Shown here: one piece after another, positions 1 to 64,000 of the stretch
Numbering within the stretch: the stretch's first letter is position 1
How the letters are laid out: every line of letters begins with the position of its first letter
Assembly: GCA_965197765.1 (NCBI GenBank)
Contig: OZ240225.1
Coordinates: 1,366,837 to 1,430,836, forward strand
DNA length: 64,000 nt
Direction: 5' to 3'
Source: Dehalococcoidia bacterium
Lineage (GTDB): Bacteria > Chloroflexota > Dehalococcoidia > Lucifugimonadales > Lucifugimonadaceae
Position numbers and translations under genes: made by a program
Notes under the pieces: generated by a model
Database searches by the model: none
Seen by the model: the letters and a program-made list of their open reading frames with translations, nothing else
Told to the model about the DNA's origin: nothing

Positions 1-378
1 GTTGAAGTCTTCGTGGAGATGTGGATCGCCGGGGGACCCGCCCGGAGATGATATGACCGCCATTCGGTTCCGCGAGTCGGCGATCATTATGCGCGACTTT
101 GTGACGGCCGCGTACCCGCCGCCCGACCGTGCGATCTCCGGCAAAACCGGTGCTCCGGGATCCGTCGAATCTGGGCTGACCGATTCCACTATCTCACTGT
201 ATGAGACGTGACGGGCGTTCATTTCAGACATCGCAATATCCGTTTCGGTGATTGGTTTCGAGTCCAAGCGCGCCGATGACTCTGCGCAGATAGGAGTGTA
301 CTACTCGAATTCGGGCCAACCAAACTCGATTCTCGCATCTGAAATAGCGAGGCGATCGATAACGGATCGTGCAGGCCG

Positions 379-1167
379 TCAGCAGGTTGCTGGGTCTGCG
401 ACTTCGACAAATATGGCCGAACCGGGTCCTTTCGCCGTAATCGCGCTGAATTCACCGTCGCTGGAGTAGACGACACTGCCTTTACTCGCGTCGACTACAT
501 CACCTGCGATCTCGAAACGCACATTGCCTTTCAACACGACCCACCAAGATTCGGTATCGCCGTTGACGGATTCCGCAGAGGCTCCCGGCATCACATTGAA
601 CATCTCAACGCGGTTTCGTTGGTCGTGCAAGACCGACTCTTGCCAATTCGCATCCAATCCGTGACGTTCGATCATGTAGGGCAACGGCGTTAATATGCGG
701 TTGGGCGGTTCCCAGTCTGGATCCAACCTCACGGTTCTAGAAGGTTCAATTCCCTTGATGTCGTGATTCGAACCCGGTTTTGTGCAAACCAACCTCATGC
801 ACATGTCGCCGTACCAAGGGAGTGGCGTGTGTCGATAACCGCAGGGCGCGACCGTTATGTCCCCGAAAGTCGCCCGAAATGGTGTGTACTCTCCAACAAG
901 AAATCCCATGACGCCGCCAAAGGCCATGAACCACTCGTTGAAGTCGGGATGGATGTGCGGGTCTCCGGGTGCTCCACCAGGAGAAGTAATGATCGTAGCT
1001 CGGTTTCTGCTGTCTTGAATAAGAACTCGACTCGATTTGAACTCCGCCCCGAAATGCCGAGAGAGTTCCTCCTCGGGCACTTCACTCGCCGCGGTTATGG
1101 CCGCTTTGTTTCTGAGGTCTCGAACGATTTCTTCGTATGAGACGTGGCGTTGGTTGACGTCGGACAT
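379..1167 (-). CDS. Cupin (bicupin-like) domain protein
   Basis: 262-aa ORF; ATG at 1167 preceded by AGGAAG RBS. Two cupin-like halves (GDPHIHPDFNEWF...; WWVVLKGNVRFEIAGD). Family by motif only. Confidence 0.55.
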   Translation of the reverse strand: MSDVNQRHVSYEEIVRDLRNKAAITAASEVPEEELSRHFGAEFKSSRVLIQDSRNRATIITSPGGAPGDPHIHPDFNEWFMAFGGVMGFLVGEYTPFRATFGDITVAPCGYRHTPLPWYGDMCMRLVCTKPGSNHDIKGIEPSRTVRLDPDWEPPNRILTPLPYMIERHGLDANWQESVLHDQRNRVEMFNVMPGASAESVNGDTESWWVVLKGNVRFEIAGDVVDASKGSVVYSSDGEFSAITAKGPGSAIFVEVADPATC

Positions 1168-1246
1168 TTGAGCTTCCTATTTGGACGAGAGCGCGTTGAA
1201 TTGAAGGCGAGTTTAACACTGGATTTGTGTCACATCCTCTTAGGAT

Positions 1247-1335
1247 TGGTGCCGAGAGTGGGATTCGAACCCACACGCCGTTTTACTGGCCGCGGGGTTT
1301 AAGCCCGCTGCGTCTACCGTTCCGCCATCTCGGCA
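1247..1335 (-). tRNA. tRNA-Leu (anticodon UAA), long variable arm, encoded CCA
   Basis: Reverse complement reads GCCGAGA...TCTCGGCACCA. 7-bp acceptor stem, anticodon stem GCGGG/CCCGC with loop CTTAAAC, TTCGAAT T-loop, long extra arm. Confidence 0.85.
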
Positions 1336-1453
1336 GAGACCATCGTCAACTTCATCAACCACGCTTAAGATTCTAAATACAGCGCGACGGCGCATCTGAA
1401 CGCCTCGGCAGACCGTCTGGGGTTCAGATCCGAAATCGCAGAGGAGCAAGGAA

Positions 1454-2353
1454 TTGGCACACGACGCTCAGACCACCATCGGCATCATCGGTGGGACGGG
1501 GCTTTACCAATTGGATGGATTCGAAGACGCGCAATGGGTTTCGATCCAATCTCCGTTCGGCAAACCATCGGACGAACTGTTGATCGGCAGGTTCGGGGAG
1601 TATCGCGTCGCTTTTCTACCCCGACACGGCCGAGGTCATCGCGTACCACCGTCGCAGGTGAACTACCGCGCAAACATCGACGCGTTGAAACGTGCCGGTG
1701 TCGATCGCATTCTGGCGTTCAGTGCCGTCGGATCGCTCAAAGAGGAGTTAACTCCCGGTACATTCGTGCTCGTTGATCAATACATCGATCGCACTAGCGG
1801 TCGCAAAAACTCTTTCTTCGGCGAGGGATTCGTCGCACACGTGAGCATGGCGGACCCAGTATGCAGCACCATGAACGATGCGGTCGAAGCGGCTGCCCGT
1901 AACTTGGGCATCGAATTTGTGCGTGGTGGCACCTATCTCGCGATGAACGGTCCACAGTTTTCAACACGCGCCGAGTCGAACCTGTATCGCTCGTGGGATT
2001 GCGACATCATCGGAATGACCAACATGCCAGAAGCTAAGTTGGCGCGCGAAGCCGAGATGGCGTACACCACCGTCGCGATGGTCACCGACTACGACTGCTG
2101 GCACGAAGAACACGAGAACGTTTCAGCAGAGTTAGTACTTGACGTTTTGCGCGGCAACACTGAAGGTGCACGGGAACTGGTCAAGGCTGCCATACCCATA
2201 ATCGGCGCGTTAGAATCGCCCTTCCCCTCTGGAGTTCACACGGCACTTGAACACGCCATCGCAACCGCGCCACAAGACCGCGATCCCATTCTGATGCGCA
2301 AACTCGATGCGGTCGCCGGCCGCGTGCTCAAGAACGACGGTTGGGCAGACTAA
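1454..2353 (+). CDS. mtnP: S-methyl-5'-thioadenosine phosphorylase (PNP family 2)
   Basis: 299-aa ORF, TTG start 8 nt after GAGGAG. Motifs GIIGGTGLY, FLPRHGRGHR, GMTNMPEAKLAREAE typical of MTAP. Confidence 0.85.
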   Translation: MAHDAQTTIGIIGGTGLYQLDGFEDAQWVSIQSPFGKPSDELLIGRFGEYRVAFLPRHGRGHRVPPSQVNYRANIDALKRAGVDRILAFSAVGSLKEELTPGTFVLVDQYIDRTSGRKNSFFGEGFVAHVSMADPVCSTMNDAVEAAARNLGIEFVRGGTYLAMNGPQFSTRAESNLYRSWDCDIIGMTNMPEAKLAREAEMAYTTVAMVTDYDCWHEEHENVSAELVLDVLRGNTEGARELVKAAIPIIGALESPFPSGVHTALEHAIATAPQDRDPILMRKLDAVAGRVLKNDGWAD

Positions 2354-3243
2354 AGTTGCCGCAACCTGGGGTCCAGACGATCCCGTATCCAGTCTCCGAG
2401 GAAGTTCATGGCGAAGACGACGGCGAAGATGGCGAGGCCGGGGAAGAGTGCCATCCAGTAGGAGGTGTTGATGTAGTCGCGTCCTTCTGCGACCATCGAA
2501 CCCCAAGCTGGCCGTGGTTTTGGGATGCCAACTCCGAGGAAGCTCAGCGTCGCCTCGGTCAAAATCAGTTGGCCGATGGCCAAACTCGCGATCACCAGCA
2601 CGGTATTGGTGACGCCAGGTAAGACGTGCTTGGTAACGATTCGGTTAGATGACGCGCCGGCTACGATGGCTAGCGCGACGTAGTCTGACGCTTTCAGGCG
2701 CAGTGTTTCAGCTCTGACCTGACGCGCGAAACCGCTCCAACTAAACAGGATCAGCAACGCGATTATCAGCGTCATGCTCGAACCGAACACCACTACGGTG
2801 GCGAGGGCGACGAGTATGAACGGGACTCCCAGCGTGAGGTCCACCATCCTCATTAAGATCTCGTCGTAGATGCCTCCGAAATATCCGGCGATCAACCCAA
2901 GTATCGTACCGCCGACCGCGCCGGAAACTAGTACAACGGATGCGATAAGCATAGAATAGCGCGCTCCCCAGATGATGCGGCTCAACATGTCCCTGCCCAG
3001 TGGGTCGGTACCAAGCGGGTACTCCCACTTCGGCTCTTTGCCACTAATCGGCGAGGATTCCTGCCATATCGGCGGCCGGTCCTGATCCCTCAGGTTTCCA
3101 ACCAACGGGTCGTGGCGGGCAAGCCACGGAGCGAACGTCGCCGCGATGATCAGCAGTGCAACAATAATCGCCGGCAACACCGGGTAGCGACGCAAGATGC
3201 GCCAAGTCACCTGAAACGGATTACCGCGCTCGCGCACGACCAT
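2350..3243 (-). CDS. ABC peptide/nickel transporter permease (DppC/OppC-like)
   Basis: Multi-TM ORF with a typical DppC-like N-terminus (WRILRRYPVLPAIIV...APWLARHDP) and EAA-type region. Start trimmed to Met27 (3243) of the 323-aa track ORF to avoid overlap with the upstream permease; start uncertain. Confidence 0.8.
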   Translation of the reverse strand: MVVRERGNPFQVTWRILRRYPVLPAIIVALLIIAATFAPWLARHDPLVGNLRDQDRPPIWQESSPISGKEPKWEYPLGTDPLGRDMLSRIIWGARYSMLIASVVLVSGAVGGTILGLIAGYFGGIYDEILMRMVDLTLGVPFILVALATVVVFGSSMTLIIALLILFSWSGFARQVRAETLRLKASDYVALAIVAGASSNRIVTKHVLPGVTNTVLVIASLAIGQLILTEATLSFLGVGIPKPRPAWGSMVAEGRDYINTSYWMALFPGLAIFAVVFAMNFLGDWIRDRLDPRLRQL

Positions 3244-3289
3244 CGGTTGCGCTACGGATTCAATCGAACTGTTGGTATTCGAAGCCAAT

Positions 3290-4207
3290 TCAACTCTGTC
3301 TGATACGCGGATCGAGCACACCGTAAAGGATGTCGACCAGCAAGTTCATACCGAGATACCCTGCAGTAGCAAACATGACGATTGCGCTGATCACTGGGAA
3401 ATCGGTTCCGAACACGGACTGAACTGCAAGACGCCCCAATCCGGGCCACCCGAACACGGTCTCAGTCACCACTGCACCCGTTATCAAAGCGGCAAGGAAA
3501 ACCCCGGCAAAGGTCAGCGGGACGATTATGGCGTTCCGAAATGCGTGCTTCACGATAACGGTCATCTGGGACGCGCCCTTCGCCCGGGCGAGTTTAACGA
3601 ATTCGCTATCTAGGATCTCCAACATCGACGATCTAGTCAACCTCAACAGTGCCGCAGCTGCGTACCACCCAAGTGTGATCGATGGTAGTACAAGGCTCTT
3701 GATATTACCCTTTTCACCGGCAGGGAGCCAACCGAGTTGGACGGCGAAGATCAGGATGAGCATGATCCCTAGCCAAAACCCCGGCATCGCTTGTCCCAGC
3801 AGAGCAAAGCCGCGTGCGAATAGGTCAAGCAGAGTGCCGCGCCATATCGCTGAGAATATCCCCAACGGGACACCCATCGCTATCGCGAAAACGTAGGCGC
3901 CAACCGCTAGTTGCGCCGTATTGGGGATCTTGCGTATCACTACCGTCGTCGCCGGAATCTGCTCTTTGACCGATATATCGAAGTCCAGAAAATTTGCCCC
4001 TGAAAGCCATCTGAAGTACTGCTCGTAATACGGTTTATCGAGGCCGAATTCTCGACCCCAAGCTTCCCATTGTTCGTCCGTCGTGTACTCGCTCAGGAAG
4101 AGGTGTCTCGGGTCGCCGCTCATCCTTGAAAGCGCGAAGACCAGAACGCTGGCTAGCAAAAGGACGACGACGGCCGCCAACAATCTCCGGGCGATCAGCC
4201 TTCTCAA
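3290..4207 (-). CDS. ABC peptide/nickel transporter permease (DppB/OppB-like)
   Basis: 305-aa ORF with MRRLIARRLLAAVVVLLLASVLVF N-terminus and multiple TM segments. Immediately upstream of the DppC-like gene. Confidence 0.85.
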   Translation of the reverse strand: MRRLIARRLLAAVVVLLLASVLVFALSRMSGDPRHLFLSEYTTDEQWEAWGREFGLDKPYYEQYFRWLSGANFLDFDISVKEQIPATTVVIRKIPNTAQLAVGAYVFAIAMGVPLGIFSAIWRGTLLDLFARGFALLGQAMPGFWLGIMLILIFAVQLGWLPAGEKGNIKSLVLPSITLGWYAAAALLRLTRSSMLEILDSEFVKLARAKGASQMTVIVKHAFRNAIIVPLTFAGVFLAALITGAVVTETVFGWPGLGRLAVQSVFGTDFPVISAIVMFATAGYLGMNLLVDILYGVLDPRIRQS

Positions 4208-4328
4208 TTCACGAACTCAACAGATTGCAGGAACCGGCGAATGCGAAGCGAGACGGCGGGCCCGGTCGGTGACCGGACGTCGCCGTCTTTCGCATTTCAA
4301 TCTCGCGATTTAGCCGCAACTATCGGCG

Positions 4329-6179
4329 TCACTCGCCGCTCATGACTACCGTTTCCGGCGCCACGAATTCAGGACCCGTGTTCATGTACGGGCTGTACTC
4401 GATGATCTCCGGCCGCAATACCATCGAATATGGCAGCGTGCTTACCGACGCTACCAAGCTCCAATTGTTGACATAAGTCCACCACTCGACCGAGTTCGCT
4501 ATCCGGGTTTCGACTGTGGTCGATGCCAAGTCGAGGTTCCGGACGGAGATCGCCGTAATGTCGTCTGGTAGTTCGATTCCGTAATTGAAACCAGCGGTTG
4601 GTCGGTAAACGGAACCGAAGAACACGTCCGGTCTCGCGTTGGTACCGGCTTGGATCATCCAAGGTATTTCTTTCTGCCGGTTGACCAACCGGGGCCTCGC
4701 GGCTCCGTAGTCCGTAGCGTCAACTGTTACCTCGCATCCGAGCTCGCGCCAGTACTGCGCGACTGCCCCACCAACTTCCGCGTCCCACTCCTTACCAGGT
4801 GCTACGTGGTACTTGAACGGGAAACAGTTCGGGAACCCAGCTTCTGCCAATAGAGCTTTGGCTTGGTCAGAGTCGTACGGGACGTCGAATTCGTCGAGCC
4901 AGTGTGGATCGCCAGGGAACGCGTTCATGGCGTTAGTCAAGGGCTTGCCGATGCCGGACTGGATCTCGTCAACGATCGTCTGCCGGTCGATCCCGAGCCT
5001 CAATGCGCGCCGCACCTTGTTGGCTCGTTCCATCGACGCGGGGTCGTCAGGATCGCCAATCCAAGGGTGTTCGTCGTCAGGTTTGAAGCCCGGACGCTTG
5101 CGATAGATGTCTTCGCCGTTCTGGTCCGTCTCCGCCCAGTAGTTTCCGGCGAACATCACGACCTGGTTGATCGGAGGTCCAACCACCTGTGGACGCGCGC
5201 CATCAATGTTTGCAACCGTGTTCTTGATCAACTTGAGCGGTACTTGCGCGACGTGGATCAATCCGGTCTGGAGCGCCGCGATACGAGCCAGCGGCTCCGG
5301 CATCAGGATTATTTCGTACGACGCAACGCTGGGCTGTTTTCGATAGTGACCCTCGACCGGTTCCCCACGGACATTGCTGTCCGTAACCCACTCCGTGACG
5401 CGGAAAGTACCGGTGCCAACCGGTGTCAGGTTGGCTCCTTCCTCACCCAACTCCTCGTATAGCTCTTTCGGAACCATGACCGGCGAGCCGAGAGTGGTGT
5501 TGGAGATGACGTGGTACCACCGTGGGTCGAGACTGTTGTCCTTGACGTTCATTCGGATCGTCATGTCGTCGATGGCTTCGAAACCGCTGACGAACCGATT
5601 GATACCCTGCGCACGTTGGTTGATACTACCTTCGCGCAGCGCGTCGCCGTAGCTCCACTCCACGTCGTAGGCATCGACCTCGCCCCAGTCGTTGCCGTTC
5701 CAGTCGGTGTGGAATTTCACGCCTTCACGTATTTGGAAGGTCACGGAACTCGTGTCAGCGGCGACTTCCCACGATTCAGCGATACCCTCCGTATAGGTCG
5801 GTTCGTCAAGATTCAGATCCGGCGGAGCCGAATGCTGTGCCCACATCAGAGGTTCGAAGAAGCCCCAAAAGATCAACAATTGGGCGTTACCCGTGCCCTG
5901 CTTGCTCGGCAGGAACACTGGCGGGACGACCAATCTCTCACCAAAACGCAAATTGCCTTTGAAGGTTTCGGGTTCCATCATCATGGCCGGTTCTGGCGTA
6001 GCCGTGACCACTACCTGAATCTCTTTCGGAACCTCCTTCTCTACAACTACTTCCTTCTCCACAACGACTGTCTGGACAACGGTCTCACCCGGAACCGACT
6101 TTTCGACTACTACGGTCTGGATTACTGTCTCGGTTTCTCCACAAGCGACGCCGATCGTCATAGCCGTCACCAATGCCAC
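4329..6179 (-). CDS. ABC transporter substrate-binding protein, family 5 (peptide/nickel type), lipoprotein-like
   Basis: 616-aa ORF with GTG start directly after an in-frame TAG. Short signal ending IGVAC, then a V/E/Q/T-rich repetitive linker, then an SBP_bac_5-like body. First gene of the SBP-permease-permease operon. Confidence 0.8.
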   Translation of the reverse strand: MALVTAMTIGVACGETETVIQTVVVEKSVPGETVVQTVVVEKEVVVEKEVPKEIQVVVTATPEPAMMMEPETFKGNLRFGERLVVPPVFLPSKQGTGNAQLLIFWGFFEPLMWAQHSAPPDLNLDEPTYTEGIAESWEVAADTSSVTFQIREGVKFHTDWNGNDWGEVDAYDVEWSYGDALREGSINQRAQGINRFVSGFEAIDDMTIRMNVKDNSLDPRWYHVISNTTLGSPVMVPKELYEELGEEGANLTPVGTGTFRVTEWVTDSNVRGEPVEGHYRKQPSVASYEIILMPEPLARIAALQTGLIHVAQVPLKLIKNTVANIDGARPQVVGPPINQVVMFAGNYWAETDQNGEDIYRKRPGFKPDDEHPWIGDPDDPASMERANKVRRALRLGIDRQTIVDEIQSGIGKPLTNAMNAFPGDPHWLDEFDVPYDSDQAKALLAEAGFPNCFPFKYHVAPGKEWDAEVGGAVAQYWRELGCEVTVDATDYGAARPRLVNRQKEIPWMIQAGTNARPDVFFGSVYRPTAGFNYGIELPDDITAISVRNLDLASTTVETRIANSVEWWTYVNNWSLVASVSTLPYSMVLRPEIIEYSPYMNTGPEFVAPETVVMSGE

Positions 6180-6451
6180 CTAAGGACATAGCGAGCCACG
6201 ATTTACGCGTTGATTTGGCGAAATGCATAGCTTTTCGCATTTCTAATCCTCACTTCTCGATATGATTCGCAATTCACGAAGATACGGTTGACGAATCAAG
6301 CGCGATTCGCACTCTTTCACGCCGTATCGCGTGTAATTACCGCAATGTTACACCCGTACGCGGAATCTGTCATCGCGGTCGCCCCATCGACGCCGAGCGA
6401 CTGAGTAAGCATGACCTTACGCCACGACCCAGTCAATCTGCGTACGCGACA

Positions 6452-7375
6452 ATGAACCAGATGGATGCTTGGACCGCAGACGACATTCCCGATCTCACCA
6501 GTCGTACCGTAGTTGTGACGGGCGGGAACAGCGGCGTTGGCTTCGCTTCGGTTGTTGAGTTCGCTCGGCACGGCGCAGACACGATTCTGGCCTGTCGTTC
6601 AATATCGCGCGGCGAAACGGCGCTGCAACGCGTTCAAGAGCTGGTGCCTGCGGCTCGCGTCCGATTGATGCACCTCAATTTGGGTGATCTGGATTCAATC
6701 AACCGATTCGTCGACGGGGTTCGTGGATCGCATGACGCACTTCATGTTTTATTGAACAACGCGGGCATCATGGCCGCACCTTTTAGAACCACCGCTAGCG
6801 GGTTTGAGTCGCAATTCGGAACCAACCACCTCGGACATTTCGCGCTTACTGCAAAACTCATGCCGTGGCTACTGCGGGCGCCGACGTCGCGCGTAGTCAA
6901 CGTAAGCAGTTTGGCGCACCGTGGAGAAACCATCGACTTCAACTCATTGCAGTTCAGGCGCGAGGGTTACAACAGATGGCGCGCATACGGGCGCTCAAAG
7001 CTGGCAAATCTGCTCTTCACCTACGAATTGCAAAGGCGACTGGACCGGGCTGGCGTTTCCAACCTCACATCACTGGCGGCTCATCCAGGTGTGTCTCGCA
7101 CCAACATTGCCCACAGTTTGGGGATCTTAGGCCGACTAGCGATGCCAATAGCGGGTCTGTTTTTCCAGAGTGCAGAGATGGGAGCGCTCCCACTTCTGCG
7201 AGCTTCGACCGACCCTAGAGCGCGTGGCGGCGAATACTACGGTCCTGACGGTCGAAACGAACGTAAGGGCTACCCAGTCGTGGTCGCCTCGTCACCGGAG
7301 TCGCACGACGCACGGATAGCAGCGCAGCTCTGGCAATGCTCGGAGGAGTTGACTGGCGCCGAGTTTTCCGTGTGA
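6452..7375 (+). CDS. Short-chain dehydrogenase/reductase (SDR)
   Basis: 307-aa ORF with TGGNSGVG cofactor motif, NNAG, and a Y-x-x-x-K region (YGRSKLAN). Confidence 0.8.
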   Translation: MNQMDAWTADDIPDLTSRTVVVTGGNSGVGFASVVEFARHGADTILACRSISRGETALQRVQELVPAARVRLMHLNLGDLDSINRFVDGVRGSHDALHVLLNNAGIMAAPFRTTASGFESQFGTNHLGHFALTAKLMPWLLRAPTSRVVNVSSLAHRGETIDFNSLQFRREGYNRWRAYGRSKLANLLFTYELQRRLDRAGVSNLTSLAAHPGVSRTNIAHSLGILGRLAMPIAGLFFQSAEMGALPLLRASTDPRARGGEYYGPDGRNERKGYPVVVASSPESHDARIAAQLWQCSEELTGAEFSV

Positions 7376-7400
7376 CGCCATCTAGATGAGCGGGTTAAGT

Positions 7401-7477
7401 TGGAGGCGACGGGCGGATTTGAACCGCCGAATAGAGGTTTTGCAAACCCCCGCCTTAGACCACTTGGCTACGTCGCC
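7401..7477 (-). tRNA. tRNA-Cys (GCA)
   Basis: Reverse complement GGCGACG...CGTCGCCTCCA, anticodon loop TTGCAAA, TTCAAAT T-loop, encoded CCA. Confidence 0.8.
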
Positions 7478-7534
7478 CCGATATTGGGATTCTATTATCG
7501 CCAGACTGGCTCGTCGTCGTTGGTCGACCGAGTC

Positions 7535-7621
7535 TGGTGCCGAGAGTGGGACTCGAACCCACACGCTCTTTCGAGCACTACGCCCTCAACGTAGCCTGTC
7601 TACCAATTTCAGCATCCCGGC
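7535..7621 (-). tRNA. tRNA-Leu (GAG)
   Basis: Reverse complement GCCGGGA...TCTCGGCACCA, anticodon stem CTACG/CGTAG with loop TTGAGGG, long variable arm, TTCGAGT T-loop. Confidence 0.8.
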
Positions 7622-7665
7622 TTGACCATCTGGTTGGTTTGCTCACCCTTCAAAGCGAGCAATTT

Positions 7666-7742
7666 TGGCAGGAGCGGCAGGATTCGAACCCGCGACCTTT
7701 GGTTTTGGAGACCAACGCTCTAGCCAACTGAGCTACGCTCCT
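7666..7742 (-). tRNA. tRNA-Trp (CCA)
   Basis: Reverse complement AGGAGCGTAGCTCAGTTGG...CGCTCCTGCCA, anticodon stem TTGGT/ACCAA with loop CTCCAAA. Confidence 0.85.
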
Positions 7743-7977
7743 ATGCCATTTAATTGATTTTACATGGAGGGTGAAATACGAGCGCCGCAAATGAACTCAA
7801 CGTTTCGCGGCGTCTCGAGCAAAAATCATGTGTACACAAAACAGTCGGCACCGCTGGCGCTTGGAGACGTTGGTGAGCGTCTCCTCTACGCTCGCAATGC
7901 CGACTGTCGTCGGATCGATATGTCCGCCCCGTTATCGGGATAGCCGCCCTACAGCGACCATCCGATCACCGGAGTTC

Positions 7978-8334
7978 TCACATCACGGTTGCATCACCGG
8001 TTTCACCGGTTCGCACTCGGGTCGCATCATCGACGGTAGTGATGAAAATCTTCCCGTCTCCGATCGCCCCTTCGGCACCGGTTCTCGCCGAGTCGATGAT
8101 GCAGCTGATCACGTCGTCTTTCATGTCATCAGGGATCACCGTCATGATGAGTGTCTTAGGCAAAGCTGCGCGGTGCGAGAGGTGACCTCCCCGACCGGTG
8201 AAGACTTCTACGCCTTCTTGCTGTCCCTTACCGGTGATGTTCCAGTATGAGTAGCCCTTTACTCCCGCAGCCGTCAAGGCTTCAAGCACCGTGGACGTCC
8301 GTTCCGGGCGAACCACTGCTTCGATCTTTAGCAT
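7978..8334 (-). CDS. glnK: Nitrogen regulatory protein P-II
   Basis: 118-aa ORF, MLKIEAVVRPERT...GDGKIFIT..V.RVRTGE, the classic P-II pattern. Directly downstream of the ammonium transporter gene. Confidence 0.9.
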   Translation of the reverse strand: MLKIEAVVRPERTSTVLEALTAAGVKGYSYWNITGKGQQEGVEVFTGRGGHLSHRAALPKTLIMTVIPDDMKDDVISCIIDSARTGAEGAIGDGKIFITTVDDATRVRTGETGDATVM

Positions 8335-8411
8335 TGGTATTTCCTTTCGTGGTTCTGTGGCGAGGGCGTAGCGCCATGCTAAACCCTCACCGAACGTTTT
8401 CTTAGAGTGCC

Positions 8412-9617
8412 TTAGTCAGCACCATCCGCTACGTAGCCGCGTTCACCGTGCGCCGAAATGTCGATGCCGATGTCCTCGTCAGCCTCCGAGATCCGTAAGC
8501 CGAGGCCAGGGATCTTGTCGAGCACGAAGAGGATGACGAACGAGACAACGCCGGAGTAGGCGATCGTCACTAAGACCGCGACGATGTTAGCTAACAGGAT
8601 GTTGGCTTCACCGGTGACCAACCCGCCAGACATGGCGAATATACCGGTTGCGAGCGCGCCCCATATGCCGCCGATACCGTGCACTCCGAATACCTCGAGT
8701 GAGTCGTCGAGACCGATTTTCCTGAGGATTTCGAAGTGGACTGCGTAGTGGCAAAATATTCCGGCTCCTAGGCCGATTGCCAACGAACCCATCGCTCCTA
8801 CGTAACCAGATGCAGGCGTTATGGCCACAAGACCAGCTACTGCACCGGTCGCGACACCAACTGCGCTGATTCTGCCGGTGTGGATGTAAGACAGGATCGC
8901 CCACGTAACTGCTGCGGTAGCTGCCGCTACGTTGGTGACTAGGAATGCAGTGACCGTAGTGCCGTCAGCTCCATACTGGGAACCAGCGTTGAAACCGAAC
9001 CAACCGATCCAGAGAATTGCTGCGCCGAGGATCACGAACGGCACGTGGTGCGGCTCTAGACCTGGCCTGCGCCTCTTACCTACGAGATAGGCGGCTGCCA
9101 CGGCTGCGATACCAGCGTTAATGTGAACGACGGTTCCGCCGGCGAAGTCCGCCGCGGCGGTGTCGCCGATCCAACCACCGCCCCATACCCAGAAGCAGAT
9201 CGGGCAGTAGACGAAGGTCAGCCACAGAACCAGGAAGAGCAGGTACGTAGTGAACTTGAACCGTTCAACGAACGCGCCTGTGATCAGTGCTGGCGTGATG
9301 ATCGCAAATGTCATCTGGAAGACCGCGAACAGTAGGTCTGGGGAGCCTTCGCCTGTCGGGTAGGCCTCAAGGTTGCTCAAACCGATGTATCCGAGTCCGC
9401 CCATCCAACCGAAGTTGTTGTCAACGTCGAATGCGAGACTGTAGCCCCAAAGGACCCAGACAATGCTCGCGACCCCCATCGCGATGAAGGAGTACATCAA
9501 TGTGCTGACGACGTTTCGGCCGCGCACCAGTCCTCCGTAAAAGAATGCCAAGCCCGGCGTCATGAACAGCACCAACATGGAAGCCGTCAACATCCAGGCT
9601 ATCGAGCCAGTATCCAT
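8412..9617 (-). CDS. amtB: Ammonium transporter (Amt family)
   Basis: About 11-TM ORF with Amt motifs (AFFYGGLVR, DFAGGTVVHINAG, FGVHGIGGIWGA). Start set at ATG 9617, 8 nt after GGGAGGA, rather than the longer track ORF. Confidence 0.9.
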   Translation of the reverse strand: MDTGSIAWMLTASMLVLFMTPGLAFFYGGLVRGRNVVSTLMYSFIAMGVASIVWVLWGYSLAFDVDNNFGWMGGLGYIGLSNLEAYPTGEGSPDLLFAVFQMTFAIITPALITGAFVERFKFTTYLLFLVLWLTFVYCPICFWVWGGGWIGDTAAADFAGGTVVHINAGIAAVAAAYLVGKRRRPGLEPHHVPFVILGAAILWIGWFGFNAGSQYGADGTTVTAFLVTNVAAATAAVTWAILSYIHTGRISAVGVATGAVAGLVAITPASGYVGAMGSLAIGLGAGIFCHYAVHFEILRKIGLDDSLEVFGVHGIGGIWGALATGIFAMSGGLVTGEANILLANIVAVLVTIAYSGVVSFVILFVLDKIPGLGLRISEADEDIGIDISAHGERGYVADGAD

Positions 9618-9848
9618 ATTTGTATTCCTCCCAATCGGGTGATTACGCAATAGGTAGCAAAGTACTCTGGTGATGTTTCACGGATGTTACGCAAGTGTTT
9701 CACCGACGTTAACCTCTGAAACATCTGCTTTGCGCGACGGAAACGCGCGGTTGTCAAGGAAGGTAAAATGCATTTGGCGACAGTTCATTCCAACCAACGA
9801 ACGCAAACTTAACCGCCGTACACAACACGGAATCAGGACCTACTCGGA

Positions 9849-10709
9849 ATGCCGATCATCGACTCTCATTGCCACGCTTGGAACTACTGGCCCTATTTGC
9901 CCGAGGTGCCTGACCCAGATCATCACGGTTCAGTTGAGACGTTGCTTGACCAGATGGACGTCAATGGCGTCGATCGGGCCACAATCGTTTGCGCGCAGAT
10001 TCACCGCAATCCGAACAACAACGACTACATCGCCGCCGCGGTCCGAAAATACCCTGACCGACTGAACCAGTTCGCCGATGTAGATTCCTTTTGGTCGGAT
10101 ACGTATCACATGCCCGGCGCGGCGAAGCGACTCGAACAAGCCGCGGAACGATGGCCGATGAAAGCCTTCACGCATTACGTGGCAGGCGAGGACGATGGAC
10201 GATGGTTCAATACGCAAGAGGGCAAGGATTTCTTTTCGGTGGCTCGCGACATCGGCCTCATCGCGTCCATCGCCATGGCTCCTCACCACCAGAACGAAAT
10301 CCGCAAAGTCGCCGAAGCGTTTCCGGAAGTTCCGATTCTGTGCCATCACATGTCTGCCTTGAGGTCATTCGGAGACGACGCGCAGTCGATGCTAGACAAC
10401 GTCATCGAATCCGCAAAATTGCCCAATATGCATCTGAAACTGTCGGGTTTCCACTACCTCTGCCGACCAGAGCGGGTGTGGGACTTCCCTTACTCGGAGA
10501 CTCATTGGGTTTACGAAGCGTGTTACGAGGCGTTCGGAACGCGCCTGTGCTGGGGATCCGACTTTCCAGTCGTAAAAAAGGCGATGACGCATTTGCAGTC
10601 GTTGGAGGCGTTCCGCTCGCATCTCACCTTCATCTCCGACGAGGATAGAGAAGCGATCCAAGGGGGTACGCTGGAAGCTCTATTGGCCAATACTCGTCCG
10701 GGCGGTTGA
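9849..10709 (+). CDS. Amidohydrolase-2 family metal-dependent hydrolase (TIM barrel)
   Basis: 286-aa ORF beginning MPIIDSHCHAW (HxH metal motif), later HHM and WGSDFP motifs. Confidence 0.7.
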   Translation: MPIIDSHCHAWNYWPYLPEVPDPDHHGSVETLLDQMDVNGVDRATIVCAQIHRNPNNNDYIAAAVRKYPDRLNQFADVDSFWSDTYHMPGAAKRLEQAAERWPMKAFTHYVAGEDDGRWFNTQEGKDFFSVARDIGLIASIAMAPHHQNEIRKVAEAFPEVPILCHHMSALRSFGDDAQSMLDNVIESAKLPNMHLKLSGFHYLCRPERVWDFPYSETHWVYEACYEAFGTRLCWGSDFPVVKKAMTHLQSLEAFRSHLTFISDEDREAIQGGTLEALLANTRPGG

Positions 10710-10728
10710 AATCAGGATCGATTCCATC

Positions 10729-12204
10729 TCAGTTCCCCGACCGCACATGCTTTGCCGCTTTAGTTCCGGCAATGCGACCAAACACAGCTCCGGCCATCAT
10801 ACCGCTGCCCGACGGGTAGTTGTCGTGCCACAACCCCCCTACCATCTCGCCTGCGGCGTAAAGACCGGGAATGACACGATCACTTTCGTGCAAGACTTCA
10901 GCCGAGGGGGTGATTTTCAGACCTCCGTACGTGAACGTCATGCCGCAGATCGTCGGATACGCCTCAAAGGGCGGGCTGGCGATGGGCAGTGCCCAATTGC
11001 TCTTGGGCGGAGTTATCCCCGAAGCCGATTTTCCATCGAGACGGAACGGATGGAATTCGCCTTCTTGAACGGAGTCATTGAACTGACGGACCGTTTCAAG
11101 GAATTCCCTCACATCACGAATCTCGAGATCTTTTGCAAGTGCTCCCAGGGTACTTGATTTGAAAACTGTTGCATCTTCGTATCCCCGGATCAGTCCCCTA
11201 CGTCTCTGCTCGGCGTCGAAGACTTGAAAAACGAGCCCTCCTGGCTGGGACAAAATGGCACGCCCGGCCTTGGCATAGGTGAGCCCGCGCCACGTCTCGC
11301 CCTCATCGACGAACCGACGCCCGTGGACATTGACCATGATCCCGAAGGGATAGGAGTAGCGGCTCCAGTACACTCCGCTCACGCCTGGACCGGGGACATC
11401 GTATTCGGGTCGATTCGAATCCTGAGGGGACGCGTGACAGGTGGACCAACTTCCATATGGCTGAGCACCCAACTCCAATGCCATGTTGAGACCGTCGCCG
11501 GTATTGAAGGGTACGCCCCTGAGCTTTACCTTGTCCCAACCGGCGCCAAGATACTGGGCCCGCATCTCCGGGCTCGACTCGAAGCTACCGCAAGCTAGAA
11601 TCACGGTCCGCGATTGGTAGCGGGCATCCCGGTCCCCCGTCCGAACCCGTACTCCCGTCACTCTGCCCGCGCGATCCTGCAACAGCTCTAGAGCCCTAGT
11701 CCCGTAATGCACCGGTATTCCTAAACGTTCCGCGGCGCGAAACCAGCGATCCTGCATGGCAAATCCACCACCATCAAATGAGACGACATTCGCCGACGTC
11801 GGACTTTCGTGAGACGGAATCCATGCGTGTCCGTATGACCGCATCCAACCCACCGTGCTGTAGGCCTCCGAGACCAGTATGCCGGCTAGAGTGGGATCGC
11901 TCCGACCGTCAGTTACCGCCATAATGTCGTCGTAGTAGTCCGACTCTTTGTAGTCACGAACTCTCTCGGCCAATGACCGCGTCTCTTCTTCGCTGACATC
12001 CGAGAGCAGGGCTACGAGGTCCTCCATTCCCCGATACGGGAACCGCATGTGAACGGTCAGTGCGCTGTTGCCGCCCCGCTGAGACTTGGACGCTTTTTCT
12101 AACACCACGACATCGGCACCCTGTTCCCGAGCGGCCACTGCGGCCGCCATTGCGGCGTTGCCCGCCCCTACCACCAATACGTCTGTGTCGACTACCGTTT
12201 CCAC
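10729..12204 (-). CDS. FAD-dependent oxidoreductase (TcuA / fumarate-reductase-flavoprotein-like)
   Basis: DVLVVGAGNAAMAAA dinucleotide-binding motif near the N-terminus, C-terminal AAGEMVGGLWHDNYPSGSG. Start set at GTG 12204, after GGAGAA, instead of the 523-aa track ORF. Confidence 0.75.
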   Translation of the reverse strand: METVVDTDVLVVGAGNAAMAAAVAAREQGADVVVLEKASKSQRGGNSALTVHMRFPYRGMEDLVALLSDVSEEETRSLAERVRDYKESDYYDDIMAVTDGRSDPTLAGILVSEAYSTVGWMRSYGHAWIPSHESPTSANVVSFDGGGFAMQDRWFRAAERLGIPVHYGTRALELLQDRAGRVTGVRVRTGDRDARYQSRTVILACGSFESSPEMRAQYLGAGWDKVKLRGVPFNTGDGLNMALELGAQPYGSWSTCHASPQDSNRPEYDVPGPGVSGVYWSRYSYPFGIMVNVHGRRFVDEGETWRGLTYAKAGRAILSQPGGLVFQVFDAEQRRRGLIRGYEDATVFKSSTLGALAKDLEIRDVREFLETVRQFNDSVQEGEFHPFRLDGKSASGITPPKSNWALPIASPPFEAYPTICGMTFTYGGLKITPSAEVLHESDRVIPGLYAAGEMVGGLWHDNYPSGSGMMAGAVFGRIAGTKAAKHVRSGN

Positions 12205-12316
12205 CAAAAATGTTTCTCCACGCGATCGCTGTGGCGGACATTCTAACCGGCAAACAGAGACAGGGATAGCGAGAGTAGAGCGCTCCCGGATTCTACCCAC
12301 ACCGGGACAACCACAT

Positions 12317-13429
12317 TCAAACCAAAACAGCCACTTTATTGGATTCGATCAGATCAAAGTCGATCTGCGCGCCTAATCCTGGCTCCTTGATCGCGTGGAC
12401 ATGGCCATTCTCGTCCGCATCGATATCGTCGACGAGGCCGTATTTCTGCAATTCCGTCGGCAACAACACCTCAAACATCTCGGTGTTTTTTATCGCCATG
12501 GCGCAATGAAGGTTTGCCACGTTCATTAACGAGTTGCCCCCGTGGTGGATCTCGTAGTTCATGTGGAAGGCTTCGGCCAAGTGCGCGGTCTTCATTACCG
12601 CAGTTATCCCGCCTTTGACGGCGACGTCGCCGCGTAGATAGTCGGTCGCTTGGTGCACTAACCATGGGGCATATGCCGTGAAGCCGCCCGGCGAATGTTC
12701 CGTCGCCATGAGCGGTATGTGTAGGTTTTGGCGCAGCTTCACGTAGTTGAAGATGTCGTCACCTGCCAGAGGGTCTTCATACCAGTAGTAACCCAGTTCT
12801 TGGATCGCTTTGCCTACTGCGAGGGCACCGGGGTAGTCGTATGCCCAGATGGAGTCGAGCATCAGCTGGTAGTCATCTCCGACCGCCGCCCGTACCGCTT
12901 CGCAGACCGCGATGTCTTCATGAATATCCTCGGCCGGAGGGTGGATCTTGTACGCGGCCCATCCTGCGGCCTTCATCTCCGCAGCCTCCTCGGCGTACGC
13001 CTCGACCGTAGGCAAGCGAGCCGAACTGACGTAGGCAGGGATGCTCTCTCGATACGAGCCCAGCATCTGGTAGAGCGGCAACCCGGCAACTTTCCCGCCG
13101 ATATCCCACAGTGCGACATCCACCGCTCCGATCGCCCGCATCGTGGTGTTGTTTTGGAGGAATATCATCGTCTCGTGCAACTGCTCACGCGCCAGGGGAT
13201 CTTGCCCCATGACCACTGGTTTCAGATAGGTCATCAGGGACAACGCGTCCATCTCAGCACTACGGTTAGATGTGCCTAGAAACGCGTGTCCGTCGACCCC
13301 TTCGTCGGTGCGAATCGTCAACAGCCCGATTTGGCTCGTGCTTCCTGGTTGCACGGAGTGCTTTTTCGGCAATGCCGACGGAAGGCCTTCCCATTTGAAA
13401 AGCGTCAGCGATACATCCGTAATCTTCAT
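12317..13429 (-). CDS. Enolase-superfamily enzyme (mandelate racemase / muconate lactonizing family)
   Basis: 370-aa ORF, MKITDV... capping domain, barrel region with the D..E..D metal ligand pattern (MLDSIWAYD, YWYEDP). Substrate unknown. Confidence 0.75.
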   Translation of the reverse strand: MKITDVSLTLFKWEGLPSALPKKHSVQPGSTSQIGLLTIRTDEGVDGHAFLGTSNRSAEMDALSLMTYLKPVVMGQDPLAREQLHETMIFLQNNTTMRAIGAVDVALWDIGGKVAGLPLYQMLGSYRESIPAYVSSARLPTVEAYAEEAAEMKAAGWAAYKIHPPAEDIHEDIAVCEAVRAAVGDDYQLMLDSIWAYDYPGALAVGKAIQELGYYWYEDPLAGDDIFNYVKLRQNLHIPLMATEHSPGGFTAYAPWLVHQATDYLRGDVAVKGGITAVMKTAHLAEAFHMNYEIHHGGNSLMNVANLHCAMAIKNTEMFEVLLPTELQKYGLVDDIDADENGHVHAIKEPGLGAQIDFDLIESNKVAVLV

Positions 13430-13480
13430 TCTTGTCTCCTTAGTGCGATTTCTCGGCGCGGGACGGTCTCCGCGCTGGGT

Positions 13481-14320
13481 TCATGCCATCCTCTGACCAC
13501 CGTCGATATGAATCGACTGTCCGGTTATGGAACTGGCGTCATCCGATACTAGAAACGCCACCAAAATGCCGATCTCTTCGGGAGTCTGCGCTCGTGCCAG
13601 CGGAATGAGTTCCGCAACTCCCTCATTGAATACGTCGTAAGGGGCGCTACCGGCGAGCGACGGGTCGCTCCTCATCCTCTCCGAAATCGCGACGTCGTGA
13701 AACGCGGTCCAAACCCTTCCGGGGCAGATCGCGTTTACGTTTATGTTGTGCGGCCCCAGAGTAGCGGCGCAGTACTGCGTGTAGTTTATGACCGCCGCTT
13801 TTGAAGGTCCGTACGCATTCGCGTAGCCAGGCGCCCCTGAGGGTGGCCCCCACCATATCGGCCCTCGCCCGGCGCCAGACGCCGTGTTGATGATCTTCCC
13901 GTACTTTCTCTCGATGAAGTGTCCGACAACGGCTTTGGTGCAGCGCATCACGCCTCGCACGTTGATATCGAGTACGGTGTTCCAGTTCTCCTCCCAGTCC
14001 TCGTCTAGTCCACCCCCAGCTTTGCCCTCAACTCTGCCAATACCTGCATTGTTGATGAGTATGTCCAAGTGTCCGAACTCCGAGATTACATGCTGAACGC
14101 CCGTTGCCACCGACGCGTTGTCCGTCGTATCGATGTGAATCGCGAAACTCTCGCGGCCCAACGTACTGATCTCCTCTACCACCGCGGCCGCACCCGAGTC
14201 ATTGATGTCAGCGATGGCGACATTCGCACCTTGCTCAGCGAGTTTTAGCGCGATACCGCGGCCGATACCTTGACCGCCGCCAGTGACCAGCGCGTTTCTA
14301 CCGGTGAGATCTGCAATCAT
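13481..14320 (-). CDS. SDR family oxidoreductase
   Basis: LVTGGGQGIGRGIA, NNAG, YGPSKAA motifs. Start trimmed to Met30 of the track ORF (14320) so it no longer overlaps the upstream gene end at 14334. Confidence 0.8.
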   Translation of the reverse strand: MIADLTGRNALVTGGGQGIGRGIALKLAEQGANVAIADINDSGAAAVVEEISTLGRESFAIHIDTTDNASVATGVQHVISEFGHLDILINNAGIGRVEGKAGGGLDEDWEENWNTVLDINVRGVMRCTKAVVGHFIERKYGKIINTASGAGRGPIWWGPPSGAPGYANAYGPSKAAVINYTQYCAATLGPHNINVNAICPGRVWTAFHDVAISERMRSDPSLAGSAPYDVFNEGVAELIPLARAQTPEEIGILVAFLVSDDASSITGQSIHIDGGQRMA

Positions 14321-14333
14321 GTCTGATATCTCC

Positions 14334-16172
14334 TCACTTTGCACTTTGCAACGGCAGCATGACGTGTGACGGATGTTCGGGACTGTGCCAGATCGTTTGA
14401 TGTGCAATTTCGTAGCGGCGTTCGAGTCCCAAAGGCCCCCCAGTGTTGGGATTCACGTCAAAACGCGGCCAGTTGCTGCTGCTGATGTCCAAACGTATGC
14501 GATGCCCTTTTCGGAACACGTTTGAAGTGGGGTACAGGTGGAACTTAATCTCGTACGGCGTTCCTGGTTCCATTAACTCCGGCTCCGTCCAACCGTTCCG
14601 GTAGCGGGCCCTGATGATGGAGTCGGTGATGTTCATCGCGAAGCCATCAGCATAATCGGCAGACGGCGGATGAACGTCAATGAGTTTGGCGGTGAAGTCT
14701 GTGTCAATCGCCGATGACGACGCCCACAGATGCATCACAATCTCGCCAGTCACCTCCGTGTCTTCCTCGAGTTCGGGGGTCTGGAAAGTAAGGATGTCCT
14801 GGCGTGAATTCAGCGGCAACACATCGACGCATCCGAAGAAATCAGGCCTGCCACGCTGGTCGAAGGCGCCGGCCCGGATAATCGTTTCGGCCGCCGAAAT
14901 TCCTCCACCCATGGTTGGCACCGGGTCCTTGGGATCAAACGTGTATCCAGTCGATGTCGTCTCGCCCCCGGAAGGTTTATCTTCCGATAGAACTCCGCTG
15001 GCACGCAGGTAGAACGGTGTCTCGACCGTGCCAGGCAATGGCCAATCCGGTTCCGACCGCCAATAACCGCCGTGGTCTAGATAGCGGTCATGGTCGTGCT
15101 TATTCCTGCGCTGGCTGCCCGTGCCCATTGTGAAGATCCGCACCGGCGACCAATCGGCGAACTCGGTGTGCAAGCCTTTCATGTAGTGATCGAACCATGC
15201 CAAGCGGAGGTCATTCACATTGATGTGCGCTTCAGTTCCGAAATCGACATCTCCAGCATTTGTAACCTCAAACGCGCCGTGTATCCACGGCCCCATTAGC
15301 AAGACCTGTTGAGACTTCTTGATCGCACTGAGCTTCACGTAACTCGTCGGCGTGTTCCGAGCATAAGAGTCGTACCAACCGCCGAGGTAGAGCGACGGCA
15401 CGTCGGCGTGCTCGTCGTAGTACTCGTCAATCGCGTAGCCGCGTTGCTTCCAATAGTCATCGAACTCGCCGTGGGTCAAGATGTCGATCGCCCACCGCTC
15501 ATACGAGGGCAATCTCCGCAACACGGTCGCGCCTTCCTTGAGCGGAAACTTGCGCACCATGTCTGGCATGTCGACCAAGAACGCCTTCTTGATTTCTGCC
15601 TGCATACCCTGGTCGGCAATCGCCTCTTTGCTGGTCATTGCCATCCTAAAGGCGTAGACCATAAAACGCTGTTCGAGCGCGCCGTTTTGGCGCATTGAGC
15701 TGTGGTAGTAGTTAGACGCTCCGACCGCGACGACCATCGTCGACAGGTGCGACGGATTCATTGTCGCCAGCGCCGACTGGTCACTGCCGGCGTACGAACC
15801 GCCCATCGTTCCAACCTGGCCATCGCTCCACGGCTGCACTCCGAGCCACTGGACCGCGTCGAAGCCGTCCGACGCCTCTTTGGCAAACGCGTACCACTCC
15901 CCTTCCGACGCAAATCGGCCACGAACGTCCTGAATGACTCCGACGTAGCCCCGCCGCGCGTAATACTTCATGTTCGTCACATGGCGCGGCGCTGTCTTGT
16001 CATACGGAGTGCGCTCGAGGATGACCGGGAATCGACCTTCGGCCAGACGGCCGCCGACCGACGGGAGGTAAATGTCAGCGGCGAGTCGAACATCGTCGCG
16101 CATCGGAATCATCACGTTCTTACGAAAAGTGACGTCGTAGGCGATGGGGGATCCTTCATATGGAGTGTTCAC
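14334..16172 (-). CDS. CocE/NonD family hydrolase (X-Pro dipeptidyl-peptidase S15-like)
   Basis: 612-aa ORF: MIPMRDDVRLAADIYLP, ERTPYDK, GGSYAG nucleophile elbow, C-terminal beta-sandwich region. Confidence 0.8.
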   Translation of the reverse strand: MNTPYEGSPIAYDVTFRKNVMIPMRDDVRLAADIYLPSVGGRLAEGRFPVILERTPYDKTAPRHVTNMKYYARRGYVGVIQDVRGRFASEGEWYAFAKEASDGFDAVQWLGVQPWSDGQVGTMGGSYAGSDQSALATMNPSHLSTMVVAVGASNYYHSSMRQNGALEQRFMVYAFRMAMTSKEAIADQGMQAEIKKAFLVDMPDMVRKFPLKEGATVLRRLPSYERWAIDILTHGEFDDYWKQRGYAIDEYYDEHADVPSLYLGGWYDSYARNTPTSYVKLSAIKKSQQVLLMGPWIHGAFEVTNAGDVDFGTEAHINVNDLRLAWFDHYMKGLHTEFADWSPVRIFTMGTGSQRRNKHDHDRYLDHGGYWRSEPDWPLPGTVETPFYLRASGVLSEDKPSGGETTSTGYTFDPKDPVPTMGGGISAAETIIRAGAFDQRGRPDFFGCVDVLPLNSRQDILTFQTPELEEDTEVTGEIVMHLWASSSAIDTDFTAKLIDVHPPSADYADGFAMNITDSIIRARYRNGWTEPELMEPGTPYEIKFHLYPTSNVFRKGHRIRLDISSSNWPRFDVNPNTGGPLGLERRYEIAHQTIWHSPEHPSHVMLPLQSAK

Positions 16173-16309
16173 GATTTGCGTCTCCTGAGTTATTTCTTGC
16201 TAGCAACGCCTCATCGTCGCAGGCCGATCATTCTGACGTTGAGTACGCTATAACACGTTCCACATTATTGCCGAGATCCTCTGGTTTTAGCTCCCCGCTC
16301 TTAAAAACG

Positions 16310-17050
16310 ATGCCCGACATATTCCATATCGTCGTCACTTCATTGGTATTAATGGGTGCCGCCTTCGTCATCGGAGCGATTGGATTCGGGTTTGGCTTGA
16401 CGACGTCTCCCGTATTGCTCCTCATACTCGATCCCCAAACCGTTGTGATCGTGATCAACGCCGTAGCCATCATCGCCTTCTCGCTGGTCCTCGTCGAAAC
16501 GCGGGAGCATCTCCGCAACCGTGAGCTCGCACCAATGGGCATCGCCGCCGTACTCGGAACACCGATCGGCGTGTTCGCGCTAAGTACGCTAGATCCCACT
16601 GCCCTCCGAATCTCTATCGGGATCCTCGTCTTAATACTCACAGCGATGGTCGTCTTCAACGCCGAATGGAGGGTCCCATATCCACGAATCAGCGGCCCCA
16701 TACTTGGACTAATATCCTCCGCGTTCACAACTGGTCTCGCGATCGGCGGCCCGATACTCGTGCTGTTTTTCCTCGGACGCGGTATGGACCGTCAAGGCGT
16801 CCGAGCGTCGATGGCCTTCTTTTTCACTATCATGTACGTCGCCGCCGCCATCGGATACGCCATCCAAGGACTCTTCACCACTGAACGCCTCATCCTAATT
16901 GCCGCCGCCGCGCCGGTGGTCGCCATCGGTTACTGGATCGCCGTCAAACTCACCGGCCGCATGAACGAAAGAGTATTCCGAACTGCCGTGGTCGGCGTCA
17001 TCGTCATCTCAAGCTTGGTGGTAATCGCCCGCGAAGTCGCGTCGCTTTAG
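16310..17050 (+). CDS. TauE/SafE-family anion exporter-like membrane protein
   Basis: About 8 TM helices with an internal repeat. Start set at MPDIFHIV (16310) rather than 16160, which would overlap the divergent gene. Confidence 0.6.
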   Translation: MPDIFHIVVTSLVLMGAAFVIGAIGFGFGLTTSPVLLLILDPQTVVIVINAVAIIAFSLVLVETREHLRNRELAPMGIAAVLGTPIGVFALSTLDPTALRISIGILVLILTAMVVFNAEWRVPYPRISGPILGLISSAFTTGLAIGGPILVLFFLGRGMDRQGVRASMAFFFTIMYVAAAIGYAIQGLFTTERLILIAAAAPVVAIGYWIAVKLTGRMNERVFRTAVVGVIVISSLVVIAREVASL

Positions 17051-17187
17051 GACGCGGCGTGACATCAAGCGATGGTTGAATCGCCCATCGGTCAAAGTCA
17101 CATCCCGAAGTATGATGTTGCCATCGTACGTTCGAAATTGCTGAGGCTATCCTCGGTCCGGGCACATCGTTGAAGCGGAGAGTTCAT

Positions 17188-17547
17188 ATGAGAGCTAAGA
17201 ATCCGATGGTCATCCACTACGTATCGGACATGAATCGCGCAAAGAGATTTTATGCGGAGGTCTTTGACGTACCGACGCTGGTGGAATCGCCGGGTTGGAC
17301 CACATTGGATTTGGGAGGAATGGAGCTCGCGTTACACGTTGCCGCCGAGTCCGAGATTGGCGAACGACTGATGCCTCAGGCCGGACTGAACGTCGAAGTC
17401 GACAGCATTGAGGAGACGCTACCGTACATTGAGCGACTGGGTGGAAGACTTGTCGAGTTGCGGGAGCCGCAGGGCCAGATTCCTATTCGCCTTGCGAGCT
17501 GCGAGGATAGCGAAGGAAACGGTTTCGAACTCCGCCAAGAGCCGTGA
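17188..17547 (+). CDS. VOC/glyoxalase-bleomycin resistance family protein
   Basis: About 120-aa ORF, GGAGAG RBS before ATG 17188. IHYVSDMNRAKRFY...LALH...E..DSEGNGFEL pattern. Confidence 0.65.
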   Translation: MRAKNPMVIHYVSDMNRAKRFYAEVFDVPTLVESPGWTTLDLGGMELALHVAAESEIGERLMPQAGLNVEVDSIEETLPYIERLGGRLVELREPQGQIPIRLASCEDSEGNGFELRQEP

Positions 17548-17561
17548 CATTGAAATGTTGA

Positions 17562-18671
17562 CTATTGAGAAGTGAACCGGGCGCGCAGCTCGACGGTCCG
17601 CTCCGCCTTCTCGTACCAGCCTTGCGGCGCATAGTCGCTCATGTGCATATAGCACTTGATGGTCGTTTCGTCGGAGTCCTCCTCGAAAGTGAACAAGCGA
17701 CTCATCGAGATGTTTTTGTGTCCGTGATATCTCGATATCGCCGCGACGTTGACGAACGTCACGCCCCACTTCTGCTCGATGTGTGAACGCCCGCCGTATG
17801 TGTCGTCCGGATTCGTGTGAGTATGACCTCCGATCCAGATATCGATCGCGCCGGGATGCTTTTCCAAATAAGACTCAAACGCTCCAGCGTCCGGCACACC
17901 GCCGACGAAGTAAAGGTACGATGCGCCAATTGGAGCTCCATCCTCAAACCTGCCGTGATATCCGCCATCCACGCCTTCCCACGGACCTGACGCCACCGTC
18001 GTCTCCTTCAACATGTGATGATGAGCGGTCACGATGATCTTGTCCGGATTCGCTTCGACGTTATTTCGCCACCACTCGAATGTCTCAGTTGTCACTGCGC
18101 CGGCCGGGTAACCGCCGTACGCTCCCCGACCAACCGGCGGCCCACCGTCATTACGGTCGCCCATGATGAGAAATAGGATGTTGCCGACTTGGAAGGAGTA
18201 TCTTTCCCAAGTTCCCACGATTGGATAGGGCCTTCTGTCTGCGTGCACACCCGAATACTCCGTGTTTTCGCCCGTAGGGTCTACCCACTTGCGAAACCAC
18301 CATTGAGTCGATTCATCCGCGCCACTGGCATCGTGATTCCCGACCAAGTTGTAGAAATCTTCACGCTTGTGTTTGGTCGACACTGCATATTGACTCACCA
18401 CCTCTCTGCCCTCTTCGTCGTCGGGTGGCGTCTGAGACCCTGACAAGTCGCCCACATCGAGCATGACGTCCCAATCGAACGGCGGTCCGTCGTCATCGCC
18501 GCCCTGCTCCGATTGCAGGATCGCCTCAGCCAGACTTCGTCGGTTGGCGCGTATAAGGTCGGTTCCGACATGGGCATCGCCTCCGGCCCACAATTTGAAT
18601 GTTTTCTCGTTTACGTTAAGCCTCCCCGAGGGAATCGAATTCCGGGTGCCAGCGCAGCCGGCCGTGCGCAC
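17562..18671 (-). CDS. Metallophosphoesterase (calcineurin-like)
   Basis: GDAHVG, DVGDLSG, GNHD, AHHH and GGHTH motifs in canonical order. Start uncertain: ATG 18671 overlaps the upstream GNAT gene by 56 nt. Confidence 0.7.
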   Translation of the reverse strand: MRTAGCAGTRNSIPSGRLNVNEKTFKLWAGGDAHVGTDLIRANRRSLAEAILQSEQGGDDDGPPFDWDVMLDVGDLSGSQTPPDDEEGREVVSQYAVSTKHKREDFYNLVGNHDASGADESTQWWFRKWVDPTGENTEYSGVHADRRPYPIVGTWERYSFQVGNILFLIMGDRNDGGPPVGRGAYGGYPAGAVTTETFEWWRNNVEANPDKIIVTAHHHMLKETTVASGPWEGVDGGYHGRFEDGAPIGASYLYFVGGVPDAGAFESYLEKHPGAIDIWIGGHTHTNPDDTYGGRSHIEQKWGVTFVNVAAISRYHGHKNISMSRLFTFEEDSDETTIKCYMHMSDYAPQGWYEKAERTVELRARFTSQ

Positions 18672-19137
18672 GGCGTAAAACAGTATCAGCCAATTCCATC
18701 ACCATAAACGCATCGCCGAAGTCGGCATCACCGATTCCGAGTGCGTGTTGAGACGCAGGAGTGAAACCAAAGCGGGCGTAGTATTTTGGGCTGCCCAGCA
18801 CGGTGAGGATCTCGGCATCGGCTTCGCTGCACCGATCAATGGTCGCACGCACGATTTGCGTGTCGAATCCACGGCTTTGCATCTCGGGATGCACACTCAC
18901 AGGCGCCAGCGCCCAAGCAACAATCCCATGCGTTCCGGAACTCCACAACATCGGACTCGCCGATGCATGGGCTACCACTTGCCGGTCTAAGACGAGCACC
19001 ATTGAAACCTTGAGGGCGTTGGCGTCTCTGAGACTATCCACCAGTACCGCCTCGGCGCCGTTTCCGAACGCCGCACTCACCAGATCGTGAATATCGGCAA
19101 TGTCGCTGTCTTGCTCTTCGCGGACGTGTGTGTTCAC
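18616..19137 (-). CDS. GNAT family N-acetyltransferase
   Basis: 173-aa ORF with an acetyl-CoA pocket-like segment (HPEMQSRGFDTQIVRATIDR) and YYARFGF. Confidence 0.7.
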   Translation of the reverse strand: MNTHVREEQDSDIADIHDLVSAAFGNGAEAVLVDSLRDANALKVSMVLVLDRQVVAHASASPMLWSSGTHGIVAWALAPVSVHPEMQSRGFDTQIVRATIDRCSEADAEILTVLGSPKYYARFGFTPASQHALGIGDADFGDAFMVMELADTVLRRAHGRLRWHPEFDSLGEA

Positions 19138-19291
19138 GCACTGACTCCGTATCGGTAGAATCTACCATCGCATTCCTGTTTGGTTCATTGGCATCGTCCG
19201 TACCTCAAATGTACGAGCGGCTGGAGCGTTGAACGTCGGGTTTGCGTGCGTTAGAATCTAGGATTGGGTCTCATGCCCAATTTGGCTTCAT

Positions 19292-19366
19292 TCCCGAGTA
19301 GCTCAGCGGTAGAGCAGCTGACTGTTAATCAGCGGGTCACAGGTTCGAATCCTGTCTCGGGAGCCA
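19292..19366 (+). tRNA. tRNA-Asn (GUU)
   Basis: TCCCGAGTAGCTCAGCGGTAGAGC...anticodon loop CTGTTAA...GGTTCGAATCC...CTCGGGAGCCA. Clean cloverleaf, encoded CCA. Confidence 0.9.
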
Positions 19367-19832
19367 ACATTCGTTCATTTTAGCTTTGAAATAAGCGAAT
19401 AGCGCGGTTAATTATCACTTCAGTTATCACTTCTTGCGAGAGGCAGCAGCGCCCGACGGCGGGTCGGAAATGAGTTCTGCGAAATCCGACGATTTTCGCA
19501 ACCGGCGGGAATCGGGAATGTGGAAAACACCGGTGCGCTCGCCCTGCCCCTAGAAACGCGGGCTCGGCTGCGACACGACCGGCCACGGCTATGCCGCGCG
19601 CCGATCTTCGACCGGTCGGCCGCGCCTTTTCGGCGCAGGCCGAGCTTGGGCAGGATGAAGCGCGGCACTCGCGCTCCTCGGTCTTTGGTCGCGACGCCAG
19701 CCGTATCGAAACCGAGGCGAACAGCGGCCGGCGAACCGAATTTGGATCAAGATCGGTTCGCCGGCCCCAGAACCTGACTGCGTCGTTCGCCGAATTCGAA
19801 CGTCGTACCCGACTTTCAGAACGTTTCGGCGT

Positions 19833-20045
19833 TCAAGCGTGCGAACTCGGTTGCAGATCGGCTATCCATCGGTCGATCTCTTCGACGCGCCAGCCGACCG
19901 CGCGGCTGTTCGACCCGCCGAGCCGGAGGGGAGCCGGGAACTGCTTGTCTCGGATCCGCCGCCAGAGCGTGGTCCTCGAAAACCCGACCAGTTCCTCCAC
20001 TTCCTTCGCCCGCATGATTCGTTTCTTGGGGACCGGTTCAGACAT
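19833..20045 (-). CDS. alpA: AlpA/excisionase-family phage transcriptional regulator (MerR-like HTH)
   Basis: MSEPVPKKRIMRAKEVEELVGFSRTTLWRRIRDKQFPAPLRLGGSNSRAVGWRVEEIDRWI matches the AlpA pattern (l.EV..l.G.SRsTlyr.i..g.FP.P..lG.r.vgW...Ev..Wi). Start at Met23 of the track ORF. Confidence 0.8.
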   Translation of the reverse strand: MSEPVPKKRIMRAKEVEELVGFSRTTLWRRIRDKQFPAPLRLGGSNSRAVGWRVEEIDRWIADLQPSSHA

Positions 20046-20349
20046 TGCCCGACTCCTCGACGCTGGACGTGCGCTGATCCTTCGCCATGTCGGGAACAGG
20101 CAGTCGAGCAACGGATTCGGAGACGTGTCTCGATCGATCGTCGACCATCACCGGTCGTCGGAGCCGTCTGAGAAAAGCCGGGAGCGACGCGCTCGTTTCG
20201 GTCGGGATCGGCAACGCGGCGGCGAAATCCGAGATTCCATCGAGGCTCGCCAGTTTTACGAGCCGCGCCTTTTTGCAACTGACCAGCGAGAAGGACGGGC
20301 CTCGCGCGAAGCGACGTGCAGCACCGCCCGCAAGAGTAGGGGCATGCAT
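20038..20349 (-). CDS. Hypothetical protein, possibly translationally coupled to alpA
   Basis: 103-aa ORF whose TGA overlaps the alpA ATG (ATGTCTGA). Composition only moderately protein-like, no recognisable motif. Confidence 0.3.
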   Translation of the reverse strand: MHAPTLAGGAARRFARGPSFSLVSCKKARLVKLASLDGISDFAAALPIPTETSASLPAFLRRLRRPVMVDDRSRHVSESVARLPVPDMAKDQRTSSVEESGNV

Positions 20350-20705
20350 CAGATAGCAACCTTAAGCGTCGCGCAAAGAGGTTCATGTGTCGCGCGGCTT
20401 CAGCATACCAGATCTTGGTGGTAACGGAGACCGATCCGGGAGCGAATCGATCGGAACTTCATGCCTGCGGGTGCCGCGATGCTGCGAAACCGCTCTCCAG
20501 TGGCCTTGTAGCCGCAGGGATCGCGAGTGCCGATGCGACCCGCATCGATACGCGCGCCGGCAAATTCTCGCACCTGTTCGGACCGCTACCAAATCCAACC
20601 TAGCCGAGTCGATGGTTTTTCGCCCTGTGTTAAGACACTCGACGATGCAAGGGTGAGCACGGGCTTCCTGGCGCGACTTTTTCCGACGCAGATGCCACAG
20701 ATTCG

Positions 20706-20969
20706 GTGTTCCTCACGCTCGAGTATTCGTACGATGTGTCGGGTGGGCCGCACGTCGTGCAATTGGGAATCGTCGGCTATCACGAGGATGGCTTCGTTTT
20801 CAATCGTGGGACCGTTGAAGTGACCGCCGAGGAAGGCTGCATCGGCGGGACTGTCTGGCGTCCATTGGGGCCATCACCATCTGACATCAGATCTCCTGGG
20901 CAATATTGGATTTACGTCTGCGCGGACGAGCAAAAGGTCGCAGAGGTGTCGTACGAGGTCACGCCGTGA
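20706..20969 (+). CDS. Hypothetical small protein
   Basis: 87-aa ORF with balanced, non-Arg-rich composition (LEYSYDVSGGPHVVQLGIVGYHEDGFVFNRGTVEVTAEEG...YWIYVCADEQKVAEVSYEVTP), unlike the surrounding ORFs. GTG start, no clear RBS. Confidence 0.3.
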   Translation: MFLTLEYSYDVSGGPHVVQLGIVGYHEDGFVFNRGTVEVTAEEGCIGGTVWRPLGPSPSDIRSPGQYWIYVCADEQKVAEVSYEVTP

Positions 20970-21077
20970 AAAGTCTATTCGAATCTGAGTTGCCAATCGG
21001 GGTCGTCCCGCGTTTGGCAGCACCAATGCATGCGGGGGAAAACGAGCCCCGACACAAACCATGCACCGATTACGCAA

Positions 21078-21150
21078 TGGCGGTTAAAGCAGTTGGTCAA
21101 AGCGCGTCGTCGACATTCACGATGTGGGAGGTTCGAATCCTCCATCGCCG
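21078..21150 (+). pseudogene. Degenerate tRNA-like element (tRNA-Val GAC-like relic)
   Basis: 73 nt folds with a 7-bp acceptor stem (2 G-U pairs), a perfect T arm GGAGG-TTCGAAT-CCTCC and a 5-nt variable loop. The anticodon arm has loop TCGACAT. The D stem does not pair, position 33 is C and there is no CCA. Confidence 0.4.
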
Positions 21151-22544
21151 TCAACGCGGCCGATTAACGCGCGTCGCGATCAATCGATGATTCGATGCGA
21201 TGGAGGGCTTCAGGGGGGTAGGACAATCCGCGCGCCCGCGCGCCCGTTAAGAGGGTTCTGGCCGGCGCCCCCGGCGGACGAGGCACGCCGCGAGAAGCTG
21301 GACAGCGGACGGACGGCGTGTGTTCGGGACGGATCTGCGAAACGGTGAAGCCGACCTGACGAGGCGGCTTTGGCTGTTCCCGCGCTGCACCCGATTCCAG
21401 GCGGCCGAGCAGGACCGTCGGTTGTTGGGAATCGGACCACCCTCGAGCCATTCGGTGCACAGCGTCGAGCGCGTTGGCCGAGTGGCCGTGTCTTCTGCGG
21501 TTCAGATCGTGTCGCGACGGCGAGAATTCTTGTGAATTCGTGCTTGGATAAATTTTCGAGGTATTGCGTAGCGATTCGATCGCTGTTACAATTCATGCTG
21601 CGCGACGCCCCAAAATGCGCGACGTTTCAATTAGGGGTGTCGAAAATGACGAAATCGTTTCGGTGCATCGCACCGACGAATCAGATTCGGATCTTTTCGT
21701 CCAGCTCGCTGAGACGAGCGAGTCATCCGAAACTTAGTTCTCTCGGTTTTCGCCGGGTCGCCGACATACGGAATTCGGATTCTCGATCTCAATCCGGATC
21801 CGCAAACCAGATCGTCCGCTCGTCGGGAGCGTCTCTTGAGAGCCACGCGGCGCCGGCGGGAACCTTCGGACACTGGCGACCGCTTGATCGTTGGGAACGC
21901 TTGCCACCCGACTCGCTCTGGGCTGCTCAGGGGAACGCATTCGCTCCCGCCGCAGACTTCGGCCGCCGGCGGCGGATGGGGGGTGCTGAAGCCACCACGT
22001 TCGACGTCGGATGTTCTCAACCGGGTTGCGCAGATTCCACCGACGAGGGCTTGCCGAGCGTAGAGCGCCGGAAATCCTCCCCGACTGCATCCCAAACTTC
22101 CGCCGGGGACGATCCGGGAGTTCGACCAAGGGTATCTGCCTGTGCTGTTCGATCAGCGACCCACGCGGATGCGACGATCCCGTCGAGTCTGCCGGAACGG
22201 CCAGTCCGAGGTTGGTACCGGACGGGAACGGCTGCGCATTCCGTTCGACTTCGTCCTCGACGCGCAGCCTCGGGTTCGTGCCGCGCCGCCGAGGTTTTGC
22301 GGTCGCCTGCCATTGCGAATTTCAAAGATGCCCCGACCTCGTGGCAGATCTGCGGGTCGGCGTTCGGTTCGGTTTTGGGATGTTTCCGAGCCTCGAGACC
22401 AAGGGAACCATTTCAAATCATCAGGTTCGTGCGGGACTATTCGTCCGCGGAAATTCGCCGGCCATCGGACGGGAACAGCGCAAATGCGCGCGTTGCAACC
22501 GCAATTGAAACGGTCGCCAGAACACATTTGCGGAGGTGATCGCA

Positions 22545-23153
22545 ATGCGCAAAGTTGTCGGATACATCGACGAAATCAGCGAGGCTCGACGCGACAAAGA
22601 GCTGAACGTGGTCCGCGACTGGGCCCGGCGAAACGGTTTCCGCATAATCTCGGTCTACAGGGACCAGCTCAGACCGAGATCCAATCTCCCGAATCTGGAA
22701 CGAGCCTTGAAATCATGTCGACGCAACTCGGCGGTTCTGGCCGTCGCGAAGAGCCACGTGTTGATGCGCAACTCGAGGTTCAGCAAACATATGTTTGAAG
22801 GATTGAAAGACGGGGTGAATATTGTTTCGGTCGATCTCCCATCCATATCAAACCTTCCTCCGGTGGTGCAGCGCTCGGTCTGGCTGGGCATGTTCGAGGC
22901 GGGCGAGAATCTTCGGCGACGTCCGAGCGGCGGCCGACGGGACCCGACATCATTAACGGAGGACGATAAAGCCAAGGTCGAACACTTGAAGATACTTCTC
23001 GAACTCGGCGAACTCGGCAACGACGATCAGCTGTATGCCGACAGTCTCAACCGCGCCGGGGTGAGATTGCCCGGCGGAACCAAATTTGGGCCGAAAAGTG
23101 CGAAGCGGGTTCGCAAGCAGCTGCTTCGCATGCTCAAAGCGTTCAAAAATTGA
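22545..23153 (+). CDS. Resolvase (serine recombinase)-like protein with non-canonical active-site region
   Basis: ATG 6 nt after GGAGGTG. The layout VVGYIDEIS / RRNGFRIISVYRD / AVLAVAKSHVLMRNSRF / GVNIVSV mirrors aYvRVSt / G..v...y.D / d.llV..ldRLsR / gv.l.s. The Arg-Val-Ser triad aligns to Asp-Glu-Ile. C-terminal HTH-like tail. Confidence 0.55.
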   Translation: MRKVVGYIDEISEARRDKELNVVRDWARRNGFRIISVYRDQLRPRSNLPNLERALKSCRRNSAVLAVAKSHVLMRNSRFSKHMFEGLKDGVNIVSVDLPSISNLPPVVQRSVWLGMFEAGENLRRRPSGGRRDPTSLTEDDKAKVEHLKILLELGELGNDDQLYADSLNRAGVRLPGGTKFGPKSAKRVRKQLLRMLKAFKN

Positions 23154-23499
23154 TTGTAGCACAGACGATTCCTGCGACGATGGAATTCGCGCCAAAGGAG
23201 ATTGCTTCGACCAAGTGCCGCCTGCATCGCGGACGAGTTTTCTCAGGAATTCTGTTGCCGGACCCGCGTGTGCCGGCTCGACTAAACCGCCGAGTTTTGG
23301 TCGGATCGGCAATGCATAAAGACATTTTCAGGGTCTCGCAGGCATGTGCCGCCGACGTTTTCAGACATGGCGGTTGGGAAGACGATGCGATTTCCCGCAG
23401 CGGCGATTCCACCGGATACGGCGCTGCCGAGACTCGAATCGCGGCAGCGCGTGGTCTCGGCCCGAGATCACCTTCAACAGACGAAAGGGAACCCAGGTA

Positions 23500-24546
23500 A
23501 TGAATGAACTGAATGTGCTGGACCGCGGATCTGGCATGAACGATTACAACGCGAACGAAGCGGCCGAGGCCGTCCGATTCGCCCGGCAGCTCGAGAGGTT
23601 GGTCAGTTTCGCCCGGTCGATCGGACTCAGCCATAGAGACATCGCGAAGCGTATGAACGAACTGGGTCTTCGCACGAGAACCGGCTGCGAGTGGAATCGC
23701 AGATCGGTACACCGCCTGTTGCCGAGGCTGGAGGATTCGGGCGCGTCGAACGTCGACGCCGCTATACCGCCAACCTCGGCAAATGACGTCGATTCGAAGG
23801 TCGACCTTTTCACCAGGGGATCGACTGATCGAGATCCTGTCCGCAAGTCGGAGTCCTTGAAGGGGGATGGGGCAGGTGAAAATCCGGTCGCGGCGATCGC
23901 GTATGTCAACAGCGTGAATGACCGAACACGCCTGTCGCAAAGCTCGTCGGCGAAGATGTGGGCCAATCTCAACCAGATCAATATCGTACGGGAATTCCAA
24001 GACGTCATTAAACCGCGCCACCCGATTCCCGGTCTTGTCGCCGCCGCGTTTTTCTCGATATTTGAAGGTTGCGACATCATCGTCTGCGACACGGGTCATT
24101 TGTTCACCAACCGGCGGTTCCTCCAAATCGCGATCCCGGCCCGCGATGCCGGAGTCCGTTTCTTGAGCGCGGACCTGCGACACGTCTCGTACGCATTGGA
24201 ATTGAACCGGCTGTTCTGGAACGCCGTGTTGGACGTCGGCGCCCGTTGGCTCGAAGACCCGGGCGGCGGCCGGCGTGACGGTTCCATCCTGACGGAAGAC
24301 GAGACATGGGCGCTTCAGTTCCTGCCGGAGCTCAAACTGGCCAACGAGCAAAATTGGGGCGACGCAGAAGTTGCGTCGCATCTGGCGTCGGTCGGGAAAA
24401 CGAAGCCCGCGGGTTACGCGTTCAACGCGGAGGACGTCCGGGCGATGCGCGAGATCGTCAACCGACTGTTCCGCGACTTGTCCGGGCCGGCAAGACGATC
24501 CGGCAACGGATCCGAGGAAATGCGGAACGAAAAAGAAGAGCAATGA
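23500..24546 (+). CDS. Resolvase-like protein with N-terminal HTH-like segment (paralog of 22545..23153)
   Basis: Starts MNELNVLD. Segment SIGLSHRDIAKRMNELGLRTRTGCEWNRRSVHRLL is recombinase-HTH-like. The central AAIAYVNSVN / IVREFQDV / DIIVCDTGHLFTNRRF / GVRFLSADL follows the resolvase layout, with Asn-Ser-Val at the R-V-S position. Shares the GGRRD...LTEDD/E tail with the upstream gene. Confidence 0.5.
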   Translation: MNELNVLDRGSGMNDYNANEAAEAVRFARQLERLVSFARSIGLSHRDIAKRMNELGLRTRTGCEWNRRSVHRLLPRLEDSGASNVDAAIPPTSANDVDSKVDLFTRGSTDRDPVRKSESLKGDGAGENPVAAIAYVNSVNDRTRLSQSSSAKMWANLNQINIVREFQDVIKPRHPIPGLVAAAFFSIFEGCDIIVCDTGHLFTNRRFLQIAIPARDAGVRFLSADLRHVSYALELNRLFWNAVLDVGARWLEDPGGGRRDGSILTEDETWALQFLPELKLANEQNWGDAEVASHLASVGKTKPAGYAFNAEDVRAMREIVNRLFRDLSGPARRSGNGSEEMRNEKEEQ

Positions 24547-25082
24547 ATCTACTTGGTCTGGCAGCTTGCGTGCCGGATTCCGCTCACACGTGAGATTCGA
24601 ACGATTTCGATGTTGCGCGTTGTCGGTGATCGGATCGTACACGCGGCGGCGACTCGCAACATCGTCTCGGCCCGACTCGCCCAGGCGTAGCAGGGGGTGG
24701 TTCGCCACGTCGCGAATCGATGATCGTTTCCGCGTCGCGGCTTGAGGCAGATCCGCGAGTCGCGACGATGGTGATGGCAGCATTGCCCAGGTCGGTCGAC
24801 GATCGATGGAACATCGTTTCGCTTTGCGATGATGATGATCTCATCCTCGGGGATTAACGAGCTTCGGACACGCCGGCGGGGTGTCGCGTAACAGCCGCTG
24901 CTCAACGCCCGACGATGTGCGATGAGCTAGAATCGACGCTCCCGGCTCCCACCCGAGATCAACCGGCACTGGTGATGTCGAGCCGTAGAAGCACGGGCGA
25001 TTCGCGTCCAGCGCGGCGGCACTTGGTTGTTCGTCTTGCCGGCCCGAGCGCGGAACGCGGTCGGCTAGGAATCTGAGCATCG

Positions 25083-25991
25083 ATGAATCGAGAAGCGCGA
25101 CCTTTGAGCACTTTCAGGCGCTACGACAGCTGCGACCAGACCGAGTTGGTTTACAGGTTGGAGACGCAAGCCTGGCGATCGTGCATGCGGTCGCGTTTCG
25201 GCAACCACCGTCTGCGGGCCGACCTCATGAGACATCACGACGCGGTCGCGCACGACGAGGCTCAGAAAATCGCCGCGTCGATATGGCGAAACTACGGATG
25301 CGGCTCGTTGATCGTCGTCTTCGGCGACGAGAATCTCGACTCCTCGTTTTTCGAGCCCGGCGCCTGCGAAACTTACAAGGGCCGCATAGAGATAATGCGA
25401 GAATTCAACGTTCACGGATACGTGTCCCGGACCCATCTCATTCACGAGCTGTCACATGCAGTGGTTCAGAACCTGTTCGAGGACGAGGGCGACAACCTTG
25501 GACACGGTCCGCGCTTCGTGTCGGTGATGGTCCAGCTGCAGGATCGCTGGGGTTTTGCGAACCGGGCGGTCTGGATCGATGCGATGTGGTCGATGGGCGG
25601 TGAAAGACCGTTGTGCGCCCCTTTGTCCATGCCGCCGCAACGTCTGTTCGCGTCCACCTTGGAGTTCAAGAAGGTTGAACTCTTTCCGCCGCTCGTGGCG
25701 GTGCTGCCGCCCCCGAACGTGATCGAAGCGCGCCACCTTGCGTCCGAGGAGCGGACGCTGCTGTTTCTGACGGAAGGCTACCACTGGGGGCTTCCGATCG
25801 GCAGTGTTCCGCCCGCCGGACCTGGTCGCACGGCTCTCGTAAAAGGAGAATTCGCGCTCATCGACTTCTGGTGGGATGCGCAACACAGCCGATTGACTCG
25901 TTGCCCGGTGTTTGCCCTGACCGGCGAATGCCCGCATACCGAACCGGTGCTGCTGCACTGGCTCGACCCTAGGCCGTTCTTCACGCGATGA
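25083..25991 (+). CDS. SprT-like zinc metalloprotease-domain protein
   Basis: 302-aa ORF with THLIHELSHAVV (HExxH) followed by GHGPRFV, the SprT/WLM-like arrangement. The C-terminal half is unassigned. Confidence 0.5.
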   Translation: MNREARPLSTFRRYDSCDQTELVYRLETQAWRSCMRSRFGNHRLRADLMRHHDAVAHDEAQKIAASIWRNYGCGSLIVVFGDENLDSSFFEPGACETYKGRIEIMREFNVHGYVSRTHLIHELSHAVVQNLFEDEGDNLGHGPRFVSVMVQLQDRWGFANRAVWIDAMWSMGGERPLCAPLSMPPQRLFASTLEFKKVELFPPLVAVLPPPNVIEARHLASEERTLLFLTEGYHWGLPIGSVPPAGPGRTALVKGEFALIDFWWDAQHSRLTRCPVFALTGECPHTEPVLLHWLDPRPFFTR

Positions 25992-26144
25992 AGACAGATC
26001 GCCGACGCGCCGCCCGAAGTCGCGCTCCTGGATGTCCAGGCAACCGGCCCGAGGTTTTCCCGGCGGTTGAAAATCTGCGACAATTTGGGCGAGAACAAGC
26101 GCGCGACTCGGACCCCGTATGACCGCGACTGGCGAGGACACAGG

Positions 26145-26912
26145 ATGGATCTGACAAAGTATCAGAAGATCGAAATCGTCGTCCAGTGTCTGGAAGCACT
26201 GGAGATGCCCGGACAGGAATTCGAGGACGACCTGCGGAACTTCCTCTGGTGGGAATCCGAATCCAACGATAGGCTGCTCGCGCACGCGGTGCATGAGGAT
26301 GTGTCCTTGACGCGGCTTGGACACAGTGAACGCGGCAGGGCATGCGGCCTTCTTTTCCCGGTGACGGGCGACGAAAAACACCGAGAAACGGTCGCACGGG
26401 AGATCGTCCACAGCAACGGCGGGGAATATCCGGCCCCCGGGGACATCCTTTTCTCCTGTCGGATGCATGCATGGCCCAACGATCTCGGGAACTGGATTTT
26501 CGAAGTCGACTGCGACTGCCCCCCGCCGGACCAACCGTCGGCTGAAGCGCTCGCGAACGCGGAGGAAATCGTAGATTTCTTCAACCGTAACCGATTGGGG
26601 ATGAGACGGTCGGTCGAAGCTCTGCGACAAAGACTCGCCCGAGACTCTCAATTCGCCGCCCATCTCCACGGTCATGTTCTGGGGCTCGACGCGGTTCTGG
26701 GAGAGTTCGGCTACGTCGAATCGGCTGATGGCTGGCGTCTGGAGTTCGGCGGATCCATACGTTGGGAAGAGGAACACCCTTCGCCGTGTCGATTCTTCAT
26801 GGAGGGATGGAGATGGGGTTACGAGTGCGAATGCCCGTGCAATTGTCTCGCCGAGGTCGCGGACCCCACCGTCGGAGAGATGGTCGACGAAGCGGTACGA
26901 GGTCTGTTTTGA
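26145..26912 (+). CDS. Hypothetical protein (acidic, Cys/Trp-rich C-terminus)
   Basis: ATG 26145 after GAGGA. Protein-like composition (MDLTKYQKIEIVVQCLEALEMPGQEFEDDLRNFLWWE...GWRWGYECECPCNCLAEV). No family recognised. Confidence 0.45.
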   Translation: MDLTKYQKIEIVVQCLEALEMPGQEFEDDLRNFLWWESESNDRLLAHAVHEDVSLTRLGHSERGRACGLLFPVTGDEKHRETVAREIVHSNGGEYPAPGDILFSCRMHAWPNDLGNWIFEVDCDCPPPDQPSAEALANAEEIVDFFNRNRLGMRRSVEALRQRLARDSQFAAHLHGHVLGLDAVLGEFGYVESADGWRLEFGGSIRWEEEHPSPCRFFMEGWRWGYECECPCNCLAEVADPTVGEMVDEAVRGLF

Positions 26913-27748
26913 CCTTGGACGACCACCGAGCGGCCACGCCACGAAACCCGAACGGTTCCTAGCCCCGAGAGACACCGCGGATTGATCGGCATGCGATGAA
27001 TGTCGCTGCCAGACGGGAAAATCCAAGTGCATGCCGCGTCGCGCCGTCGCCCATCCTCGTCCCTGGCCCGGAACTCGCTCGATGGAAACGTCCGTGAAAA
27101 CTGGCAAAACTCGGGCGATGACAGTCAGAAACCATCGCCAAGTTCCCGATCCCAGAAGCTCCTCGCACCGACGAGTGTTAGCGAAACCGTCGTCCCCAGG
27201 ACGATGGCCCACATTCCGAGGAGCGGCAGGAACAGTCCAAACGCCTCGGCGTGGCGGTCGTCGACCGCGTCCACGCCGCAGTAGAGGAAAACCAGCGCGT
27301 TCGGAACTGCCTAACCGAAACTCCGTCCGGAGTCGCGGGAACCGGCAGAATCGGAGCTATAGCCCCCGGAGTGCGACTCCGTGCGCTGTATGGGAACGGG
27401 GTCGAACGGCTTGGGAGCTGCAGCCGAGCAGTCGGCACCTGTTTTGAGCTGTGGCCCAACAGCCCTTCACACCGCGTATTCGACCCCGCCCGGTGCTGGA
27501 AGCATCGGATCAGGTTCCGTTGCGGGACTGTGCAAAGGGGATTTCGGGAAGCGGACCTCGGTTTCGGCGCATCGAGCTGCAAAGGGAGGCGGCCTCAGAT
27601 CTAGCCGCCCGACCTTCTGGTCACCCCAGGACCTGATGGTTTTTTCGTTCCGCAAGGTGCCGCGATCCGTCAACGGCCGTCGCGGCGGCGCGCAAGCGAT
27701 GGACCCGCGAGACGCGCGGGAAGGCGGAGGCCGTGCAGGGAGAGGTCC

Positions 27749-30700
27749 TTACGCAGGGCTTCGTCGGACGGCGATGATCGCGCCAGATGTAAACACTGCT
27801 GTGCCCGCTAAGGCAAGGAGGAGCAGTAAAGTCTCCATCGGCGCGAACCCGCCGGTGCCGGGAAGGGCTTCGTCGTCAGTTTCTGGAGTTTCTGGAGTTT
27901 CGGGGATTGGTTCTTCGGGTGCGCCGACGGTGCCTACGGCGACTCGCGCGGGTAGAGTAGAGATTGCGCCGCAGGCCAAAACCTGCGTGTCGCTCAGCTT
28001 GACGGTGGTTGCCAGTACCGTAAGACCGCGTACATCGTCGGAGGCGGCTACGACGACATCGGCGATTTTGGTCCGGATTTCGTCGGGTAAAGGCAGGCAG
28101 ACGCTGACAGGTTCTTGTAGCGCGTAGGTCGATATGCGTTGGCCTGCTGCGTTGACGACGCTGATCGCGTAGGCTGACCCGCCGAGGGTGTACCGGTGCC
28201 AAGTCATACCCGCGTTCGAAGCGGCGCCTGAAGGTGCGACGCTGATGCCGATGAACTCGCCGTTCGTGACGGCGCCGGGCCCCGCGGAGAGCGAATACCC
28301 TTCCCCTGTGAATGTGCCGCCTTCCTCGGGGGTAAACACTGCGTAGGCAGTTCCCTCGGAGTCGGTCAGCACTTCTGGGATATCTCCCTGCGGGTTAACC
28401 GGCACGCGTCTTTCAGGTGCAGCGGCTGAGCGCCGTCTGACCGTCACATTGATGGTGGCGCTGCAACGCGCCTGTTGGTCTTCGATAGATTCGTCGGAAC
28501 CGGCCCCTTGGCAAGTTCCAGCTTTCTCGAGCGACGCCGTGACTGCGAATTGGCCAGCCGTTGCGGGCGCGGTGAATACTACCTCGCGGTCGTCGGCTTC
28601 GCCGTTGCGCCATTGTTGTCGGATGTCTGCTTCTGACAGTGAGCCGGCCTGCGCGCGCCATGTGAACGCAGGTCGCCCCTCGTCCGGAGCGCGGTCGGCA
28701 AGATTGTTGTCGAACAGGCCTTGGCGACCGTAGACGTCGACGGAGAGCCGGACGGTATCGCCTTCGCTGACGGTCAACGAGGTGATCGATGGCTCGATTC
28801 TCAGGATACGGGAGAAGGCGCCACCGCCCCGGACGGTGCCGGACGGCGGTGCTGGTCCGGTTTTGAAGAATGCTCTGGCGGTAAGCTCCGAGTCAAAACC
28901 TTGGGCCAACGATGCTTGAACTTCGTACACCGTATCGGGGATTAGGTCGGTCGCGTCCAATGTCACGGAAGTTGCATCACCTGACAAAGTGGCGATTTGG
29001 CTTTCGCTCCATTCGTCCGAATCTGCTTGCCGATAGCGCATGTACACCTTTGACCCCGGTGTTGCGTCTGCGACCTCGATTATGACGGGCGCGCTTTGGG
29101 ACAAGATGTTTCCGAATCCTACTGCGGAGATGCAAATGCCTTCCCTCGGCGTCCCGGTCACATCTTCGGACCAGAGCGGATTTCCGCCAGCGTCCATCGC
29201 GTCACCGTCGCGGTTGGTTGCCAAAATCCTGAAGGCGTATGTCGTCCCGTTAACCAGCGAGCTGAGTGTAAACATCTGCGTTGAGGACCGTGTGATGTGC
29301 TCGCGTGGCGGAGCCGCCATGTCATCATAATCCTCTTGCCCAGATTTCCACTGGATTGTGTAATAAGTGATCGGGCTACCACCGTTGTCGACCGGCGCCA
29401 GCCAGCTGAGACGCAACGAGTTATCGCAGGCCGTGATTGCGGGGTTGGCCGATGCGCTTCGAGGTTCGGTGCTGGGTGTAGCCTTCAGTTCGGTGGGAGT
29501 TCCGTTGCCGAATTGTTGGTTGTTTGCGAAGACTTGGACCATATACTCGGTGCCGTTCGTCAAACCGTCGATCACAACGGATCTGCCCGTAGCATCGGTC
29601 GTCTTCTGTCTCGAACTGGAGTAAGATTCGTTCCCCGATTTCCACTGCACGGTGTACCGCGTGATCGGGAAACCGCCGGCGTTAGGTGCCATCCAATTGA
29701 CTGTGAGTTGTCGGTCGCCGTGTTCGATATTCACGTCCGGCGCGAGGGGTGCCGACCGCCTAGTGGTGAACGTCATTCCGAACCCTATCTCCGCAGGTCC
29801 TTCGATAAATGCACGAACGAAATACCGCGTGTTGCCGAGAAGCCCGGTAAGATCGAAATCGAATATCGCGCCCGACGATGGCTCCGAAGTCAAAACGTTG
29901 ACATCATCGGTTCCCGACGCGGAGTATTCCAGGCGAATCGTAAGTGGGGTGGCGTCGACGTTGGCAAGTTGAACCCTCAATTTCGCGGTGGTCTGGGTTG
30001 TCTCGAGTGTCGTGACCATGTCGATGCTCGGCCCTTCGACGGGCGTTGCGGTTGCTTCGCCCACGGCGCCTTGACCGTATTCGTTTTCTGCTTGCACTTC
30101 GACGCGGTATGGTATTTCGTTCTCCAAGCTTGAGATCAGGGATGTCGTGGCGTCGAGATTCAAGGCCACAAGATCTGCAGCGACGCCTGTGTTGACGTTC
30201 GTCCACTTAATGGTCAGGACCGTTATCGGAGACCCTCTATCGTCGACCGTCCAATTCACCCGCAAACGTTCGTGGCCGGGGATGATCGAGACGACCGGTG
30301 CTGCGGGGACATCGTCAGTGTCGAACGAGGTCGAAGCCACACCGGCATCAAAGTTTTCGCTGAGCGACGCCTCCACATCGTAGGTGACGCCTTGAGTCAA
30401 ACCGGTCAGGGCGAAAGTCACCTCCAATTGATTCGGGTTCGCATCTTGACTCACCGGTAGTGGGAACACCGTGTCGGATGACTGCTTGTGCCGCAGGTAG
30501 ATCGGGGTGGTGCCAAGCGGCAGATCGACGGTGGTGACCTTCACCACCGCTTCCACGTTCGTGATCGTCTCGGGATCTATGGATACGTCACTTACCATCG
30601 GTATAGCCATGGGAGTACCCATAAACTCGGTCGACTGTGTTTCGCCGTGGGGCGCAACGGCGACTACGGCATAGGTGTACCGTCTACCGTTCTCGAGGCC

Positions 30701-31369
30701 GGTGATCGTGTGCTCGCGTGCGTCGCGCGGTTTCAAGACCTCGCGACTGGGGCTGAACTGCTGATCGCCAGACTTCCAGCGGACTTTGAAACCTGTCAGC
30801 GCCGAATCGCCTATGTCAAGGCCATCGAAGTAGGAGCCGGGCGGCAGGAACCAGGTGATGGTTAGAGATCCATCGCCTTCGTCGGGCGACAGTAATGTGG
30901 GCGGGTCCGGGTTCGCGGCCGTATAGAACGTCTCCTGTCGCACGTTTTGGAACCCGGCGTCCAATGAGAATTCGATTTCGTACTCGGAATCTTCGGTGAG
31001 TCCGCTCAAGTCGAAAGTCGCCTTGTTGCCAGCGGTAGTTTGCGACGGCGCCGCATTCCAACTTCCCGCGTCCGGCGGCGTCCGAAAGCGCGCGTAAACC
31101 GTCACGCTAGCCCCTTGGGGGTTGGCGAACTCGATTTCGACTCGCGCGGTCGTTTTCATGACGTTGGTGAAAACGACCGTCGCTTGCGTCAACGTGGCGG
31201 CCTGGGCGTCGGCGGGCGCAGCAACGAATAGCGCCAAGAGCGTTGCCGCCAGAGCTACCAGCGAAACCAGCACCAACGGTTTTCTGGTCGAAGATCGTAA
31301 TTTCGCAGATTCGCGCACGCTTGAACTCGACGAACCTTCGACGGCACTATTCAAGGTTCCACTTACCAT
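27749..31369 (-). CDS. LPXTG-anchored cell-wall protein with many fibronectin type III-like domains
   Basis: Signal peptide ...LVALAATLLALFVAAPADAQA. At least 4 canonical FN3 units (e.g. LTVNWMAPNAGGFPITRYTVQWKSG...GLTNGTEYMVQVFA) alternate with a second FN3-like type. The C-terminus is PETPETPETDDEALPGTGG, a hydrophobic helix, then RRSPA. The start could be TTG 31402 or ATG 31369. Confidence 0.8.
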   Translation of the reverse strand: MVSGTLNSAVEGSSSSSVRESAKLRSSTRKPLVLVSLVALAATLLALFVAAPADAQAATLTQATVVFTNVMKTTARVEIEFANPQGASVTVYARFRTPPDAGSWNAAPSQTTAGNKATFDLSGLTEDSEYEIEFSLDAGFQNVRQETFYTAANPDPPTLLSPDEGDGSLTITWFLPPGSYFDGLDIGDSALTGFKVRWKSGDQQFSPSREVLKPRDAREHTITGLENGRRYTYAVVAVAPHGETQSTEFMGTPMAIPMVSDVSIDPETITNVEAVVKVTTVDLPLGTTPIYLRHKQSSDTVFPLPVSQDANPNQLEVTFALTGLTQGVTYDVEASLSENFDAGVASTSFDTDDVPAAPVVSIIPGHERLRVNWTVDDRGSPITVLTIKWTNVNTGVAADLVALNLDATTSLISSLENEIPYRVEVQAENEYGQGAVGEATATPVEGPSIDMVTTLETTQTTAKLRVQLANVDATPLTIRLEYSASGTDDVNVLTSEPSSGAIFDFDLTGLLGNTRYFVRAFIEGPAEIGFGMTFTTRRSAPLAPDVNIEHGDRQLTVNWMAPNAGGFPITRYTVQWKSGNESYSSSRQKTTDATGRSVVIDGLTNGTEYMVQVFANNQQFGNGTPTELKATPSTEPRSASANPAITACDNSLRLSWLAPVDNGGSPITYYTIQWKSGQEDYDDMAAPPREHITRSSTQMFTLSSLVNGTTYAFRILATNRDGDAMDAGGNPLWSEDVTGTPREGICISAVGFGNILSQSAPVIIEVADATPGSKVYMRYRQADSDEWSESQIATLSGDATSVTLDATDLIPDTVYEVQASLAQGFDSELTARAFFKTGPAPPSGTVRGGGAFSRILRIEPSITSLTVSEGDTVRLSVDVYGRQGLFDNNLADRAPDEGRPAFTWRAQAGSLSEADIRQQWRNGEADDREVVFTAPATAGQFAVTASLEKAGTCQGAGSDESIEDQQARCSATINVTVRRRSAAAPERRVPVNPQGDIPEVLTDSEGTAYAVFTPEEGGTFTGEGYSLSAGPGAVTNGEFIGISVAPSGAASNAGMTWHRYTLGGSAYAISVVNAAGQRISTYALQEPVSVCLPLPDEIRTKIADVVVAASDDVRGLTVLATTVKLSDTQVLACGAISTLPARVAVGTVGAPEEPIPETPETPETDDEALPGTGGFAPMETLLLLLALAGTAVFTSGAIIAVRRSPA

Positions 31370-31412
31370 CCGATTCGCAATTACACGCCAAACGATAATC
31401 AACGATATTCGT

Positions 31413-31472
31413 TTTGGTAAGTGTCAAATCACACTCATTTAGGACGAAAACTGTTTGCTCTAAAAGAGAGTG
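31413..31472 (-). promoter_or_regulatory. Copy A of recurring upstream motif (CACYCTC-N4-AGAGCAAAC ... GAGTGTGATTTGACACTTACCAAA)
   Basis: Lies 44 nt upstream of the FN3 gene ATG and is co-oriented with it. Nearly identical to the 3' half of copy B (50165..50228). Confidence 0.5.
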
Positions 31473-31683
31473 ACTTTGCAACTTCGCCGGTGTAAACGCC
31501 CGTGCAGACACAACCGATGTGGGCTCGATTAGCGTCGACCGCGGGCAAAAAAGATGGCGAAGGCGTGGTTTACGCCAGGCCCGACGACCGGTTGCTGAAT
31601 CGTGGTCGGCGGCCCCGTGAATGCAGTTCGCGACAACCGGGGGTCATAGTCAGTGCCATCACCATCCGATATAGCCCGCGTGG

Positions 31684-32340
31684 TCAGTCATCCAGCAGAC
31701 CGCTACGCACGGCCCAGACCACGATCTCCTGCTTCGATTCGACGCCCAGCTTCACCTGTATGTTGTAGACGGCGTTTCGGATGGTGACCGGCTTGACTCC
31801 CCGGTCCGCCGCGATCGTCTTGTACGGCTTGCCACGACAGAACGAAATCAGTATCTCCCGTTCTCTCTTGGTCAGCGCGTCTGGCTCGTTTCCCAATCCC
31901 GCCCCGCTGCGTATCCCGGCGAAGACTCGCCTCACCACCTCGGTCGGCAGAGGCATCTCGTCCGAAGCCACGACCCTGACTGTGTTCAGGAGCCGATCCA
32001 TCCCTGACACCTTCTGAAGGTAAGCGGTCGCACCGGCGGCCACCGCCTCTACGACGGCGTCCTCCTCCGTCGAGGACGTAAGCATTATCACCCTCGTGTC
32101 GGACCGGGTCTCGATGATCTCCCGGCACGCATCTACGCCGTCCATTCCGGGCATCAAGACGTCCATGACGATCACGTCGGGCGACAATTCGGCGGCGGCT
32201 TTCACGGCCTCCTCGCCGTCCTTGGCGTGCCCCACCACCTCGAACTCCCCGGACTGCTCCAACATCACATGAAGGCCTTGCCGCACGATCGAATGATCGT
32301 CTGCGAGCAGCACCTTTGTCCTTCGATCCCGTTTCGACAT
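31684..32340 (-). CDS. Response regulator, NarL/FixJ (LuxR-type HTH) family
   Basis: REC domain (VLLADDHSIVRQGL...VIVMDVLMPGMDG) plus LuxR HTH (LTKREREIL...KTIAADRGVKPVTIRNAVYNIQVKLGV). Confidence 0.9.
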   Translation of the reverse strand: MSKRDRRTKVLLADDHSIVRQGLHVMLEQSGEFEVVGHAKDGEEAVKAAAELSPDVIVMDVLMPGMDGVDACREIIETRSDTRVIMLTSSTEEDAVVEAVAAGATAYLQKVSGMDRLLNTVRVVASDEMPLPTEVVRRVFAGIRSGAGLGNEPDALTKREREILISFCRGKPYKTIAADRGVKPVTIRNAVYNIQVKLGVESKQEIVVWAVRSGLLDD

Positions 32341-32341
32341 C

Positions 32342-33517
32342 CTATCGTTCCTTTCTTACACGGTCGATGGGCACGACGCAGGTCACGCACGCCCCCCCGT
32401 CCGGTCCCCGGGGCTCGACGTCAAGGCGTCCGCCCAATCGCTCGGCGTGCGCCCGCATGTTGGTGAAGCCGTGGCCTTTCTCCTCGTAGCCGTCGGGGAG
32501 TCCCGCCCCGTCGTCCGACACCGACAGTCTGAGTTCATGCGGTCCGAAGTCGAGTCCGACCTGCACTTTGCTCGCCCCGGCATGTCGGAAAGCGTTGGCG
32601 AGAGCGTTGTGCGCTATGGCGAACAGCAGGCTTCTGGCCTCGATCGGAAGCGGCGGCTCGGTCCCGTTCTGGGTCAGCATCGCCGACACCGCCGTCACGG
32701 ACGTGAACGTCGCGACGTGCGAGTTCAGGGTCCGGCCCAGCTCCCGACCTTCGAATATGCGGCCCATGTCCACCAGGTGCCTCAAATCCCAGATGGCGGT
32801 CTTCGACAGCAGCGACGTCGTTTCCAGTCTGGCTGCGAGCTCCTTGTTGGAGTCTCCAGCCACCTCCTTCGCCGCGTCGATGCCCAAACCGATCATGTAC
32901 GCTGACTGAGACGCCGTGTCATGAATGGCCTGCGACAGCTCGATCCGTTCCCGTTGCAGCTCTCCTTCTCTTGCCATCGCCGCTCTTGCCCGTCGCCGCT
33001 GGAACCGGGTTATGAAGTTAATCGCGAGGACTACCCCGAACATCGCGACCACCCTAGAAAAAAGCATCTTCTCATTTATTCCGTCGAAAGCCATGCCCGA
33101 GCCGACGGTCAAGCTCACGCCGCCGTAAATGCCGGCGGTCATCGTAGTCCAGGTGAGATTCAACAGGACGGAGGTGAAAACGGCGGCAAAAGCGGCGAGG
33201 GCGGGATAGTAAGGAAGGAACAGGAAAGTGTCGAACCCCCCATCGACGACGACGCTGGCCGTGATCAGAGTTATGTCCATGGCACTCAGGACAAGCAGGT
33301 GGCGCCATGTCACCCTGCGCCGAGTGATCAGACGGTAGTGCACGTAGCCGTTGAGTGCAACAAGCGGCACGTGCATGAGCATGAACGGAATGTATTTAGC
33401 ATACGTGAACGCTGGCCGATAGACGAGTTCGATCACGGCGCCGACCCAGAACAGCCAGCGTATCCACACCGTGATTTTTGCAGCGTACGATGCCTCGTCC
33501 GGATCGAGCCAGAACAT
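32342..33517 (-). CDS. Membrane sensor histidine kinase (HisKA_3 / NarX-type)
   Basis: About 6 TM segments, then the H-box AIHDTASQS and an HATPase region (NALANAFRHAGA...DDGAGLP...GHGFTNM). Stop abuts the RR start. Start placed at Met54 of the track ORF; uncertain. Confidence 0.8.
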   Translation of the reverse strand: MFWLDPDEASYAAKITVWIRWLFWVGAVIELVYRPAFTYAKYIPFMLMHVPLVALNGYVHYRLITRRRVTWRHLLVLSAMDITLITASVVVDGGFDTFLFLPYYPALAAFAAVFTSVLLNLTWTTMTAGIYGGVSLTVGSGMAFDGINEKMLFSRVVAMFGVVLAINFITRFQRRRARAAMAREGELQRERIELSQAIHDTASQSAYMIGLGIDAAKEVAGDSNKELAARLETTSLLSKTAIWDLRHLVDMGRIFEGRELGRTLNSHVATFTSVTAVSAMLTQNGTEPPLPIEARSLLFAIAHNALANAFRHAGASKVQVGLDFGPHELRLSVSDDGAGLPDGYEEKGHGFTNMRAHAERLGGRLDVEPRGPDGGACVTCVVPIDRVRKER

Positions 33518-33804
33518 CTGCAGGACCCGCGTCTGTATTGCACCGAACGCTACCTTCACCGAATACCGACCCCTACTCCAACACGCGATCCGACATGGGT
33601 GCGAGGCGACGCCACAGACTGTACAGATGAGAAACGTCCGTCGGTGGAACTGGCTCGCCCTCAGCCTTGGCGTCACCCGTTATATCAGCCCTGCTGACAC
33701 CGGAACTGGATCGCCAGGCATGAAGGTCGACGGCCTGCAGCCCGACGAGCTGCGAGTCTGCTTGTACCGTTCGGTAGGAATCCTCGCCTGATGCGACATG
33801 TGGA

Positions 33805-35013
33805 CGGTCTGCCTGTCGATAGGGTCGTACGTGCGGCGTGTGCATGACCCCAATCTACCCCCCGCCTGTTGTGCACGCAAGAGCACTTTATACCTGTCAT
33901 ATGGACATAAACACCCTCTACGAGAGCAAACAATTCGCGGCACCAAGAGTGGGTCTGGCACTTGTCGATTCGATGAATAGTCGTTGTTTTTTCATGTGCA
34001 AACCGAACTGCCGATGAGCGGGTTATCAGACTGACACGTCAAGGGCGGGAGCCGATTGACACGGCCAATCCATTCCGAAGAGTCGTCAATGCGGCATTCT
34101 GCTCGACGTGGAAATATGCTGAAGCGATAATCAAGGCTCGATGCGTAATATGTGAAGCCCGTAAGGTCATGGCTTTGAAGCCGACATGAACCCGTCGCGA
34201 CCTTCAATGTGCGCTGGACTTGAACTTCAATTTGACTTGACCTAATCCTTTACCAGCAATTGCGAAGACGACATGTATGTCCCTGAGGTCTTCACTATGA
34301 TCCCGACCTATGCGCCAAGCATCCGCGGGCGTTTGTGATTCGTCGGACGCGCCGCCGAGCCAGCAATTGAACGGCTGATTCACAGTATTTTCTTCGAGAG
34401 CACGTTTTACCTCTCGAAATTGCAAAACACTCTCTTTAAGATCAAACGTTTTGAATCAGCAAATATGTTTCTTGGTACTTTCCGAGACGACCTCTGGTCT
34501 TTACGATTTAAGCCTTATGACGCATCAGGTGGAGATCTAGGCCCATGCCGCGCAACTATAGGATGGACGGAAACCGTGTCTGTCGGCCCGAAATCGGCGA
34601 GCAGATGGCGGAGGTTTCGACCCCGCATCGGAACATCGCGAATACAAACGCGACAGATGCTGTGTCGGCGCCGTGGCCGCTGGGGCCGCTGTCCATCGGT
34701 GTTGCGGCAGCTGTCGCGACGACCGCGCCCACCGGCGGCACGCCCATCGGCGATTACGGAAAACCGACGCATCTGTGGTATCGGTCCCGGAACGTCTCCA
34801 AACACCTGTCAACCGTTCGTAAGCCGTTTCGCAGTTCGGCGCTCGAACCAGCAGATGCAGGTGCCCAACGCGCCTGCCTGTTCGCACAACCAACTGCTGT
34901 GGAGCTCAAAACGCCAATTGCGCGCGAGAACAGACATTCCGGCAAGGGTAAAAAACCGAGAAAAAGCATCACGACGAGAAATCGGATCGTCGGACAAGTG
35001 AAACCGATTAATT
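33805..35013 (+). repeat. Leader block copy 1 (about 1.2 kb, duplicated at 57159..58357)
   Basis: Colinear by eye with copy 2, roughly 85-90 % identity with small indels and several perfectly conserved stretches, e.g. a 68-nt run GGCATTCTGCTCGACGTGGAAATATGCTGAAGCGATAATCAAGGCTCGATGCGTAATATGTGAAGCCC. Ends 50 nt before the first giant ORF. Confidence 0.85.
34204..34425 (-). CDS. Small ORF inside leader copy 1 (73 aa), unknown function
   Basis: Open in copy 1 (…VKRALEENTVNQPFNCWLGGASDESQTPADAWRIGRD...HVVFAIAGKGLGQVKLKFKSSAH). The colinear frame in copy 2 keeps register but has three in-frame stops. Confidence 0.3.
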   Translation of the reverse strand: MQFREVKRALEENTVNQPFNCWLGGASDESQTPADAWRIGRDHSEDLRDIHVVFAIAGKGLGQVKLKFKSSAH

Positions 35014-35063
35014 GATCGAGACCTCGGTCGTCGCCGCGACATCGTAGCGAAGGACCTTAACTG

Positions 35064-38000
35064 ATGAAGATTTTCCGACGTTTCGACGCGCTCCTGCTTA
35101 TCGCCTTTGCGATCGGGCTGACGGCCGTCGCCGTCCTGCCGCTCATCCCCTGGGTCGTCGACGCCCAGACGACGAACCAGTCCGCCACCGGCCGGCCCAG
35201 GGTCCTGGCTGCCGCGCAAGGCGCAAGCATCCTGTTCGCCGACACTGAGGGCATCAACGACGGGAACGGACTCTCCTTTGAAGAAATCGCTACTAATGCT
35301 CCCATCAGGTTCAACTGGTCCTACCAGTGGATCCGGGTCGACGGCGACTCCGAGACGAACGTGGGCGCCGACTCGGCCAGTTACCATCCTGTCCAAGCCG
35401 ATGTCGGCAAGCGGATCAAGGTGAAAGTCTCGTTCACGGACGGGGCCAACTACTCGGAGTCTCGGACCAGCCTGCCGTTCGGCCCGATCGCCGAAGTGGT
35501 CGGCACGACGCAGCTCCCGTTCGTGCTGGTCACCAACAGAGAAGAGGGTACATTAACCACGGCGAACATCACCCAGCAGTACGCCATCGGCTTCAAGCTG
35601 GGAGATCACGGCCGGGGCTATGAAATCTCCAGCGTCATCATCGGCCTCGCCGCGGCCCCGTCCAGTCTGACCGTCTCCCTGTGGAGCGGCGGCCATTCAG
35701 AGGCCTTTCAATCCAATAACGCGAGCAAGCTATTCGACTTTGCCAACCCGGCCTCCTTCGCCGTCGGCAACAACGAGTTCACGGCCCCGGCGGGCGCGTT
35801 CGCGTACCAGAACTTCAACTACTTCGTCGTGCTGTCGGGTTTCGGCTCCTCCCTGTCCATCCTGGAGACGTCGGACAACGAGGAGGGGGACGAAGGCGTG
35901 TCGGGGGCCATCATCTACGACGATGCGGCCGTCCGGGATTTGACCGCCACTGGACGATGGGCAATTTCCGAAGATCGCACCAGCGTGTTGGAACTGACCG
36001 TCATGGGCTCGAAGCGAGGTCACGGCATCATAGCTTCGAACTATGCCCAACCCTTCATCGACGATAAGGGCACTGTTGACACTATGGACGACACGGGTGG
36101 TGACCAAGAGATCGTATCGGTGGGCGACACGGGCGGTATCGGGATCGAACTCGGAGCAGCGGACCGCTACCTCATCCGCGGTGTTTCCTTCAACTCGGAC
36201 GACACAACACCAAGTAACGGCGGCTTTACCAACCCGTTCTCCCTGCGCTCGGGTACCTTGACGGGCGCCAAGCAGTTCAGCCTGGTCAATACACGTAACG
36301 TACCCGGCCTGCCGGTTTGGACGGCTCCGCGAGGTGCAACCGTGGCAGGAGGGTGCACTACGAGCATGGGTGTGGAGACATGCAAAAAATACGTCTTCGA
36401 CCAGATGGGCAATATTGGCTCTGATACTGGCGACGTAAAGAAACGGAGACGAATTAGCATCTTAACCCGCTATTCAAGCGCCGAATCCGACGGCGTTGAC
36501 AGCCCGGCGGCGGCGGGCGTGAGCTTCACCGGCGCAACAGATGATATAGAAGCAGACGACCCGTACATGGCCCTTCTCGGCGAGCCGCTCCACGCGATGG
36601 TGCAGAACCTGGGCCAGGCCGACGACGGTTACCGTTCCGTCGGCGGCGCCAACAGAAAGGTGTTGTCGCAGGGCTTCACGACCGGCTCCAACGTGTCCTT
36701 GCTGCAGGGCATCGGCGTCAACATCGAAGGCTCCGGCAGCAGCTTCCCTGACGGGCCGACCTCCGTGTCGGTTGCCGTGCACGCCGATTCGGGCGGGAAG
36801 CCGGGCGCAAAGCTCTTCGACCTCGTCAGTCCCGACGAGTTCGCGGCCGGCCACAGCTTCTTCGAGGCGCCACCGGGAACGACTCTGGCGCCCAACACCT
36901 CTTATGTGGTGGCGTGGAGGCATATCGGCGGCACTGTGCACAGGATGCGGAAGACCTCGAGCAACGGCGAGGACACGGGCGCGCTGTCAGGCTTCAGCTT
37001 GGCGAACACGTTCTATCAGGGCGTCGACCTTGACAACATGGCAGCGGACCCGGGCAGCGATGTGTTGGAGATCGCGGTATACAGAAGCAGGAAAGTGCCC
37101 AACGCCACCGGCCGGCCGAGAGTCTTGGCTTCCCCGGAAGGCACCGGAATTCTGTTCGCCGACCCTGCGCGCATCAAGGATACCGACGGGCTGCCCTTCG
37201 CGTTCGACGGCCCGACCATGAGTGTGGTCCGGCTTCGCCTGTACTATTACCAGTGGATCCGGGTTGACGCCGAGACCGCTGCGGAGACCCTCGTCGGTGT
37301 CGACTCGCCGAGCTACCAGCGTGTCGACGCCGATGTCGGGCACCTGATGAAGGTGCGGGTGTCGTTCTTCGACCAGGCCGGCGCCTTTGAGAGTTTGACC
37401 AGCCTGCCGTTCGGCCCGGTTCACGGAAGACCGGCGCTGCTGCGGGAGTCGACGCTGGTCGCCAACACGGGCCAGTCTGCGTCGGCCGAGGAGGAGATCA
37501 CCGGGCAGTACGCCATGGGGTTCCGGCTGGGCGGTCACGGCCAAGGCTACGAGATCTCCAGCGTCTCAATCGATCTGGCCGCGGCGCCGTCGAGCCTGAC
37601 CGTGTCGCTGTGGGCCGGCGGCCGTGAAGGGATGCCAGGCAGCGATCGCACGAGTTACAAGCTGTTCGACTTCGCGAACCCGTCGTCCTTTCGGGTGGGG
37701 CTGAACGAATTCACGGCTCCCGGAGGGGCATTCGCGTACCAGAACGTCAACTACTACATCGTGCTGTCGGGTTTCGGCGCCTCGCTAAAGATCAAAGAGA
37801 CGACGTCTAACAATGAGGATTCGGGCGGCGAGACGGGAGCCGTCATCTTCGACAGCGCGAGAACCCGGGGGTTGCATTTGACCGGAGTCTGGCGCAGTTC
37901 CACCTCGCGCAGCAGCGTGCTGCGAATGGCCGTGAAGGGCTCGCAGCGCGAGCGCGGCATCCTTATCGCGAACTACGCCCAGGCCGCCAAAGATGAATTG

Positions 38001-40181
38001 GGAGCCACGAACCAAGAAATCGTCTCGGTTGGCGATTTGACCACTGTCGAGATCGATGTCGGAGAGGCGGATCGCTACCTCGTCCGCGGTGTTTCGTTCC
38101 AAGGGGACGGCACAAATACCGTTCCGGCCTTTCCTTCACAACTGGGCGTTTCATCAACAGCCGGCCCAATGGGCGATCCGATGTACCTGTGGAACACAAG
38201 CTCGCGTACTGATTCGGAAATAACCAAGGCCGCCGCTCTGTTCAGCATGGCCACCACGCGCTCCTATGCAGGCATAAGTGTGTGGACGGCTCCGCAGGGC
38301 TCGACCGTGGCGGGAGCAAGCGCGTCATACTTCGTCGGGCAGCGTCCTACCGATCCGAGACTGTTCTCCGTCCTTGGCCGCTTTTATACGACCGAGGTCG
38401 CTGGCGTGGACATGCCAACGGCGGAGGGTGTGGCCTTCGCTACCGACGCAACCGTTGGGGACGGGGCGTGGGGAGACGGCAGACCGCTGATGGCCGTCCT
38501 CGGCGAGCCGCTCGACGCGATGGTGCAGAACTTTGACCAGACCACCAACAGCTACGCCAGTGCCACTGCCACCAACCCGGTGTTGTCGCAGGGCTTCACG
38601 ACCGGCTCCAACGACTTCCCGTACCGGCTGCAGGGCATCGGCTTCGAGATCGAAGGCTCCGGCTCCGAGATACCTGACGGTCCGACCTCTGTGTCGGTGG
38701 CGGTGTACACCGCCGACACGGACGGGAAGCCGGGCGAGAAGCTGTTCGACCTGGCCAGCCCCGCCGACTACGCGGTGGGCCACAGCTTCTTCGAGGCGCC
38801 GCCGCGAGCATACCTGGAGCCGGACACCCCCTACGTGGTGGTCTGGACCCGCCTCGGCGGCACCGCGCACAGGTTGGAGCGAACCACCAGCAACAGCGAG
38901 GACACGGGCGCGGCAACGGGCGCCAGCCTTGCGGACGTCTTATACCGGGGCGCCGACGTGAACAACCTGTCCCCGAACTCAGGCGGCAACTCGTTGGCGC
39001 TGGTGGTGTACACCGAGGTCTTGGACACGGCTATCTTCGTGGAGGGCGGTATCCCGGTGCCCCTGAACTGGTTCCACATATCGGACGGCGCCTATGCGGG
39101 GTACCAGTTCAGGGCGCTCTTCGTCACACATCACGCAATAAACGCCGAACACAATGACATAGAGATCTACAACAAACTTGTCCAGCTCGAAGCCTCTGGC
39201 CGGCCTAAACGGTATCCAGAAGCATCTGGGCGCTCCAACGATCCAGTCATTCGGCGAGTCGCCGAGCAGTTCAAGGCGGTGGTCTGCACCGCGGCGGACA
39301 AAAACGCGCGAACGAACACCGGGATGGAGGGCAGCGGCGTGCCGATCCACTGGCTGGACGGCGGCGCGCAGCATCGCGACACGCTGGTAGCCAACTCGAA
39401 CTCCCAGTTCTTCGGCCCCGAGTGGGTCCAAGACGAATGGGGCGCCATCGTCACCGGGAACTCCACCCCCTTGTTCGAGATCTCCGTGGACGAGGCTACC
39501 AGGGGCGACAAGATCGCGGAGGGGATCTGGACCGGGTGCGACTCCACAGGAATGGCGCATATGGATTACCACTTGGGTTCGGCCATGGGGATGGCCACCC
39601 TGGGCACGCCGGCAGATGAGAGCACCGGCAATGCTCCGATTGGCCCCACCGCTTCCAGTACGGGCATGGTCGCCCTCCCAGTGGGCGAATACCGGTCGAT
39701 CTACGCGATCTCGCCCGTCTTCACGGTGGTTGACGACGGCTCGGAGCGTACCATCTGGTCGTCGAGGATGACGGTGGGAACAAACACGTTTGCCAGTGCA
39801 ACAATCACGGAGGTAACCACCGGATACGTCGACTTAATTAGTGTCGGCAGCATCGAGGGGTCAAAGCAATTCACCTACGAGGGCGGGACCTACTCTGTGG
39901 TTCGTCTCCGCATCCTTAAGGAAACGACGTCAGGCACCGTCTCAATGAACTTCGTAAACCTGGGAATGTCTTCGCTGCCGCCGGAGGGAACCGACTCGAA
40001 GCTAGCCCTCGAGCTCACCTGCTGGGGAAGCTGCCGCGGCGAGCAGCAAGGCTCACAGCGAACGCGTTTTCTCCTGTCGGAAGCAACACGCGTCGGTAAC
40101 GGTTACTCCTGGGACAACCCCGGCCTGCCCTGGGCCGACGGCGACGAAGTTGTGATCAGGCTCATCGAGCTGCGGGATTGA
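35064..40181 (+). CDS. Giant secreted mosaic protein A (1705 aa)
   Basis: Signal peptide MKIFRRFDALLLIAFAIGLTAVAVLPLIPWVVDAQT. A 640-aa unit is duplicated in tandem (A41 and A681 both start ATGRPRVL...); each unit holds one YQW-type Ig-like repeat and two QxFTTG-type modules. C-terminal part: an FRALFVT... domain and an MTV...WADGDEVVIRLI module. Confidence 0.85.
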   Translation: MKIFRRFDALLLIAFAIGLTAVAVLPLIPWVVDAQTTNQSATGRPRVLAAAQGASILFADTEGINDGNGLSFEEIATNAPIRFNWSYQWIRVDGDSETNVGADSASYHPVQADVGKRIKVKVSFTDGANYSESRTSLPFGPIAEVVGTTQLPFVLVTNREEGTLTTANITQQYAIGFKLGDHGRGYEISSVIIGLAAAPSSLTVSLWSGGHSEAFQSNNASKLFDFANPASFAVGNNEFTAPAGAFAYQNFNYFVVLSGFGSSLSILETSDNEEGDEGVSGAIIYDDAAVRDLTATGRWAISEDRTSVLELTVMGSKRGHGIIASNYAQPFIDDKGTVDTMDDTGGDQEIVSVGDTGGIGIELGAADRYLIRGVSFNSDDTTPSNGGFTNPFSLRSGTLTGAKQFSLVNTRNVPGLPVWTAPRGATVAGGCTTSMGVETCKKYVFDQMGNIGSDTGDVKKRRRISILTRYSSAESDGVDSPAAAGVSFTGATDDIEADDPYMALLGEPLHAMVQNLGQADDGYRSVGGANRKVLSQGFTTGSNVSLLQGIGVNIEGSGSSFPDGPTSVSVAVHADSGGKPGAKLFDLVSPDEFAAGHSFFEAPPGTTLAPNTSYVVAWRHIGGTVHRMRKTSSNGEDTGALSGFSLANTFYQGVDLDNMAADPGSDVLEIAVYRSRKVPNATGRPRVLASPEGTGILFADPARIKDTDGLPFAFDGPTMSVVRLRLYYYQWIRVDAETAAETLVGVDSPSYQRVDADVGHLMKVRVSFFDQAGAFESLTSLPFGPVHGRPALLRESTLVANTGQSASAEEEITGQYAMGFRLGGHGQGYEISSVSIDLAAAPSSLTVSLWAGGREGMPGSDRTSYKLFDFANPSSFRVGLNEFTAPGGAFAYQNVNYYIVLSGFGASLKIKETTSNNEDSGGETGAVIFDSARTRGLHLTGVWRSSTSRSSVLRMAVKGSQRERGILIANYAQAAKDELGATNQEIVSVGDLTTVEIDVGEADRYLVRGVSFQGDGTNTVPAFPSQLGVSSTAGPMGDPMYLWNTSSRTDSEITKAAALFSMATTRSYAGISVWTAPQGSTVAGASASYFVGQRPTDPRLFSVLGRFYTTEVAGVDMPTAEGVAFATDATVGDGAWGDGRPLMAVLGEPLDAMVQNFDQTTNSYASATATNPVLSQGFTTGSNDFPYRLQGIGFEIEGSGSEIPDGPTSVSVAVYTADTDGKPGEKLFDLASPADYAVGHSFFEAPPRAYLEPDTPYVVVWTRLGGTAHRLERTTSNSEDTGAATGASLADVLYRGADVNNLSPNSGGNSLALVVYTEVLDTAIFVEGGIPVPLNWFHISDGAYAGYQFRALFVTHHAINAEHNDIEIYNKLVQLEASGRPKRYPEASGRSNDPVIRRVAEQFKAVVCTAADKNARTNTGMEGSGVPIHWLDGGAQHRDTLVANSNSQFFGPEWVQDEWGAIVTGNSTPLFEISVDEATRGDKIAEGIWTGCDSTGMAHMDYHLGSAMGMATLGTPADESTGNAPIGPTASSTGMVALPVGEYRSIYAISPVFTVVDDGSERTIWSSRMTVGTNTFASATITEVTTGYVDLISVGSIEGSKQFTYEGGTYSVVRLRILKETTSGTVSMNFVNLGMSSLPPEGTDSKLALELTCWGSCRGEQQGSQRTRFLLSEATRVGNGYSWDNPGLPWADGDEVVIRLIELRD

Positions 40182-40228
40182 TGAGCCCCATCTTCCCTGA
40201 ACAACCCATGACCAGAGGCTAATGACAG

Positions 40229-42865
40229 ATGACATCAATGAGACTCATCGATCTGACCGACTCCGCCTCTAGGAGAGAGGCTCTCCTTGGCCCGTCGACC
40301 GGGGCCCTGATCCCATGGGGCATCAGGGTGGCCCTGATGGCGGCGATGGTGCTGGCGGGCATGGCCCTCTGGTCGACGCAGGCGTACGCGGACGGGGAAG
40401 AGGCTGGAGAGCCGGTCTGGTCGGCCGACATGACGGTGGTGGAGTACACCAGCGTCTCCATCGGCGCGGCCAGCGCCGACCTCTTCTCCAACGTGGGCGG
40501 AAGCGGCAACCTGCAGATCAAGTCGCTCTGGTCGCACATACCGGACCGCGATCTGCGCCTGGCATTTACAGACGAGGTTCCCAACGCTGCGGACTACACC
40601 CTGCAGGTCGGCGACCTCTCCCTGGAGTTTCCCGAGGATAGCTCCGGCTCCAGCAGCTTCAAATGGCACGACGTGGACGTCGATTGGGAAGACGGTCAAC
40701 TAATTCGTGTACGCATCGTTCTCACGGCCGAAAGCGGCGATCAACAAACCAACACTCCCAACACCCCGGCCACGGGCGTCCCCACCATCAGCGGAACGGC
40801 GCAGGTGGGCGAGACACTGGCGGCGGACACCTCGGGCATCGCGGACGAGGACGGGCTGGACAGTGTTTCCTACCACTACCAGTGGATGCGCACCGATGCC
40901 GACATCGCGGACGCGACGGACTCCACCTACACGCTCACCGACGACGACCAGGGCAATACCATCAAACTGAAGGTGTCGTTCATCGACGACAACGGCAACA
41001 GCGAGACTCTTACCAGCGTCGCGACGACGGAGGTCAGCAAGAGGCCGCAGTTTCTGGTCAGCAACCTGGGCGTCGGGGTCGAAGGCGCCGGCGGGATTCA
41101 GCGAACGCTTAACGCCGCCCGATCAGGGTTTGCCCAGGCATTCACGACGGGCGCGAAGACCGACGGGTACGCAGTCGGCGCCGTCGACATCCAGATGTCG
41201 AACTTCTTCGATGCGTCGAACACGGCGGACCAGCTCCGGGTGACGATCAACGGGGTCGCGAGCGAAGGCGGGCCGGGCGACGCGCGCTGCACCCTGACCA
41301 ATCCGTCGAGCTTCACCGCCCTAAGCGTGATCACCTTCGAGGCGCCGACGGGTGCAGGCTCCTGCCCGCAACTGGCGGCGGAAACAACCCACTTCGTCGT
41401 GATCGAGTGGATCAGTCCGACCGGGACGGACTCTTTTGCAGTGATTCCGCAGACCTATCCCACCAAGGAGTCGGCTGCGATAGCAGAGGATCCGGGCGGC
41501 GCGGAAGGCTGGTCGATCGCCGACCAAGCCTACTATCTCACCGTCGGTTCCGACGCTCGGACCTGGACCGCCTACGACGAGACGGCCAGCTTCAAGATTC
41601 AGGTGAAAGAAGCCGTCGTCACGGCGGCCAAGGCCAACAGCCCGGCCGCGGGCCTGCCCACGATCTCGGGCACGCCCAAGGTGGGCGAGACGCTTACCGC
41701 GGACACGTCTGCCGTTACGGACGAGGACGGGCTGGACGATGTCTCCTACAGCCACCAGTGGCTGGCCGACGGCACGGACATCGACGGAGCCGCCGCCTCG
41801 ACCTACGAGCTTTCCAACTCCGAGACGGGCAAGACCATCCAGGTCAGGGTGACCTTCACCGACGATGACGACAACGCCGAGACCCGGACGAGCGTGGCGA
41901 CGGAGGCGGTAGCTGCCAAGGCCAACACTGCGCCCACCGGCCTTCCCGACATCACGGGCACGCCCCAGGTGGGCGAGACGCTGACGGCCGGCACCTCCAC
42001 CATCAACGACGAAGACGGGCTGGAAAACGTTTCCTACAGCTACCAGTGGATCCGGAGCGACAACGGCGCGGACACCGACATAGCCGGAGCGACTGACTAC
42101 ACCTACACCGTTGTCTTGGCCGACCAGGGCAAGACCATCAAGGTGAAGGTGTCCTTCACCGACGACGCTGACAGCGAGGAGGTCCTGACCAGCGAGGCTA
42201 CCGTCGCCGTCGCGGCGGCCAAGGCCAAGGCCAACAGCCCGGCCGCGGGCCTGCCCACGATCTCGGGCACGCCCCAGGTGGGCGCGACGCTGACGGCGGA
42301 CACGTCTGCCGTTACGGACGAGGACGGGCTGGACGACGTCTCGTACGGCTACCAGTGGATCGCCGGCGGCGCGGACATCGATGGGGCGACCGCCTCGACC
42401 TACGAACTTACCAGCAGCGAGCAGGGCCAGACCGTCCAGGTCCGTGTGACCTTCACCGACGACGGGGACAACGCCGAGACCCTGACCAGCATTGCTACTG
42501 CCGAAGTGGCGTCGTCGCCGGAGCCACTCACCGTCCGGCTGAAGGTCTCTGCCCCGGCAACCCACGACGGATCGACGGAGTTCACCTTTGAGATCGAGTT
42601 TAGCGAGGAGTTCGGCCTGAGCTATGTGACCCTCAGGGACTTGGCATTCGTCGAAACCGGGGGTGAAGTCCGCAAGGCGCAGCGAATGGACAAGCCCAGC
42701 AACATCAAGTGGCGAATAATGGTGAGGCCAGACTCCAGCGAGGATGTGACCATCGTTCTGCCCGTCACCACGGACTGCAACGCCGTTGGGGCCATCTGCA
42801 CCGCGGACGGCAGGAAACTGTCCGACTCGCTGAACTTCACCGTCTCCGGGCCGGGCCAGGAATAA
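40229..42865 (+). CDS. Giant secreted mosaic protein B (878 aa)
   Basis: Hydrophobic signal region ...ALMAAMVLAGMALWSTQAYADG. MTV...WEDGQLIRVRIV module, 4 YQW repeats, one QAFTTG module, and a C-terminal Cys module ending DCNAVGAICTADGRKLSDSLNFTVSGPGQE. Confidence 0.85.
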   Translation: MTSMRLIDLTDSASRREALLGPSTGALIPWGIRVALMAAMVLAGMALWSTQAYADGEEAGEPVWSADMTVVEYTSVSIGAASADLFSNVGGSGNLQIKSLWSHIPDRDLRLAFTDEVPNAADYTLQVGDLSLEFPEDSSGSSSFKWHDVDVDWEDGQLIRVRIVLTAESGDQQTNTPNTPATGVPTISGTAQVGETLAADTSGIADEDGLDSVSYHYQWMRTDADIADATDSTYTLTDDDQGNTIKLKVSFIDDNGNSETLTSVATTEVSKRPQFLVSNLGVGVEGAGGIQRTLNAARSGFAQAFTTGAKTDGYAVGAVDIQMSNFFDASNTADQLRVTINGVASEGGPGDARCTLTNPSSFTALSVITFEAPTGAGSCPQLAAETTHFVVIEWISPTGTDSFAVIPQTYPTKESAAIAEDPGGAEGWSIADQAYYLTVGSDARTWTAYDETASFKIQVKEAVVTAAKANSPAAGLPTISGTPKVGETLTADTSAVTDEDGLDDVSYSHQWLADGTDIDGAAASTYELSNSETGKTIQVRVTFTDDDDNAETRTSVATEAVAAKANTAPTGLPDITGTPQVGETLTAGTSTINDEDGLENVSYSYQWIRSDNGADTDIAGATDYTYTVVLADQGKTIKVKVSFTDDADSEEVLTSEATVAVAAAKAKANSPAAGLPTISGTPQVGATLTADTSAVTDEDGLDDVSYGYQWIAGGADIDGATASTYELTSSEQGQTVQVRVTFTDDGDNAETLTSIATAEVASSPEPLTVRLKVSAPATHDGSTEFTFEIEFSEEFGLSYVTLRDLAFVETGGEVRKAQRMDKPSNIKWRIMVRPDSSEDVTIVLPVTTDCNAVGAICTADGRKLSDSLNFTVSGPGQE

Positions 42866-42868
42866 GCC

Positions 42869-45800
42869 ATGATCGCGTTCCGGCGTCTTGCGCCCCTTCC
42901 ACTGCTGCTCGTCGGGCTGACGGTCCTTGCCGCCGCGGCGTTCGTCCCCTGGATTGTCCACGCCCAGAGCCGGGACTCCGGCAGCGAGTTCACTCTGGCG
43001 GCCGCCAACGGCTATCCGACCGGCATCTGGTCGGACGGGACCACGATGTGGGTCGCGGACTTCGAGGACTCCAAGCTGTACGCCTACCGGATGTCGGACC
43101 GGAGCCGGGATTCGGGCAAGGATTTCACTCTGGACGCCGTCAACGGCTCTCCGGTGGGAATCTGGTCGGACGGGACCACCATGTGGGCGTCGGACTTCTC
43201 CGACGCCAAGCTGTACGCCTACCGGATGTCGGACCGGAGCCGGGACTCCGGCAAGGACTTCAACACGCTTTCTGCAGCCGGCAACAAATTTCCCGAGGGC
43301 ATCTGGTCGGACGGGATCACGATGTGGGTGGCGGACACCGGCAACGACACGGTGTTCGCCTACGACCTGTCGACCAGGGCCAGGGACTTCGAGAAGGACG
43401 TCACGCTGGCCCCCGGCCACGACTCCCCGATGGGCGTCTGGTCGAACGGATCCACGATGTGGGTTTCGGACTGGAGGGACGCCAAGCTGTACGCCTACCG
43501 GATGTCGGACCGGAGCTGGGACTCCGGGAAGGACTTCGCGCTGGACGCCGACGATGAATCTTACGAGGGCATCTGGTCGGCCGGGTCCACGATGTGGGTG
43601 GCGTCCCGCGACGACGGCACGCTGTACGCCTACGACTGGAACAACCCCGCCGCGGGAACGCCGACGATCGTCGGCGCGGTCCGGGTGGACGAGAAGCTGG
43701 CGGCGGGCACTCACTCCATCGCCGACGCGGACGGGCTGGACGACGCCAACTTCCGCTATCAATGGGTTTCGAGCGACGGGAACGCGTACACGGACATCGC
43801 GGGCGCGACCGGTTCGACCTACACCGTCGCCTCGAGCGACACGGGCAGGACCGTCAAGGTCAGGGTTTCCTTCACCGACCACGCCGGCAACGAAGAGTCG
43901 CTTACAAGCGAGCCGACGGGCCGGGTCGGGGCTCAGGGCGTCTGCGACCGGACGCCTTCGGTGATGGCGGCCATCGTCGCCGGGATGTCCGGCGTCGACG
44001 ACTGCTCCGAGGTTTCCGAGACGAGGCTCGGGACATGGGCCGGCTCGGAGGGCTACGGCCCCGGCGTCACGCCCGGGCTGCGCCTGCAGGGGAGGGGGCT
44101 GTCGGTCCTGCAGGCCGGGGATTTCCGCGACCTGCGCGCGCTGCGCGCCTTGGACCTTAGCAGAAACTTCCTCGAGACTGTGCCGGACGGACTTTTCGAA
44201 GACCTCGAGATGGTGGAGGAGCTCTATCTGTCGGGAAATCTCCTGAACGAACTGCCGGACGGGACGTTCGACGGCCAAACCGCGAATCTGAGCGTTCTGG
44301 ACCTGTCCGGCAACTCGATGGACGAGTTGCCGGAGGGTGTGTTCGACGGCCTGGGAGACCTGCAGAGCCTTTCCCTCTCGGGGAACGGCGTGAAGAACCT
44401 GCCGGAGAACGTGTTCGCCGACCTCGGGAGTCTCGCGGTTCTGGACCTTTCGGGAAACGAGCTTGAGGACCTGCCCGTCGGCGTCTTCGAAGGTCTGTCG
44501 GGGCTGACCGATCTCGACGCGGGCGACAACCCGGGCGCGCCTTTCACGTTCACCGCGGAGCTGGAGCGTCGGGGGGACGATGCGGTCGTGGTCCGATCAG
44601 CCGAAGGCGCGGCGCCGCTCGGCTTGAAGATCGAACTGTCGGCCCTCAACGGGGAGTTGTCCTCCGAGACCGTCATCATCGCCTCGGGCAGTTCATATTC
44701 GGACGTTGTCGACGTCAGTGCGCACGGGGATCGTCCCGTCACAGTGAGAATCGAATCCGCCGCATTTTTGTTGCCAGCAGGAAGTTCCGCGTCGGGCATC
44801 CGCGCCGACCGCGGCAGCGCCATGCTCATGTGGATCGGCAGACCGCAGGTTCAGAGGGAATGGATCCAGGACGGAAACTTCGCTCTTCATCCGGAGAACG
44901 CGGATCCGAAGAGCATATGGTCCGACGGGGAGACGCTCTGGGTCGGCGACGACGGCGCCGGGAAGGTGTTCGCCTACAAGCTGTGGGACAATCCCGATAC
45001 CGCGGTCAACGAGTACGGGACCCGAGACCCGGGCTGGGACGTTCCGAGCCTGGGCCAGGAGGACTACCACGTCACGGGCCACGGCGCTCGCCTGTACGTC
45101 GCCGAAGAGTCCCTCGAAGGCGCCAGTCGGGACGTCTTCGGCTATGACCTGACGGGGCTGACGCGCGCGGAAGACAGAGACTTCGTCTACGGAGGCTTGA
45201 ACGTCGCCGGTGGAGTGTGGATCGTGCGGGGCTTGGCGACGGACGGCCGTCACATGTGGATCACCGACACCACATCGCACGCGCACGCCTTCCGCCTGGC
45301 CGACGACCCGGAGACGCCGGAGGACGAATACGGGAGGCCGGACACCTCCCGGAGGCTGACGATCCCGGGCTCGGGACAGCTGACGGGCCTCTTCACCGAC
45401 GGGCGGACGATGTGGGGCGTCAGGTTCGCCTCGCACGACACTTCGGTGCGGAGCGTGAAACTGTCCGACGGAACCGGAGCGGGTTACGACTTTCCGCTCC
45501 ACGAGGAAAATGAACACGCCTTCGGCGTCTGGTCGAACGGTGAGACCTTCTACGTCGTCGACGCCGTCGATGCCATGATCTACACCTATGGGGACGTCGA
45601 CGGCGTCGTTCGGCCCTCTGTCGAAGACGCGGAGACCGCAGCCGCGCTGGTCGGCAACACGACGCGGTCCGGCGACGACGCCCACGACCTGGGCTCGGCC
45701 GGCGTCAAGAGGGCTCAGGCGTTCACCACCGGGCCCAACAACCCCGGGTACGCGCTGGCATCCGTCGGGATCGGTTTCGGCGACGTTTCGGACGCGTCGT

Positions 45801-48800
45801 CCGCGCCGTCCGACCTCGAGGCGACGCTCAACGCGGACGGCGGCGGGGTCCCGGGCGACGCGCTCTGCACGCTGATCGCCCCGGCGAACCTGTCCGAACG
45901 GAGCGTGAACAACTTCGCCGCTCCGGCCTCGGGGACGATCTGCCCGACCCTCGTGAAAGAGACGACCTACTTCGTGGTGGTCGAAAGGATCGGCGTCACA
46001 AATTCCGGCACCATCGCCGTCGGAGGAACGGCGAGCGATGCCGAAGACTCGGGGGCCGCGGCGGGGTGGTCCATCGCGGACGGAAGCACGACATATTCTC
46101 CTCAGGCCGCCGACCAGGGATGGGCCTCGGACGCGTTTTCATACAAGATCGAGGTGCGCGGCTCCTTCATCAACAACCCGGCCGTCGGCAAGGCGACGGT
46201 CACGGGAACGGCGCAGGTGGGGCGGACGCTCGCCGCGACGGTCTCCGACGTGTCGGACGACGACGGGCTGACACAGGCGGCCTACTCGTACCGGTGGTTG
46301 CGGGTCGACGGCGCGACCGAGACGAGCATCGGGAGCGGCTCGTCCTCCTACGAACTCGTCGCCGAGGATCTGGGCAAGCGGGTCAAAGTGCGGGCAGCGT
46401 TCGTCGACGACCGCGGCAACTATGAAACGCTGACCAGCGCGGCTACCGCGACGGTCGAGGTTTTCAAGGCGGCGGACCGGCCCGGAACCGTTTCGCTCTT
46501 CCCGGCGCGGCCGAGGGTCGGGACGGTTGTCAGCGCCGCGCTGAGCGATCCCGACGGCCTCAAGGGCGGCGGCTCGGGTCCTGCGGCGTCCCTGGGCGCG
46601 GTTTCGTGGATCTGGGCCAGGTCTCCTGACGGGACCTCCTGGACCAGCGTCAAGGCGTACGGCGAAGGAGGCAGCTACGTTCCAACCGAAGAAGACGAAG
46701 GGATGCTGCTCAAGGTCGAGGCGTCGTACACCGACGGGCACGGCCCCGGCAAGTCCGCGGAAGCTGTTTCGATCGCCGGCGCGGGCGCCCGCGAATCGGG
46801 TCCGGAACTGAAGGTGACGGAAATCGTCCAGGACCTTTCCCACCCGTGGGGCATCGATTTCACCCCCGACGGGACGATGCTGTTCACCGAACGCGCCGGC
46901 GTGCTGAGCGCGCGTCTGACCGACGGCACCGTCAAGCGCGTGACCGCGGATCTCGGAGATCTGCTTGTCGACGGGTTCGCCGGTCTGCAGGCGCTGGCCG
47001 TGGACCCGGACTTTGCGACCAACCGGCGGTTCTACACGCTCCAGGGGCACACCGGACGCGAGATGCAGGTGATCGTTTGGACGATCGACGCGGACTACGA
47101 GGAGGCCACACGCGTCGTCGATCCTCTGGTGAAGGGCATTCCGATGGGGCCCGGCCCCTGGCACTCGGGAGGCCGGCTGGTGTTCGGCCCGGAGGGATAT
47201 CTCTGGATCGCGACCGGCGACGGGCGGGTGGTAACGGGCGCGCAGGACCTGACGTCCCTGGGCGGCAAGGTCCTCCGCGTAGACCCGCGGACGGGCGCCG
47301 GGGCGCCCGGCAATCCGTTCGGCGCCTCCTCGCCGGTGTACGCCTACGGCTTCCGCAACCCCCAGGGCCTGGCTCTGCGCCCGGGCACGGATCAGATGTG
47401 GCTGGTGGAGCACGGCCCGAGACACGACGATGAGATCAATCTGCTCGCGGCAGGGGGCAACTACGGCTGGGACCCGGACGGCGGTTCGTCGGTCTTCTAC
47501 GACTATGCCGACGAGGCCGGCGTCCCCATGACGGATCTGGCGAAGTTCCCTTCCGCCCTCGAGGCCAGGTGGTCTTCTGGATTCCCCACTCTGGCGACTA
47601 GCGGAGCAGTCTTCCTCGAGGGGTCGCAATGGGCGGAGTGGGAAGGACGCCTCGCGGTGGCCACGCTGAAGACGAAGTCGCTTCGGGTCTTCGAGTTTAC
47701 CGAACAGGGCGATTTCGTGAGTCAGATCGTCGTTCCGGAGCTCTACGGCAGCCGCAGCCACGCCCGGCTGCGGACCCCGGTGCTCGGCCCCGACGGGGCT
47801 CTGTACATCGCCACCTCCAACAAACCCGGCGTCGACAGGATTCTCAGGGTGACCGCCAACCTTCCCGCGACGGGAGAGCCGTTCATCAGCGGCACGCCGC
47901 GCGTTGGCGGGACGCTGACGGCGGACACGACGGGCGTCGCCGACGGGGACGGTCTGGAAAATGTCGACTTCATCTACCAGTGGATGCGCATCGACGGCGC
48001 GGTCGAGACGAACATCGGGACCGGCTCGTCATCCTACACGCTCGTCGCCGAGGATTCTGGCAAGACCATCAAGGTACGGGTGACATTCACCGACGACGCT
48101 GACCACGAGGAGACGCTGACCAGCGCGGCGACGGGGGTGGTTGCGGCCAAGCCCAACTCTCCGGCCACGGGAGCGCCCACCATCATTGGTACGGCCCAGG
48201 CGGGCGAGACGCTGACAGCGGACGTTTCCGGCGTCAACGATGAGGACGGGCTGGACGACGTTTCCTACAGCTACCAGTGGGTTTCCAACGACGGGCCCAC
48301 CGACACGGACATCCAGGACGCCACGGATTCCACCTACACCCTGGCCGATAGCGACGCAGGCAAGTCCATCAAGGTGCGGGTGTCCTTCACCGACAACGCT
48401 GACCACGAGGAGACGCTGACCAGCGCAGCAACGGAGGTGGTGCAGCAGGGTAGTAACGCCTGGTCCGCCACAATGACCGTGGAGACCAGGGATGGTTTCA
48501 CAGGGTATTCGTTCTGGGGCGATCCCCACCTGGGGTCCCTCTCGGCGACCGAGGTCGAATGGGACGGCAAGACCCACTATGTCAGGTTCCTCTTTCTCAA
48601 GGACGGCGAGCTGAGGCTCGGCCTGAACGAGGAGATGTTTTCCACCGGCTTCGTGCTGTCGGTTGGGGACGAGGAGTTCGGCTCGGCGAAGGCCATGCTG
48701 GATCATCTCGGTGCGTCCTACAGATTCCGGTGGGATGACCCGGGATTGGGCTGGTCGGACGGGGAGGAGGTGTCGGTGAACCTCGTGCGGTCCGACCAGA

Positions 48801-50017
48801 ATACTCCGGCCCTGGGCGCGCCGACCATCAACGGTACGGCGCAGGTGGACGAGACGCTGACGGCGGACACCACCGGTGTTGAGGACGCGGACGGGTTGAC
48901 CAACGTGTCGTACAGCTACCAGTGGATCGCCGGAGGATCGGACATCGACGGGGCCACCGGCTCGACCTACGAACTTACCGGCAGTGAGCAGGGTCAGACC
49001 ATCCAGGTCCGGGTGACTTTCACCGACGACGCTGACCACGAGGAGACGCTGATCAGCGCGGCCACCGTTGAGGTGGCGGCCAAGCCCAACACTGCGCCCA
49101 CGGGCCTGCCCACCATCGGCGGGACCCCTCAGGTGGAACAGACGCTGACCGCGGACACGTCGGGAATTACCGACGCCGACGGGCTCACCAACGTTTCCTA
49201 CAGCTACCAGTGGGTTTCCAACGACGGGACCACCGACACGGACATCCAGGACGCCACGGATTCCACCCACACCCTGACCGACGACGACGCAGGCAAGACC
49301 ATCGAGGTGCGGGTGACCTTCACCGACGACGCCGAAAACGCCGAGACGCTGACCAGCGCGGCGACGGCGGCGGTTGCGGCCAAGCCCAACTCTCCGGCCA
49401 CGGGAGCGCCCACCATCGGCGGGACGCCCCAGGTGGGTGAGACGCTGACGGCGGACACCTCCGGCATATCGGACGACGACGGGTTGACCAACGTTTCGTA
49501 CAGCTACCAGTGGACCGCCGGAGGGTCGGACATCGCCGGAGCCACCGGCTCCAGCTACACCCTCAAGGGCGTGCAGAATGGGCAGACAATCCAAGTCCGG
49601 GTCTCCTTCCGTGACGACGCAGACCACGAGGAGACGCTGACCAGCGCGGCGACGGGGGCGGTTGCGGCCAAGCCCACGCCGCTGACCGTCCGCCTGGTGT
49701 TCCCCGTGGCCGGCCATCACGGCGCCTCGAATGTCTTCACATTCGACATCCGGTTCAGCGAGGAGATTCCCCTCAGCTACAAGACCCTCAAATTCCACGC
49801 CTTCGACGTGACAGGCGGGACCATCTTGAGGTCGCAACGAATGAACAAGCCCAGCAACATAAAGTGGCGAATAATGGTGAGGCCAGACTCCAGCGAGGAT
49901 GTGACCATCGTTCTGCCCGCCACAACGGACTGTGAGGCTCAGGGGGCCATCTGCACGGAGGACGGCAGAATGCTGTCCAACAGTCTGGTGTTCACCGTCA
50001 GTGGTTCGAGCGGATAG
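42869..50017 (+). CDS. Giant secreted mosaic protein C (2382 aa) with propeller blades, LRR block and PQQ-type sugar dehydrogenase-like domain
   Basis: ATG 4 nt after the stop of B. Signal MIAFRRLAPLPLLLVGLTVLAAAAFVPWIVHAQS and about six 45-aa blades (GIWSDGTTMWVAD..KLYAYRM). LRR block (LDLSGNxLxxLPxGVFxGL) and a 5-blade module also found in protein E. QAFTTG module and 7 YQW repeats. GSDH-like propeller (HPWGIDFTPDG...GGRLVFGPEGYLWIATGD...YAYGFRNPQGLA). MTV-type module and C-terminal Cys module. Confidence 0.85.
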   Translation: MIAFRRLAPLPLLLVGLTVLAAAAFVPWIVHAQSRDSGSEFTLAAANGYPTGIWSDGTTMWVADFEDSKLYAYRMSDRSRDSGKDFTLDAVNGSPVGIWSDGTTMWASDFSDAKLYAYRMSDRSRDSGKDFNTLSAAGNKFPEGIWSDGITMWVADTGNDTVFAYDLSTRARDFEKDVTLAPGHDSPMGVWSNGSTMWVSDWRDAKLYAYRMSDRSWDSGKDFALDADDESYEGIWSAGSTMWVASRDDGTLYAYDWNNPAAGTPTIVGAVRVDEKLAAGTHSIADADGLDDANFRYQWVSSDGNAYTDIAGATGSTYTVASSDTGRTVKVRVSFTDHAGNEESLTSEPTGRVGAQGVCDRTPSVMAAIVAGMSGVDDCSEVSETRLGTWAGSEGYGPGVTPGLRLQGRGLSVLQAGDFRDLRALRALDLSRNFLETVPDGLFEDLEMVEELYLSGNLLNELPDGTFDGQTANLSVLDLSGNSMDELPEGVFDGLGDLQSLSLSGNGVKNLPENVFADLGSLAVLDLSGNELEDLPVGVFEGLSGLTDLDAGDNPGAPFTFTAELERRGDDAVVVRSAEGAAPLGLKIELSALNGELSSETVIIASGSSYSDVVDVSAHGDRPVTVRIESAAFLLPAGSSASGIRADRGSAMLMWIGRPQVQREWIQDGNFALHPENADPKSIWSDGETLWVGDDGAGKVFAYKLWDNPDTAVNEYGTRDPGWDVPSLGQEDYHVTGHGARLYVAEESLEGASRDVFGYDLTGLTRAEDRDFVYGGLNVAGGVWIVRGLATDGRHMWITDTTSHAHAFRLADDPETPEDEYGRPDTSRRLTIPGSGQLTGLFTDGRTMWGVRFASHDTSVRSVKLSDGTGAGYDFPLHEENEHAFGVWSNGETFYVVDAVDAMIYTYGDVDGVVRPSVEDAETAAALVGNTTRSGDDAHDLGSAGVKRAQAFTTGPNNPGYALASVGIGFGDVSDASSAPSDLEATLNADGGGVPGDALCTLIAPANLSERSVNNFAAPASGTICPTLVKETTYFVVVERIGVTNSGTIAVGGTASDAEDSGAAAGWSIADGSTTYSPQAADQGWASDAFSYKIEVRGSFINNPAVGKATVTGTAQVGRTLAATVSDVSDDDGLTQAAYSYRWLRVDGATETSIGSGSSSYELVAEDLGKRVKVRAAFVDDRGNYETLTSAATATVEVFKAADRPGTVSLFPARPRVGTVVSAALSDPDGLKGGGSGPAASLGAVSWIWARSPDGTSWTSVKAYGEGGSYVPTEEDEGMLLKVEASYTDGHGPGKSAEAVSIAGAGARESGPELKVTEIVQDLSHPWGIDFTPDGTMLFTERAGVLSARLTDGTVKRVTADLGDLLVDGFAGLQALAVDPDFATNRRFYTLQGHTGREMQVIVWTIDADYEEATRVVDPLVKGIPMGPGPWHSGGRLVFGPEGYLWIATGDGRVVTGAQDLTSLGGKVLRVDPRTGAGAPGNPFGASSPVYAYGFRNPQGLALRPGTDQMWLVEHGPRHDDEINLLAAGGNYGWDPDGGSSVFYDYADEAGVPMTDLAKFPSALEARWSSGFPTLATSGAVFLEGSQWAEWEGRLAVATLKTKSLRVFEFTEQGDFVSQIVVPELYGSRSHARLRTPVLGPDGALYIATSNKPGVDRILRVTANLPATGEPFISGTPRVGGTLTADTTGVADGDGLENVDFIYQWMRIDGAVETNIGTGSSSYTLVAEDSGKTIKVRVTFTDDADHEETLTSAATGVVAAKPNSPATGAPTIIGTAQAGETLTADVSGVNDEDGLDDVSYSYQWVSNDGPTDTDIQDATDSTYTLADSDAGKSIKVRVSFTDNADHEETLTSAATEVVQQGSNAWSATMTVETRDGFTGYSFWGDPHLGSLSATEVEWDGKTHYVRFLFLKDGELRLGLNEEMFSTGFVLSVGDEEFGSAKAMLDHLGASYRFRWDDPGLGWSDGEEVSVNLVRSDQNTPALGAPTINGTAQVDETLTADTTGVEDADGLTNVSYSYQWIAGGSDIDGATGSTYELTGSEQGQTIQVRVTFTDDADHEETLISAATVEVAAKPNTAPTGLPTIGGTPQVEQTLTADTSGITDADGLTNVSYSYQWVSNDGTTDTDIQDATDSTHTLTDDDAGKTIEVRVTFTDDAENAETLTSAATAAVAAKPNSPATGAPTIGGTPQVGETLTADTSGISDDDGLTNVSYSYQWTAGGSDIAGATGSSYTLKGVQNGQTIQVRVSFRDDADHEETLTSAATGAVAAKPTPLTVRLVFPVAGHHGASNVFTFDIRFSEEIPLSYKTLKFHAFDVTGGTILRSQRMNKPSNIKWRIMVRPDSSEDVTIVLPATTDCEAQGAICTEDGRMLSNSLVFTVSGSSG

Positions 50018-50164
50018 AGCGGGAAGTCAATCGCTCCGTCTTACTGGCAACAAGAAATGCCCGCATATGCGAATGGCCGGAGGCCAGCGGTCTCTCCCGG
50101 TCCGGATACGTCCCGGTGGCGTGTGCCTGACTTTCGTTTGTGTCGGCAATAGCGAAAAGCCGCA

Positions 50165-50228
50165 GAAACACTCTCCCTCAGAGCAAACAAATTGTCGCCC
50201 CCAAGAGTGTGATTTGACACTTACCAAA
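50165..50228 (+). promoter_or_regulatory. Copy B of recurring upstream motif
   Basis: GAAACACTCTCCCTCAGAGCAAACAAATTGTCGCCCCCAAGAGTGTGATTTGACACTTACCAAA, about 300 nt upstream of giant ORF D and co-oriented with it. Confidence 0.5.
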
Positions 50229-50529
50229 GCCTTGAAGAGTCTCTACAGTTTTCATGGGTTGATGCGTAAGAAGAATCACCAGATAACCGGAATCACAGGC
50301 CGCCGCTCTACGTGCGGACAGCGGAGGAGGTCGTAGGCCCCGCTCATCCCGCCCGTGCAGAGGGAGGCATTCATTTGGCGCTCGACAGACCGGTCCATGC
50401 ACCTGAGGCGGCGGACAGCCCCCGCCGTCGCGGCTCCGGTCGCTCTGGGGTCAGCCGCGCACGGCGACCTAGCACAGATGTCCCCCGGGTTTATCGATTC
50501 TTCGTGCTGGGTAGAAAAAGGGTGGTGCC

Positions 50530-53500
50530 ATGACTCTGCCCAGCCGCCGTGCTCCTCTAACCCTCCTCATCCTTCCCGGGCTACTAGCCCTATTCGCCCT
50601 GTACTTGGTCATACCCTGGTCCACAGCCTCCGCGCAGCAAGCCTCACAGGAGGATACCTGTCCCGGAGCCGACTCAGCCCCGACGCCGACCGTGGTAGAG
50701 GTTCGGGCCGTTCCTATCGTGGTCGAGTCCACTACCGACGAGTACTTCGTGCTCTATGTGCGGCACGATCTGGACGCGGACACCACGTTTGAAGTACCGG
50801 TCGGAGTGACCCTGGGCCAGGACGGCGCCACGACGCTGACCGAGAGCCCGGAGGCGCTGCCCAAAGAGCGCTACCGGGTGGAGAAATACCTCGTCAGCGA
50901 CCCCGCCGATGTCGATGGTGATTGCACTGATGACATTACAGAGCTGGCGGACCCGGTGGGCATGAACCCGGTGAACCCTGTCCCAGCCATGAGGTTTGAC
51001 GATGGCGCGGCGGCCATTCCTAACCGCGAGACGTATATGTCGCTTGCCTACAAGGGTGACAGCGGTATCGACAGCCATCTCAGGAACCTGGAGGCCGTCA
51101 AGTTCCATATGGTCGACATGAACACCGACCGCCCATCCGTCTATTTCATGAACACCAAGACGTACCGACGACACTATGACTTCTCGGCGGCCGTTGGTCT
51201 CGAGGTCAACCCACTCCACGGACATGAGACGATGATCGCCGAGATGGTATACCACCCAACAGCGGTTGCTCCCGACGGGTCTCTGGGTGTTTATCGTTTC
51301 CAGTTCGGGGCCAACGATGTCTACTCTTTCAAAGAGATTTCCTATGCGTTCACGGTTCTGGCAGCCAGCATGCCGCTCCTGGAAGATAACCTCGCCTACT
51401 ATCCGATGTGGTCCAAGGCGGTGGCACGGTATCACAAGGATCAGTCTCTCTATGATGATTCCCGGGTCGACGTGCTGCTCGCAGAAGACATCGCTTTCGA
51501 TCTGGATTTCATCTCCCTCAACCGGGGAAGGGGGTTCGGTTTCCTGCGGGTCATGGCGCTGGAGGAACGCCCCAACCCTCGCGACATCGTGATCTATGAC
51601 GCCCTGCCCAACGAGCTCCCCCGCGTTGCCGGCATCATCACCACCGTGCCGCAAACGCCGCTTTCGCATGTCAACCTGCGCGCCGTGCAAGACGGCGTCC
51701 CCAACGCCTTTGTCCGCGACGCTCTGGAGGCCCCCGACATTGAGGGTCTCATCGGCAGCTATGTCCAGTACCTTGTAGGATCGACCGCGTACTTTGTCTT
51801 CGCAGCCTCGCCCTCGGAAGTCGATACCCACTACGCCGATTCCCGCCCTTCCGAGCCCCAGACGCCGGAACGGGACCTTACGGTCACGGAAATCACCCCC
51901 CTCAGCGACATTGAATTCGACGACTGGAACGCGTTTGGCGTCAAGGCGGCGAACGTGGCCGTTCTGGGAACTCTGGACTTTCCCGAGAACACCGTCCCCG
52001 ACGGGTACGCGGTGCCGTTCTACTTCTACGACGAGTTCATGAAGCACAACGGGTTCTACGACGACGTTAAGGAATTGCTGGCCGACCCGAATTTCCAATC
52101 GGACTTCGACACTCAGGAGTCCAAGCTCAAGAAGCTGCGCAAGAAGATTAAGAAGGGCGAGACGCCCGAATGGATGACCGGCGCGCTGGAGGAGATGCAC
52201 GCTGGGTTCCCCGCAGGCACATCCTTGCGCTACCGGTCCAGCACCAACAACGAAGACCTGCCCGGTTTCAGCGGCGCGGGGCTGTACGACTCCAAGACAC
52301 AGCATCCTGATGAGACCGAAGAAGACGGGATTGCCAAATCGCTCAAGCAGGTGTACGCCAGCCTGTGGAACTTCCGGGCATTCACCGAACGCGAGTTCTA
52401 TCGCGTCGATCACCTGGCGGCGGCGATGGGGGTGCTGGTGCATCCCAACTACTCCGACGAACTGGCCAACGGCGTCGCCGTCAGCTTCGATCCTATCCGA
52501 ATGAGATACGGAAATTACTACGTCAACTCGCAGCTCGGAGAGGACCTGGTCACCAATCCCGACGCGCACTCGGCGCCGGAGGAAATCCTGTTGCACCAGG
52601 GCGGTGAGTACACCGTCCTCGCGACCTCCAACCAGATGCAGCAGGGGCAACTCCTTATGAGCGACGCCCAAATGGATCAGTTGCGCCGTCATCTCGAACT
52701 GATCCATGACGAGTTCGCCGAGCTGTACGGTGTCGAAGCCGATGAGCCGTTCGCCATGGAGATCGAGTTCAAGATCACCAGTGACGATGTTCTGTCGATC
52801 AAGCAGGCCCGCCCCTGGGTCTTCGGCGACGACGCACCATCGGAAAACCGCCCGCCTACCGGAGCGCCCACCATCAGTGGGACGGCTCAGGTGGACGAGA
52901 CGCTGACGGCGGACATCTCGGGCATCACCGACGCCGACGGGCTGACCAGCGTTTCTTACAGCTACCAGTGGATCGCAAACGATGCGAGCGCCGACACGGA
53001 CATAAGCGGTCAGACAGGCTCGACCTATACCCTGTCGGACGCCGACGTGGGAAAGACCATCAGTGTGCGGGTGAGCTTTACCGACGACCGGGGCTACGAG
53101 GAGACGCTGACCAGCGCAGCAACCACTGCCGTCACCGGTCCCAACAGCCCGGCCACGGGAGCGCCGACCATCAGTGGGACGGCTCAGGTGGGCGAGACCC
53201 TCACGGCGGACGTTTCCGGCATTGTAGATGCCGACGGGCTGACCAGCGTTTCTTTCAGCTACCAGTGGATTGCAAACGATGCGAGCGCCGACACGGACAT
53301 AAGCGGTCAGACAGGCTCGACCTACACCCTGGTCTCCGCCGATGTGGGCAAGACCATCAAGCTGCGGGTGTCCTTCACCGACGACGCAGACCACGAGGAG
53401 ACGCAGACCAGCGCAGCAACCACTGCCGTCACCGGTCCCAACAGCCCGGCCACGGGAGCGCCGACCATCAGTGGGACGGCTCAGGTGGGCGAGACCCTCA

Positions 53501-55572
53501 CGGCGGACGTTTCCGGCATTGTAGATGCCGACGGGCTGACCAACGTTTCGTACACTTATCAGTGGATTGCCAACGATGGGACCACCGACACGGACATACC
53601 GGGAGCGACCAGCTCCACCTACACACTGTCCGACGACGATGTGGGCAAGACCATCAAGCTGCGGGTGAGCTTCACCGACGACGCCAACAACAGCGAGACC
53701 CTGACCAGCGATGCGACGGCGACGGTGCCGACGACGGACGAGTGGTGGGCGGATATGTTGGTGGTGGATTACGGCACCGGCGCCATCGGCGCCGCCAGCG
53801 CCGATCTCTTTTCGAACTCCGGGGGCAACGCTGGCCTTCAGGCAAAGTGGCTGTGGTTCTACTCTCCGGAGCGGAAGCTTCGCTTGGCTTTTACGGATAA
53901 CGTTCCCAACGTCAACGACCTGACGCTGCTAGTTGGCGATGTCGCGCTGGCATTACAGGGAGGGGATGCCACCTTTACCTGGGAAGACGTCGACGTCGAT
54001 TGGGAGGACGGTCAGACCCTTACGGCGCGCATCGTACGTGATTGGACGAGTGCGGTCGTCGCCCTCAACAGCCCGGCCACTGGGTTGCCGACCATCATTG
54101 GCACGGCCCAGGCGGGCGAGACGCTGACAGCGGACGTTTCCGGCGTCAACGATGAGGACGGGCTGACCAGCGTCTCCTACAGCTACCAGTGGATTGCCAA
54201 CGACAGGACCACCGACACGGACATCCAGGACGCCACGGACTCCACCTACACACTGACCGACGACGACGCAGGCAAGACCATCAAGGTGCGGGTGTCCTTC
54301 ACCGACGACGCTGACCACGAGGAGACGCTGACCAGCGCGGCGACGGCGGCGGTTGCGGCCAAGCCCAACACCCCCGCGGCAGGAGCGCCGACCATCACCG
54401 GGACGGCCCAGGTGGGCGAGACGCTGACGGCGGACGTTTCTAGCATCGCCGACTCCGACGGGTTGACCAACGTGTCGTACAGCTACCAGTGGATCGCCAG
54501 AGGATCGGACATCGACGGGGCCACCGGCTCGACCTACGAACTTACCAGCAGTGAGCAGGGTCAGACCATCCAGGTCCGGGTGACGTTCACCGACGACGCT
54601 GACCACGAGGAGACGCTGACCAGCGGGGCCACGTCGGCGGTTGCGGCCAAGCCCAACTCTCCGGCCCTGGGCGCGCCGACCATCGGCGGGACGCCCCAGG
54701 TGGGCGAGACGCTGACGGCGGACACCTCCGGCATATCGGACGACGACGGGTTGATCAACGTTTCCTACAGCTACCAGTGGACCGCCGGAGGATCGGACAT
54801 CGCCGGGGCCACCGGCTCTACCCACACCCTGACTGCCAGCGAGCAGGGACAGACCATCCAGGTGCGGGTGACCTTCACCGACGACGCCGAAAACGCCGAG
54901 ACGCTGACCAGCGGGGCCACGTCGGCGGTTGCGGCCAAGCCCAACTCTCCGGCCACGGGAGCGCCCACCATCGGCGGGACGCCCCAGGTGGGCGAGACGC
55001 TGACGGCGGACACCTCCGGCATATCGGACGACGATGGGCTGACCAACGTTTCCTACAGCTACCAGTGGACCGCCGGAGGGTCGGACATCTCGGGGGCCAC
55101 CGGCTCCAGCTACACCCTCAAGGGCGTGCAGAAAGGGCAGACAATCCAAGTCCGGGTCTCCTTCCGTGACGACGCAGACCACGAGGAGACGCAGACCAGC
55201 GCGGCGACGGGGGTGGTTGCGGCCAAGCCCACGCCGCTGACCGTCCGCCTGGTGTTCCCCGTGGCCGGCCATCACGGCGCCTCGAATGTCTTCACATTCG
55301 ACATCCGGTTCAGCGAGGAGATTCCCCTCAGCTACAAGACCCTCAAATTCCACGCCTTCGACGTGACAGGCGGGACCATCTTGAGGTCGCAACGAATGAA
55401 CAAGCCAAGCAACATCAAGTGGCGAATAATGGTGAGGCCAGACTCCAGCGAGGACGTGACGATCGAACTGCCGTCAACCACGGACTGCAACGCCGTTGGG
55501 GCCATCTGCACGGAGGACGGCAGAATGCTGTCCAACAGTCTGGTGTTCACCGTCAGTGGTTCGAGCGGATAG
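50530..55572 (+). CDS. Giant secreted mosaic protein D (1680 aa) with PEP-utilizer swivel-like and PPDK_N/ATP-grasp-like region
   Basis: Signal MTLPSRRAPLTLLILPGLLALFALYLVIPWSTASAQQ. DVDGDCTDD Ca-type motif, RVAGIITTVPQTPLSHVNLRA (phosphohistidine swivel-like) and FGVKAANV...RYRSSTNNEDLPGFSGAGLYDS...ASLWNFRAF...MEIEFK (PPDK_N-like). Then 3 YQW repeats, an MTV...WEDGQTLTARIV module, 4 YQW repeats and the C-terminal Cys module. Confidence 0.85.
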   Translation: MTLPSRRAPLTLLILPGLLALFALYLVIPWSTASAQQASQEDTCPGADSAPTPTVVEVRAVPIVVESTTDEYFVLYVRHDLDADTTFEVPVGVTLGQDGATTLTESPEALPKERYRVEKYLVSDPADVDGDCTDDITELADPVGMNPVNPVPAMRFDDGAAAIPNRETYMSLAYKGDSGIDSHLRNLEAVKFHMVDMNTDRPSVYFMNTKTYRRHYDFSAAVGLEVNPLHGHETMIAEMVYHPTAVAPDGSLGVYRFQFGANDVYSFKEISYAFTVLAASMPLLEDNLAYYPMWSKAVARYHKDQSLYDDSRVDVLLAEDIAFDLDFISLNRGRGFGFLRVMALEERPNPRDIVIYDALPNELPRVAGIITTVPQTPLSHVNLRAVQDGVPNAFVRDALEAPDIEGLIGSYVQYLVGSTAYFVFAASPSEVDTHYADSRPSEPQTPERDLTVTEITPLSDIEFDDWNAFGVKAANVAVLGTLDFPENTVPDGYAVPFYFYDEFMKHNGFYDDVKELLADPNFQSDFDTQESKLKKLRKKIKKGETPEWMTGALEEMHAGFPAGTSLRYRSSTNNEDLPGFSGAGLYDSKTQHPDETEEDGIAKSLKQVYASLWNFRAFTEREFYRVDHLAAAMGVLVHPNYSDELANGVAVSFDPIRMRYGNYYVNSQLGEDLVTNPDAHSAPEEILLHQGGEYTVLATSNQMQQGQLLMSDAQMDQLRRHLELIHDEFAELYGVEADEPFAMEIEFKITSDDVLSIKQARPWVFGDDAPSENRPPTGAPTISGTAQVDETLTADISGITDADGLTSVSYSYQWIANDASADTDISGQTGSTYTLSDADVGKTISVRVSFTDDRGYEETLTSAATTAVTGPNSPATGAPTISGTAQVGETLTADVSGIVDADGLTSVSFSYQWIANDASADTDISGQTGSTYTLVSADVGKTIKLRVSFTDDADHEETQTSAATTAVTGPNSPATGAPTISGTAQVGETLTADVSGIVDADGLTNVSYTYQWIANDGTTDTDIPGATSSTYTLSDDDVGKTIKLRVSFTDDANNSETLTSDATATVPTTDEWWADMLVVDYGTGAIGAASADLFSNSGGNAGLQAKWLWFYSPERKLRLAFTDNVPNVNDLTLLVGDVALALQGGDATFTWEDVDVDWEDGQTLTARIVRDWTSAVVALNSPATGLPTIIGTAQAGETLTADVSGVNDEDGLTSVSYSYQWIANDRTTDTDIQDATDSTYTLTDDDAGKTIKVRVSFTDDADHEETLTSAATAAVAAKPNTPAAGAPTITGTAQVGETLTADVSSIADSDGLTNVSYSYQWIARGSDIDGATGSTYELTSSEQGQTIQVRVTFTDDADHEETLTSGATSAVAAKPNSPALGAPTIGGTPQVGETLTADTSGISDDDGLINVSYSYQWTAGGSDIAGATGSTHTLTASEQGQTIQVRVTFTDDAENAETLTSGATSAVAAKPNSPATGAPTIGGTPQVGETLTADTSGISDDDGLTNVSYSYQWTAGGSDISGATGSSYTLKGVQKGQTIQVRVSFRDDADHEETQTSAATGVVAAKPTPLTVRLVFPVAGHHGASNVFTFDIRFSEEIPLSYKTLKFHAFDVTGGTILRSQRMNKPSNIKWRIMVRPDSSEDVTIELPSTTDCNAVGAICTEDGRMLSNSLVFTVSGSSG

Positions 55573-55676
55573 AGCGGGAAGTCAATCGCTCCGTCTTACT
55601 GGCAACAATCGATGCCCATCGTTCAAATCATAAAAACATGTCCCGTACCCCGATACGGGATCAAAATTCAGACGTT

Positions 55677-55704
55677 TTGACAACCAGCACATCCGTGCTA
55701 CAAT
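55677..55704 (+). promoter_or_regulatory. Near-consensus sigma70-type promoter (TTGACA-16 nt-TGcTACAAT)
   Basis: TTGACA at 55677-55682, 16-nt spacer, extended -10 TGc then TACAAT at 55699-55704. No convincing ORF follows. Confidence 0.45.
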
Positions 55705-56898
55705 GAAACATGAACCAGTTCGAGACAGCGCCGCGCTGACGAGCGCGGACCCCCCTGAGCCAAGCGGCCAACGGAGATTGTGTCAAGACCGTGAATCCGA
55801 CGACAGACAAGAAACGCGACGCCGCGCCTCCCAAAGAGGCGCCCGGCTCCGCTTCCCTGCGCCGAAACGGTCTTTGGCGACGCACCGCACCAGATCCAGA
55901 GTCGGGTGAAAGACCGCTTGCGTACGTAAGAAGCGAATCCTCAAACAAGTCCCGGTCGCGGCGCAGCATTGATGCGTCGCAGCACGAGCCAGACGTCGGT
56001 CAACCGACGTCAAAGGGCCGGGTAAGCGTTCGTGAATGCGGCAGACGTCTACCCTCGATCGCCACGAGGGGGAGGCTACAGAGCGGGCCCGGGAGGAACC
56101 GGGCTATGGAGGGCGGCGCGACTCTAGTTCCATCGCCGACCTCAGACCCGTCGGTCTGGCGACGGCGGGCGCGGCTGGCACGGGTAGCTAGCGGTCACGC
56201 ATCTCCAAGCGCGGCGACTGTCCACCCGCCCTGCAAACCTCCGCCTGCAGCGGAGGCCGTGGCAGGCCGGAGGTTCCCGGACATCCGGGAACGGGCAGGG
56301 TTTCCATCGCGAAACCCATCGACCCCATCTTCCGGGCGCGGGCGATAACCTCGACCGGTCCTTCATAAAGGGGAAGGATCGGAACGAGCCGCCCAAGCCC
56401 GACGACCAGACAAAAATCTGCGACCTCAACCCGCAGATCAACTAAACACACCCCAACCGCCAGCAACTTAATGGCTCAGCAGCAAACGCCCCTTTCGCAA
56501 GGCGAAAGGGGCGCGAGCCAGCGGAGCGCCGCGAGCGGGGTATGCCCCGGGGCGCCGAGGGGCCGCGCACCAGCCAAACCATCCACACCCCGATCATTCC
56601 CGCGGACGCGGGCGCTTCAGCGGACGGAACGTCCATCCAGAATCAACAAAACACTCCGCTTCTCGCCATCCCAGCGACATCCACTGTCCTTTCGCTCCGC
56701 GAAGGGGACGCGAGCAGGCGAAGTGCCGCTCCCAATCTTCGAGGCCGGTAGGCGCGTTGTCGCGCTTGTTGTCCCAGCTTGAATGTCGATGCTGGACAGA
56801 GCGGCACTTCGGAAGTGGTAGTCTTCGCTAGGGATCATACGCCGGATCAGTCGATTAGCCGAGTTCGATTGGGTTTAGAGAAATCAAAAGGGGCATGA

Positions 56899-57000
56899 AG
56901 CCCTGACGAGGAACGATATAAACCCGGTGCGGTCTGCACCTCCGACGGCCGGAAGCTGTCCGACGGCGTTGGGATCACGGTTTCGGGGCCGGGCGGGTAG
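56899..57000 (+). pseudogene. 3'-terminal remnant of a giant-protein C-terminal module
   Basis: Translates ...KPGAVCTSDGRKLSDGVGITVSGPGG*, colinear with GAICTADGRKLSDSLNFTVSGPGQE* of protein B. An in-frame stop lies 9 codons upstream of the homologous part. Confidence 0.6.
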
Positions 57001-57130
57001 ATCCGATGCGGGAGATGTTCAACGAAATCCGGGCCGAAGCGATACGGAAACCAAACAGACGAATTGAGCGGGTGCGAAATGCACAGGAATGAGATGGAAT
57101 TGCACGTGCACCGATCGGAACGACCGACGC

Positions 57131-57162
57131 GGTCGGCGGAAGCCGCAGGCGCGTGGTCGGTC
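57131..57162 (+). repeat. 32-nt perfect direct repeat, copy 1 (partner at 58598..58629)
   Basis: GGTCGGCGGAAGCCGCAGGCGCGTGGTCGGTC occurs identically at both positions and brackets leader copy 2. Confidence 0.85.
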
Positions 57163-58357
57163 TCCCTGTCGGTAGGGTCGTCTCGGCGGCGTGTGCATGA
57201 CCCCAATCTACCCCCCGTCTGTTGTGCACGCAAGAGCACTTCATACCTGTCGTATGGGCAGAAACACCCTCCCCAAGAGCAAACAATTCGCGGCACCAAG
57301 AGTGGGTCTGGCACTTGTCGATTCGATGAAGAGTCGTTGCTTTTTAATGTGCAGGCCGAACTGCCGATAAGCGGGTTATCAGACTGACACGTCAAGGGCG
57401 GGAGCCGATTGACACGGCCAACCCATCCCGAAGTCTTCAATAGGGCATTCTGCTCGACGTGGAAATATGCTGAAGCGATAATCAAGGCTCGATGCGTAAT
57501 ATGTGAAGCCCATTTTCAAAGGCCATGGCTGTGAGACAAATATGAACCCGCAGCGACCAACATAGTGCGCCGGGCTGGAACTTTAATTTGACTTGACCTA
57601 CTCCTTTACCAGCAATTGCGAAGACAATATGTCAGTTCCCGAGGTCGTCATTATGATCTCAATCTTTTCGAAAAGTATCCGCAGGCGTTTGTGATTAGTC
57701 GGACGCGTCGCTGATCCAGCAATTGAACGGCTGATTCACGGTAATTTCTTCGAGAGCACGTTTTACCTTTCGAAGGTGTAAAAACACCCTCTTCAAGAGC
57801 AAACACTTTGGATCGGCAAATGTGTTATTAGGCAGTTTCCGAGACGATGTCTGGTCTTTAAAGTTTTATGAGTTATGGGACCATCAGGTGGAGATTGAGA
57901 CCTTGCCGTGCATCTAAGGATGGACGGAAACCGTGTCTGTCAGCCCGAAATCGGCGAGCAGATGGCGGAGGTTTCGACCCCGCATCGGAAGATCGCGAAC
58001 ACGCACGCGACAGATGCTCTGTCGGTGCCGTGGCCGTTGGGAGCGCTGTGCAGAGGTGCTGCGACAGTCGTCGCGACGACCGCGCCCATCGGCGATTACG
58101 TAAAACCGACGCATCTTTGGCATCGGTCCCTAGACGTCTCCAAACACCTCCCAGCCGTTCGTAAGCCGTTCTGCAATTCGGCGCTCGAACCAGCAGAAGT
58201 AGGTGCTCTACGCGCGTGCCTGCGCACACAACCAACTGCTATCGAGCTTAAAACGCCAATTGCACGAGAGAACAGACATTCCGGCAAGGGCAAAAATAAC
58301 CGAGAAAAAGCATCACGACGAGAAATCGGAGCGACGGATAAATGAAACCGGTTAATT
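57159..58357 (+). repeat. Leader block copy 2 (duplicate of 33805..35013)
   Basis: Colinear with copy 1. Contains motif copies D (57261..57317) and F (57781..57806). Lies about 345 nt upstream of giant ORF E. Confidence 0.85.
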
Positions 58358-58597
58358 TGCGAGACGGTCGACCTGCGAGCGTGGCTCCAACCATGTCAGA
58401 AGCCGCGTCCGCAGCAACGAGCCTGTCGAATTCCGCTCCCAGGATCGAACCGGGTCGCTCGCGTCGAAATCTTGGAGCAGAAAAATCGAAAGTTGTGGCG
58501 TTGGGCAAGCAGGTTCTCAACGGCACACGCCCGGCCAGTTCAGATCCCTACGCGACTGATCCCGGATTCCGACGTCGTATTCCCCTGTCCGGAGCAA

Positions 58598-58629
58598 GGT
58601 CGGCGGAAGCCGCAGGCGCGTGGTCGGTC
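58598..58629 (+). repeat. 32-nt perfect direct repeat, copy 2
   Basis: Identical to 57131..57162. The following about 30 nt weakly resemble the start of the leader block again. Confidence 0.85.
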
Positions 58630-58701
58630 CTGACGGTCCCTCGGCGCGTCGCAATTGCAGCGACGGATCGAGGTATAACCGTGGCGAATAGCAACCTGAG
58701 A

Positions 58702-61700
58702 ATGAAGCGTCTCGCCGCGCTGGGCTTGATAGCGGCACTCTGCGCCATCATGCTGTCAGCCCCTTGGTTCGCCCAAGCACAGGACGACAACACCCCGTCA
58801 AACCCGGCTTTCGATCTTCACGCGGATAATGCCGCTCCCAAGAGCATTTGGTCCGACGGCACGACCTTGTGGGTGGGCGACGATACCGACGCCGAGGTCT
58901 ACGCCTACAAGCTGGTGGACGATCCCGCCACCACCTTGGTTGACGAGTACGGCACTCGCGATTCGGCCAAGGACATCACCGCGCCGAGTCCAGAGGCTTT
59001 CTTAGTCACCGGCGACGGCGACTACCTGTATCTGGCTGAAGAGGCCCTCCACGGCGGCACCCTGGACTTGTTCGTCTACAACCTGCCGGGTCTCAGCCGT
59101 GCCAGTTCCAAGGATGTCAATCACTCCGCCTTTATCGTGCGGGGACTCGCGTCCGACGGGGAGTATTTCTGGATCAGCCCCACCACCAGCCAAGCGAAGG
59201 CTTTCAAGCTCTCCGACGGCTCCGCGGTCACGTCACGAGACCTGACGATTCCCGGCAGCGGTCAGGTAACCGGGCTCTACACCGACGGGACAACGATGTG
59301 GGGGACCAGATACAGTTCACATTCCACCACCGTCGAGAGCGTCAACTTGGACGGCACCGCCTCGGAATGCGATTTCACGCTTCACGACGACAACGACCAG
59401 GCCTTCGGCATCTGGTCGGACGGGGAGACGATGTACGTCGTCGACTTTATCGACGCCAAGGTCTACACGTATGTGAATCCGTGCGCGCCGACGGCTGATC
59501 CTGGTTTGATCTTGCCAGAATCCGCGCTCGACATCGACGAGGGCGGCTCGGGCACATACAAAGTCAGGCTCGCGAAGGAGCCCACGGCCGATGTGACGGT
59601 GACTCTGACTCAGCCGACCAACACCGACGTGACGGTGGACACGGATTCGGGGATGACGGGCAACCAGACGACGTTGTCGTTCACGACGTCGAACTGGGAG
59701 ACCGATCAAACGGTCACGGTCACGGTCGCATCGGACACGGACGCGGTTGACGATGTTGCGACGATCACGCATACCGCTTCGGGCGCGACGGAATACGCGG
59801 CGCTGGCCGCTGTAGACGTCACCGTCAACGTCGAAGACGATGACAAGCCCGGGTTGACACTGTCAAAATCCGCGCTCAACATCGTCGAGGGCGGCTCGGG
59901 CACATACAAAGTCAGGCTCGCGAATCAGCCCACGGCCGATGTGACGGTGACTCTGACTCAGCCGACCAACACCGACGTGACGGTGGATACGGATTCGATG
60001 ACGTTGGGCGACCAGACGACGTTAGCGTTCACGACGTCGAACTGGGACACCGATCAGACGGTGACTGTGACGGTTGCGTCGGACGTGGACGCGGTTGACG
60101 AGAGTGCGACGATCTCGCACGGCGCTTCGGGCGCGACGGAATACGCGGCGCTGAATGCCGTAACCATCGATGTCCAAGTCGTCGACGATGACAAGCGTGT
60201 GTTAACCGACTTCGATCTTCACGCGGATAATGCCGCTCCCAAGAGCATTTGGTCCGACGGCACGACCTTGTGGGTGGGCGACGATACCGACGCCGAGGTC
60301 TACGCCTACAAGCTGGTGGACGATCCCGCCACCACCTTGGTTGACGAGTACGGAACTCGCGATTCGTCCAAGGACATCACCCCGCCGAATCCAGAGGCTT
60401 TCTTAGTCACCGGCGACGGCGACTACCTGTATCTGGCTGAAGAGGCCCTCGACGGCACCACCCTGGACTTGTTCGTCTACAACCTGCCGGGTCTCAGCCG
60501 TGCCAGTTCCAAGGATGTCAATCACTCCGCCTTTATCGTGCGGGGACTCGCGACCGACGGGGAGTATTTCTGGATCACTCCCACCACCAGCCAAGCGAAG
60601 GCTTTCAAGCTCTCCGACGGCTCCGCGGTCACGTCGCGGGATGTGACGTTTCCCGGCAGCGGTCAGGTAACCGGGCTCTACACCGACGGGACAACGATGT
60701 GGGGGACCAGATACAGTTCACATTCCACCACCGTCGAGAGCGTGAAACTTGACGGCACCGCCTCGGACTGCGATTTCACGCTTGACGACGACAACGCCAA
60801 TGCCTTCGGCATCTGGTCGGACGGGGAGACGATGTACGTCGTCGACTTTATCGACGCCAAGGTCTACGTGTATGTGAACCCGTGCGCGGCGCCGGCTGAT
60901 CCTGGTTTGATCTTGCCGAAATCCGCGCTCGGCATCGACGAGGGCGGCTCGGACACATACAATGTCAGGCTCGCGAAGCAGCCCACGGCCAATGTGACAG
61001 TAACTTTGGGCCAGCCGTCGAACACCGACGTGACGGTGGATACAGATTCGATGACGGCGGGCAACCAGGACTTGTTGACGTTTACAACGGCGGACTGGGA
61101 AACTGATCAGACGGTGACGGTCACGGTCGCGTCGGACGCGGATGCGGCGGACGATGTCGCGACGATCACGCACGCCATCAACGGCGCGACGGAATATGCG
61201 GCACTGGATGACGTAGACGTCGTCGTCAACGTCGACGACGATGAGTCGGCGGACGTGTCTAGCACGTCGGAAACGCTCAATCTGACGGAGCCGGATTCAG
61301 GCACCACGACGAGCACGTACACGCTTACCCTGAGCGCGGTGCCAACATCGGATGTGACGGTTTCGATGGAGGTTGAGGCGGTTACGCCGGCGCAGGTGAG
61401 CGGGCAGGCGTGGTCGAATCCCGACATCTCCGTCACGTCGCCGGTCACGTTGGGTTCCACCAACTGGATGACCGGAGAGACGGTCACCGTCACGTTGCCG
61501 ACGGACACCGACGCCGAGGACGACGTTGCGAGGATCGTGCACACCGTGACGCAGAGCGGCGGATCGATGGAGTTCAACGGATACGTGCTCGGGAACACAA
61601 CTGTCAACATCTCGGACCCTGAGACGCCGGTCGTCGAATTCAAGTTATCGACGGAGTCCGCGTCCGACTGGAGCACAGCACCAGACTTAACCATTGCCGA

Positions 61701-64000
61701 AGGCGAGGGTTTAACCCTGGACGTCCGGTTGTCGCATCAACCGAGAAACAATGTGACAGTGACGGCATCGATCGTGCCGCAATCTTTGGGGCAACAAATA
61801 GCGCCGAGTTCCGGCCGCGTGTTCTTGCCTGCCGATTGGAGCACGACGCCGAGCCAACAGTTTAGTTTGAGCAATTCAGACGACTCCAATTCTTACCCGG
61901 AAGAGTACAGAGTGGATTTTTCGGTTTCGGGCTACGGCAGCGGCACGGTTGCGGACTTGGATCTGACCGTGACCGAAAATGATCCGGTCGGCGCCAGCGT
62001 GGATCCGGATCCGCCCGAGATCACGATTGAGGAGCAAAATGCGGCGGGAGGGACGTACACGATCAAGCTGGCGTCCATCCCATCTACTCACAACGGCGCT
62101 GCTGCGTCGGTAAGCGTGGCAATCACCTCTACCAACGACGACATCACGTTGAGCCCGAACCCGGTCGTGCTGAACGCAGGCAATTTTTTTGCGGGCGTCG
62201 ATGTCACGGTCTTGGCGATCGATGACGCGGATGGGGTAGGCGAAACGGCGACGTTGAGCCACTTTGCGACATCTCAAACGTCTGGCAGAGACGGCGACTA
62301 CCACAACATCCCCATTCCAGACGTGACCGTAACCGTGACCGACAACGATCCGGTGGGCGTGGAGTTCGACGACACGACGGTGGTTCAGGATGCTCATTCG
62401 GTGACCGTCGCAGAGGCCGGGACGTATGACTACAGAGTCAGGCTGGCGACCGAGCCAACGGACGAGGTGACCGTGACGATCGTCGATCCATCGGACAACA
62501 CGGAAGTGACGACCGAACCTACAACGTTGACGTTCAACGCTGAGAACTACACAACTTGGCAGGATGTCACGGTATCTGCCGCGGTGGACAACGACACCTT
62601 CGACGATACCGCGACGATCACCCATACAGTCTCCCAGTCCGGCGGATCGTCGGAGTACGACGGGGTGTCGGTGGCCGATGTGTCGGTGTCGGTAACCGAC
62701 CCGGACCGGTCCGCCGCGATGTTGACGGTGAGTGGTTCGGAAATTTCCGCATTGAACGTTTTGGAGGAGGACACGGCGACGTACGATGTTGCGCTGTCGC
62801 ACCAACCCGCCAGCGGGGACACGCTGACGGTGACGTTGACGGTCACGGGATCAGGGACGCAGGTAACGCTCGACACCGATTCAGGGATGACGGGCGATCA
62901 GAACACTTTGGCGTTCACTTCATCGAACTGGGACACGACTCAGGAGGTTACGGTAACTGGTGTCGCGGACACCAACTTGGTGACCGACACGTTCACGATC
63001 GCACACGCGGTGACCGGCACTCGTGCGAGCACGACGGCGACGAATCTCAGCGTCACGCGGCCGGACAACGACGTGCCCAACTTGGACTTGGGAGCGACGA
63101 CCGCGGTTACAGTCCCGGAAGGCGGCAACGCCTCATACAGCATCGAACTGACGCAGCAGCCTTCCGCAACGGTCACGGTCACGGTCACGGCGACCGGCAA
63201 TGACGATGTCAAGTTCTCCACCGATTCCTGTGCGACGTTGACTGATTCGGGACAGTTGGAGTTCTCGACGACGGACTGGAACACCGCGAAGAGCTTGACG
63301 GTCTGCGGCGCCGAGGACTACGACGCGACCAACGACACCGCGGAGTTGAGCTACGGCGTATCGGGCGCCGAGTACGAAGGGTTGAACTACCCGGACACTC
63401 CCGTGACGGTCACGGACGACGACACCGAAGGCATCACGATCAGTCCGACCTCGGTGGATATAACCGAGGTCGACGGTGGCGTCGCTACCGGGACGTACGA
63501 GGTCAGCCTCAGCGCGGCGCCGACGGGCGGAAGCGTAACTGTGACGATCACCGTGGCGAACAACGTCGACGTCACGACGATCCCGACATCTCTTACGTTC
63601 GCATTGAGCGATTGGACGACGGCTGGAACTCAAACGGTTGCCAAATCGGTCGAGATCAGGGTCGCGGATGACGACGGTGCGGGCGACGAAACGGCCGACA
63701 TCGTGCATACGCAGGGTGGTGTGGGTTACGGGCCGGGAACCGCGTTGGACGGTGTGACCGTGAACATCACGGACACGGACATCCGCGGCGTGACGATCAC
63801 CGCGGCTGATCCCTTCACATTCAATGAAGGCGGTTCGCTCACTTACACAGTTGTGCTCGATACGGAACCGACGGGTCCAGTCACGGTGAGCGTCAATGAC
63901 ACCATTGCGACGGATGAGATTCGAGTCGACAAGACGGCGTTGGAGTTCACGATCGACGACTGGGACTCGCCGCAGACGGTGAGGGTCAATGCCGACGCAG
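58702..64000 (+). CDS. Giant secreted mosaic protein E (partial, >1766 aa; runs off the window)
   Basis: Absent from the ORF track, presumably because there is no stop in the window. I found no in-frame stop in the stretches I read codon by codon (about 58702-60200, 61201-61320 and 61681-63300); the remainder was read less carefully. Signal MKRLAALGLIAALCAIMLSAPWFAQAQD. A 5-blade module (SIWSDGTTLWVGDD...VYAYKL) is present twice because of a 1401-nt tandem duplication. It is followed by >=14 beta-sandwich repeats of about 115 aa (EGGSGTYKVRLA..PTADVTVTL...FTTSNW.TDQTVTVTV..D.D..DD.ATITH...Y...V.V.V.DDD). Confidence 0.8.
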   Translation, partial: MKRLAALGLIAALCAIMLSAPWFAQAQDDNTPSNPAFDLHADNAAPKSIWSDGTTLWVGDDTDAEVYAYKLVDDPATTLVDEYGTRDSAKDITAPSPEAFLVTGDGDYLYLAEEALHGGTLDLFVYNLPGLSRASSKDVNHSAFIVRGLASDGEYFWISPTTSQAKAFKLSDGSAVTSRDLTIPGSGQVTGLYTDGTTMWGTRYSSHSTTVESVNLDGTASECDFTLHDDNDQAFGIWSDGETMYVVDFIDAKVYTYVNPCAPTADPGLILPESALDIDEGGSGTYKVRLAKEPTADVTVTLTQPTNTDVTVDTDSGMTGNQTTLSFTTSNWETDQTVTVTVASDTDAVDDVATITHTASGATEYAALAAVDVTVNVEDDDKPGLTLSKSALNIVEGGSGTYKVRLANQPTADVTVTLTQPTNTDVTVDTDSMTLGDQTTLAFTTSNWDTDQTVTVTVASDVDAVDESATISHGASGATEYAALNAVTIDVQVVDDDKRVLTDFDLHADNAAPKSIWSDGTTLWVGDDTDAEVYAYKLVDDPATTLVDEYGTRDSSKDITPPNPEAFLVTGDGDYLYLAEEALDGTTLDLFVYNLPGLSRASSKDVNHSAFIVRGLATDGEYFWITPTTSQAKAFKLSDGSAVTSRDVTFPGSGQVTGLYTDGTTMWGTRYSSHSTTVESVKLDGTASDCDFTLDDDNANAFGIWSDGETMYVVDFIDAKVYVYVNPCAAPADPGLILPKSALGIDEGGSDTYNVRLAKQPTANVTVTLGQPSNTDVTVDTDSMTAGNQDLLTFTTADWETDQTVTVTVASDADAADDVATITHAINGATEYAALDDVDVVVNVDDDESADVSSTSETLNLTEPDSGTTTSTYTLTLSAVPTSDVTVSMEVEAVTPAQVSGQAWSNPDISVTSPVTLGSTNWMTGETVTVTLPTDTDAEDDVARIVHTVTQSGGSMEFNGYVLGNTTVNISDPETPVVEFKLSTESASDWSTAPDLTIAEGEGLTLDVRLSHQPRNNVTVTASIVPQSLGQQIAPSSGRVFLPADWSTTPSQQFSLSNSDDSNSYPEEYRVDFSVSGYGSGTVADLDLTVTENDPVGASVDPDPPEITIEEQNAAGGTYTIKLASIPSTHNGAAASVSVAITSTNDDITLSPNPVVLNAGNFFAGVDVTVLAIDDADGVGETATLSHFATSQTSGRDGDYHNIPIPDVTVTVTDNDPVGVEFDDTTVVQDAHSVTVAEAGTYDYRVRLATEPTDEVTVTIVDPSDNTEVTTEPTTLTFNAENYTTWQDVTVSAAVDNDTFDDTATITHTVSQSGGSSEYDGVSVADVSVSVTDPDRSAAMLTVSGSEISALNVLEEDTATYDVALSHQPASGDTLTVTLTVTGSGTQVTLDTDSGMTGDQNTLAFTSSNWDTTQEVTVTGVADTNLVTDTFTIAHAVTGTRASTTATNLSVTRPDNDVPNLDLGATTAVTVPEGGNASYSIELTQQPSATVTVTVTATGNDDVKFSTDSCATLTDSGQLEFSTTDWNTAKSLTVCGAEDYDATNDTAELSYGVSGAEYEGLNYPDTPVTVTDDDTEGITISPTSVDITEVDGGVATGTYEVSLSAAPTGGSVTVTITVANNVDVTTIPTSLTFALSDWTTAGTQTVAKSVEIRVADDDGAGDETADIVHTQGGVGYGPGTALDGVTVNITDTDIRGVTITAADPFTFNEGGSLTYTVVLDTEPTGPVTVSVNDTIATDEIRVDKTALEFTIDDWDSPQTVRVNADA

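Follow-up and report, generated by a model that had tools for sequence, protein, structure and literature searches.

A Duplicated 1.2-kb Block Upstream of Two Giant-Gene Operons in a Dehalococcoidia Bacterium and the Module It Shares with Related Loci

What is the 1.2 kb of apparently non-coding DNA that stands, in two similar copies, ahead of two operons of giant surface-protein genes in this Dehalococcoidia genome? The question was put to the window, that is, the whole stretch of 64,000 nucleotides that was analysed, and to the related loci that could be found for it. On balance, we favour the view that a control region upstream of giant surface-protein operons, comprising a promoter and a long untranslated leader, has been expanded and duplicated in this lineage to give the block. 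As an object it is of an ordinary kind, a duplicated and expanded upstream region; the cis-regulatory module exposed by dissecting it is previously undescribed.

Extent, Identity, and Spread of the Block

Copy A (33798 to 35013, plus strand) has a divergent histidine kinase gene on one side and giant gene A on the other, and copy B (57151 to 58357, plus strand) lies upstream of giant gene E. Pairwise alignment and sliding identity show one colinear block of about 86% identity, in which the copies differ by 159 substitutions and a few indels (2, 5, 1, 15, and 2 nt), while identity falls to 38–50% in the left flank and to less than 30% in the right. Given the length and identity of this alignment, a chance match is ruled out, and a repeat finder independently recovers the block as families D11, D13, D15, D18, and D20. 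The colinear duplication before two giant-gene operons, which an earlier note had read from the letters of this DNA, is therefore real. The three perfectly conserved stretches that the note listed are all found in both copies, the exact run at 34085–34152 being 68 nt long, and the distances to the genes hold as well: the block ends 50 nt from the ATG of gene A (35064) and 344 nt from that of gene E (58702).

Gene A (35064 to 40181, plus strand; 1705 aa) is the first gene of operon A-B-C. Gene E (58702 to 64000, plus strand), whose start was placed from sequence reading, runs past the end of the window; its orthologue in the related contig L006 encodes 2766 aa with FN3 domains. The giant surface-protein genes of the clade are in general repeat-rich (LRR, FN3, Ig-like). 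A sponge-symbiont origin is suspected from the name of a related MAG, ‘APA_bin_2’, and from the eukaryote-like gene repertoire.

The block is known from six copies in all, and only from a narrow clade. Copy A is orthologous in L001, L005, and L006, and copy B in L007 and L037. The earlier note had regarded conservation confined to this pair as damaging to its reading; the conservation does reach further, if not far, the other carriers being four contigs, all from close relatives. Close relatives occur in the ENA assemblies ERZ25067264, ERZ25071058, and ERZ25072076. The conserved islands specific to the block have no match in species-representative genomes, JGI metagenomes, or viral contigs, and the ORFs called in its 3′ half, which we regard as spurious, return six entries on five contigs among 5.8e9 proteins.

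A protein-coding gene or pseudogene is rejected on the substitution counts, the stops, and the absence of protein similarity. When the six frames of A and B are compared, synonymous to non-synonymous changes stand at 21–39 to 85–104 (about 1:3–4), with no excess of synonymous changes; every frame has 8–16 stops per copy, and the mismatches are without codon periodicity, in agreement with the earlier remark that no frame looks convincingly coding. Six-frame scans of the block against Pfam and NCBIfam give no family (best E = 0.28), the frames of spacer 1, described below, having been compared with profile libraries only. A 156-aa ORF, frameshifted in L001, matches itself and clade copies only among 5.8e9 proteins, and a 193-aa ORF matches a single clade copy among 1.84e9 representatives. 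In the protein search, only two ORF variants were found in the source contig.

The suggestion that the block is a decayed mobile or genic segment is not borne out, as there is neither protein similarity nor a terminal inverted repeat; for the two spacers, which are private to the clade and approximately neutral, it keeps some likelihood. Since the block ends have no terminal inverted repeats, six-frame scans find no transposase domain, and the copies are few, an insertion sequence or MITE is rejected. The same applies to a plasmid or phage origin, given that blastn of plasmid and phage collections yields no match, and to the template and variable repeat of a DGR, because the A/B mismatches, 93 transitions plus 66 transversions, show no adenine bias, each of the four bases accounting for 33–46 of them. 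Among 28 window ORFs scanned with Pfam, none has a reverse transcriptase domain.

The Module and the Adjacent Two-Component System

Each copy of the block contains two instances of a module of 130–190 nt, related to each other as an internal direct repeat. In copy A, these are the distal module A1 (33833 to 33999, plus strand; nhmmer E = 4.7e-20), with the motif AAACACCCTCTACGAGAGCAAAC at 33909–33931, and the proximal and more diverged module A2 (34396 to 34515, plus strand; E = 8.2e-07), in which TTTCCG-17 nt-TACGAT is kept. The equivalents in copy B, both on the plus strand, are B1 (57178 to 57351; E = 8.5e-27) and B2 (57748 to 57873; E = 7.3e-14), the latter keeping TTTCCG-17 nt-TAAAGT. Two further instances, both with the motif, stand outside the block: a canonical module before giant gene D (50110 to 50286, plus strand; E = 1.6e-48) and another on the minus strand (31409 to 31533; E = 1.2e-18) before an FN3 giant gene (27749–31402, minus strand). 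A module profile of 26 instances finds exactly these six in the 64 kb with nhmmer.

The module has the layout ...GCAAGAGC..AAAAGTTGCAGAAACACYCTC-N4-AGAGCAAACA-N~12-CCAAGAGTGTGATTnGGCACTTACC-N17-TAnnGT, and within it the boxes AAACACYCTC-N4-AGAGCAAAC and AGAGTGTGATTnGGCAC can be distinguished. The first of these boxes occurs six times in the 64-kb window, where 0.01 occurrences are expected, and every one is directed towards a giant gene. When 185,579 species genomes are scanned for the motif, 28 loci are returned, of which 25 are in Dehalococcoidia/Chloroflexota MAGs, several per genome; as the loci were gathered with an exact pattern, the seeming invariance of the motif is partly a matter of ascertainment. 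At most of the 25 related loci, an ORF of 500 to >3000 aa starts about 260–400 nt downstream of the motif.

Beside copy A lies a two-component system (31684 to 33559, minus strand), which comprises, by Pfam, a HisKA_3 histidine kinase (32342–33559; 405 aa, the gene length being set from homologues) and a response regulator with receiver and GerE/LuxR domains (31684–32340). Neither the response regulator, as delimited, nor P0121 is found by exact look-up. A kinase homologue is found within 16 of the 25 related module loci, and in 13 of these 16 it is directly adjacent, on the opposite strand, with its start 150–710 nt from the motif. A motif is shared across operons and the regulator genes are syntenic with it, as would be expected if the motif belonged to the operators of a two-component regulon. 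The neighbouring two-component system is a candidate regulator of the module, which may itself be a promoter with operator sites that the response regulator binds.

Two elements of the module, TTACCA and TAnnGT, lie a constant 17 nt apart in the 26 module instances. If they are assigned as the –35 and –10 elements of a sigma-70-type promoter, they match the consensus at 4/6 and 3/6 positions, below the scan threshold. TAnnGT is kept in the 26 related instances and missing from A1; modules A2 and B2 keep TAnnnT, while A1 and B1 do not. It counts against module 1 as a promoter that its –10-like element is without the invariant A, and against module 2, the putative active promoter, that conservation within the block is lowest there (A–B identity 0.78). 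A sigma-54 promoter was considered because TGGCAC in the module resembles a –24 element, and was rejected because the –12 GC is absent at the required spacing.

Spacers and Competing Explanations

The remainder of the block consists of two spacers of about 0.9 kb together, found in this narrow clade only. Spacer 1 (34000 to 34395, plus strand) is clade-private, holds a conserved island at 34020–34150, and has no match in the 25 related module loci. Spacer 2 (34516 to 35013, plus strand), also clade-private, has ORFs without homologues beyond the clade and a right end that differs between genomes. When the 25 related module loci are compared with the block, its module parts alone match. Relatives whose kinase is about 83% identical have a standard leader of about 360 nt in place of the block; the standard leader of the relatives, about 300 nt long, is conserved across paralogous giant genes, and the profile of the clade’s standard leader finds no match in the block with nhmmer. 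In that leader, a structured RNA is rejected, RNAalifold giving –9.3 kcal/mol without covariation.

Outside the modules, the invariant stretches are 34037–34068, parts of 34085–34152, and 34835–34855. The first is a 32-nt run, CGTCAAGGGCGGGAGCCGATTGACACGGCCAA (plus strand), that is the same in all six known copies, for which we calculate a chance expectation of about 3e-4 given 64.6% invariant columns. Judged by eye, 34037–34068 resembles the module core GATT-GACAC...CCAA. The earlier idea of a multi-site regulatory region holds in part, in that each copy carries two instances of a clade-wide module and this invariant island; apart from a handful of short sites, of which 34037–34068 is one, most of the spacer sequence may have little function.

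When the window is compared with L006, identity is 0.89 in the leader core, 0.83 at four-fold-degenerate sites of the kinase gene, and 0.95 at those of the regulator gene; such sites are an imperfect neutral yardstick, and the two genes give different values. The spacers evolve at about the synonymous rate, near neutrality, and most of the length of the block is probably under weak constraint. Indels of 15, 31, and 106 nt are tolerated, the last being a stretch of spacer 1 that L001 and L005 lack.

The near-neutral rate is what would be expected if the block were rearrangement debris, that is, partial tandem duplications of the module together with captured or decayed DNA, one copy of which was pasted before gene E, the modules being inactive and genes A and E being driven from unique proximal sequences. 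We consider this unlikely. Identity per segment shows the modules to be no better conserved than the spacers, and the conserved TA of the –10-like element is lost from module 1, both as this explanation would have it. In the same vein, the right end of the block varies in three ways, L006 departing at the position that corresponds to 34886, L007 and L037 at the one that corresponds to 58259, and a relic of the 3′ end of a giant gene is present at 56926–56994. Moreover, a perfect 32-nt direct repeat, such as might mark an insertion site, brackets copy B plus 240 nt (left, 57131 to 57162; right, 58598 to 58629, 73 nt before gene E; both plus strand), and in L037 and L007 its length is about 237 nt, with an identity of about 78%. 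Copy A is without such a repeat, and both versions are far longer than the target-site duplications made by transposases. Against debris, all four modules are still recognisable (E from 1e-7 to 1e-27) across lineages 11–16% apart, and the 32-nt island is invariant in six copies. Furthermore, module 1 of copy A stands at the canonical distance of 350 nt from the kinase start, and a promoter scan of the 50 nt before gene A finds no alternative promoter-like site.

A second alternative, which takes up an idea of the earlier note, is that transcription of the block yields a long, structured 5′ UTR or a separate large ncRNA, whose fold would control the giant operons, for instance through attenuation, stability, or protein recruitment. 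It has in its favour that a long conserved non-coding stretch directly precedes very long operons, that some runs are invariant in six copies, and that the plus-strand z-scores of 34550–34800 are somewhat negative in each copy (–1.4 to –1.9). The structural tests point the other way, and we think it quite improbable. Rfam 15 gives no match at E ≤ 1 in 33600–35100 or 55500–58800, and in the whole window tRNAs alone reach the Rfam gathering score. The MFE z-scores of 150-nt windows, on both strands of both copies, are all ≥ –1.9, except for a single minus-strand window in copy A (z = –2.95) that is isolated and not shared by copy B; the best-conserved island of the block has positive z-scores. 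RNAalifold on the six copies returns a penalising covariation term of +2.1, with compensatory changes at 1 of 88 pairs and many pairs broken, in a test whose power is limited by six copies at 83–97% identity. Nor are substitutions depleted at predicted pairs (Fisher, odds ratio 0.82–0.86, p = 0.36 and 0.46), whereas the same comparison of paired and unpaired positions gives p = 3e-9 for a neighbouring element at 55705–56450. The indels described above, the overall rate, and the fact that some relatives have the genes and the module but not the block likewise speak against a global fold. The neighbouring element, with MFE z-scores of –3 to –4.7 and an overall value of –5.4, looks like a new structured RNA gene of about 750 nt.

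One may instead suppose that the kilobase extension is a lineage-specific transcribed leader that works through short sites (34037–34068 or 34835–34855, for example) and not through a global fold, a reading to which we give a similarly small chance. Expression of giant operons of 15–25 kb might depend on a factor that such sites attract, be it one for elongation or antitermination or a regulator that binds RNA, and through the duplication a second operon would have come under the same control.

Exchange between the copies raises a further alternative. In L001, an A-type copy contains a tract (34686–34834) that is B-like at 18 of 19 informative sites, and the sister L005 is without this tract; gene conversion, by which copies A and B are homogenised, is thereby documented. 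From the regulator through the kinase and into the leader as far as 34886, L006 is colinear with the window, and it then continues with the gene-E-proximal region and the gene-E orthologue; because the colinearity jumps between two leader positions, genes A–D and copy B (about 23.6 kb) are absent there. Both facts would suit direct copies that serve mainly as recombination substrates, by which giant-gene cassettes are deleted, exchanged, or re-addressed behind the kinase-linked promoter to yield surface variation, but this is the least probable explanation of all, since a single rearrangement is seen and an insertion in the window’s lineage is equally possible, direct repeats lead to irreversible deletion and not to switching, Pfam scans of the window ORFs find no recombinase gene nearby, and the L006 junction, with about 260 nt more missing, is not a clean A/B crossover.

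A Proposed Control Arrangement and Its Known Counterparts

We return to the duplicated control region as the preferred explanation. Its functional core would be the clade-wide 130–190-nt module, which typically faces a divergent pair of HisKA_3 kinase and LuxR-type regulator. In the canonical arrangement proposed for the clade, the module is followed by the standard leader of about 300 nt and then by the gene. At genes A and E, this would have been replaced by module 1, a private spacer of 400 nt, module 2, and a private spacer of about 500 nt. As the unit is present twice, operons A-B-C and E would carry the same control sequences, the likeness of A and B being maintained by gene conversion, and the two operons have probably been placed under one two-component control. 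Transcription may start near module 2, in which case the predicted 5′ UTRs would be about 550 nt for gene A and about 830 nt for gene E.

If so, the module and a dedicated two-component system would mark giant surface-protein genes across a clade of uncultured Dehalococcoidia. The module would then offer a sequence handle for finding the regulon in new genomes, for choosing targets in metatranscriptomics, and for approaching the control of the largest and costliest genes. The locus also shows how the upstream regions of giant genes evolve: modules are duplicated, copies undergo gene conversion, and whole cassettes are inserted or deleted.

How does this arrangement compare with known systems? 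Large structured bacterial ncRNAs such as OLE, GOLLD, ROOL, and HEARO resemble the block in being non-coding, of kilobase scale, and in having conserved runs; the block differs in its lack of an Rfam match and of any thermodynamic or evolutionary sign of structure. In several bacteria, the conserved untranslated leaders of long surface operons recruit NusG paralogues, as in RfaH with ops/JUMPStart, UpxY of Bacteroides, and LoaP. The block is similarly non-coding, conserved, and placed before surface-component operons of 5–25 kb, and the standard leader of the relatives is, like those leaders, conserved over paralogous giant genes. On the other hand, a NusG-type domain is absent from the 28 window ORFs scanned with Pfam, the block is without the standard leader, and the standard leader is without a consensus structure.

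Duplicated tuf genes and rRNA operons are known to undergo concerted evolution by gene conversion. In the present case, the converted sequence is not a gene but non-coding upstream DNA; the 23-kb separation of the copies, their mosaic identity, and the conversion tract in a relative are nevertheless of the same kind.

Further counterparts are the two-component regulons of the NarL/LuxR type, in which promoter and operator regions are shared. The module, whose binding by the regulator is predicted, differs from them in that its motif is not the NarL heptamer pair, in its unusual length of 130–190 nt, and in its occurrence twice in one 1.2-kb region. As in such regulons, however, the regulator in the window has receiver and GerE domains and its kinase a HisKA_3 domain, and the cis-element of the block recurs before several operons and beside the divergent operon of the regulator itself.

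The duplicated block and the clade-wide module

Pairwise alignment and a 50-column identity profile show that positions 33798-35013 (copy A) and 57151-58357 (copy B) form a single colinear duplicated block, which a repeat finder also recovered, in pieces. The copies are about 86% identical, differing by 159 substitutions and a few indels, none longer than 15 nt, and identity falls away sharply on either side. These results confirm the 1.2-kb colinear duplication claimed in the earlier note, whose three perfectly conserved stretches are all found in both copies. The ATG of gene A (35064), which opens the giant-gene operon A-B-C, lies 50 nt past the end of copy A, and that of gene E, read at 58702, lies 344 nt past the end of copy B.

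Inside each copy there is a direct repeat of about 56 nt. The 64 kb has six occurrences of its core, AAACACYCTC-N4-AGAGCAAAC, where 0.01 are expected: two per block copy, once before giant gene D (50166) and once before the FN3 giant gene (31453, minus strand), in every case pointing toward its gene. When one genome from each of 185,579 species was scanned for this pattern, 28 loci were found, 25 of them in Dehalococcoidia/Chloroflexota MAGs, with no more than four per genome. A profile built from 26 motif instances (alignment A8) picks out six significant modules, and no others, from the window: A1 (33833-33999), A2 (34396-34491), B1 (57178-57351), B2 (57748-57873), one upstream of gene D (50110-50286) and one at the FN3 gene (31409-31533, minus strand). 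The block is thus laid out as a 35-nt lead-in, module 1, spacer 1 (34000-34395 in copy A), module 2 and spacer 2 (34516-35013 in copy A). In the 26-instance alignment, TTACCA and TAnnGT are held at a fixed spacing of 17 nt, a weak sigma-70-like pair that falls under the threshold of a consensus scan; TAnnnT is retained in A2 and B2, and its A is lost in A1 and B1. In some related modules the box is tandem, in two copies about 45 nt apart (L020, about 4172-4309; L022, about 2878-3109), so that duplication within the module is recurrent in the clade.

In most related loci, a large ORF of 500 to >3000 aa begins about 260-400 nt past the motif, and most of the interval is taken up by a conserved stretch of about 300 nt, the standard leader, which the window carries upstream of gene D only. 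There it follows the module, at 50231-50514 (+). Leaders with 65-89% identity to it stand upstream of giant genes in L002, L008, L013, L016, L019, L020, L023, L029, L030, L032, L034 and other related loci; their near-invariant core is GGCATTCACATGGCGCTCGACAGACCGGTCCATGCACCTGAGACGGCGGACGGAACGACGGCC, and RNAalifold gave no convincing consensus structure for this leader.

Copy A sits between gene A and a divergent operon that encodes a HisKA_3 kinase and a receiver-GerE regulator, and the FN3 gene, which also has a module, lies on the far side of that operon. Among the 25 related loci, which were gathered by DNA motif alone, 16 have a kinase homologue (53-82% identity), which in 13 of these 16 is encoded on the strand opposite the motif, with its start 150-710 nt away. 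The interval of 350 nt between module A1 and the kinase start is the canonical position. Because of this synteny of kinase and module, we propose the neighbouring response regulator as a candidate factor acting on the module.

The reading that we favor, with moderate confidence, takes the block for a promoter/leader region, specific to this lineage, that has been expanded and duplicated. Two copies of the clade-wide giant-gene module build it, most of the extra kilobase is weakly constrained, and operons A-B-C and E would probably share control, likely through the two-component system.

Where the block occurs and how fast it changes

In the 25 related loci, matches to the block are confined to its module parts, and L002-L004, whose kinases are about 83% identical to that of the window, have the module with a standard leader of about 360 nt and lack the 1.2-kb block. 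Besides the two window copies, the block is found in the following loci: orthologues of copy A in L001 and L005 (95-97% identical), a kinase-side copy in L006 (89% identical to copy A) and orthologues of copy B in L007 and L037 (94-97%).

Set against L006, the window has an identity of 0.89 in the block core; at four-fold-degenerate sites the figure is 0.83 for the kinase gene and 0.95 for the regulator gene. Modules are conserved no better than spacers, the identity of module 2 between A and B being 0.78. Spacer 1 lacks 106 nt in L001 and L005, module 1 lacks 31 nt in L007, and a 15-nt indel distinguishes A-type from B-type blocks. One 32-nt run, 34037-34068, is unchanged in all six copies; by our own calculation, given 64.6% invariant columns, the chance of such a run is about 3e-4, and, judged by eye, it looks like the module's GATT-GACAC...CCAA core. 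Overall, then, the block changes at close to a neutral rate, apart from a few short constrained sites. The unusual length is mostly clade-private, nearly neutral sequence.

Such weak constraint would also suit a block of inert rearrangement debris, with the real promoters in the unique proximal DNA. Given the two modules per copy and the invariant run, we hold this to be unlikely, though it is the strongest competitor of the promoter/leader reading. The same features make a multi-site regulatory region the closest of the three options raised in the earlier note.

Coding potential and RNA structure

The absence of a convincing coding frame is borne out by a ratio of synonymous to non-synonymous differences of about 1:3-4 in all six frames, by 8-16 stops per frame per copy and by the lack of three-base periodicity in the A-B mismatches. 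Six-frame translations have no match in Pfam or NCBIfam. A 156-aa ORF in the 3' half, frameshifted in L001, matched, among 5.8 billion proteins, nothing beyond itself, copy B and four clade copies, and an exhaustive HMMER search of 1.84 billion representatives with a 193-aa ORF returned only one clade copy. At gathering score, Rfam finds tRNAs alone in the window, and at E<=1 nothing across either block copy, so that membership of any Rfam family was rejected. An IS or MITE was also rejected. A DGR repeat pair or component was rejected too, the mismatch spectrum being ordinary and free of adenine bias. Blastn of the block against plasmid and phage collections gave no match, and its specific conserved islands have zero exact matches in species-representative genomes, JGI metagenomes and viral contigs.

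A long structured 5' UTR or ncRNA, another option of the earlier note, finds no support. In 150-nt windows on both strands of both copies, no MFE z-score falls below -1.9 except in a single, isolated window on the minus strand of copy A (start 34150, z = -2.95), whose counterpart in copy B scores +0.26, and the best-conserved island has positive z-scores. For the most promising segment, RNAalifold on the six copies, whose closeness limits the power of covariation, gives a penalizing covariation term, with 1 of 88 pairs compensatory. Variable columns are not depleted at positions paired in single-sequence MFE structures (p = 0.36 and 0.46). With folding, covariation and paired-position tests all negative, a structured leader or ncRNA is improbable.

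The methods themselves did not fail, since they give strong signals at 55705-56450. This stretch belongs to a candidate for a new structured RNA gene, some 750 nt long, which lies after gene D and ahead of copy B (55677-56450, +). At 55677-55704 it has a promoter close to the consensus, TTGACA-16 nt-TACAAT, extended by a TG. The overall MFE z of the candidate is -5.4 for the plus strand and -4.2 for the minus strand (individual windows, -3 to -4.7), perfect hairpins of 7-12 bp are many, and substitutions avoid pairs (20 of 476 paired columns variable vs 46 of 260 unpaired, p = 3e-9). Rfam has no match at E<=1. The same element, 0.85-0.9 kb long and 91.5-93.6% identical, follows the PhyH genes in L036, L038 and L039, a different gene context; core runs of >100 nt are identical across five sequences, and flanks are unalignable. 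A perfect 12-bp hairpin (CGCCCCTTTCGC/GCGAAAGGGGCG) is the centre of a repeated unit, about 110 nt long, that occurs just after the candidate RNA (56476-56596) and, in shorter form, about 200 nt beyond (56688-56729); in the PhyH context two further units lie upstream of the element (L036, 5515-5622 and 5730-5830; L038 and L039, 5491-5588 and 5698-5801). Terminator-like hairpins at 55641-55660 and 56415-56439, with T-runs on the minus strand, hint that minus-strand transcription ends on both sides of the region.

Gene conversion, rearrangement and known systems

As regards concerted evolution and REARRANGEMENT, L001 sides with A at sites that differ between A and B, except in the tract 34686-34834, where 18 of 19 sites are B-like and its sister L005 is A-like. 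This tract is a product of gene conversion between the two copies, a process that also accounts for some of the long runs of identity. On the right, the block does not stop at one fixed point: it ends at 35013 and 58357 in the window, at the position matching 34886 in L006 and at that matching 58259 in both L007 and L037. A perfect 32-nt direct repeat flanks copy B plus a further 240 nt; in L037 and L007 the repeat on the right is about 237 nt long and duplicates the entire left flank in diverged form. That flank holds, about 180 nt ahead of module B1, a 70-nt relic (56926-56994) of a giant gene's 3' end, which shares 66-76% identity with the terminal parts of genes B, C and D; at this place, therefore, a giant gene formerly came to its end. 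The bracketing repeat and the relic suggest that copy B was inserted into a pre-existing region upstream of gene E.

L006 is colinear with the window through regulator, kinase and leader and then jumps to the gene-E-proximal region and a gene-E orthologue: between leader positions equivalent to window 34886 and 58485 (L006 8975-10728), genes A-D and copy B, 23.6 kb, are absent. The leader copies therefore mark the ends of a presence/absence difference of about 23.6 kb, which could have arisen by deletion, through recombination between the copies, or by insertion in the lineage of the window. That the block is a recombination substrate for cassette variation, as this junction might invite one to think, is the least probable reading.

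More useful than the block as an object are the module, which in a whole clade of uncultured bacteria is paired with a kinase/regulator system, and the adjoining candidate structured RNA. Some long surface-structure operons have conserved leaders that recruit NusG paralogues; the block recalls these, but no NusG-type domain appears in the 28 window ORFs scanned against Pfam. In its evolution, the block is like paralogous segments homogenized by gene conversion. In its presumed working, it would most resemble the operator/promoter regions that members of a two-component regulon have in common.

Follow-up and report, generated by a model that had tools for sequence, protein, structure and literature searches.

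The window analysed here, which is the whole stretch of 64,000 nt, carries on its plus strand five large neighbouring ORFs (A to E, the last still open at the window end), and we consider it fairly probable that their products belong to a mobile, recombination-diversified family of giant exported modular proteins in sponge-associated bacteria that bind to the sponge matrix. The host is most likely a sponge symbiont of the Dehalococcoidia (Chloroflexota), as judged from the sequence relationships described below.

How dozens of unrelated bacterial lineages persist in a bacteria-eating filter-feeder is an open question, and the candidate persistence factors have hitherto mostly been counts of Pfam 'eukaryote-like' domains. 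The locus provides a more concrete test object, in which a family of thousands of members comes with conserved gene pairs, common regulatory elements and a two-component system as candidate regulator. It also adds evidence for exchange between Chloroflexota and Actinomycetota, along with domains that are missed by current libraries.

Organisation of the Gene Cluster

The lengths and the common strand that the first-pass annotation had given for the five giant ORFs were borne out (Table 1), while its figure of 27.5 kb of coding sequence has to be lowered to 25.2 kb within 28.9 kb. Non-coding stretches inside the cluster are found between D and E (3.1 kb, with no credible gene) and between C and D (0.5 kb), with gaps of only 47 nt between A and B and 3 nt between B and C. 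Left of the island come metabolic and transport genes of an ordinary kind, the ORFs at 19.5-27.2 kb gave no family matches in the domain search, and on its right side the cluster ends only outside the window. The Rfam scan of the window returned five tRNAs only, leaving the D-E gap blank; a tRNA-Asn lies at position 19292. No dedicated secretion genes are annotated among the five ORFs, as had been proposed.

That the giant exported proteins were assembled from one reshuffled set of modules was likewise upheld, and relatives carry the modules in other orders. The five had, by implication, been treated as equal members, which does not hold, since the visible part of E shares only propeller-2 with the others and contains no Ig, choice-of-anchor R (chR), c or e module. 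Judged on this visible part, E is a loose member.

Table 1. Coordinates of the cluster, its modules and the adjoining elements in the window (Ig, Ig-like repeat; several positions in one row are given in order).
Feature	Position	Strand	Description
FN3-repeat protein	27749-31402	-	1217 aa; fn3 x4, 155.9 bits; same neighbour in related locus L043
23-nt motif, minus-strand copy	31452-31474	-	
LuxR/NarL-type response regulator	31684-32340	-	Pfam Response_reg and GerE
HisKA_3 histidine kinase	32342-33676	-	Pfam HisKA_3 and HATPase_c; transcribed divergently from A
Leader upstream of A	33800-35013	+	Non-coding, 1.2 kb; 23-nt motifs at 33910 and 34426
Protein A	35064-40181	+	1705 aa; signal peptide, then (Ig - chR - chR) x2; no module e
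A, Ig repeats	35163-35471, 37101-37403	+	Repeat HMM; both divergent
A, chR domains	35541-36023, 36591-37088, 37461-37958, 38511-39017	+	NCBIfam model
A, domain X	39021-39743	+	Conserved; without domain assignment
A, C-terminal module c	39741-40178	+	
Protein B	40229-42865	+	878 aa; signal peptide with long n-region
B, modules in order	c 40406-40744; Ig 40748-41026; chR 41081-41614	+	
B, remaining modules	Ig x3 41621-42499; e 42515-42862	+	
Protein C	42869-50017	+	2382 aa; signal peptide
C, N-terminal part	five 45-aa blade-like repeats 42968-43654; Ig; LRR 44084-44527	+	
C, middle	propeller-2 44876-45598; chR 45662-46162; Ig; GSDH 46835-47830; Ig x2	+	
C, C-terminal part	c 48452-48793; Ig x3; e 49670-50014	+	
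C-D spacer	50018-50529	+	3' trailer 50018-~50107; 23-nt motif 50167-50189; 5' leader 50130-50487
Protein D	50530-55572	+	1680 aa; signal peptide; N-region 50638-51933 without domain assignment
D, modules in order	PPDK_N ATP-grasp 51934-52833; Ig x3; c 53731-54045; Ig x4; e 55225-55569	+	
D-E gap	55573-58701	+	Relic of module-e C-terminus 56925-56997; leader copy 57153-58357; 23-nt motifs at 57263 and 57783
Protein E	58702->64000	+	At least 1766 aa, runs off window end; signal peptide
E, modules in order	propeller-2 58810-59481; two ~115-aa repeats; propeller-2 60208-60882; nine ~115-aa repeats	+	

Module Composition of the Encoded Proteins

An HMM built from the Ig-like repeats of D and run on the five proteins counted 20 full repeats, in agreement with the earlier estimate of about 20 copies of 97-99 aa, with seven each in D and C, four in B, two in A and none in E, at domain E-values from 1e-12 to 1e-56. 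The ZirU family (NF040485, cut-off 100 bits) was matched by B, C and D with 114.6, 146.5 and 194.5 bits, respectively, scores that are sums over three to seven stretches per protein and in which only the repeated Ig domain matches. The same repeats matched IG_AIR9 in the Pfam search with 29-61 bits. The predicted module with a QxFTTG motif (b) was recovered in A (twice), B and C, and it corresponds to the NCBIfam 'choice-of-anchor R' domain (NF041539, cut-off 30 bits), which scored 164.6 bits over four stretches in A; by segment, residues 137-510 of A reached 42.4 bits and residues 265-465 of B 59.5 bits.

Module c (WxxxMTV...WxDG) is present in one copy each in A, B, C and D, exactly as had been noticed. 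Its AF2 model is all-beta (pLDDT 90.6) and finds structural matches among uncharacterised phage proteins only, with zero matches in Pfam and PHROGs. With 3325 cluster representatives matched by its profile out of 1.84 billion searched, module c is a well-populated domain family without a Pfam, NCBIfam or PDB counterpart. Module e, said to be a Cys-containing C-terminal module, was found in B, C and D, though not in A and not in the visible part of E. It carries a Cys pair in a Cys-x6-Cys hairpin, and its AF2 model (pLDDT 95) has the bacterial Ig-like domains of Ldt, ChiW and SbsB as Foldseek neighbours, at a TM of about 0.5.

The 'two kinds' of blade modules do exist, but in C and E only, and they turned out to be homologous variants of each other (31% identity, E 5e-24). 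Pfam and PDB searches with them gave no match, and the repeat pattern suggests that they may adopt a five-repeat propeller-like fold. PDB searches were also uninformative for modules e and c, propeller-1, domain X, the E repeat, the Ig repeat and chR.

Among the inserts, the LRR of C (LRR_8, 98 bits) and its PQQ-type dehydrogenase (GSDH, PF07995, 230.3 bits, residues 1323-1654 aligned to model positions 1-328 of 332) were confirmed. The PEP-utilizer/ATP-grasp unit assigned to D was retained in part: PPDK_N matched residues 469-768 with 87 bits, and this ATP-grasp aligns with the PEP synthases of the PDB (E 9e-7) including the nucleotide-binding motif RSS..EDLP..SFAG, whereas neither the phosphohistidine swivel domain nor a PEP/pyruvate-binding domain was found in D. 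Residues 36-470 of D gave zero Pfam matches at E ≤ 1, and the PDB alignments span the ATP-grasp part only. The endostatin/DUF1554-like domain that had been placed in A as a unique insert was not supported on either count, as residues 1310-1565 of A and 12 homologues have no Pfam match and only noise in the PDB profile search (E ≥ 0.14), and the region is conserved in A-type proteins of other genomes. Nor was a Calx-beta or cadherin assignment supported for the 11 repeats of E, none of them matching PF03160 or PF00028 at E ≤ 0.1 or any PDB entry. Elsewhere in the wider family, PF03160 does occur in database members. Glycoside hydrolase, lyase and protease domains were absent from all five proteins in the Pfam and NCBIfam searches.

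Export and Sorting Signals

A single hydrophobic segment, at the N-terminus, is present in every protein and a C-terminal TM segment in none, in keeping with the signal peptides first noted, and the reported lack of sorting signals also stood, with no C-terminal LPXTG, RTX repeats or sorting-domain matches (Pfam, NCBIfam) in any of the five. The only LPXTG-type match is an internal LPATG at residue 1665 of C, located in an Ig linker, and the C-termini are hydrophilic. The N-termini are conserved across the family, being of the type MTxSRRLAPLPLLL...AQ, and a twin-arginine pair is present in four of the five leaders, with no TIGR01409 match reported. A 'PW' signal-peptide motif was discarded as a family trait, as only 6 of 30 members have it. 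These N-termini would direct A-E out of the cell, by either the Sec or the Tat route; with no cell anchor identified, the proteins could be released and not surface-bound.

Distribution and Recombination of the Family

Scoring of 8000 candidates gave more than 2995 homologues of B, and most family members are built from Ig, c, chR and e alone. Relatives were traced to MAGs of Dehalococcoidia, Ca. Poriferisodalis, Ca. Aldehydirespiratoraceae, Caldilineaceae and Tepidiformaceae, the nearest being those of Ca. Poriferisodalis / Aldehydirespiratoraceae and Dehalococcoidia. The two families within the Acidimicrobiia are clades of sponge symbionts (PMC11706023). The cluster look-ups returned no named member in the family. 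A copy of protein B with 100% identity (P0006) is encoded on a 3.08-Mb contig. At the nucleotide level, gene B is 84-86% identical to Poriferisodalis loci and gene C is 85-89% identical to Dehalococcoidia loci, and the GC3 of A-E (0.78-0.86) is atypically high beside that of the flanking genes (0.60-0.70). In one related locus (L044), an A-B pair is situated between three tyrosine integrases and ParA/TraC-VirB4/TraG-like genes in an ICE-like arrangement; nothing comparable in integrase or conjugation context was recognised inside the window. The family has apparently spread between Chloroflexota and Actinomycetota by gene transfer, as the cross-phylum identities indicate, and the GC content of the related loci does not separate donor from recipient.

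Conserved A-B pairs and C-type architectures recur among the relatives with varying repeat numbers. In at least four other genomes (L014, L022, L010 and L042), C and D form one ORF of 3300-4550 aa, and this fusion documents module shuffling. Domain shuffling is thus 'caught in the act', with genes split or fused between genomes of 85-89% identity. Within the window, the tails of C and D are a 1.25-kb duplicate with 90% identity that reaches beyond both stop codons.

Leaders, Shared Motif and Candidate Regulators

A 23-nt motif occurs in six copies in the window (Table 1) versus 0 expected by chance, every copy being intergenic and oriented with the downstream gene, and it also precedes family genes in seven related loci (L010, L012-L015, L027 and L043). 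The histidine kinase and response regulator pair adjoins family genes in related loci as well (L003, L015, L042 and L043), and its GC3 of 0.76-0.80 resembles that of the cluster and differs from that of the flanking genes, making it a candidate regulator of the cluster. The motif before every transcription unit, together with the syntenic two-component system, suggests one regulon. The transcription units would be A-B-C, D, E and the FN3 gene, joined through the 23-nt element and probably driven by the NarL-type system; the FN3 gene is probably included because it shares the motif.

The leader upstream of A and its copy upstream of E are 85.6% identical over 1225 nt. An ORF of 154-156 aa within this leader was rejected as spurious, given substitutions of 17/15/18 by codon position and a frameshift in L043. 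Both the trailer and the leader of the C-D spacer are conserved, and in many genomes the leader precedes family genes. An RNA structure in this 5′ leader was considered and dropped, with an RNAalifold covariation term of -0.06 and compensatory changes in 3 of 20 pairs. Exact 32-nt direct repeats are located in the D-E gap at 57131-57162 and 58598-58629. The promoter and terminator scans gave nothing informative. Fifteen related loci carry a poly-C/G tract of 9-36 nt some 40-50 nt ahead of a family gene, with lengths that vary between paralogues; homopolymers of at least 8 bases are missing from the window, where just 5 C are found upstream of D.

Proposed Function and Alternative Explanations

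The anatomy, family size, synteny, cross-phylum similarity, fission and fusion variants and shared cis elements were observed, while export route, localisation, ligand binding and regulation are inferred, as is a role in adhesion to a host or to particles. Each protein would be exported by its N-terminal signal peptide, and the arrays of Ig-like beta-sandwiches with interspersed c domains would form an extended stalk displaying the binding modules (choice-of-anchor R, five-repeat propeller-like and LRR). C and D would further display enzyme-like modules, namely the PQQ-type sugar dehydrogenase propeller and the ATP-grasp, and most members would finish in the Ig-like e domain with its Cys-x6-Cys hairpin. 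The proteins would most likely attach to, or recognise, ligands of the sponge matrix or cell surface. The enzyme-like inserts fit poorly with a purely adhesive role, above all an extracellular ATP-grasp.

The best of the alternatives is unlikely though worth serious weighing: the proteins might be extracellular scaffolds for nutrient capture, in which chR, propeller-like and LRR modules bind carbohydrates or glycoproteins and keep substrates close to displayed enzymes, for foraging on polymers from sponge or seawater and not for attachment. The full length of the GSDH domain (230 bits), the nucleotide-binding motif retained by the ATP-grasp, the metabolic and transport genes left of the island and the enrichment of polymer-degrading functions in sponge symbionts (PMC8163846) would all agree with such scaffolds. 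However, enzyme-like modules are found in only two of the five proteins, none of which has a polymer-cleaving domain of the kinds searched for above, most of the family is made up of Ig, c, chR and e alone, and ATP-dependent chemistry outside cells is unusual.

Somewhat less likely again is a 'symbiosis surface system', so far undescribed and self-contained, that integrative elements would carry from phylum to phylum within the sponge microbiome. Its defining domains would be ones that present libraries lack (c, e, domain X and the blade repeats), with c-c docking and a phase-variable leader. As A ends and B begins with module c in the conserved A-B pair, docking between the two could tether the anchorless A to B, and a conserved 5′ leader with an SD-uORF and a hypervariable poly-C tract would make expression phase-variable.

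We regard it as more doubtful still that the proteins form an S-layer- or capsule-like coat on a monoderm cell, whose variability would evade sponge phagocytosis or phage adsorption and would not serve ligand binding. Such a coat would account for the strong variation of module order and repeat number within the family, for the hypervariable poly-C tracts upstream in relatives, as in phase-variable surface antigens, and for a module c whose fold matches phage proteins only. Module e resembles Ig-like domains both of SbsB, an S-layer protein, and of ChiW, a cell-surface enzyme, which points the same way, but these Foldseek matches are generic Ig-like ones. S-layers normally consist of one or two abundant proteins and not of numerous paralogues, thousands of residues long, that carry LRR and enzyme inserts; moreover, neither an SLH nor another wall-binding domain was found, and the window lacks the long homopolymer tracts of its relatives.

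An assembly artefact or a decaying pseudogene array, with collapsed or chimeric repeats and defunct genes, is highly improbable in spite of the repeat-rich region and the module-e gene-end relic in the D-E gap, for an independent ENA assembly from another sample has the same order (FN3 gene, response regulator, histidine kinase, A, B, C and D) with near-identical lengths of 1705, 877, 2378 and 1680 aa for A-D, which refutes the collapse that the first-pass annotation had allowed for, the longest internal DNA repeats are merely 90-92% identical over 1.0-1.25 kb, all five frames are open across 25 kb, and orthologous architectures are found in closed chromosomes too.

Comparison with Known Systems

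Giant Gram-negative adhesins such as SiiE, LapA and MpIBP/RTX use a stalk of Ig-like repeats to present ligand-binding modules, and they share with the cluster a size of multiple thousand residues, tandem Ig-like repeats and an acidic, Thr/Asp-rich composition. In contrast to RTX/T1SS adhesins, the cluster has no GGxGxD repeats, no C-terminal T1SS signal and no adjacent ABC/MFP/TolC genes, and its proteins have N-terminal signal peptides instead. The choice-of-anchor families are named after alternative C-terminal sorting signals, none of which is present on A-E. ZirU is a small two-Ig-domain protein of ~210 residues, exported in Salmonella by ZirT, an outer-membrane transporter, whereas here the domain serves as a spacer in up to seven copies per giant protein and a ZirT-like gene is absent from the window. 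The plant AIR9 A9 and SCAB Ig domains (PF23197, PF16709) are of the same Ig-like type as the 97-99-aa repeat, although AIR9 itself belongs to the eukaryotic cytoskeleton. Surface-protein loci that are phase-variable through homopolymeric tracts are known from Neisseria, Haemophilus and Bordetella fim; the related loci with their poly-C/G tracts resemble these contingency loci, while the window has no such tract.

A further likeness is to the eukaryote-like and attachment-type proteins of sponge symbionts (LRR, FN3, cadherin, Calx-beta and NHL), which are similarly exported repeat proteins in Chloroflexota and Actinomycetota, with LRR found here in C and FN3 in the neighbour gene. The broad category is already in the literature (PMC8163846, PMC11706023) and hence not new, whereas our search of the literature turned up no account of this family, and we did not find the conserved A-B and C-D arrangement, the shared leaders or the fission and fusion variants in the sponge-symbiont studies. 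The published sponge surveys count Pfam domains, and their lists do not include c, e, the blade repeats, domain X or choice-of-anchor R, most of which have no Pfam model. Sponge symbionts show an enrichment of repeat proteins of the attachment and eukaryote-like types, and lateral transfers of such proteins have been detected among them (Robbins et al. 2021, PMC8163846; PMC11706023), and both the enrichment and the transfer fit the cross-phylum identity and the GC3 anomaly of the cluster.

Gene arrangement and module architecture

Five consecutive giant genes, A to E, were located on the plus strand at exactly the positions reported by the first-pass annotation, though their coding sequence amounts to 25.2 kb within a 28.9-kb span and not to the 27.5 kb given there. 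The intergenic gaps are 47 nt (A-B), 3 nt (B-C), 512 nt (C-D) and 3129 nt (D-E), and no credible gene was found in the last of these. The coordinates and the architectures, which were assigned with purpose-built module HMMs, are collected in the table.

Features of the giant-gene cluster and of related loci (L numbers, loci in other genomes). Ig, 97-99-aa Ig-like repeat; chR, choice-of-anchor R domain; X, conserved domain of A; blade5 and prop2, propeller-like modules.
Feature	Position	Strand	Description
A	35064-40181	+	ORF 1705 aa; Ig-chR-chR-Ig-chR-chR-X-c
B	40229-42865	+	ORF 878 aa; c-Ig-chR-Ig3-e
C	42869-50017	+	ORF 2382 aa; blade5-Ig-LRR-prop2-chR-Ig-GSDH-Ig2-c-Ig3-e
D	50530-55572	+	ORF 1680 aa; N-ATPgrasp-Ig3-c-Ig4-e
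E	ATG 58702 to window end	+	At least 1766 aa, frame still open
Module c	39741-40178 (A), 40406-40744 (B), 48452-48793 (C), 53731-54045 (D)	+	Module HMM
Signal-peptide module	35064-35168 (A), 42869-42967 (C), 50530-50637 (D)	+	Conserved N-terminus
23-nt motif	31452-31474	-	Points to FN3 gene
23-nt motif	33910-33932, 34426-34448	+	Upstream of A, two copies
23-nt motif	50167-50189	+	Upstream of D, one copy
23-nt motif	57263-57285, 57783-57805	+	Upstream of E, two copies
1.2-kb leader	33800-35013 (A), 57153-58357 (E)		Non-coding
32-nt direct repeat	57131-57162, 58598-58629		Exact
Conserved 5' leader	50130-50487		Upstream of D
Conserved 5' leader, related loci	L003 5022-5372, 12877-13217; L007 4742-4866, 14453-14557; L015 2015-2382; others
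Homopolymer tracts, related loci	L003 5376; L006 8424; L007 4875 (36 C), 14561; L008 730, 5494; L009 5277, 12105, 18660; L012 1101; L021 5150; L029 1497; L032 7234; others
Duplicated tails	48815-50062 (C), 54382-55617 (D)		Ig3-e and 45 nt past the stop
3' trailer	50018-50107 (C), 55573-55617 (D)		First 45-95 nt past the stops
Promoter-like sequence	55677-55704		100 nt past the D stop
Module-e relic	56925-56997		D-E gap
tRNA-Asn	19292-19366

With an HMM built from the repeats of D, 20 full Ig-like repeats were counted, seven each in D and C, four in B, two divergent ones in A and none in E, in agreement with the earlier estimate of about 20; Pfam matches them weakly as IG_AIR9 or SCAB-Ig, and NCBIfam as ZirU_fam. 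The QxFTTG module is the NCBIfam choice-of-anchor R domain, with four copies in A (two of which have lost the motif) and one each in B and C, while module c, of the WxxxMTV...WxDG type, occurs once in each of A, B, C and D, as first described. The C-terminal module with a Cys-x6-Cys pair (module e), taken initially as shared, does terminate B, C and D, but is missing from A and from the visible part of E. The N-terminal part of C consists of five tandem 45-aa 'IWSDGTTMWV..LYAY' repeats, and propeller-2, a unit of ~230 aa with one copy in C and two in E (54-55% identity between the C and E copies), is built from five degenerate forms of this repeat; the two kinds of propeller blade previously distinguished are both present, but are homologues (31% identity, E 5e-24). 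Visible E is made of propeller-2 and eleven repeats of ~115 aa; the single module set proposed for all five proteins holds for A-D, with only propeller-2 in common with visible E.

The LRR insert (LRR_8, 98 bits) and the PQQ-type dehydrogenase propeller (GSDH, 230 bits, full length) were both recovered in C. For the PEP-utilizer/ATP-grasp unit, the ATP-grasp was found in D (PPDK_N, 87 bits; E 9e-7 against PEP synthases in the PDB, with the RSS..EDLP..SFAG motif kept), but the PEP-utilizer swivel domain was not detected. Residues 1320-1560 of A, read as an endostatin/DUF1554-like domain unique to this protein, have no Pfam or PDB-profile match and recur with 40-57% identity in the A-type proteins of numerous genomes, and the repeats of E, regarded as cadherin/Calx-like, gave no significant Calx-beta or cadherin match.

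Each of A-E has one N-terminal hydrophobic segment with an AxA/AQ-type site at its end, four of the five leaders carry a twin-arginine pair, and export may proceed through Sec or Tat. C-terminal TM segments, C-terminal LPXTG and RTX repeats were absent from all five, as the reported lack of sorting signals had indicated. The signal peptides form a conserved family module (MTxSRRLAPLPLLL...AQ), which also provides N-termini in L002, L003, L007, L012-L015, L022 and L025.

The confident AlphaFold2 model of module e, from an alignment of 35 family sequences, is an Ig-like sandwich (pLDDT 95) whose nearest solved structures are Ig-like domains of mycobacterial L,D-transpeptidases, ChiW and the S-layer protein SbsB (TM ~0.5), a generic likeness. 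The AlphaFold2 model of module c, also confident (pLDDT 90.6), is all-beta with eleven strands and matches no PDB entry significantly (best E 0.13, TM ≤0.38); its matches in a viral predicted-structure library (TM 0.66-0.76, E 2e-6 to 5e-4) are small (~130-aa) uncharacterised proteins from uncultured tailed phages. No match to the sequence of module c was obtained in Pfam, NCBIfam or PHROGs. Its profile matched 3325 cluster representatives out of 1.84 billion, including a 6575-aa protein with 17 copies, and the matched proteins looked up were all from ENA assemblies, none with a protein name.

Putative function

Habitat, domain types and published work make it fairly probable that A-E attach to sponge matrix or cells or recognise them. 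The signal peptides would export the giant proteins, the Ig and c domains would build long stalks, the chR, propeller-like and LRR modules would bind ligands, and some members would display an oxidoreductase or ATP-grasp module. That A-E serve as scaffolds for substrate capture seems unlikely, and a variable protective coat is more improbable still.

Distribution, rearrangement and probable lateral exchange

A 219-kb contig of the ENA assembly ERZ25067264 (L043) encodes a protein 93% identical to B and carries, in order, FN3(-), response regulator(-), kinase(-), A (1705 aa), B (877 aa), C (2378 aa) and D (1680 aa), while the longest internal DNA repeats of the window, at 1.0-1.25 kb, are only 90-92% identical. 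An assembly artefact, the collapsed or chimeric region about which the first-pass annotation had cautioned, is essentially excluded by the same gene order with near-equal lengths in an independent assembly and by the limited identity of the repeats.

Scoring of 8000 candidates gave more than 2995 homologues of B, almost all of them from ENA metagenome assemblies and none with a protein name. A set of GTDB representatives with one genome per species contains 42 loci with relatives, on MAGs labelled Dehalococcoidia, Chloroflexota, Tepidiformaceae, Caldilineaceae, Ca. Poriferisodalis and Ca. Aldehydirespiratoraceae. The last two belong to the Acidimicrobiia (Actinomycetota) and are sponge-symbiotic clades rich in LRR, Calx-beta, fn3 and cadherin proteins (PMC11706023). 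The architectures across the 42 loci are conserved and are not random mixtures; the module HMM scan placed a B-type gene directly after an A-type gene in L001, L003, L004, L007, L009 and L026, in both phyla, and the C-type architecture also in L010, L012-L015, L022 and L025.

The equivalents of C and D form one ORF of 3300-4550 aa in L014, L022, L010 and L042 (C residues 5-1770 against L014 6-1765, 80% identity; D residues 44-1571 against L014 1758-3294, 59%), unlike D of the window, which has acquired its own leader and signal peptide. In L012, a 5' end of this D type is fused to a short Ig-e gene. The tails of C and D are 90% identical copies, and a relic of a module-e C-terminus, ending in GAVCTSDGRKLSDGVGITVSGPGG and a stop, represents a family gene that has been lost. 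The obvious mechanism of shuffling would be recombination between Ig repeats. The sequence past the stops of C and D recurs after module-e genes in L003, L007, L016, L022 and L042 and is therefore a shared, conserved 3' trailer.

Gene C and the two-component genes match Dehalococcoidia loci at 82-89% nucleotide identity, and gene B matches Ca. Poriferisodalis loci at 84-86% over 1.3-1.7 kb; the GTDB-representative protein closest to B is from Poriferisodalis (79%), with the Dehalococcoidia reaching at most 75%. Within the window, GC3 rises from 0.60-0.70 in the FN3 gene and the flanking metabolic genes to 0.76-0.80 in the two-component pair and 0.78-0.86 in A-E. The window most likely derives from a Dehalococcoidia host, on account of long collinear matches and of a background GC of ~57%, which differs from the 65-68% of Poriferisodalis loci. 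In a closed 3.97-Mb genome (L044), an A-B pair is bordered on one side by three tyrosine integrases and on the other by HTH, ParA/CbiA and TraC-VirB4/TraG-like genes (the two flanks at 1-4863 and 17190-24341), which is an ICE-like context. The cross-phylum identity, the GC3 contrast and the L044 context argue for lateral exchange of the family between phyla, a reading that agrees with the lateral transfer of attachment proteins detected among sponge symbionts (PMC8163846).

To the left of the tRNA-Asn of the window lie ordinary metabolic and transport genes, and to its right GC rises, GC skew reverses sign and four ORFs of 277-586 aa (19500-27300) have no Pfam or NCBIfam match. A genomic island containing the cluster may have its left edge here.

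Leaders, intergenic motif and putative regulation

The window holds six copies of a 23-nt motif (AACACYCTC-N4-AGAGCAAACA), against zero expected by chance, all of them intergenic and oriented with the downstream gene. The motif also lies 5' of family genes in L010, L012-L015, L027 and L043, and may act as an operator or promoter element of a regulon. The LuxR-type two-component pair adjoining A shows synteny with family genes in four other loci, and we infer that the FN3 gene and the A, D and E units may form a single regulon under this adjacent system.

The 1.2-kb non-coding leader 5' of A is duplicated 5' of E (85.6% identity). An ORF of 154-156 aa called in this leader (34545-35015) was rejected as spurious, because substitutions are even over codon positions (17/15/18) and L043 carries a frameshift. 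The 32-nt direct repeat, GGTCGGCGGAAGCCGCAGGCGCGTGGTCGGTC, brackets the E-proximal leader, is absent from the 42 related loci and may be a recombination junction. Past D lies a near-consensus sigma-70-type promoter sequence (TTGACA, 16 nt, TACAAT, TG extension; 11/12), downstream of which no credible gene and no Rfam match were found.

The conserved 5' leader upstream of D recurs at 74-84% nucleotide identity directly 5' of family genes in many genomes. It contains GGGAGG, 7 nt and then the ATG/TTG of a ~50-codon uORF (MALDRPVHAPETADGTTAPAVAAP...), together with GC-rich hairpins, and each of the three frames has a stop at the main start. Covariation support for an RNA structure was nearly absent in RNAalifold, and variability by codon position was 0.117/0.143/0.188, the third only slightly higher. 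C (or G) homopolymers of 9-36 nt lie ~40-50 nt 5' of family genes in 15 related loci of both phyla, and their variable length between paralogues suggests slipped-strand phase variation in these loci. The window contains no homopolymer of ≥8 bases, and five C are present upstream of D.

Comparison with known families

No literature description was found of this family with its conserved gene arrangements, of its unannotated domains, especially module c, or of its shared leaders and fission/fusion variants. In kind, A-E are of a known sort, that of giant Ig-repeat adhesin-like proteins and of the eukaryote-like repeat proteins of sponge symbionts.

Follow-up and report, generated by a model that had tools for sequence, protein, structure and literature searches.

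Giant bacterial adhesins, whether of the RTX/BIg-repeat kind or the fibrillar proteins of Gram-positive bacteria, combine a signal peptide, arrays of Ig-like domains and functional domains with a distinct terminal domain at the end of the stalk. The T9SS C-terminal domain (CTD), of the Por_Secre_tail (PF18962) or FlgD_ig type, is a small Ig-like β-sandwich that ends large secreted proteins of varied N-terminal content. Among curated families, Pfam Big_12 (PF19078) comprises domains of about 100 aa in the β-sandwich class that form repeat arrays in large extracellular proteins. Here we analyse a C-terminal module shared by three giant proteins that are encoded in a stretch of Dehalococcoidia DNA of 64,000 nucleotides, referred to below as the window. 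These proteins have the layout of the giant adhesins, but they carry no LPXTG signal, T1SS signal or barrel, and their terminal domain is a new sequence family. The module also has about the size of a T9SS CTD and occupies a comparable place at the end of large secreted proteins; however, it has no sequence match to such domains.

Three giant genes end in the same module

The window encodes giant paralogous proteins, here called A to E. Genes B, C and D and their module copies are as follows.

40229..42865 (+), gene B: 878 aa, signal-peptide-like N-terminus
42521..42865 (+), module copy 1: final 114 codons and stop of gene B (translation, tblastn)
42776..42799 (+), C-x6-C loop of copy B, Cys850 to Cys857 (from the Cys positions); counterparts at 49931-49954 in C and 55486-55509 in D
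42869..50017 (+), gene C: 2382 aa, signal peptide, LRR, PQQ-type glucose/sorbosone dehydrogenase domain, YQW Ig repeats, module
49673..50017 (+), module copy 2: final 114 codons and stop of gene C (translation, tblastn)
50530..55572 (+), gene D: 1680 aa, signal peptide, PPDK_N-like ATP-binding domain, YQW Ig repeats, module
55228..55572 (+), module copy 3: final 114 codons and stop of gene D (translation, tblastn)
56926..57000 (+), orphan 3' remnant of a fourth module: 24 codons and stop (translation, tblastn)

Translation and tblastn of the window confirmed the original prediction that a discrete, strongly conserved unit stands at the C-terminal end of B, C and D and that a truncated fourth copy is present; no further copies were found in the window by tblastn. 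The prediction had correctly placed both the remnant and the B copy, which at 42521-42865 gives the proposed motif in frame and closes gene B, whereas its starts for the C and D copies (49671 and 55226) lie 2 nt out of frame. In the tblastn search of the window, the B module was 68-69% identical to those of C and D (E 1e-44 to 1e-48), the C and D modules were 96.5% identical to each other (E 1e-75), and the remnant matched the B copy at E 1e-7. The C-x6-C pair is present in all three full copies (C850/C857 in B, C2355/C2362 in C and C1653/C1660 in D), and these are the sole cysteines in the last ~400 aa of each protein. The proteins end in ...FTVSGPGQE or ...FTVSGSSG. The remnant translates as GAVCTSDGRKLSDGVGITVSGPGG*, with its first codon already within the Cys loop; upstream of it we found no gene body and no likeness to the giant proteins A-D, including their stalk repeats.

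Signal-peptide-like N-termini were recognized by eye on A, B, C and D. Paralog A has no module copy in the tblastn search of the window, and none is present in the visible 1886 aa of E, which extends past the window end. An exact look-up of protein B returned no record, and cluster look-ups returned nothing but 'hypothetical protein' labels. Pfam matches to Ribosomal_S28e and DMAP1 were set aside as noise, being sub-threshold or driven by repeats. The ORF at 34420-35001, considered as a conserved small gene, is non-coding, since a paralogous copy breaks the frame.

A shared 3' cassette and exchange between neighbouring genes

The module forms part of a longer block of similarity, within which two patches depart from their surroundings.

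41630..42865 (+), ~400-aa 3' cassette of gene B: three YQW-type Ig repeats and the module (blastp); counterparts at about 48800-50017 in C and about 54367-55572 in D (blastp)
42681..42764 (+), gene-conversion tract within the B module: 96.4% nt identity to C 49836-49919
55475..55512 (+), second mosaic patch, in the Cys-loop DNA of D: 92% identity to B 42765-42802, 76% to C

The module had been thought to be better conserved than the bodies of the proteins that carry it. This holds slightly, but the adjoining stalk is alike too, as a block of ~400 aa: by blastp, B468-874 is 65% identical to D1278-1677 and B470-874 is 65% identical to C1978-2379, while C1978-2382 and D1280-1680 share 87% identity. 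Upstream of the B-C tract, the B and C modules have 60.6% nt identity; the longest exact run between the two is 58 nt. The C and D modules are 100% identical outside alignment columns 164-285. Part of the excess conservation of the module over the stalk comes from gene-conversion patches, and copying from one neighbouring gene to another explains much of its sameness among B, C and D. In our best explanation the three copies are so alike because one ~400-aa 3' cassette was passed down to all three genes, which still swap short patches by gene conversion. The window presents a clean small case of concerted evolution, in which tandem giant genes are kept alike at their 3' ends by short conversion patches, and it cautions that similarity within a genome need not equal purifying selection.

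We rejected a DGR or antigenic-variation cassette as the source of these patterns. The remnant is only about 60% identical at the nucleotide level (about 59-62% to B, C and D) and has no variable loop residues, and the differences are not adenine-specific; those in the loop region of B, C and D hit all bases and lie in contiguous patches, unlike a DGR variable region. No match to a reverse transcriptase was found among the neighbouring ORFs scanned.

The same history bears on an alternative that we consider unlikely but take seriously, namely that the module is an inert end-cap or spacer. It would then be a rigid Ig-like element of the stalk, owing its position and likeness to cassette duplication and gene conversion. 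The 3' cassette common to B, C and D as a block is consistent with this, as are the conversion patches of 96% nt identity in a background of about 61%. The generic Ig-like fold, with weak structural neighbours only, and the long arrays of up to 25 copies, both described below, point the same way.

The module belongs to a large, uncurated family

The AlphaFold2 model of the copy B sequence (pLDDT 90.6, pTM 0.80) is mainly β, with seven strands and one short helix, and residues 81-103 form a long loop that bears both Cys and joins the last two strands. Foldseek searches against the PDB gave weak best matches (TM about 0.5, E 1.5e-3 to 0.1). We take the matching regions of the top PDB entries to be Ig-like domains; the top three lie in a TssM deubiquitinase, in an L,D-transpeptidase and in an alpha-2-macroglobulin, with a filamin domain ranking 20th. 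The AF2 model has the form of an Ig-like β-sandwich of about 100 residues, at a Foldseek TM of only about 0.5, and a profile search of PDB sequences returned zero matches at E<=10. On the strength of the model, the module is a distinct, free-standing and uncatalogued extracellular Ig-like β-sandwich domain of about 110 residues.

The absence of a named family was borne out, since the window copies had no match in NCBIfam or, even at E<=10, in Pfam. For homologs of the module, the best-scoring curated family is Big_12, with residues 29-128 of P0069 aligning to profile positions 6-98 of 102. P0069 and P0087, two such homologs, reach 24.9 and 26.1 bits, below the Big_12 gathering cut-off of 27 bits, and matches at E<=1 occur in 5 of the 31 members of our module alignment, A1 (best E 1.3e-4). 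The module family is distantly related to Big_12, large and uncurated. A profile search retrieved 5330 representative protein clusters at E<=1e-3, 2258 of them at E<=1e-30, and the module is widespread in metagenomes; no relatives were found on viral contigs. Literature searches on 'Poriferisodalis' and on 'Big_12/PF19078' returned nothing relevant.

The YQW-type Ig repeats of the giant proteins match Pfam IG_AIR9 (PF23197 / SCAB-Ig) and NCBIfam ZirU_fam (NF040485). They adjoin the module and are of similar size; unlike the module, they have no Cys. In hhalign, the module (A1) and the repeats (A4) aligned over 6 columns with a probability of 0.2% and E 0.28, which rules out a degenerate last stalk repeat. 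Because hhalign finds no relation between the two, the module is not simply the last repeat of the stalk, and this counts against an inert spacer.

Conservation peaks in the cysteine loop

The best-conserved part of the module is not its strands but a 23-residue loop between the last two of them, with the consensus TTDC-x-A-x-GA-x-C-T-x-DGR-x-LS. Many invariant or near-invariant columns of A1, in which copy B is the first row, fall in this loop, and both Cys are invariant throughout that alignment. The C-x6-C motif had been noted in the window copies, and the pair proves to be a hallmark of the wider family: of the 687 copies examined, 680 retain both Cys, comprising 150/150 terminal and 530/537 internal ones. 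Judged from this pattern, the pair would staple the loop through a disulfide. Conservation that peaks in a loop, with the Cys kept across several secretion contexts, is unusual for a pure spacer.

The setting of the family is extracellular, in giant secreted or surface proteins, and its members also carry Calx-beta, SWM_repeat, SRCR and LRR domains.

Frequent internal copies speak against a sorting signal

The original prediction of a strictly C-terminal module does not extend to the wider family. Among the 150 top representative proteins from which position was counted, 61 end with the module and in 82 the last copy is followed by over 30 residues; proteins of other bacteria contain as many as 25 copies. 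The module had been set against the contrary case of a generic Ig/Big-type domain found at arbitrary positions and lacking a conserved Cys pair. It is indeed Ig/Big-like and variable in position, but the pair is conserved. Some of the tails after the last copy are FlgD_ig/Por_Secre_tail domains (P0191, P0133). Others, of about 600 aa, are probably outer-membrane (autotransporter) barrels, to judge from their sequences: W or F is the final residue in 24 of the 28 tails that measure about 560-800 aa, and weak matches were given by OMP_b-brl in one of three tails (E 5.5e-4) and by TIGR01414 in two of ten (E 0.006). Searches of the tails against the PDB gave no credible match, the one hit at E 0.026 being an unrelated DNA mismatch-repair protein.

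These observations bear directly on the proposal that the module is a C-terminal signal for secretion, sorting or processing, of the T9SS CTD or sortase/exosortase kind, which a dedicated machine reads and possibly removes. Its place at the extreme C-terminus in the window and in close relatives, the Ig-like fold of the AF2 model and a conserved LP-x-T-T stretch with a superficial resemblance to LPXTG all speak for such a signal. Nevertheless, we regard it as very improbable. A T9SS CTD is single and extremely C-terminal, whereas the module is commonly internal and in multiple copies, as the counts above show, and several representatives place it upstream of a genuine FlgD_ig/Por_Secre_tail domain. 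Neither the T9SS sorting-domain models (PF18962 / TIGR04183) nor any other sorting-signal model matched the module. The hosts of the related loci are Chloroflexota and Actinomycetota, and neither phylum is known to use T9SS. In the case of a sortase, about 30 polar residues come after the LP-x-TTDC stretch, and the last 40 aa contain no apolar run longer than 6; LP-x-TT was rejected as a sortase motif because neither a hydrophobic nor a basic tail follows it and because internal copies conserve it equally well. A PEP-CTERM/exosortase/archaeosortase-type signal was likewise not found, there being no hydrophobic C-terminal helix and no NCBIfam match.

The neighbouring genes provide no machine for such a signal either. 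A check for co-occurring proteases, transpeptidases and transporters had been proposed; none recurs across the 75 related loci, where no neighbouring gene family is present in more than 10 and no protease, sortase, transporter or envelope-related gene recurs beside the module. On present evidence, the module represents no new secretion or sorting principle. Of the roles first proposed, a sorting, processing or attachment signal is not supported by position, tails and neighbours; a common binding head is the one we prefer.

Terminal copies in the relatives of the window

In the relatives of the window, represented by Dehalococcoidia and Acidimicrobiia assemblies, the module is usually the last domain. 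The last copy lies within 5 residues of the stop, mostly 0-1, in 88 of the 112 near-full-length copies from these loci. Terminal copies are 65-91% identical to the terminal copies of other genomes and 27-68% identical to internal copies of their own protein. Their mean pairwise identity is 65.9% against 43.7% for internal copies. These identity comparisons are biased, because the loci were picked for their likeness to a profile in which terminal copies predominated. The closeness of the terminal copies hints at a position-specific role such as anchoring, which a generic binding unit would not need; this and the terminal position count against the binding role that we prefer below.

One such role would be attachment to the cell envelope. 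In hosts with a single membrane (Dehalococcoidia, Acidimicrobiia), the terminal copy would hold the secreted protein on the cell through non-covalent contact with an S-layer or wall component, so that the payloads project outward on the Ig stalk as in C-terminally anchored surface proteins of Gram-positive bacteria. The order of signal peptide, payload, Ig stalk and module at the extreme C-terminus is consistent with this, as are the terminal position and tighter subtype just described and the lack of any other anchor motif in these proteins. Attachment is distinctly unlikely all the same. Elsewhere the module is internal and multi-copy, and where real anchor or sorting domains are present it lies upstream of them; internal copies occur within the same lineages too, for example with three copies in each of two loci (L001 and L041). 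Moreover, A and the visible part of E have no copy, and across the loci only 93 of 181 giant paralogs carry the module, leaving about half without it. The module is also acidic (median pI 4.8), whereas many wall-binding modules are basic, and no envelope-related gene co-occurs with it.

A putative ligand-binding end domain

The preferred reading is that the module is most likely a ligand-binding end domain. Conservation of a surface loop is the one observation that suggests a binding role. Our best explanation as a whole, which we offer tentatively and to which we would give slightly less than an even chance, is that the module is one of the units from which giant secreted or surface proteins are assembled. 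In the lineage of the window it habitually closes the protein, behind a stalk of YQW-type Ig repeats that bears variable payloads (LRR, PQQ-dehydrogenase propeller, ATP-grasp-like). The stapled loop would provide a putative ligand-binding surface, through which the module acts as a binding end domain, and the cassette and conversion history outlined above would account for the likeness of the copies.

A bolder version, which strikes us as quite improbable, is that the terminal subtype is a dedicated C-terminal attachment or host-binding head of payload-on-a-stalk proteins in single-membrane marine symbionts, moved between Chloroflexota and Actinomycetota via whole giant genes and kept uniform in each genome by gene conversion. 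If true, such a head would be a new, non-LPXTG mode of presenting surface proteins.

Thousands of giant, unannotated secreted proteins in metagenomes carry the module, which has no curated model; a profile derived from it would allow them to be labelled and their domain boundaries to be set. If the stapled loop is a binding site, it would provide a handle on how uncultured bacteria fix enzymes and LRR domains to their surface or to a host matrix. The genus name Candidatus Poriferisodalis presumably points to a sponge-associated setting.

Copies of the module in the giant-gene array

Searched with tblastn, the whole window yielded exactly three copies of the module and one remnant, and giant gene A contained no copy. 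Genes A, B, C and D form a tandem array on the + strand. The features are as follows.

Giant genes, module copies and neighbouring regulatory genes in the window
31684-33676, - strand: HisKA_3 kinase and LuxR-type response regulator, upstream of the giant-gene array
35064-40181, + strand: gene A, 1705 aa
40229-42865, + strand: gene B, 878 aa, module at its end
42521-42865, + strand: module copy of B, in-frame translation, closes the gene
42869-50017, + strand: gene C, 2382 aa, module at its end
49673-50017, + strand: module copy of C, in-frame, closes the gene
50530-55572, + strand: gene D, 1680 aa, module at its end
55228-55572, + strand: module copy of D, in-frame, closes the gene
56926-57000, + strand: module remnant, translation GAVCTSDGRKLSDGVGITVSGPGG*

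The copy predicted at 42521-42865 does terminate protein B in frame. Copies likewise end C and D, as originally proposed, although the coordinates given for these two were out of frame by 2 nt. The expected C-x6-C pair was found in all three full copies, which share 96.5% identity between C and D and 68-69% between B and either of the others (E 1e-44 to 1e-48). The truncated fourth copy was also borne out, matching B with an E-value of 1e-7; its start falls inside the Cys loop, and the region upstream of it has no resemblance to giant proteins A-D, including their YQW-type Ig stalk repeats. Many module fragments of 100-200 aa are present on megabase contigs in the protein database and may, like the remnant, be the ends of genes that were frameshifted or truncated.

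There are 3 nt between the TAA stop of B (42863-42865) and the in-frame ATG of C (42869; window 42863-42871). Loss of one stop codon would join B and C and make the terminal module of B internal, which is one way in which internal copies in other proteins could have arisen. A fifth giant ORF, E (58342-64000, + strand), was missing from the ORF list because it is cut by the end of the window, beyond which it continues; at least 1886 codons are visible, with a signal-peptide-like stretch some 120 codons from the start and no module within the visible 1886 aa. ORF E is 33-35% identical over about 730-840 aa to module-bearing proteins of Acidimicrobiia (loci L052, L054 and L072). The secreted product of gene C (42869-50017) carries LRR repeats and a full PQQ-type glucose/sorbosone dehydrogenase domain (E 5e-68), and that of gene D (50530-55572) a PPDK_N/PEP-synthase-like ATP-binding domain (E 2e-24). 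Such enzyme-like payloads are unexpected, and the ATP-binding domain is odd for an exported protein.

Sequence family and predicted fold

The original prediction could not assign the module to a named family, and the window copies indeed matched no model in Pfam or NCBIfam; nor did the module profile match any PDB sequence. AlphaFold2, run on an alignment of 31 module sequences, gave a confident model (pLDDT 90.6, pTM 0.80) that is mainly beta, with seven strands and one short helix. A long loop (residues 81-103) joins the last two strands and contains both Cys residues. Structural neighbours found by Foldseek were weak (TM about 0.5), and the matched regions are Ig-like domains. The nearest curated family, Pfam Big_12, shares this fold class, but module homologs scored just under its threshold of 27 bits (24.9-26.1 bits), and five of the 31 aligned sequences matched it at E<=1. 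No relationship to the YQW stalk repeats was detected at the profile level. We are therefore highly confident that the module forms a family of bacterial Ig-like domains in its own right, with Big_12 as its nearest relative. Its likeness to T9SS C-terminal domains is confined to size and to position within the window; by the sequence and positional criteria for such domains it does not qualify. Nor is it a signal of the sortase or exosortase type.

Position of the module across the family

Searching 1.84 billion representative proteins with the module profile gave 5330 matching clusters at E<=1e-3, of which 2258 reached E<=1e-30. The strict C-terminal position originally claimed does not extend to this wider family. 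Single proteins carry up to 25 copies. In the 150 top-ranked representatives, a set skewed towards multi-copy proteins, the module ends the protein in 61 and is followed by more than 30 residues in 82. The tails after the last copy include a FlgD_ig/Por_Secre_tail domain of about 98 aa (T9SS type), LRR regions, and segments of about 560-800 aa, 24 of 28 of which end in W or F when counted by hand. The last are probable outer-membrane barrels judging from their sequence, three having a weak match to OMP_b-brl or TIGR01414. Giant secreted proteins of several secretion types use the module as an interchangeable building block.

In representatives P0121, P0123, P0128, P0139, P0159, P0161, P0166, P0181, P0201, P0241 and P0249, the last module is followed by a recurrent tail of about 257-287 aa that ends ...YRVRV-x-QV-x-x-EDY-x-L-x-D-x-x-x-YRAVI. 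This uncharacterised C-terminal region includes an internal hydrophobic segment; the one tail scanned, that of P0128, had no match in Pfam.

Both Cys residues are kept in all 150 terminal copies and in 530 of 537 internal copies, and the motif of the loop, TTDC-x-A-x-GA-x-CT-x-DGR-x-LS, ranks with the most conserved stretches of the domain. The module is an uncurated extracellular Ig-like domain whose hallmark is this conserved long loop with its invariant Cys pair, which would form a disulfide stapling the loop. The loop may in turn provide a ligand-binding surface. In the lineage of the window, the module could then serve as a binding end domain, in the order signal peptide, payload, Ig stalk, module. 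We regard a binding role as plausible, if a little short of probable; that the module is an inert structural cap seems rather doubtful.

In this lineage the module is mostly terminal. The genome collection yielded 440 relatives. The best 74 loci, from Dehalococcoidia/Chloroflexota assemblies and Acidimicrobiia (Candidatus Poriferisodalis, Aldehydirespiratoraceae), hold 98 module-carrying ORFs, 16 with more than one copy; in 88 of 112 near-full-length copies, no more than 5 residues, and mostly 0-1, separate the end of the module from the stop. Terminal copies share 65-91% identity with those of other genomes, a range inflated by selection of the loci with a profile made mostly from terminal copies, and 27-68% with internal copies of the same protein. 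This terminal bias and distinct terminal subtype favour a module that, in hosts with a single membrane, anchors the giants to the envelope non-covalently. Such an anchor is nevertheless unlikely given that internal copies exist, that the module is acidic (pI about 4.8) and that roughly half the giant paralogs of these loci, as well as A, lack it (93 of 181 carry it).

Some loci hold close relatives of the window genes: the N-terminus encoded at L023 is near-identical to that of D, and the IKWRIMVRPDSSEDVTI variant also occurs in L010. Whole giants of 1740-2060 aa are 77-83% identical between Aldehydirespiratoraceae (L011, L019) and Dehalococcoidia (L028, L043, L048 and others), which points to recent transfer of giant genes between Actinomycetota and Chloroflexota if the taxonomic labels are right. 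On present evidence, the module will concern the domain curator and the symbiosis researcher, and opens no new principle.

Genes adjoining the giants

All ORFs of 75 loci were clustered. No partner family was present in more than 10 of the 75, and the proteases, transpeptidases and transporters originally envisaged as co-occurring genes did not recur beside module genes. The module has no dedicated partner gene and is not bound to the C-terminus across its family; that it acts as a sorting or processing signal, as first suggested, is highly improbable. A large serine recombinase was found in 10 of the 75 loci and IS transposases in 8 and 6; recombinases and IS-type transposases flank the module-bearing giants both upstream and downstream (L006-L010, L035, L039, L041, L053, L058 and others). 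The family of the HisKA_3 histidine kinase occurs in nine loci and that of the LuxR-type response regulator in seven, so that homologues of the window's own pair recur beside module genes (L009, L023, L024, L033, L048, L049, L051, L058, L064 and L071). This pair may regulate the giant-gene array. Upstream of the two-component genes, a 1217-aa protein with many fibronectin type III domains (27749-31402, - strand) is a further large surface-type protein.

Conservation and gene conversion

The module had been thought to be conserved beyond the protein bodies. It does exceed the adjoining stalk in conservation, though only slightly, since the whole terminal block of about 400 aa common to B, C and D (the module and the three YQW-type Ig repeats before it) is alike, with 65% identity between B and C/D and 87% between C and D. 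The DNA alignment shows where some of the uniformity of the module comes from.

Nucleotide identity along the module DNA alignment
Columns 1-163: B-C 60.6%, B-D 60.6%, C-D 100%
Columns 164-247 (B 42681-42764, C 49836-49919): B-C 96.4%, B-D 89.3%, C-D 90.5%
Columns 248-285 (Cys loop): B-C 73.7%, B-D 92.1%, C-D 76.3%
Columns 286-351: B-C 66.7%, B-D 66.7%, C-D 100%

The longest exact B-C match is 58 nt. From this alignment the three copies are read as gene-conversion mosaics, and the module has been homogenised in this way within the genome of the window. That the three copies all carry KPSNIKWRIMVRPDSSEDVTI unchanged stems from concerted evolution rather than from added purifying selection.

Non-coding elements of the array

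The array has a 1.2-kb direct repeat (33800-35013 and 57153-58357; 85.6% nucleotide identity), with one copy just upstream of gene A and the other just upstream of E. It looks like a leader or regulatory region rather than coding sequence, because the frame of a 193-aa ORF (34420-35001) is broken in the second copy. An element of 36-45 nt follows the stops of C (50018-50062) and D (55573-55617) with 93% identity between the two, and also follows module-gene stops in L037, L039, L043, L048 and L049; across these five other genomes it is 91-97% identical, far above the coding sequence. It had no match in Rfam and may be a terminator or RNA element. The motif GGCAACAAGAAA-N-GCCCGCATATGCGG, which holds a short palindrome, is common to several types of downstream sequence. 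A second intergenic element of about 78 nt (50162-50241 and 57258-57335; also in L036, L043 and L057; 76-78% identity) is located between tandem giants, about 100 nt past the first element, and the next gene begins a few hundred nt further on.
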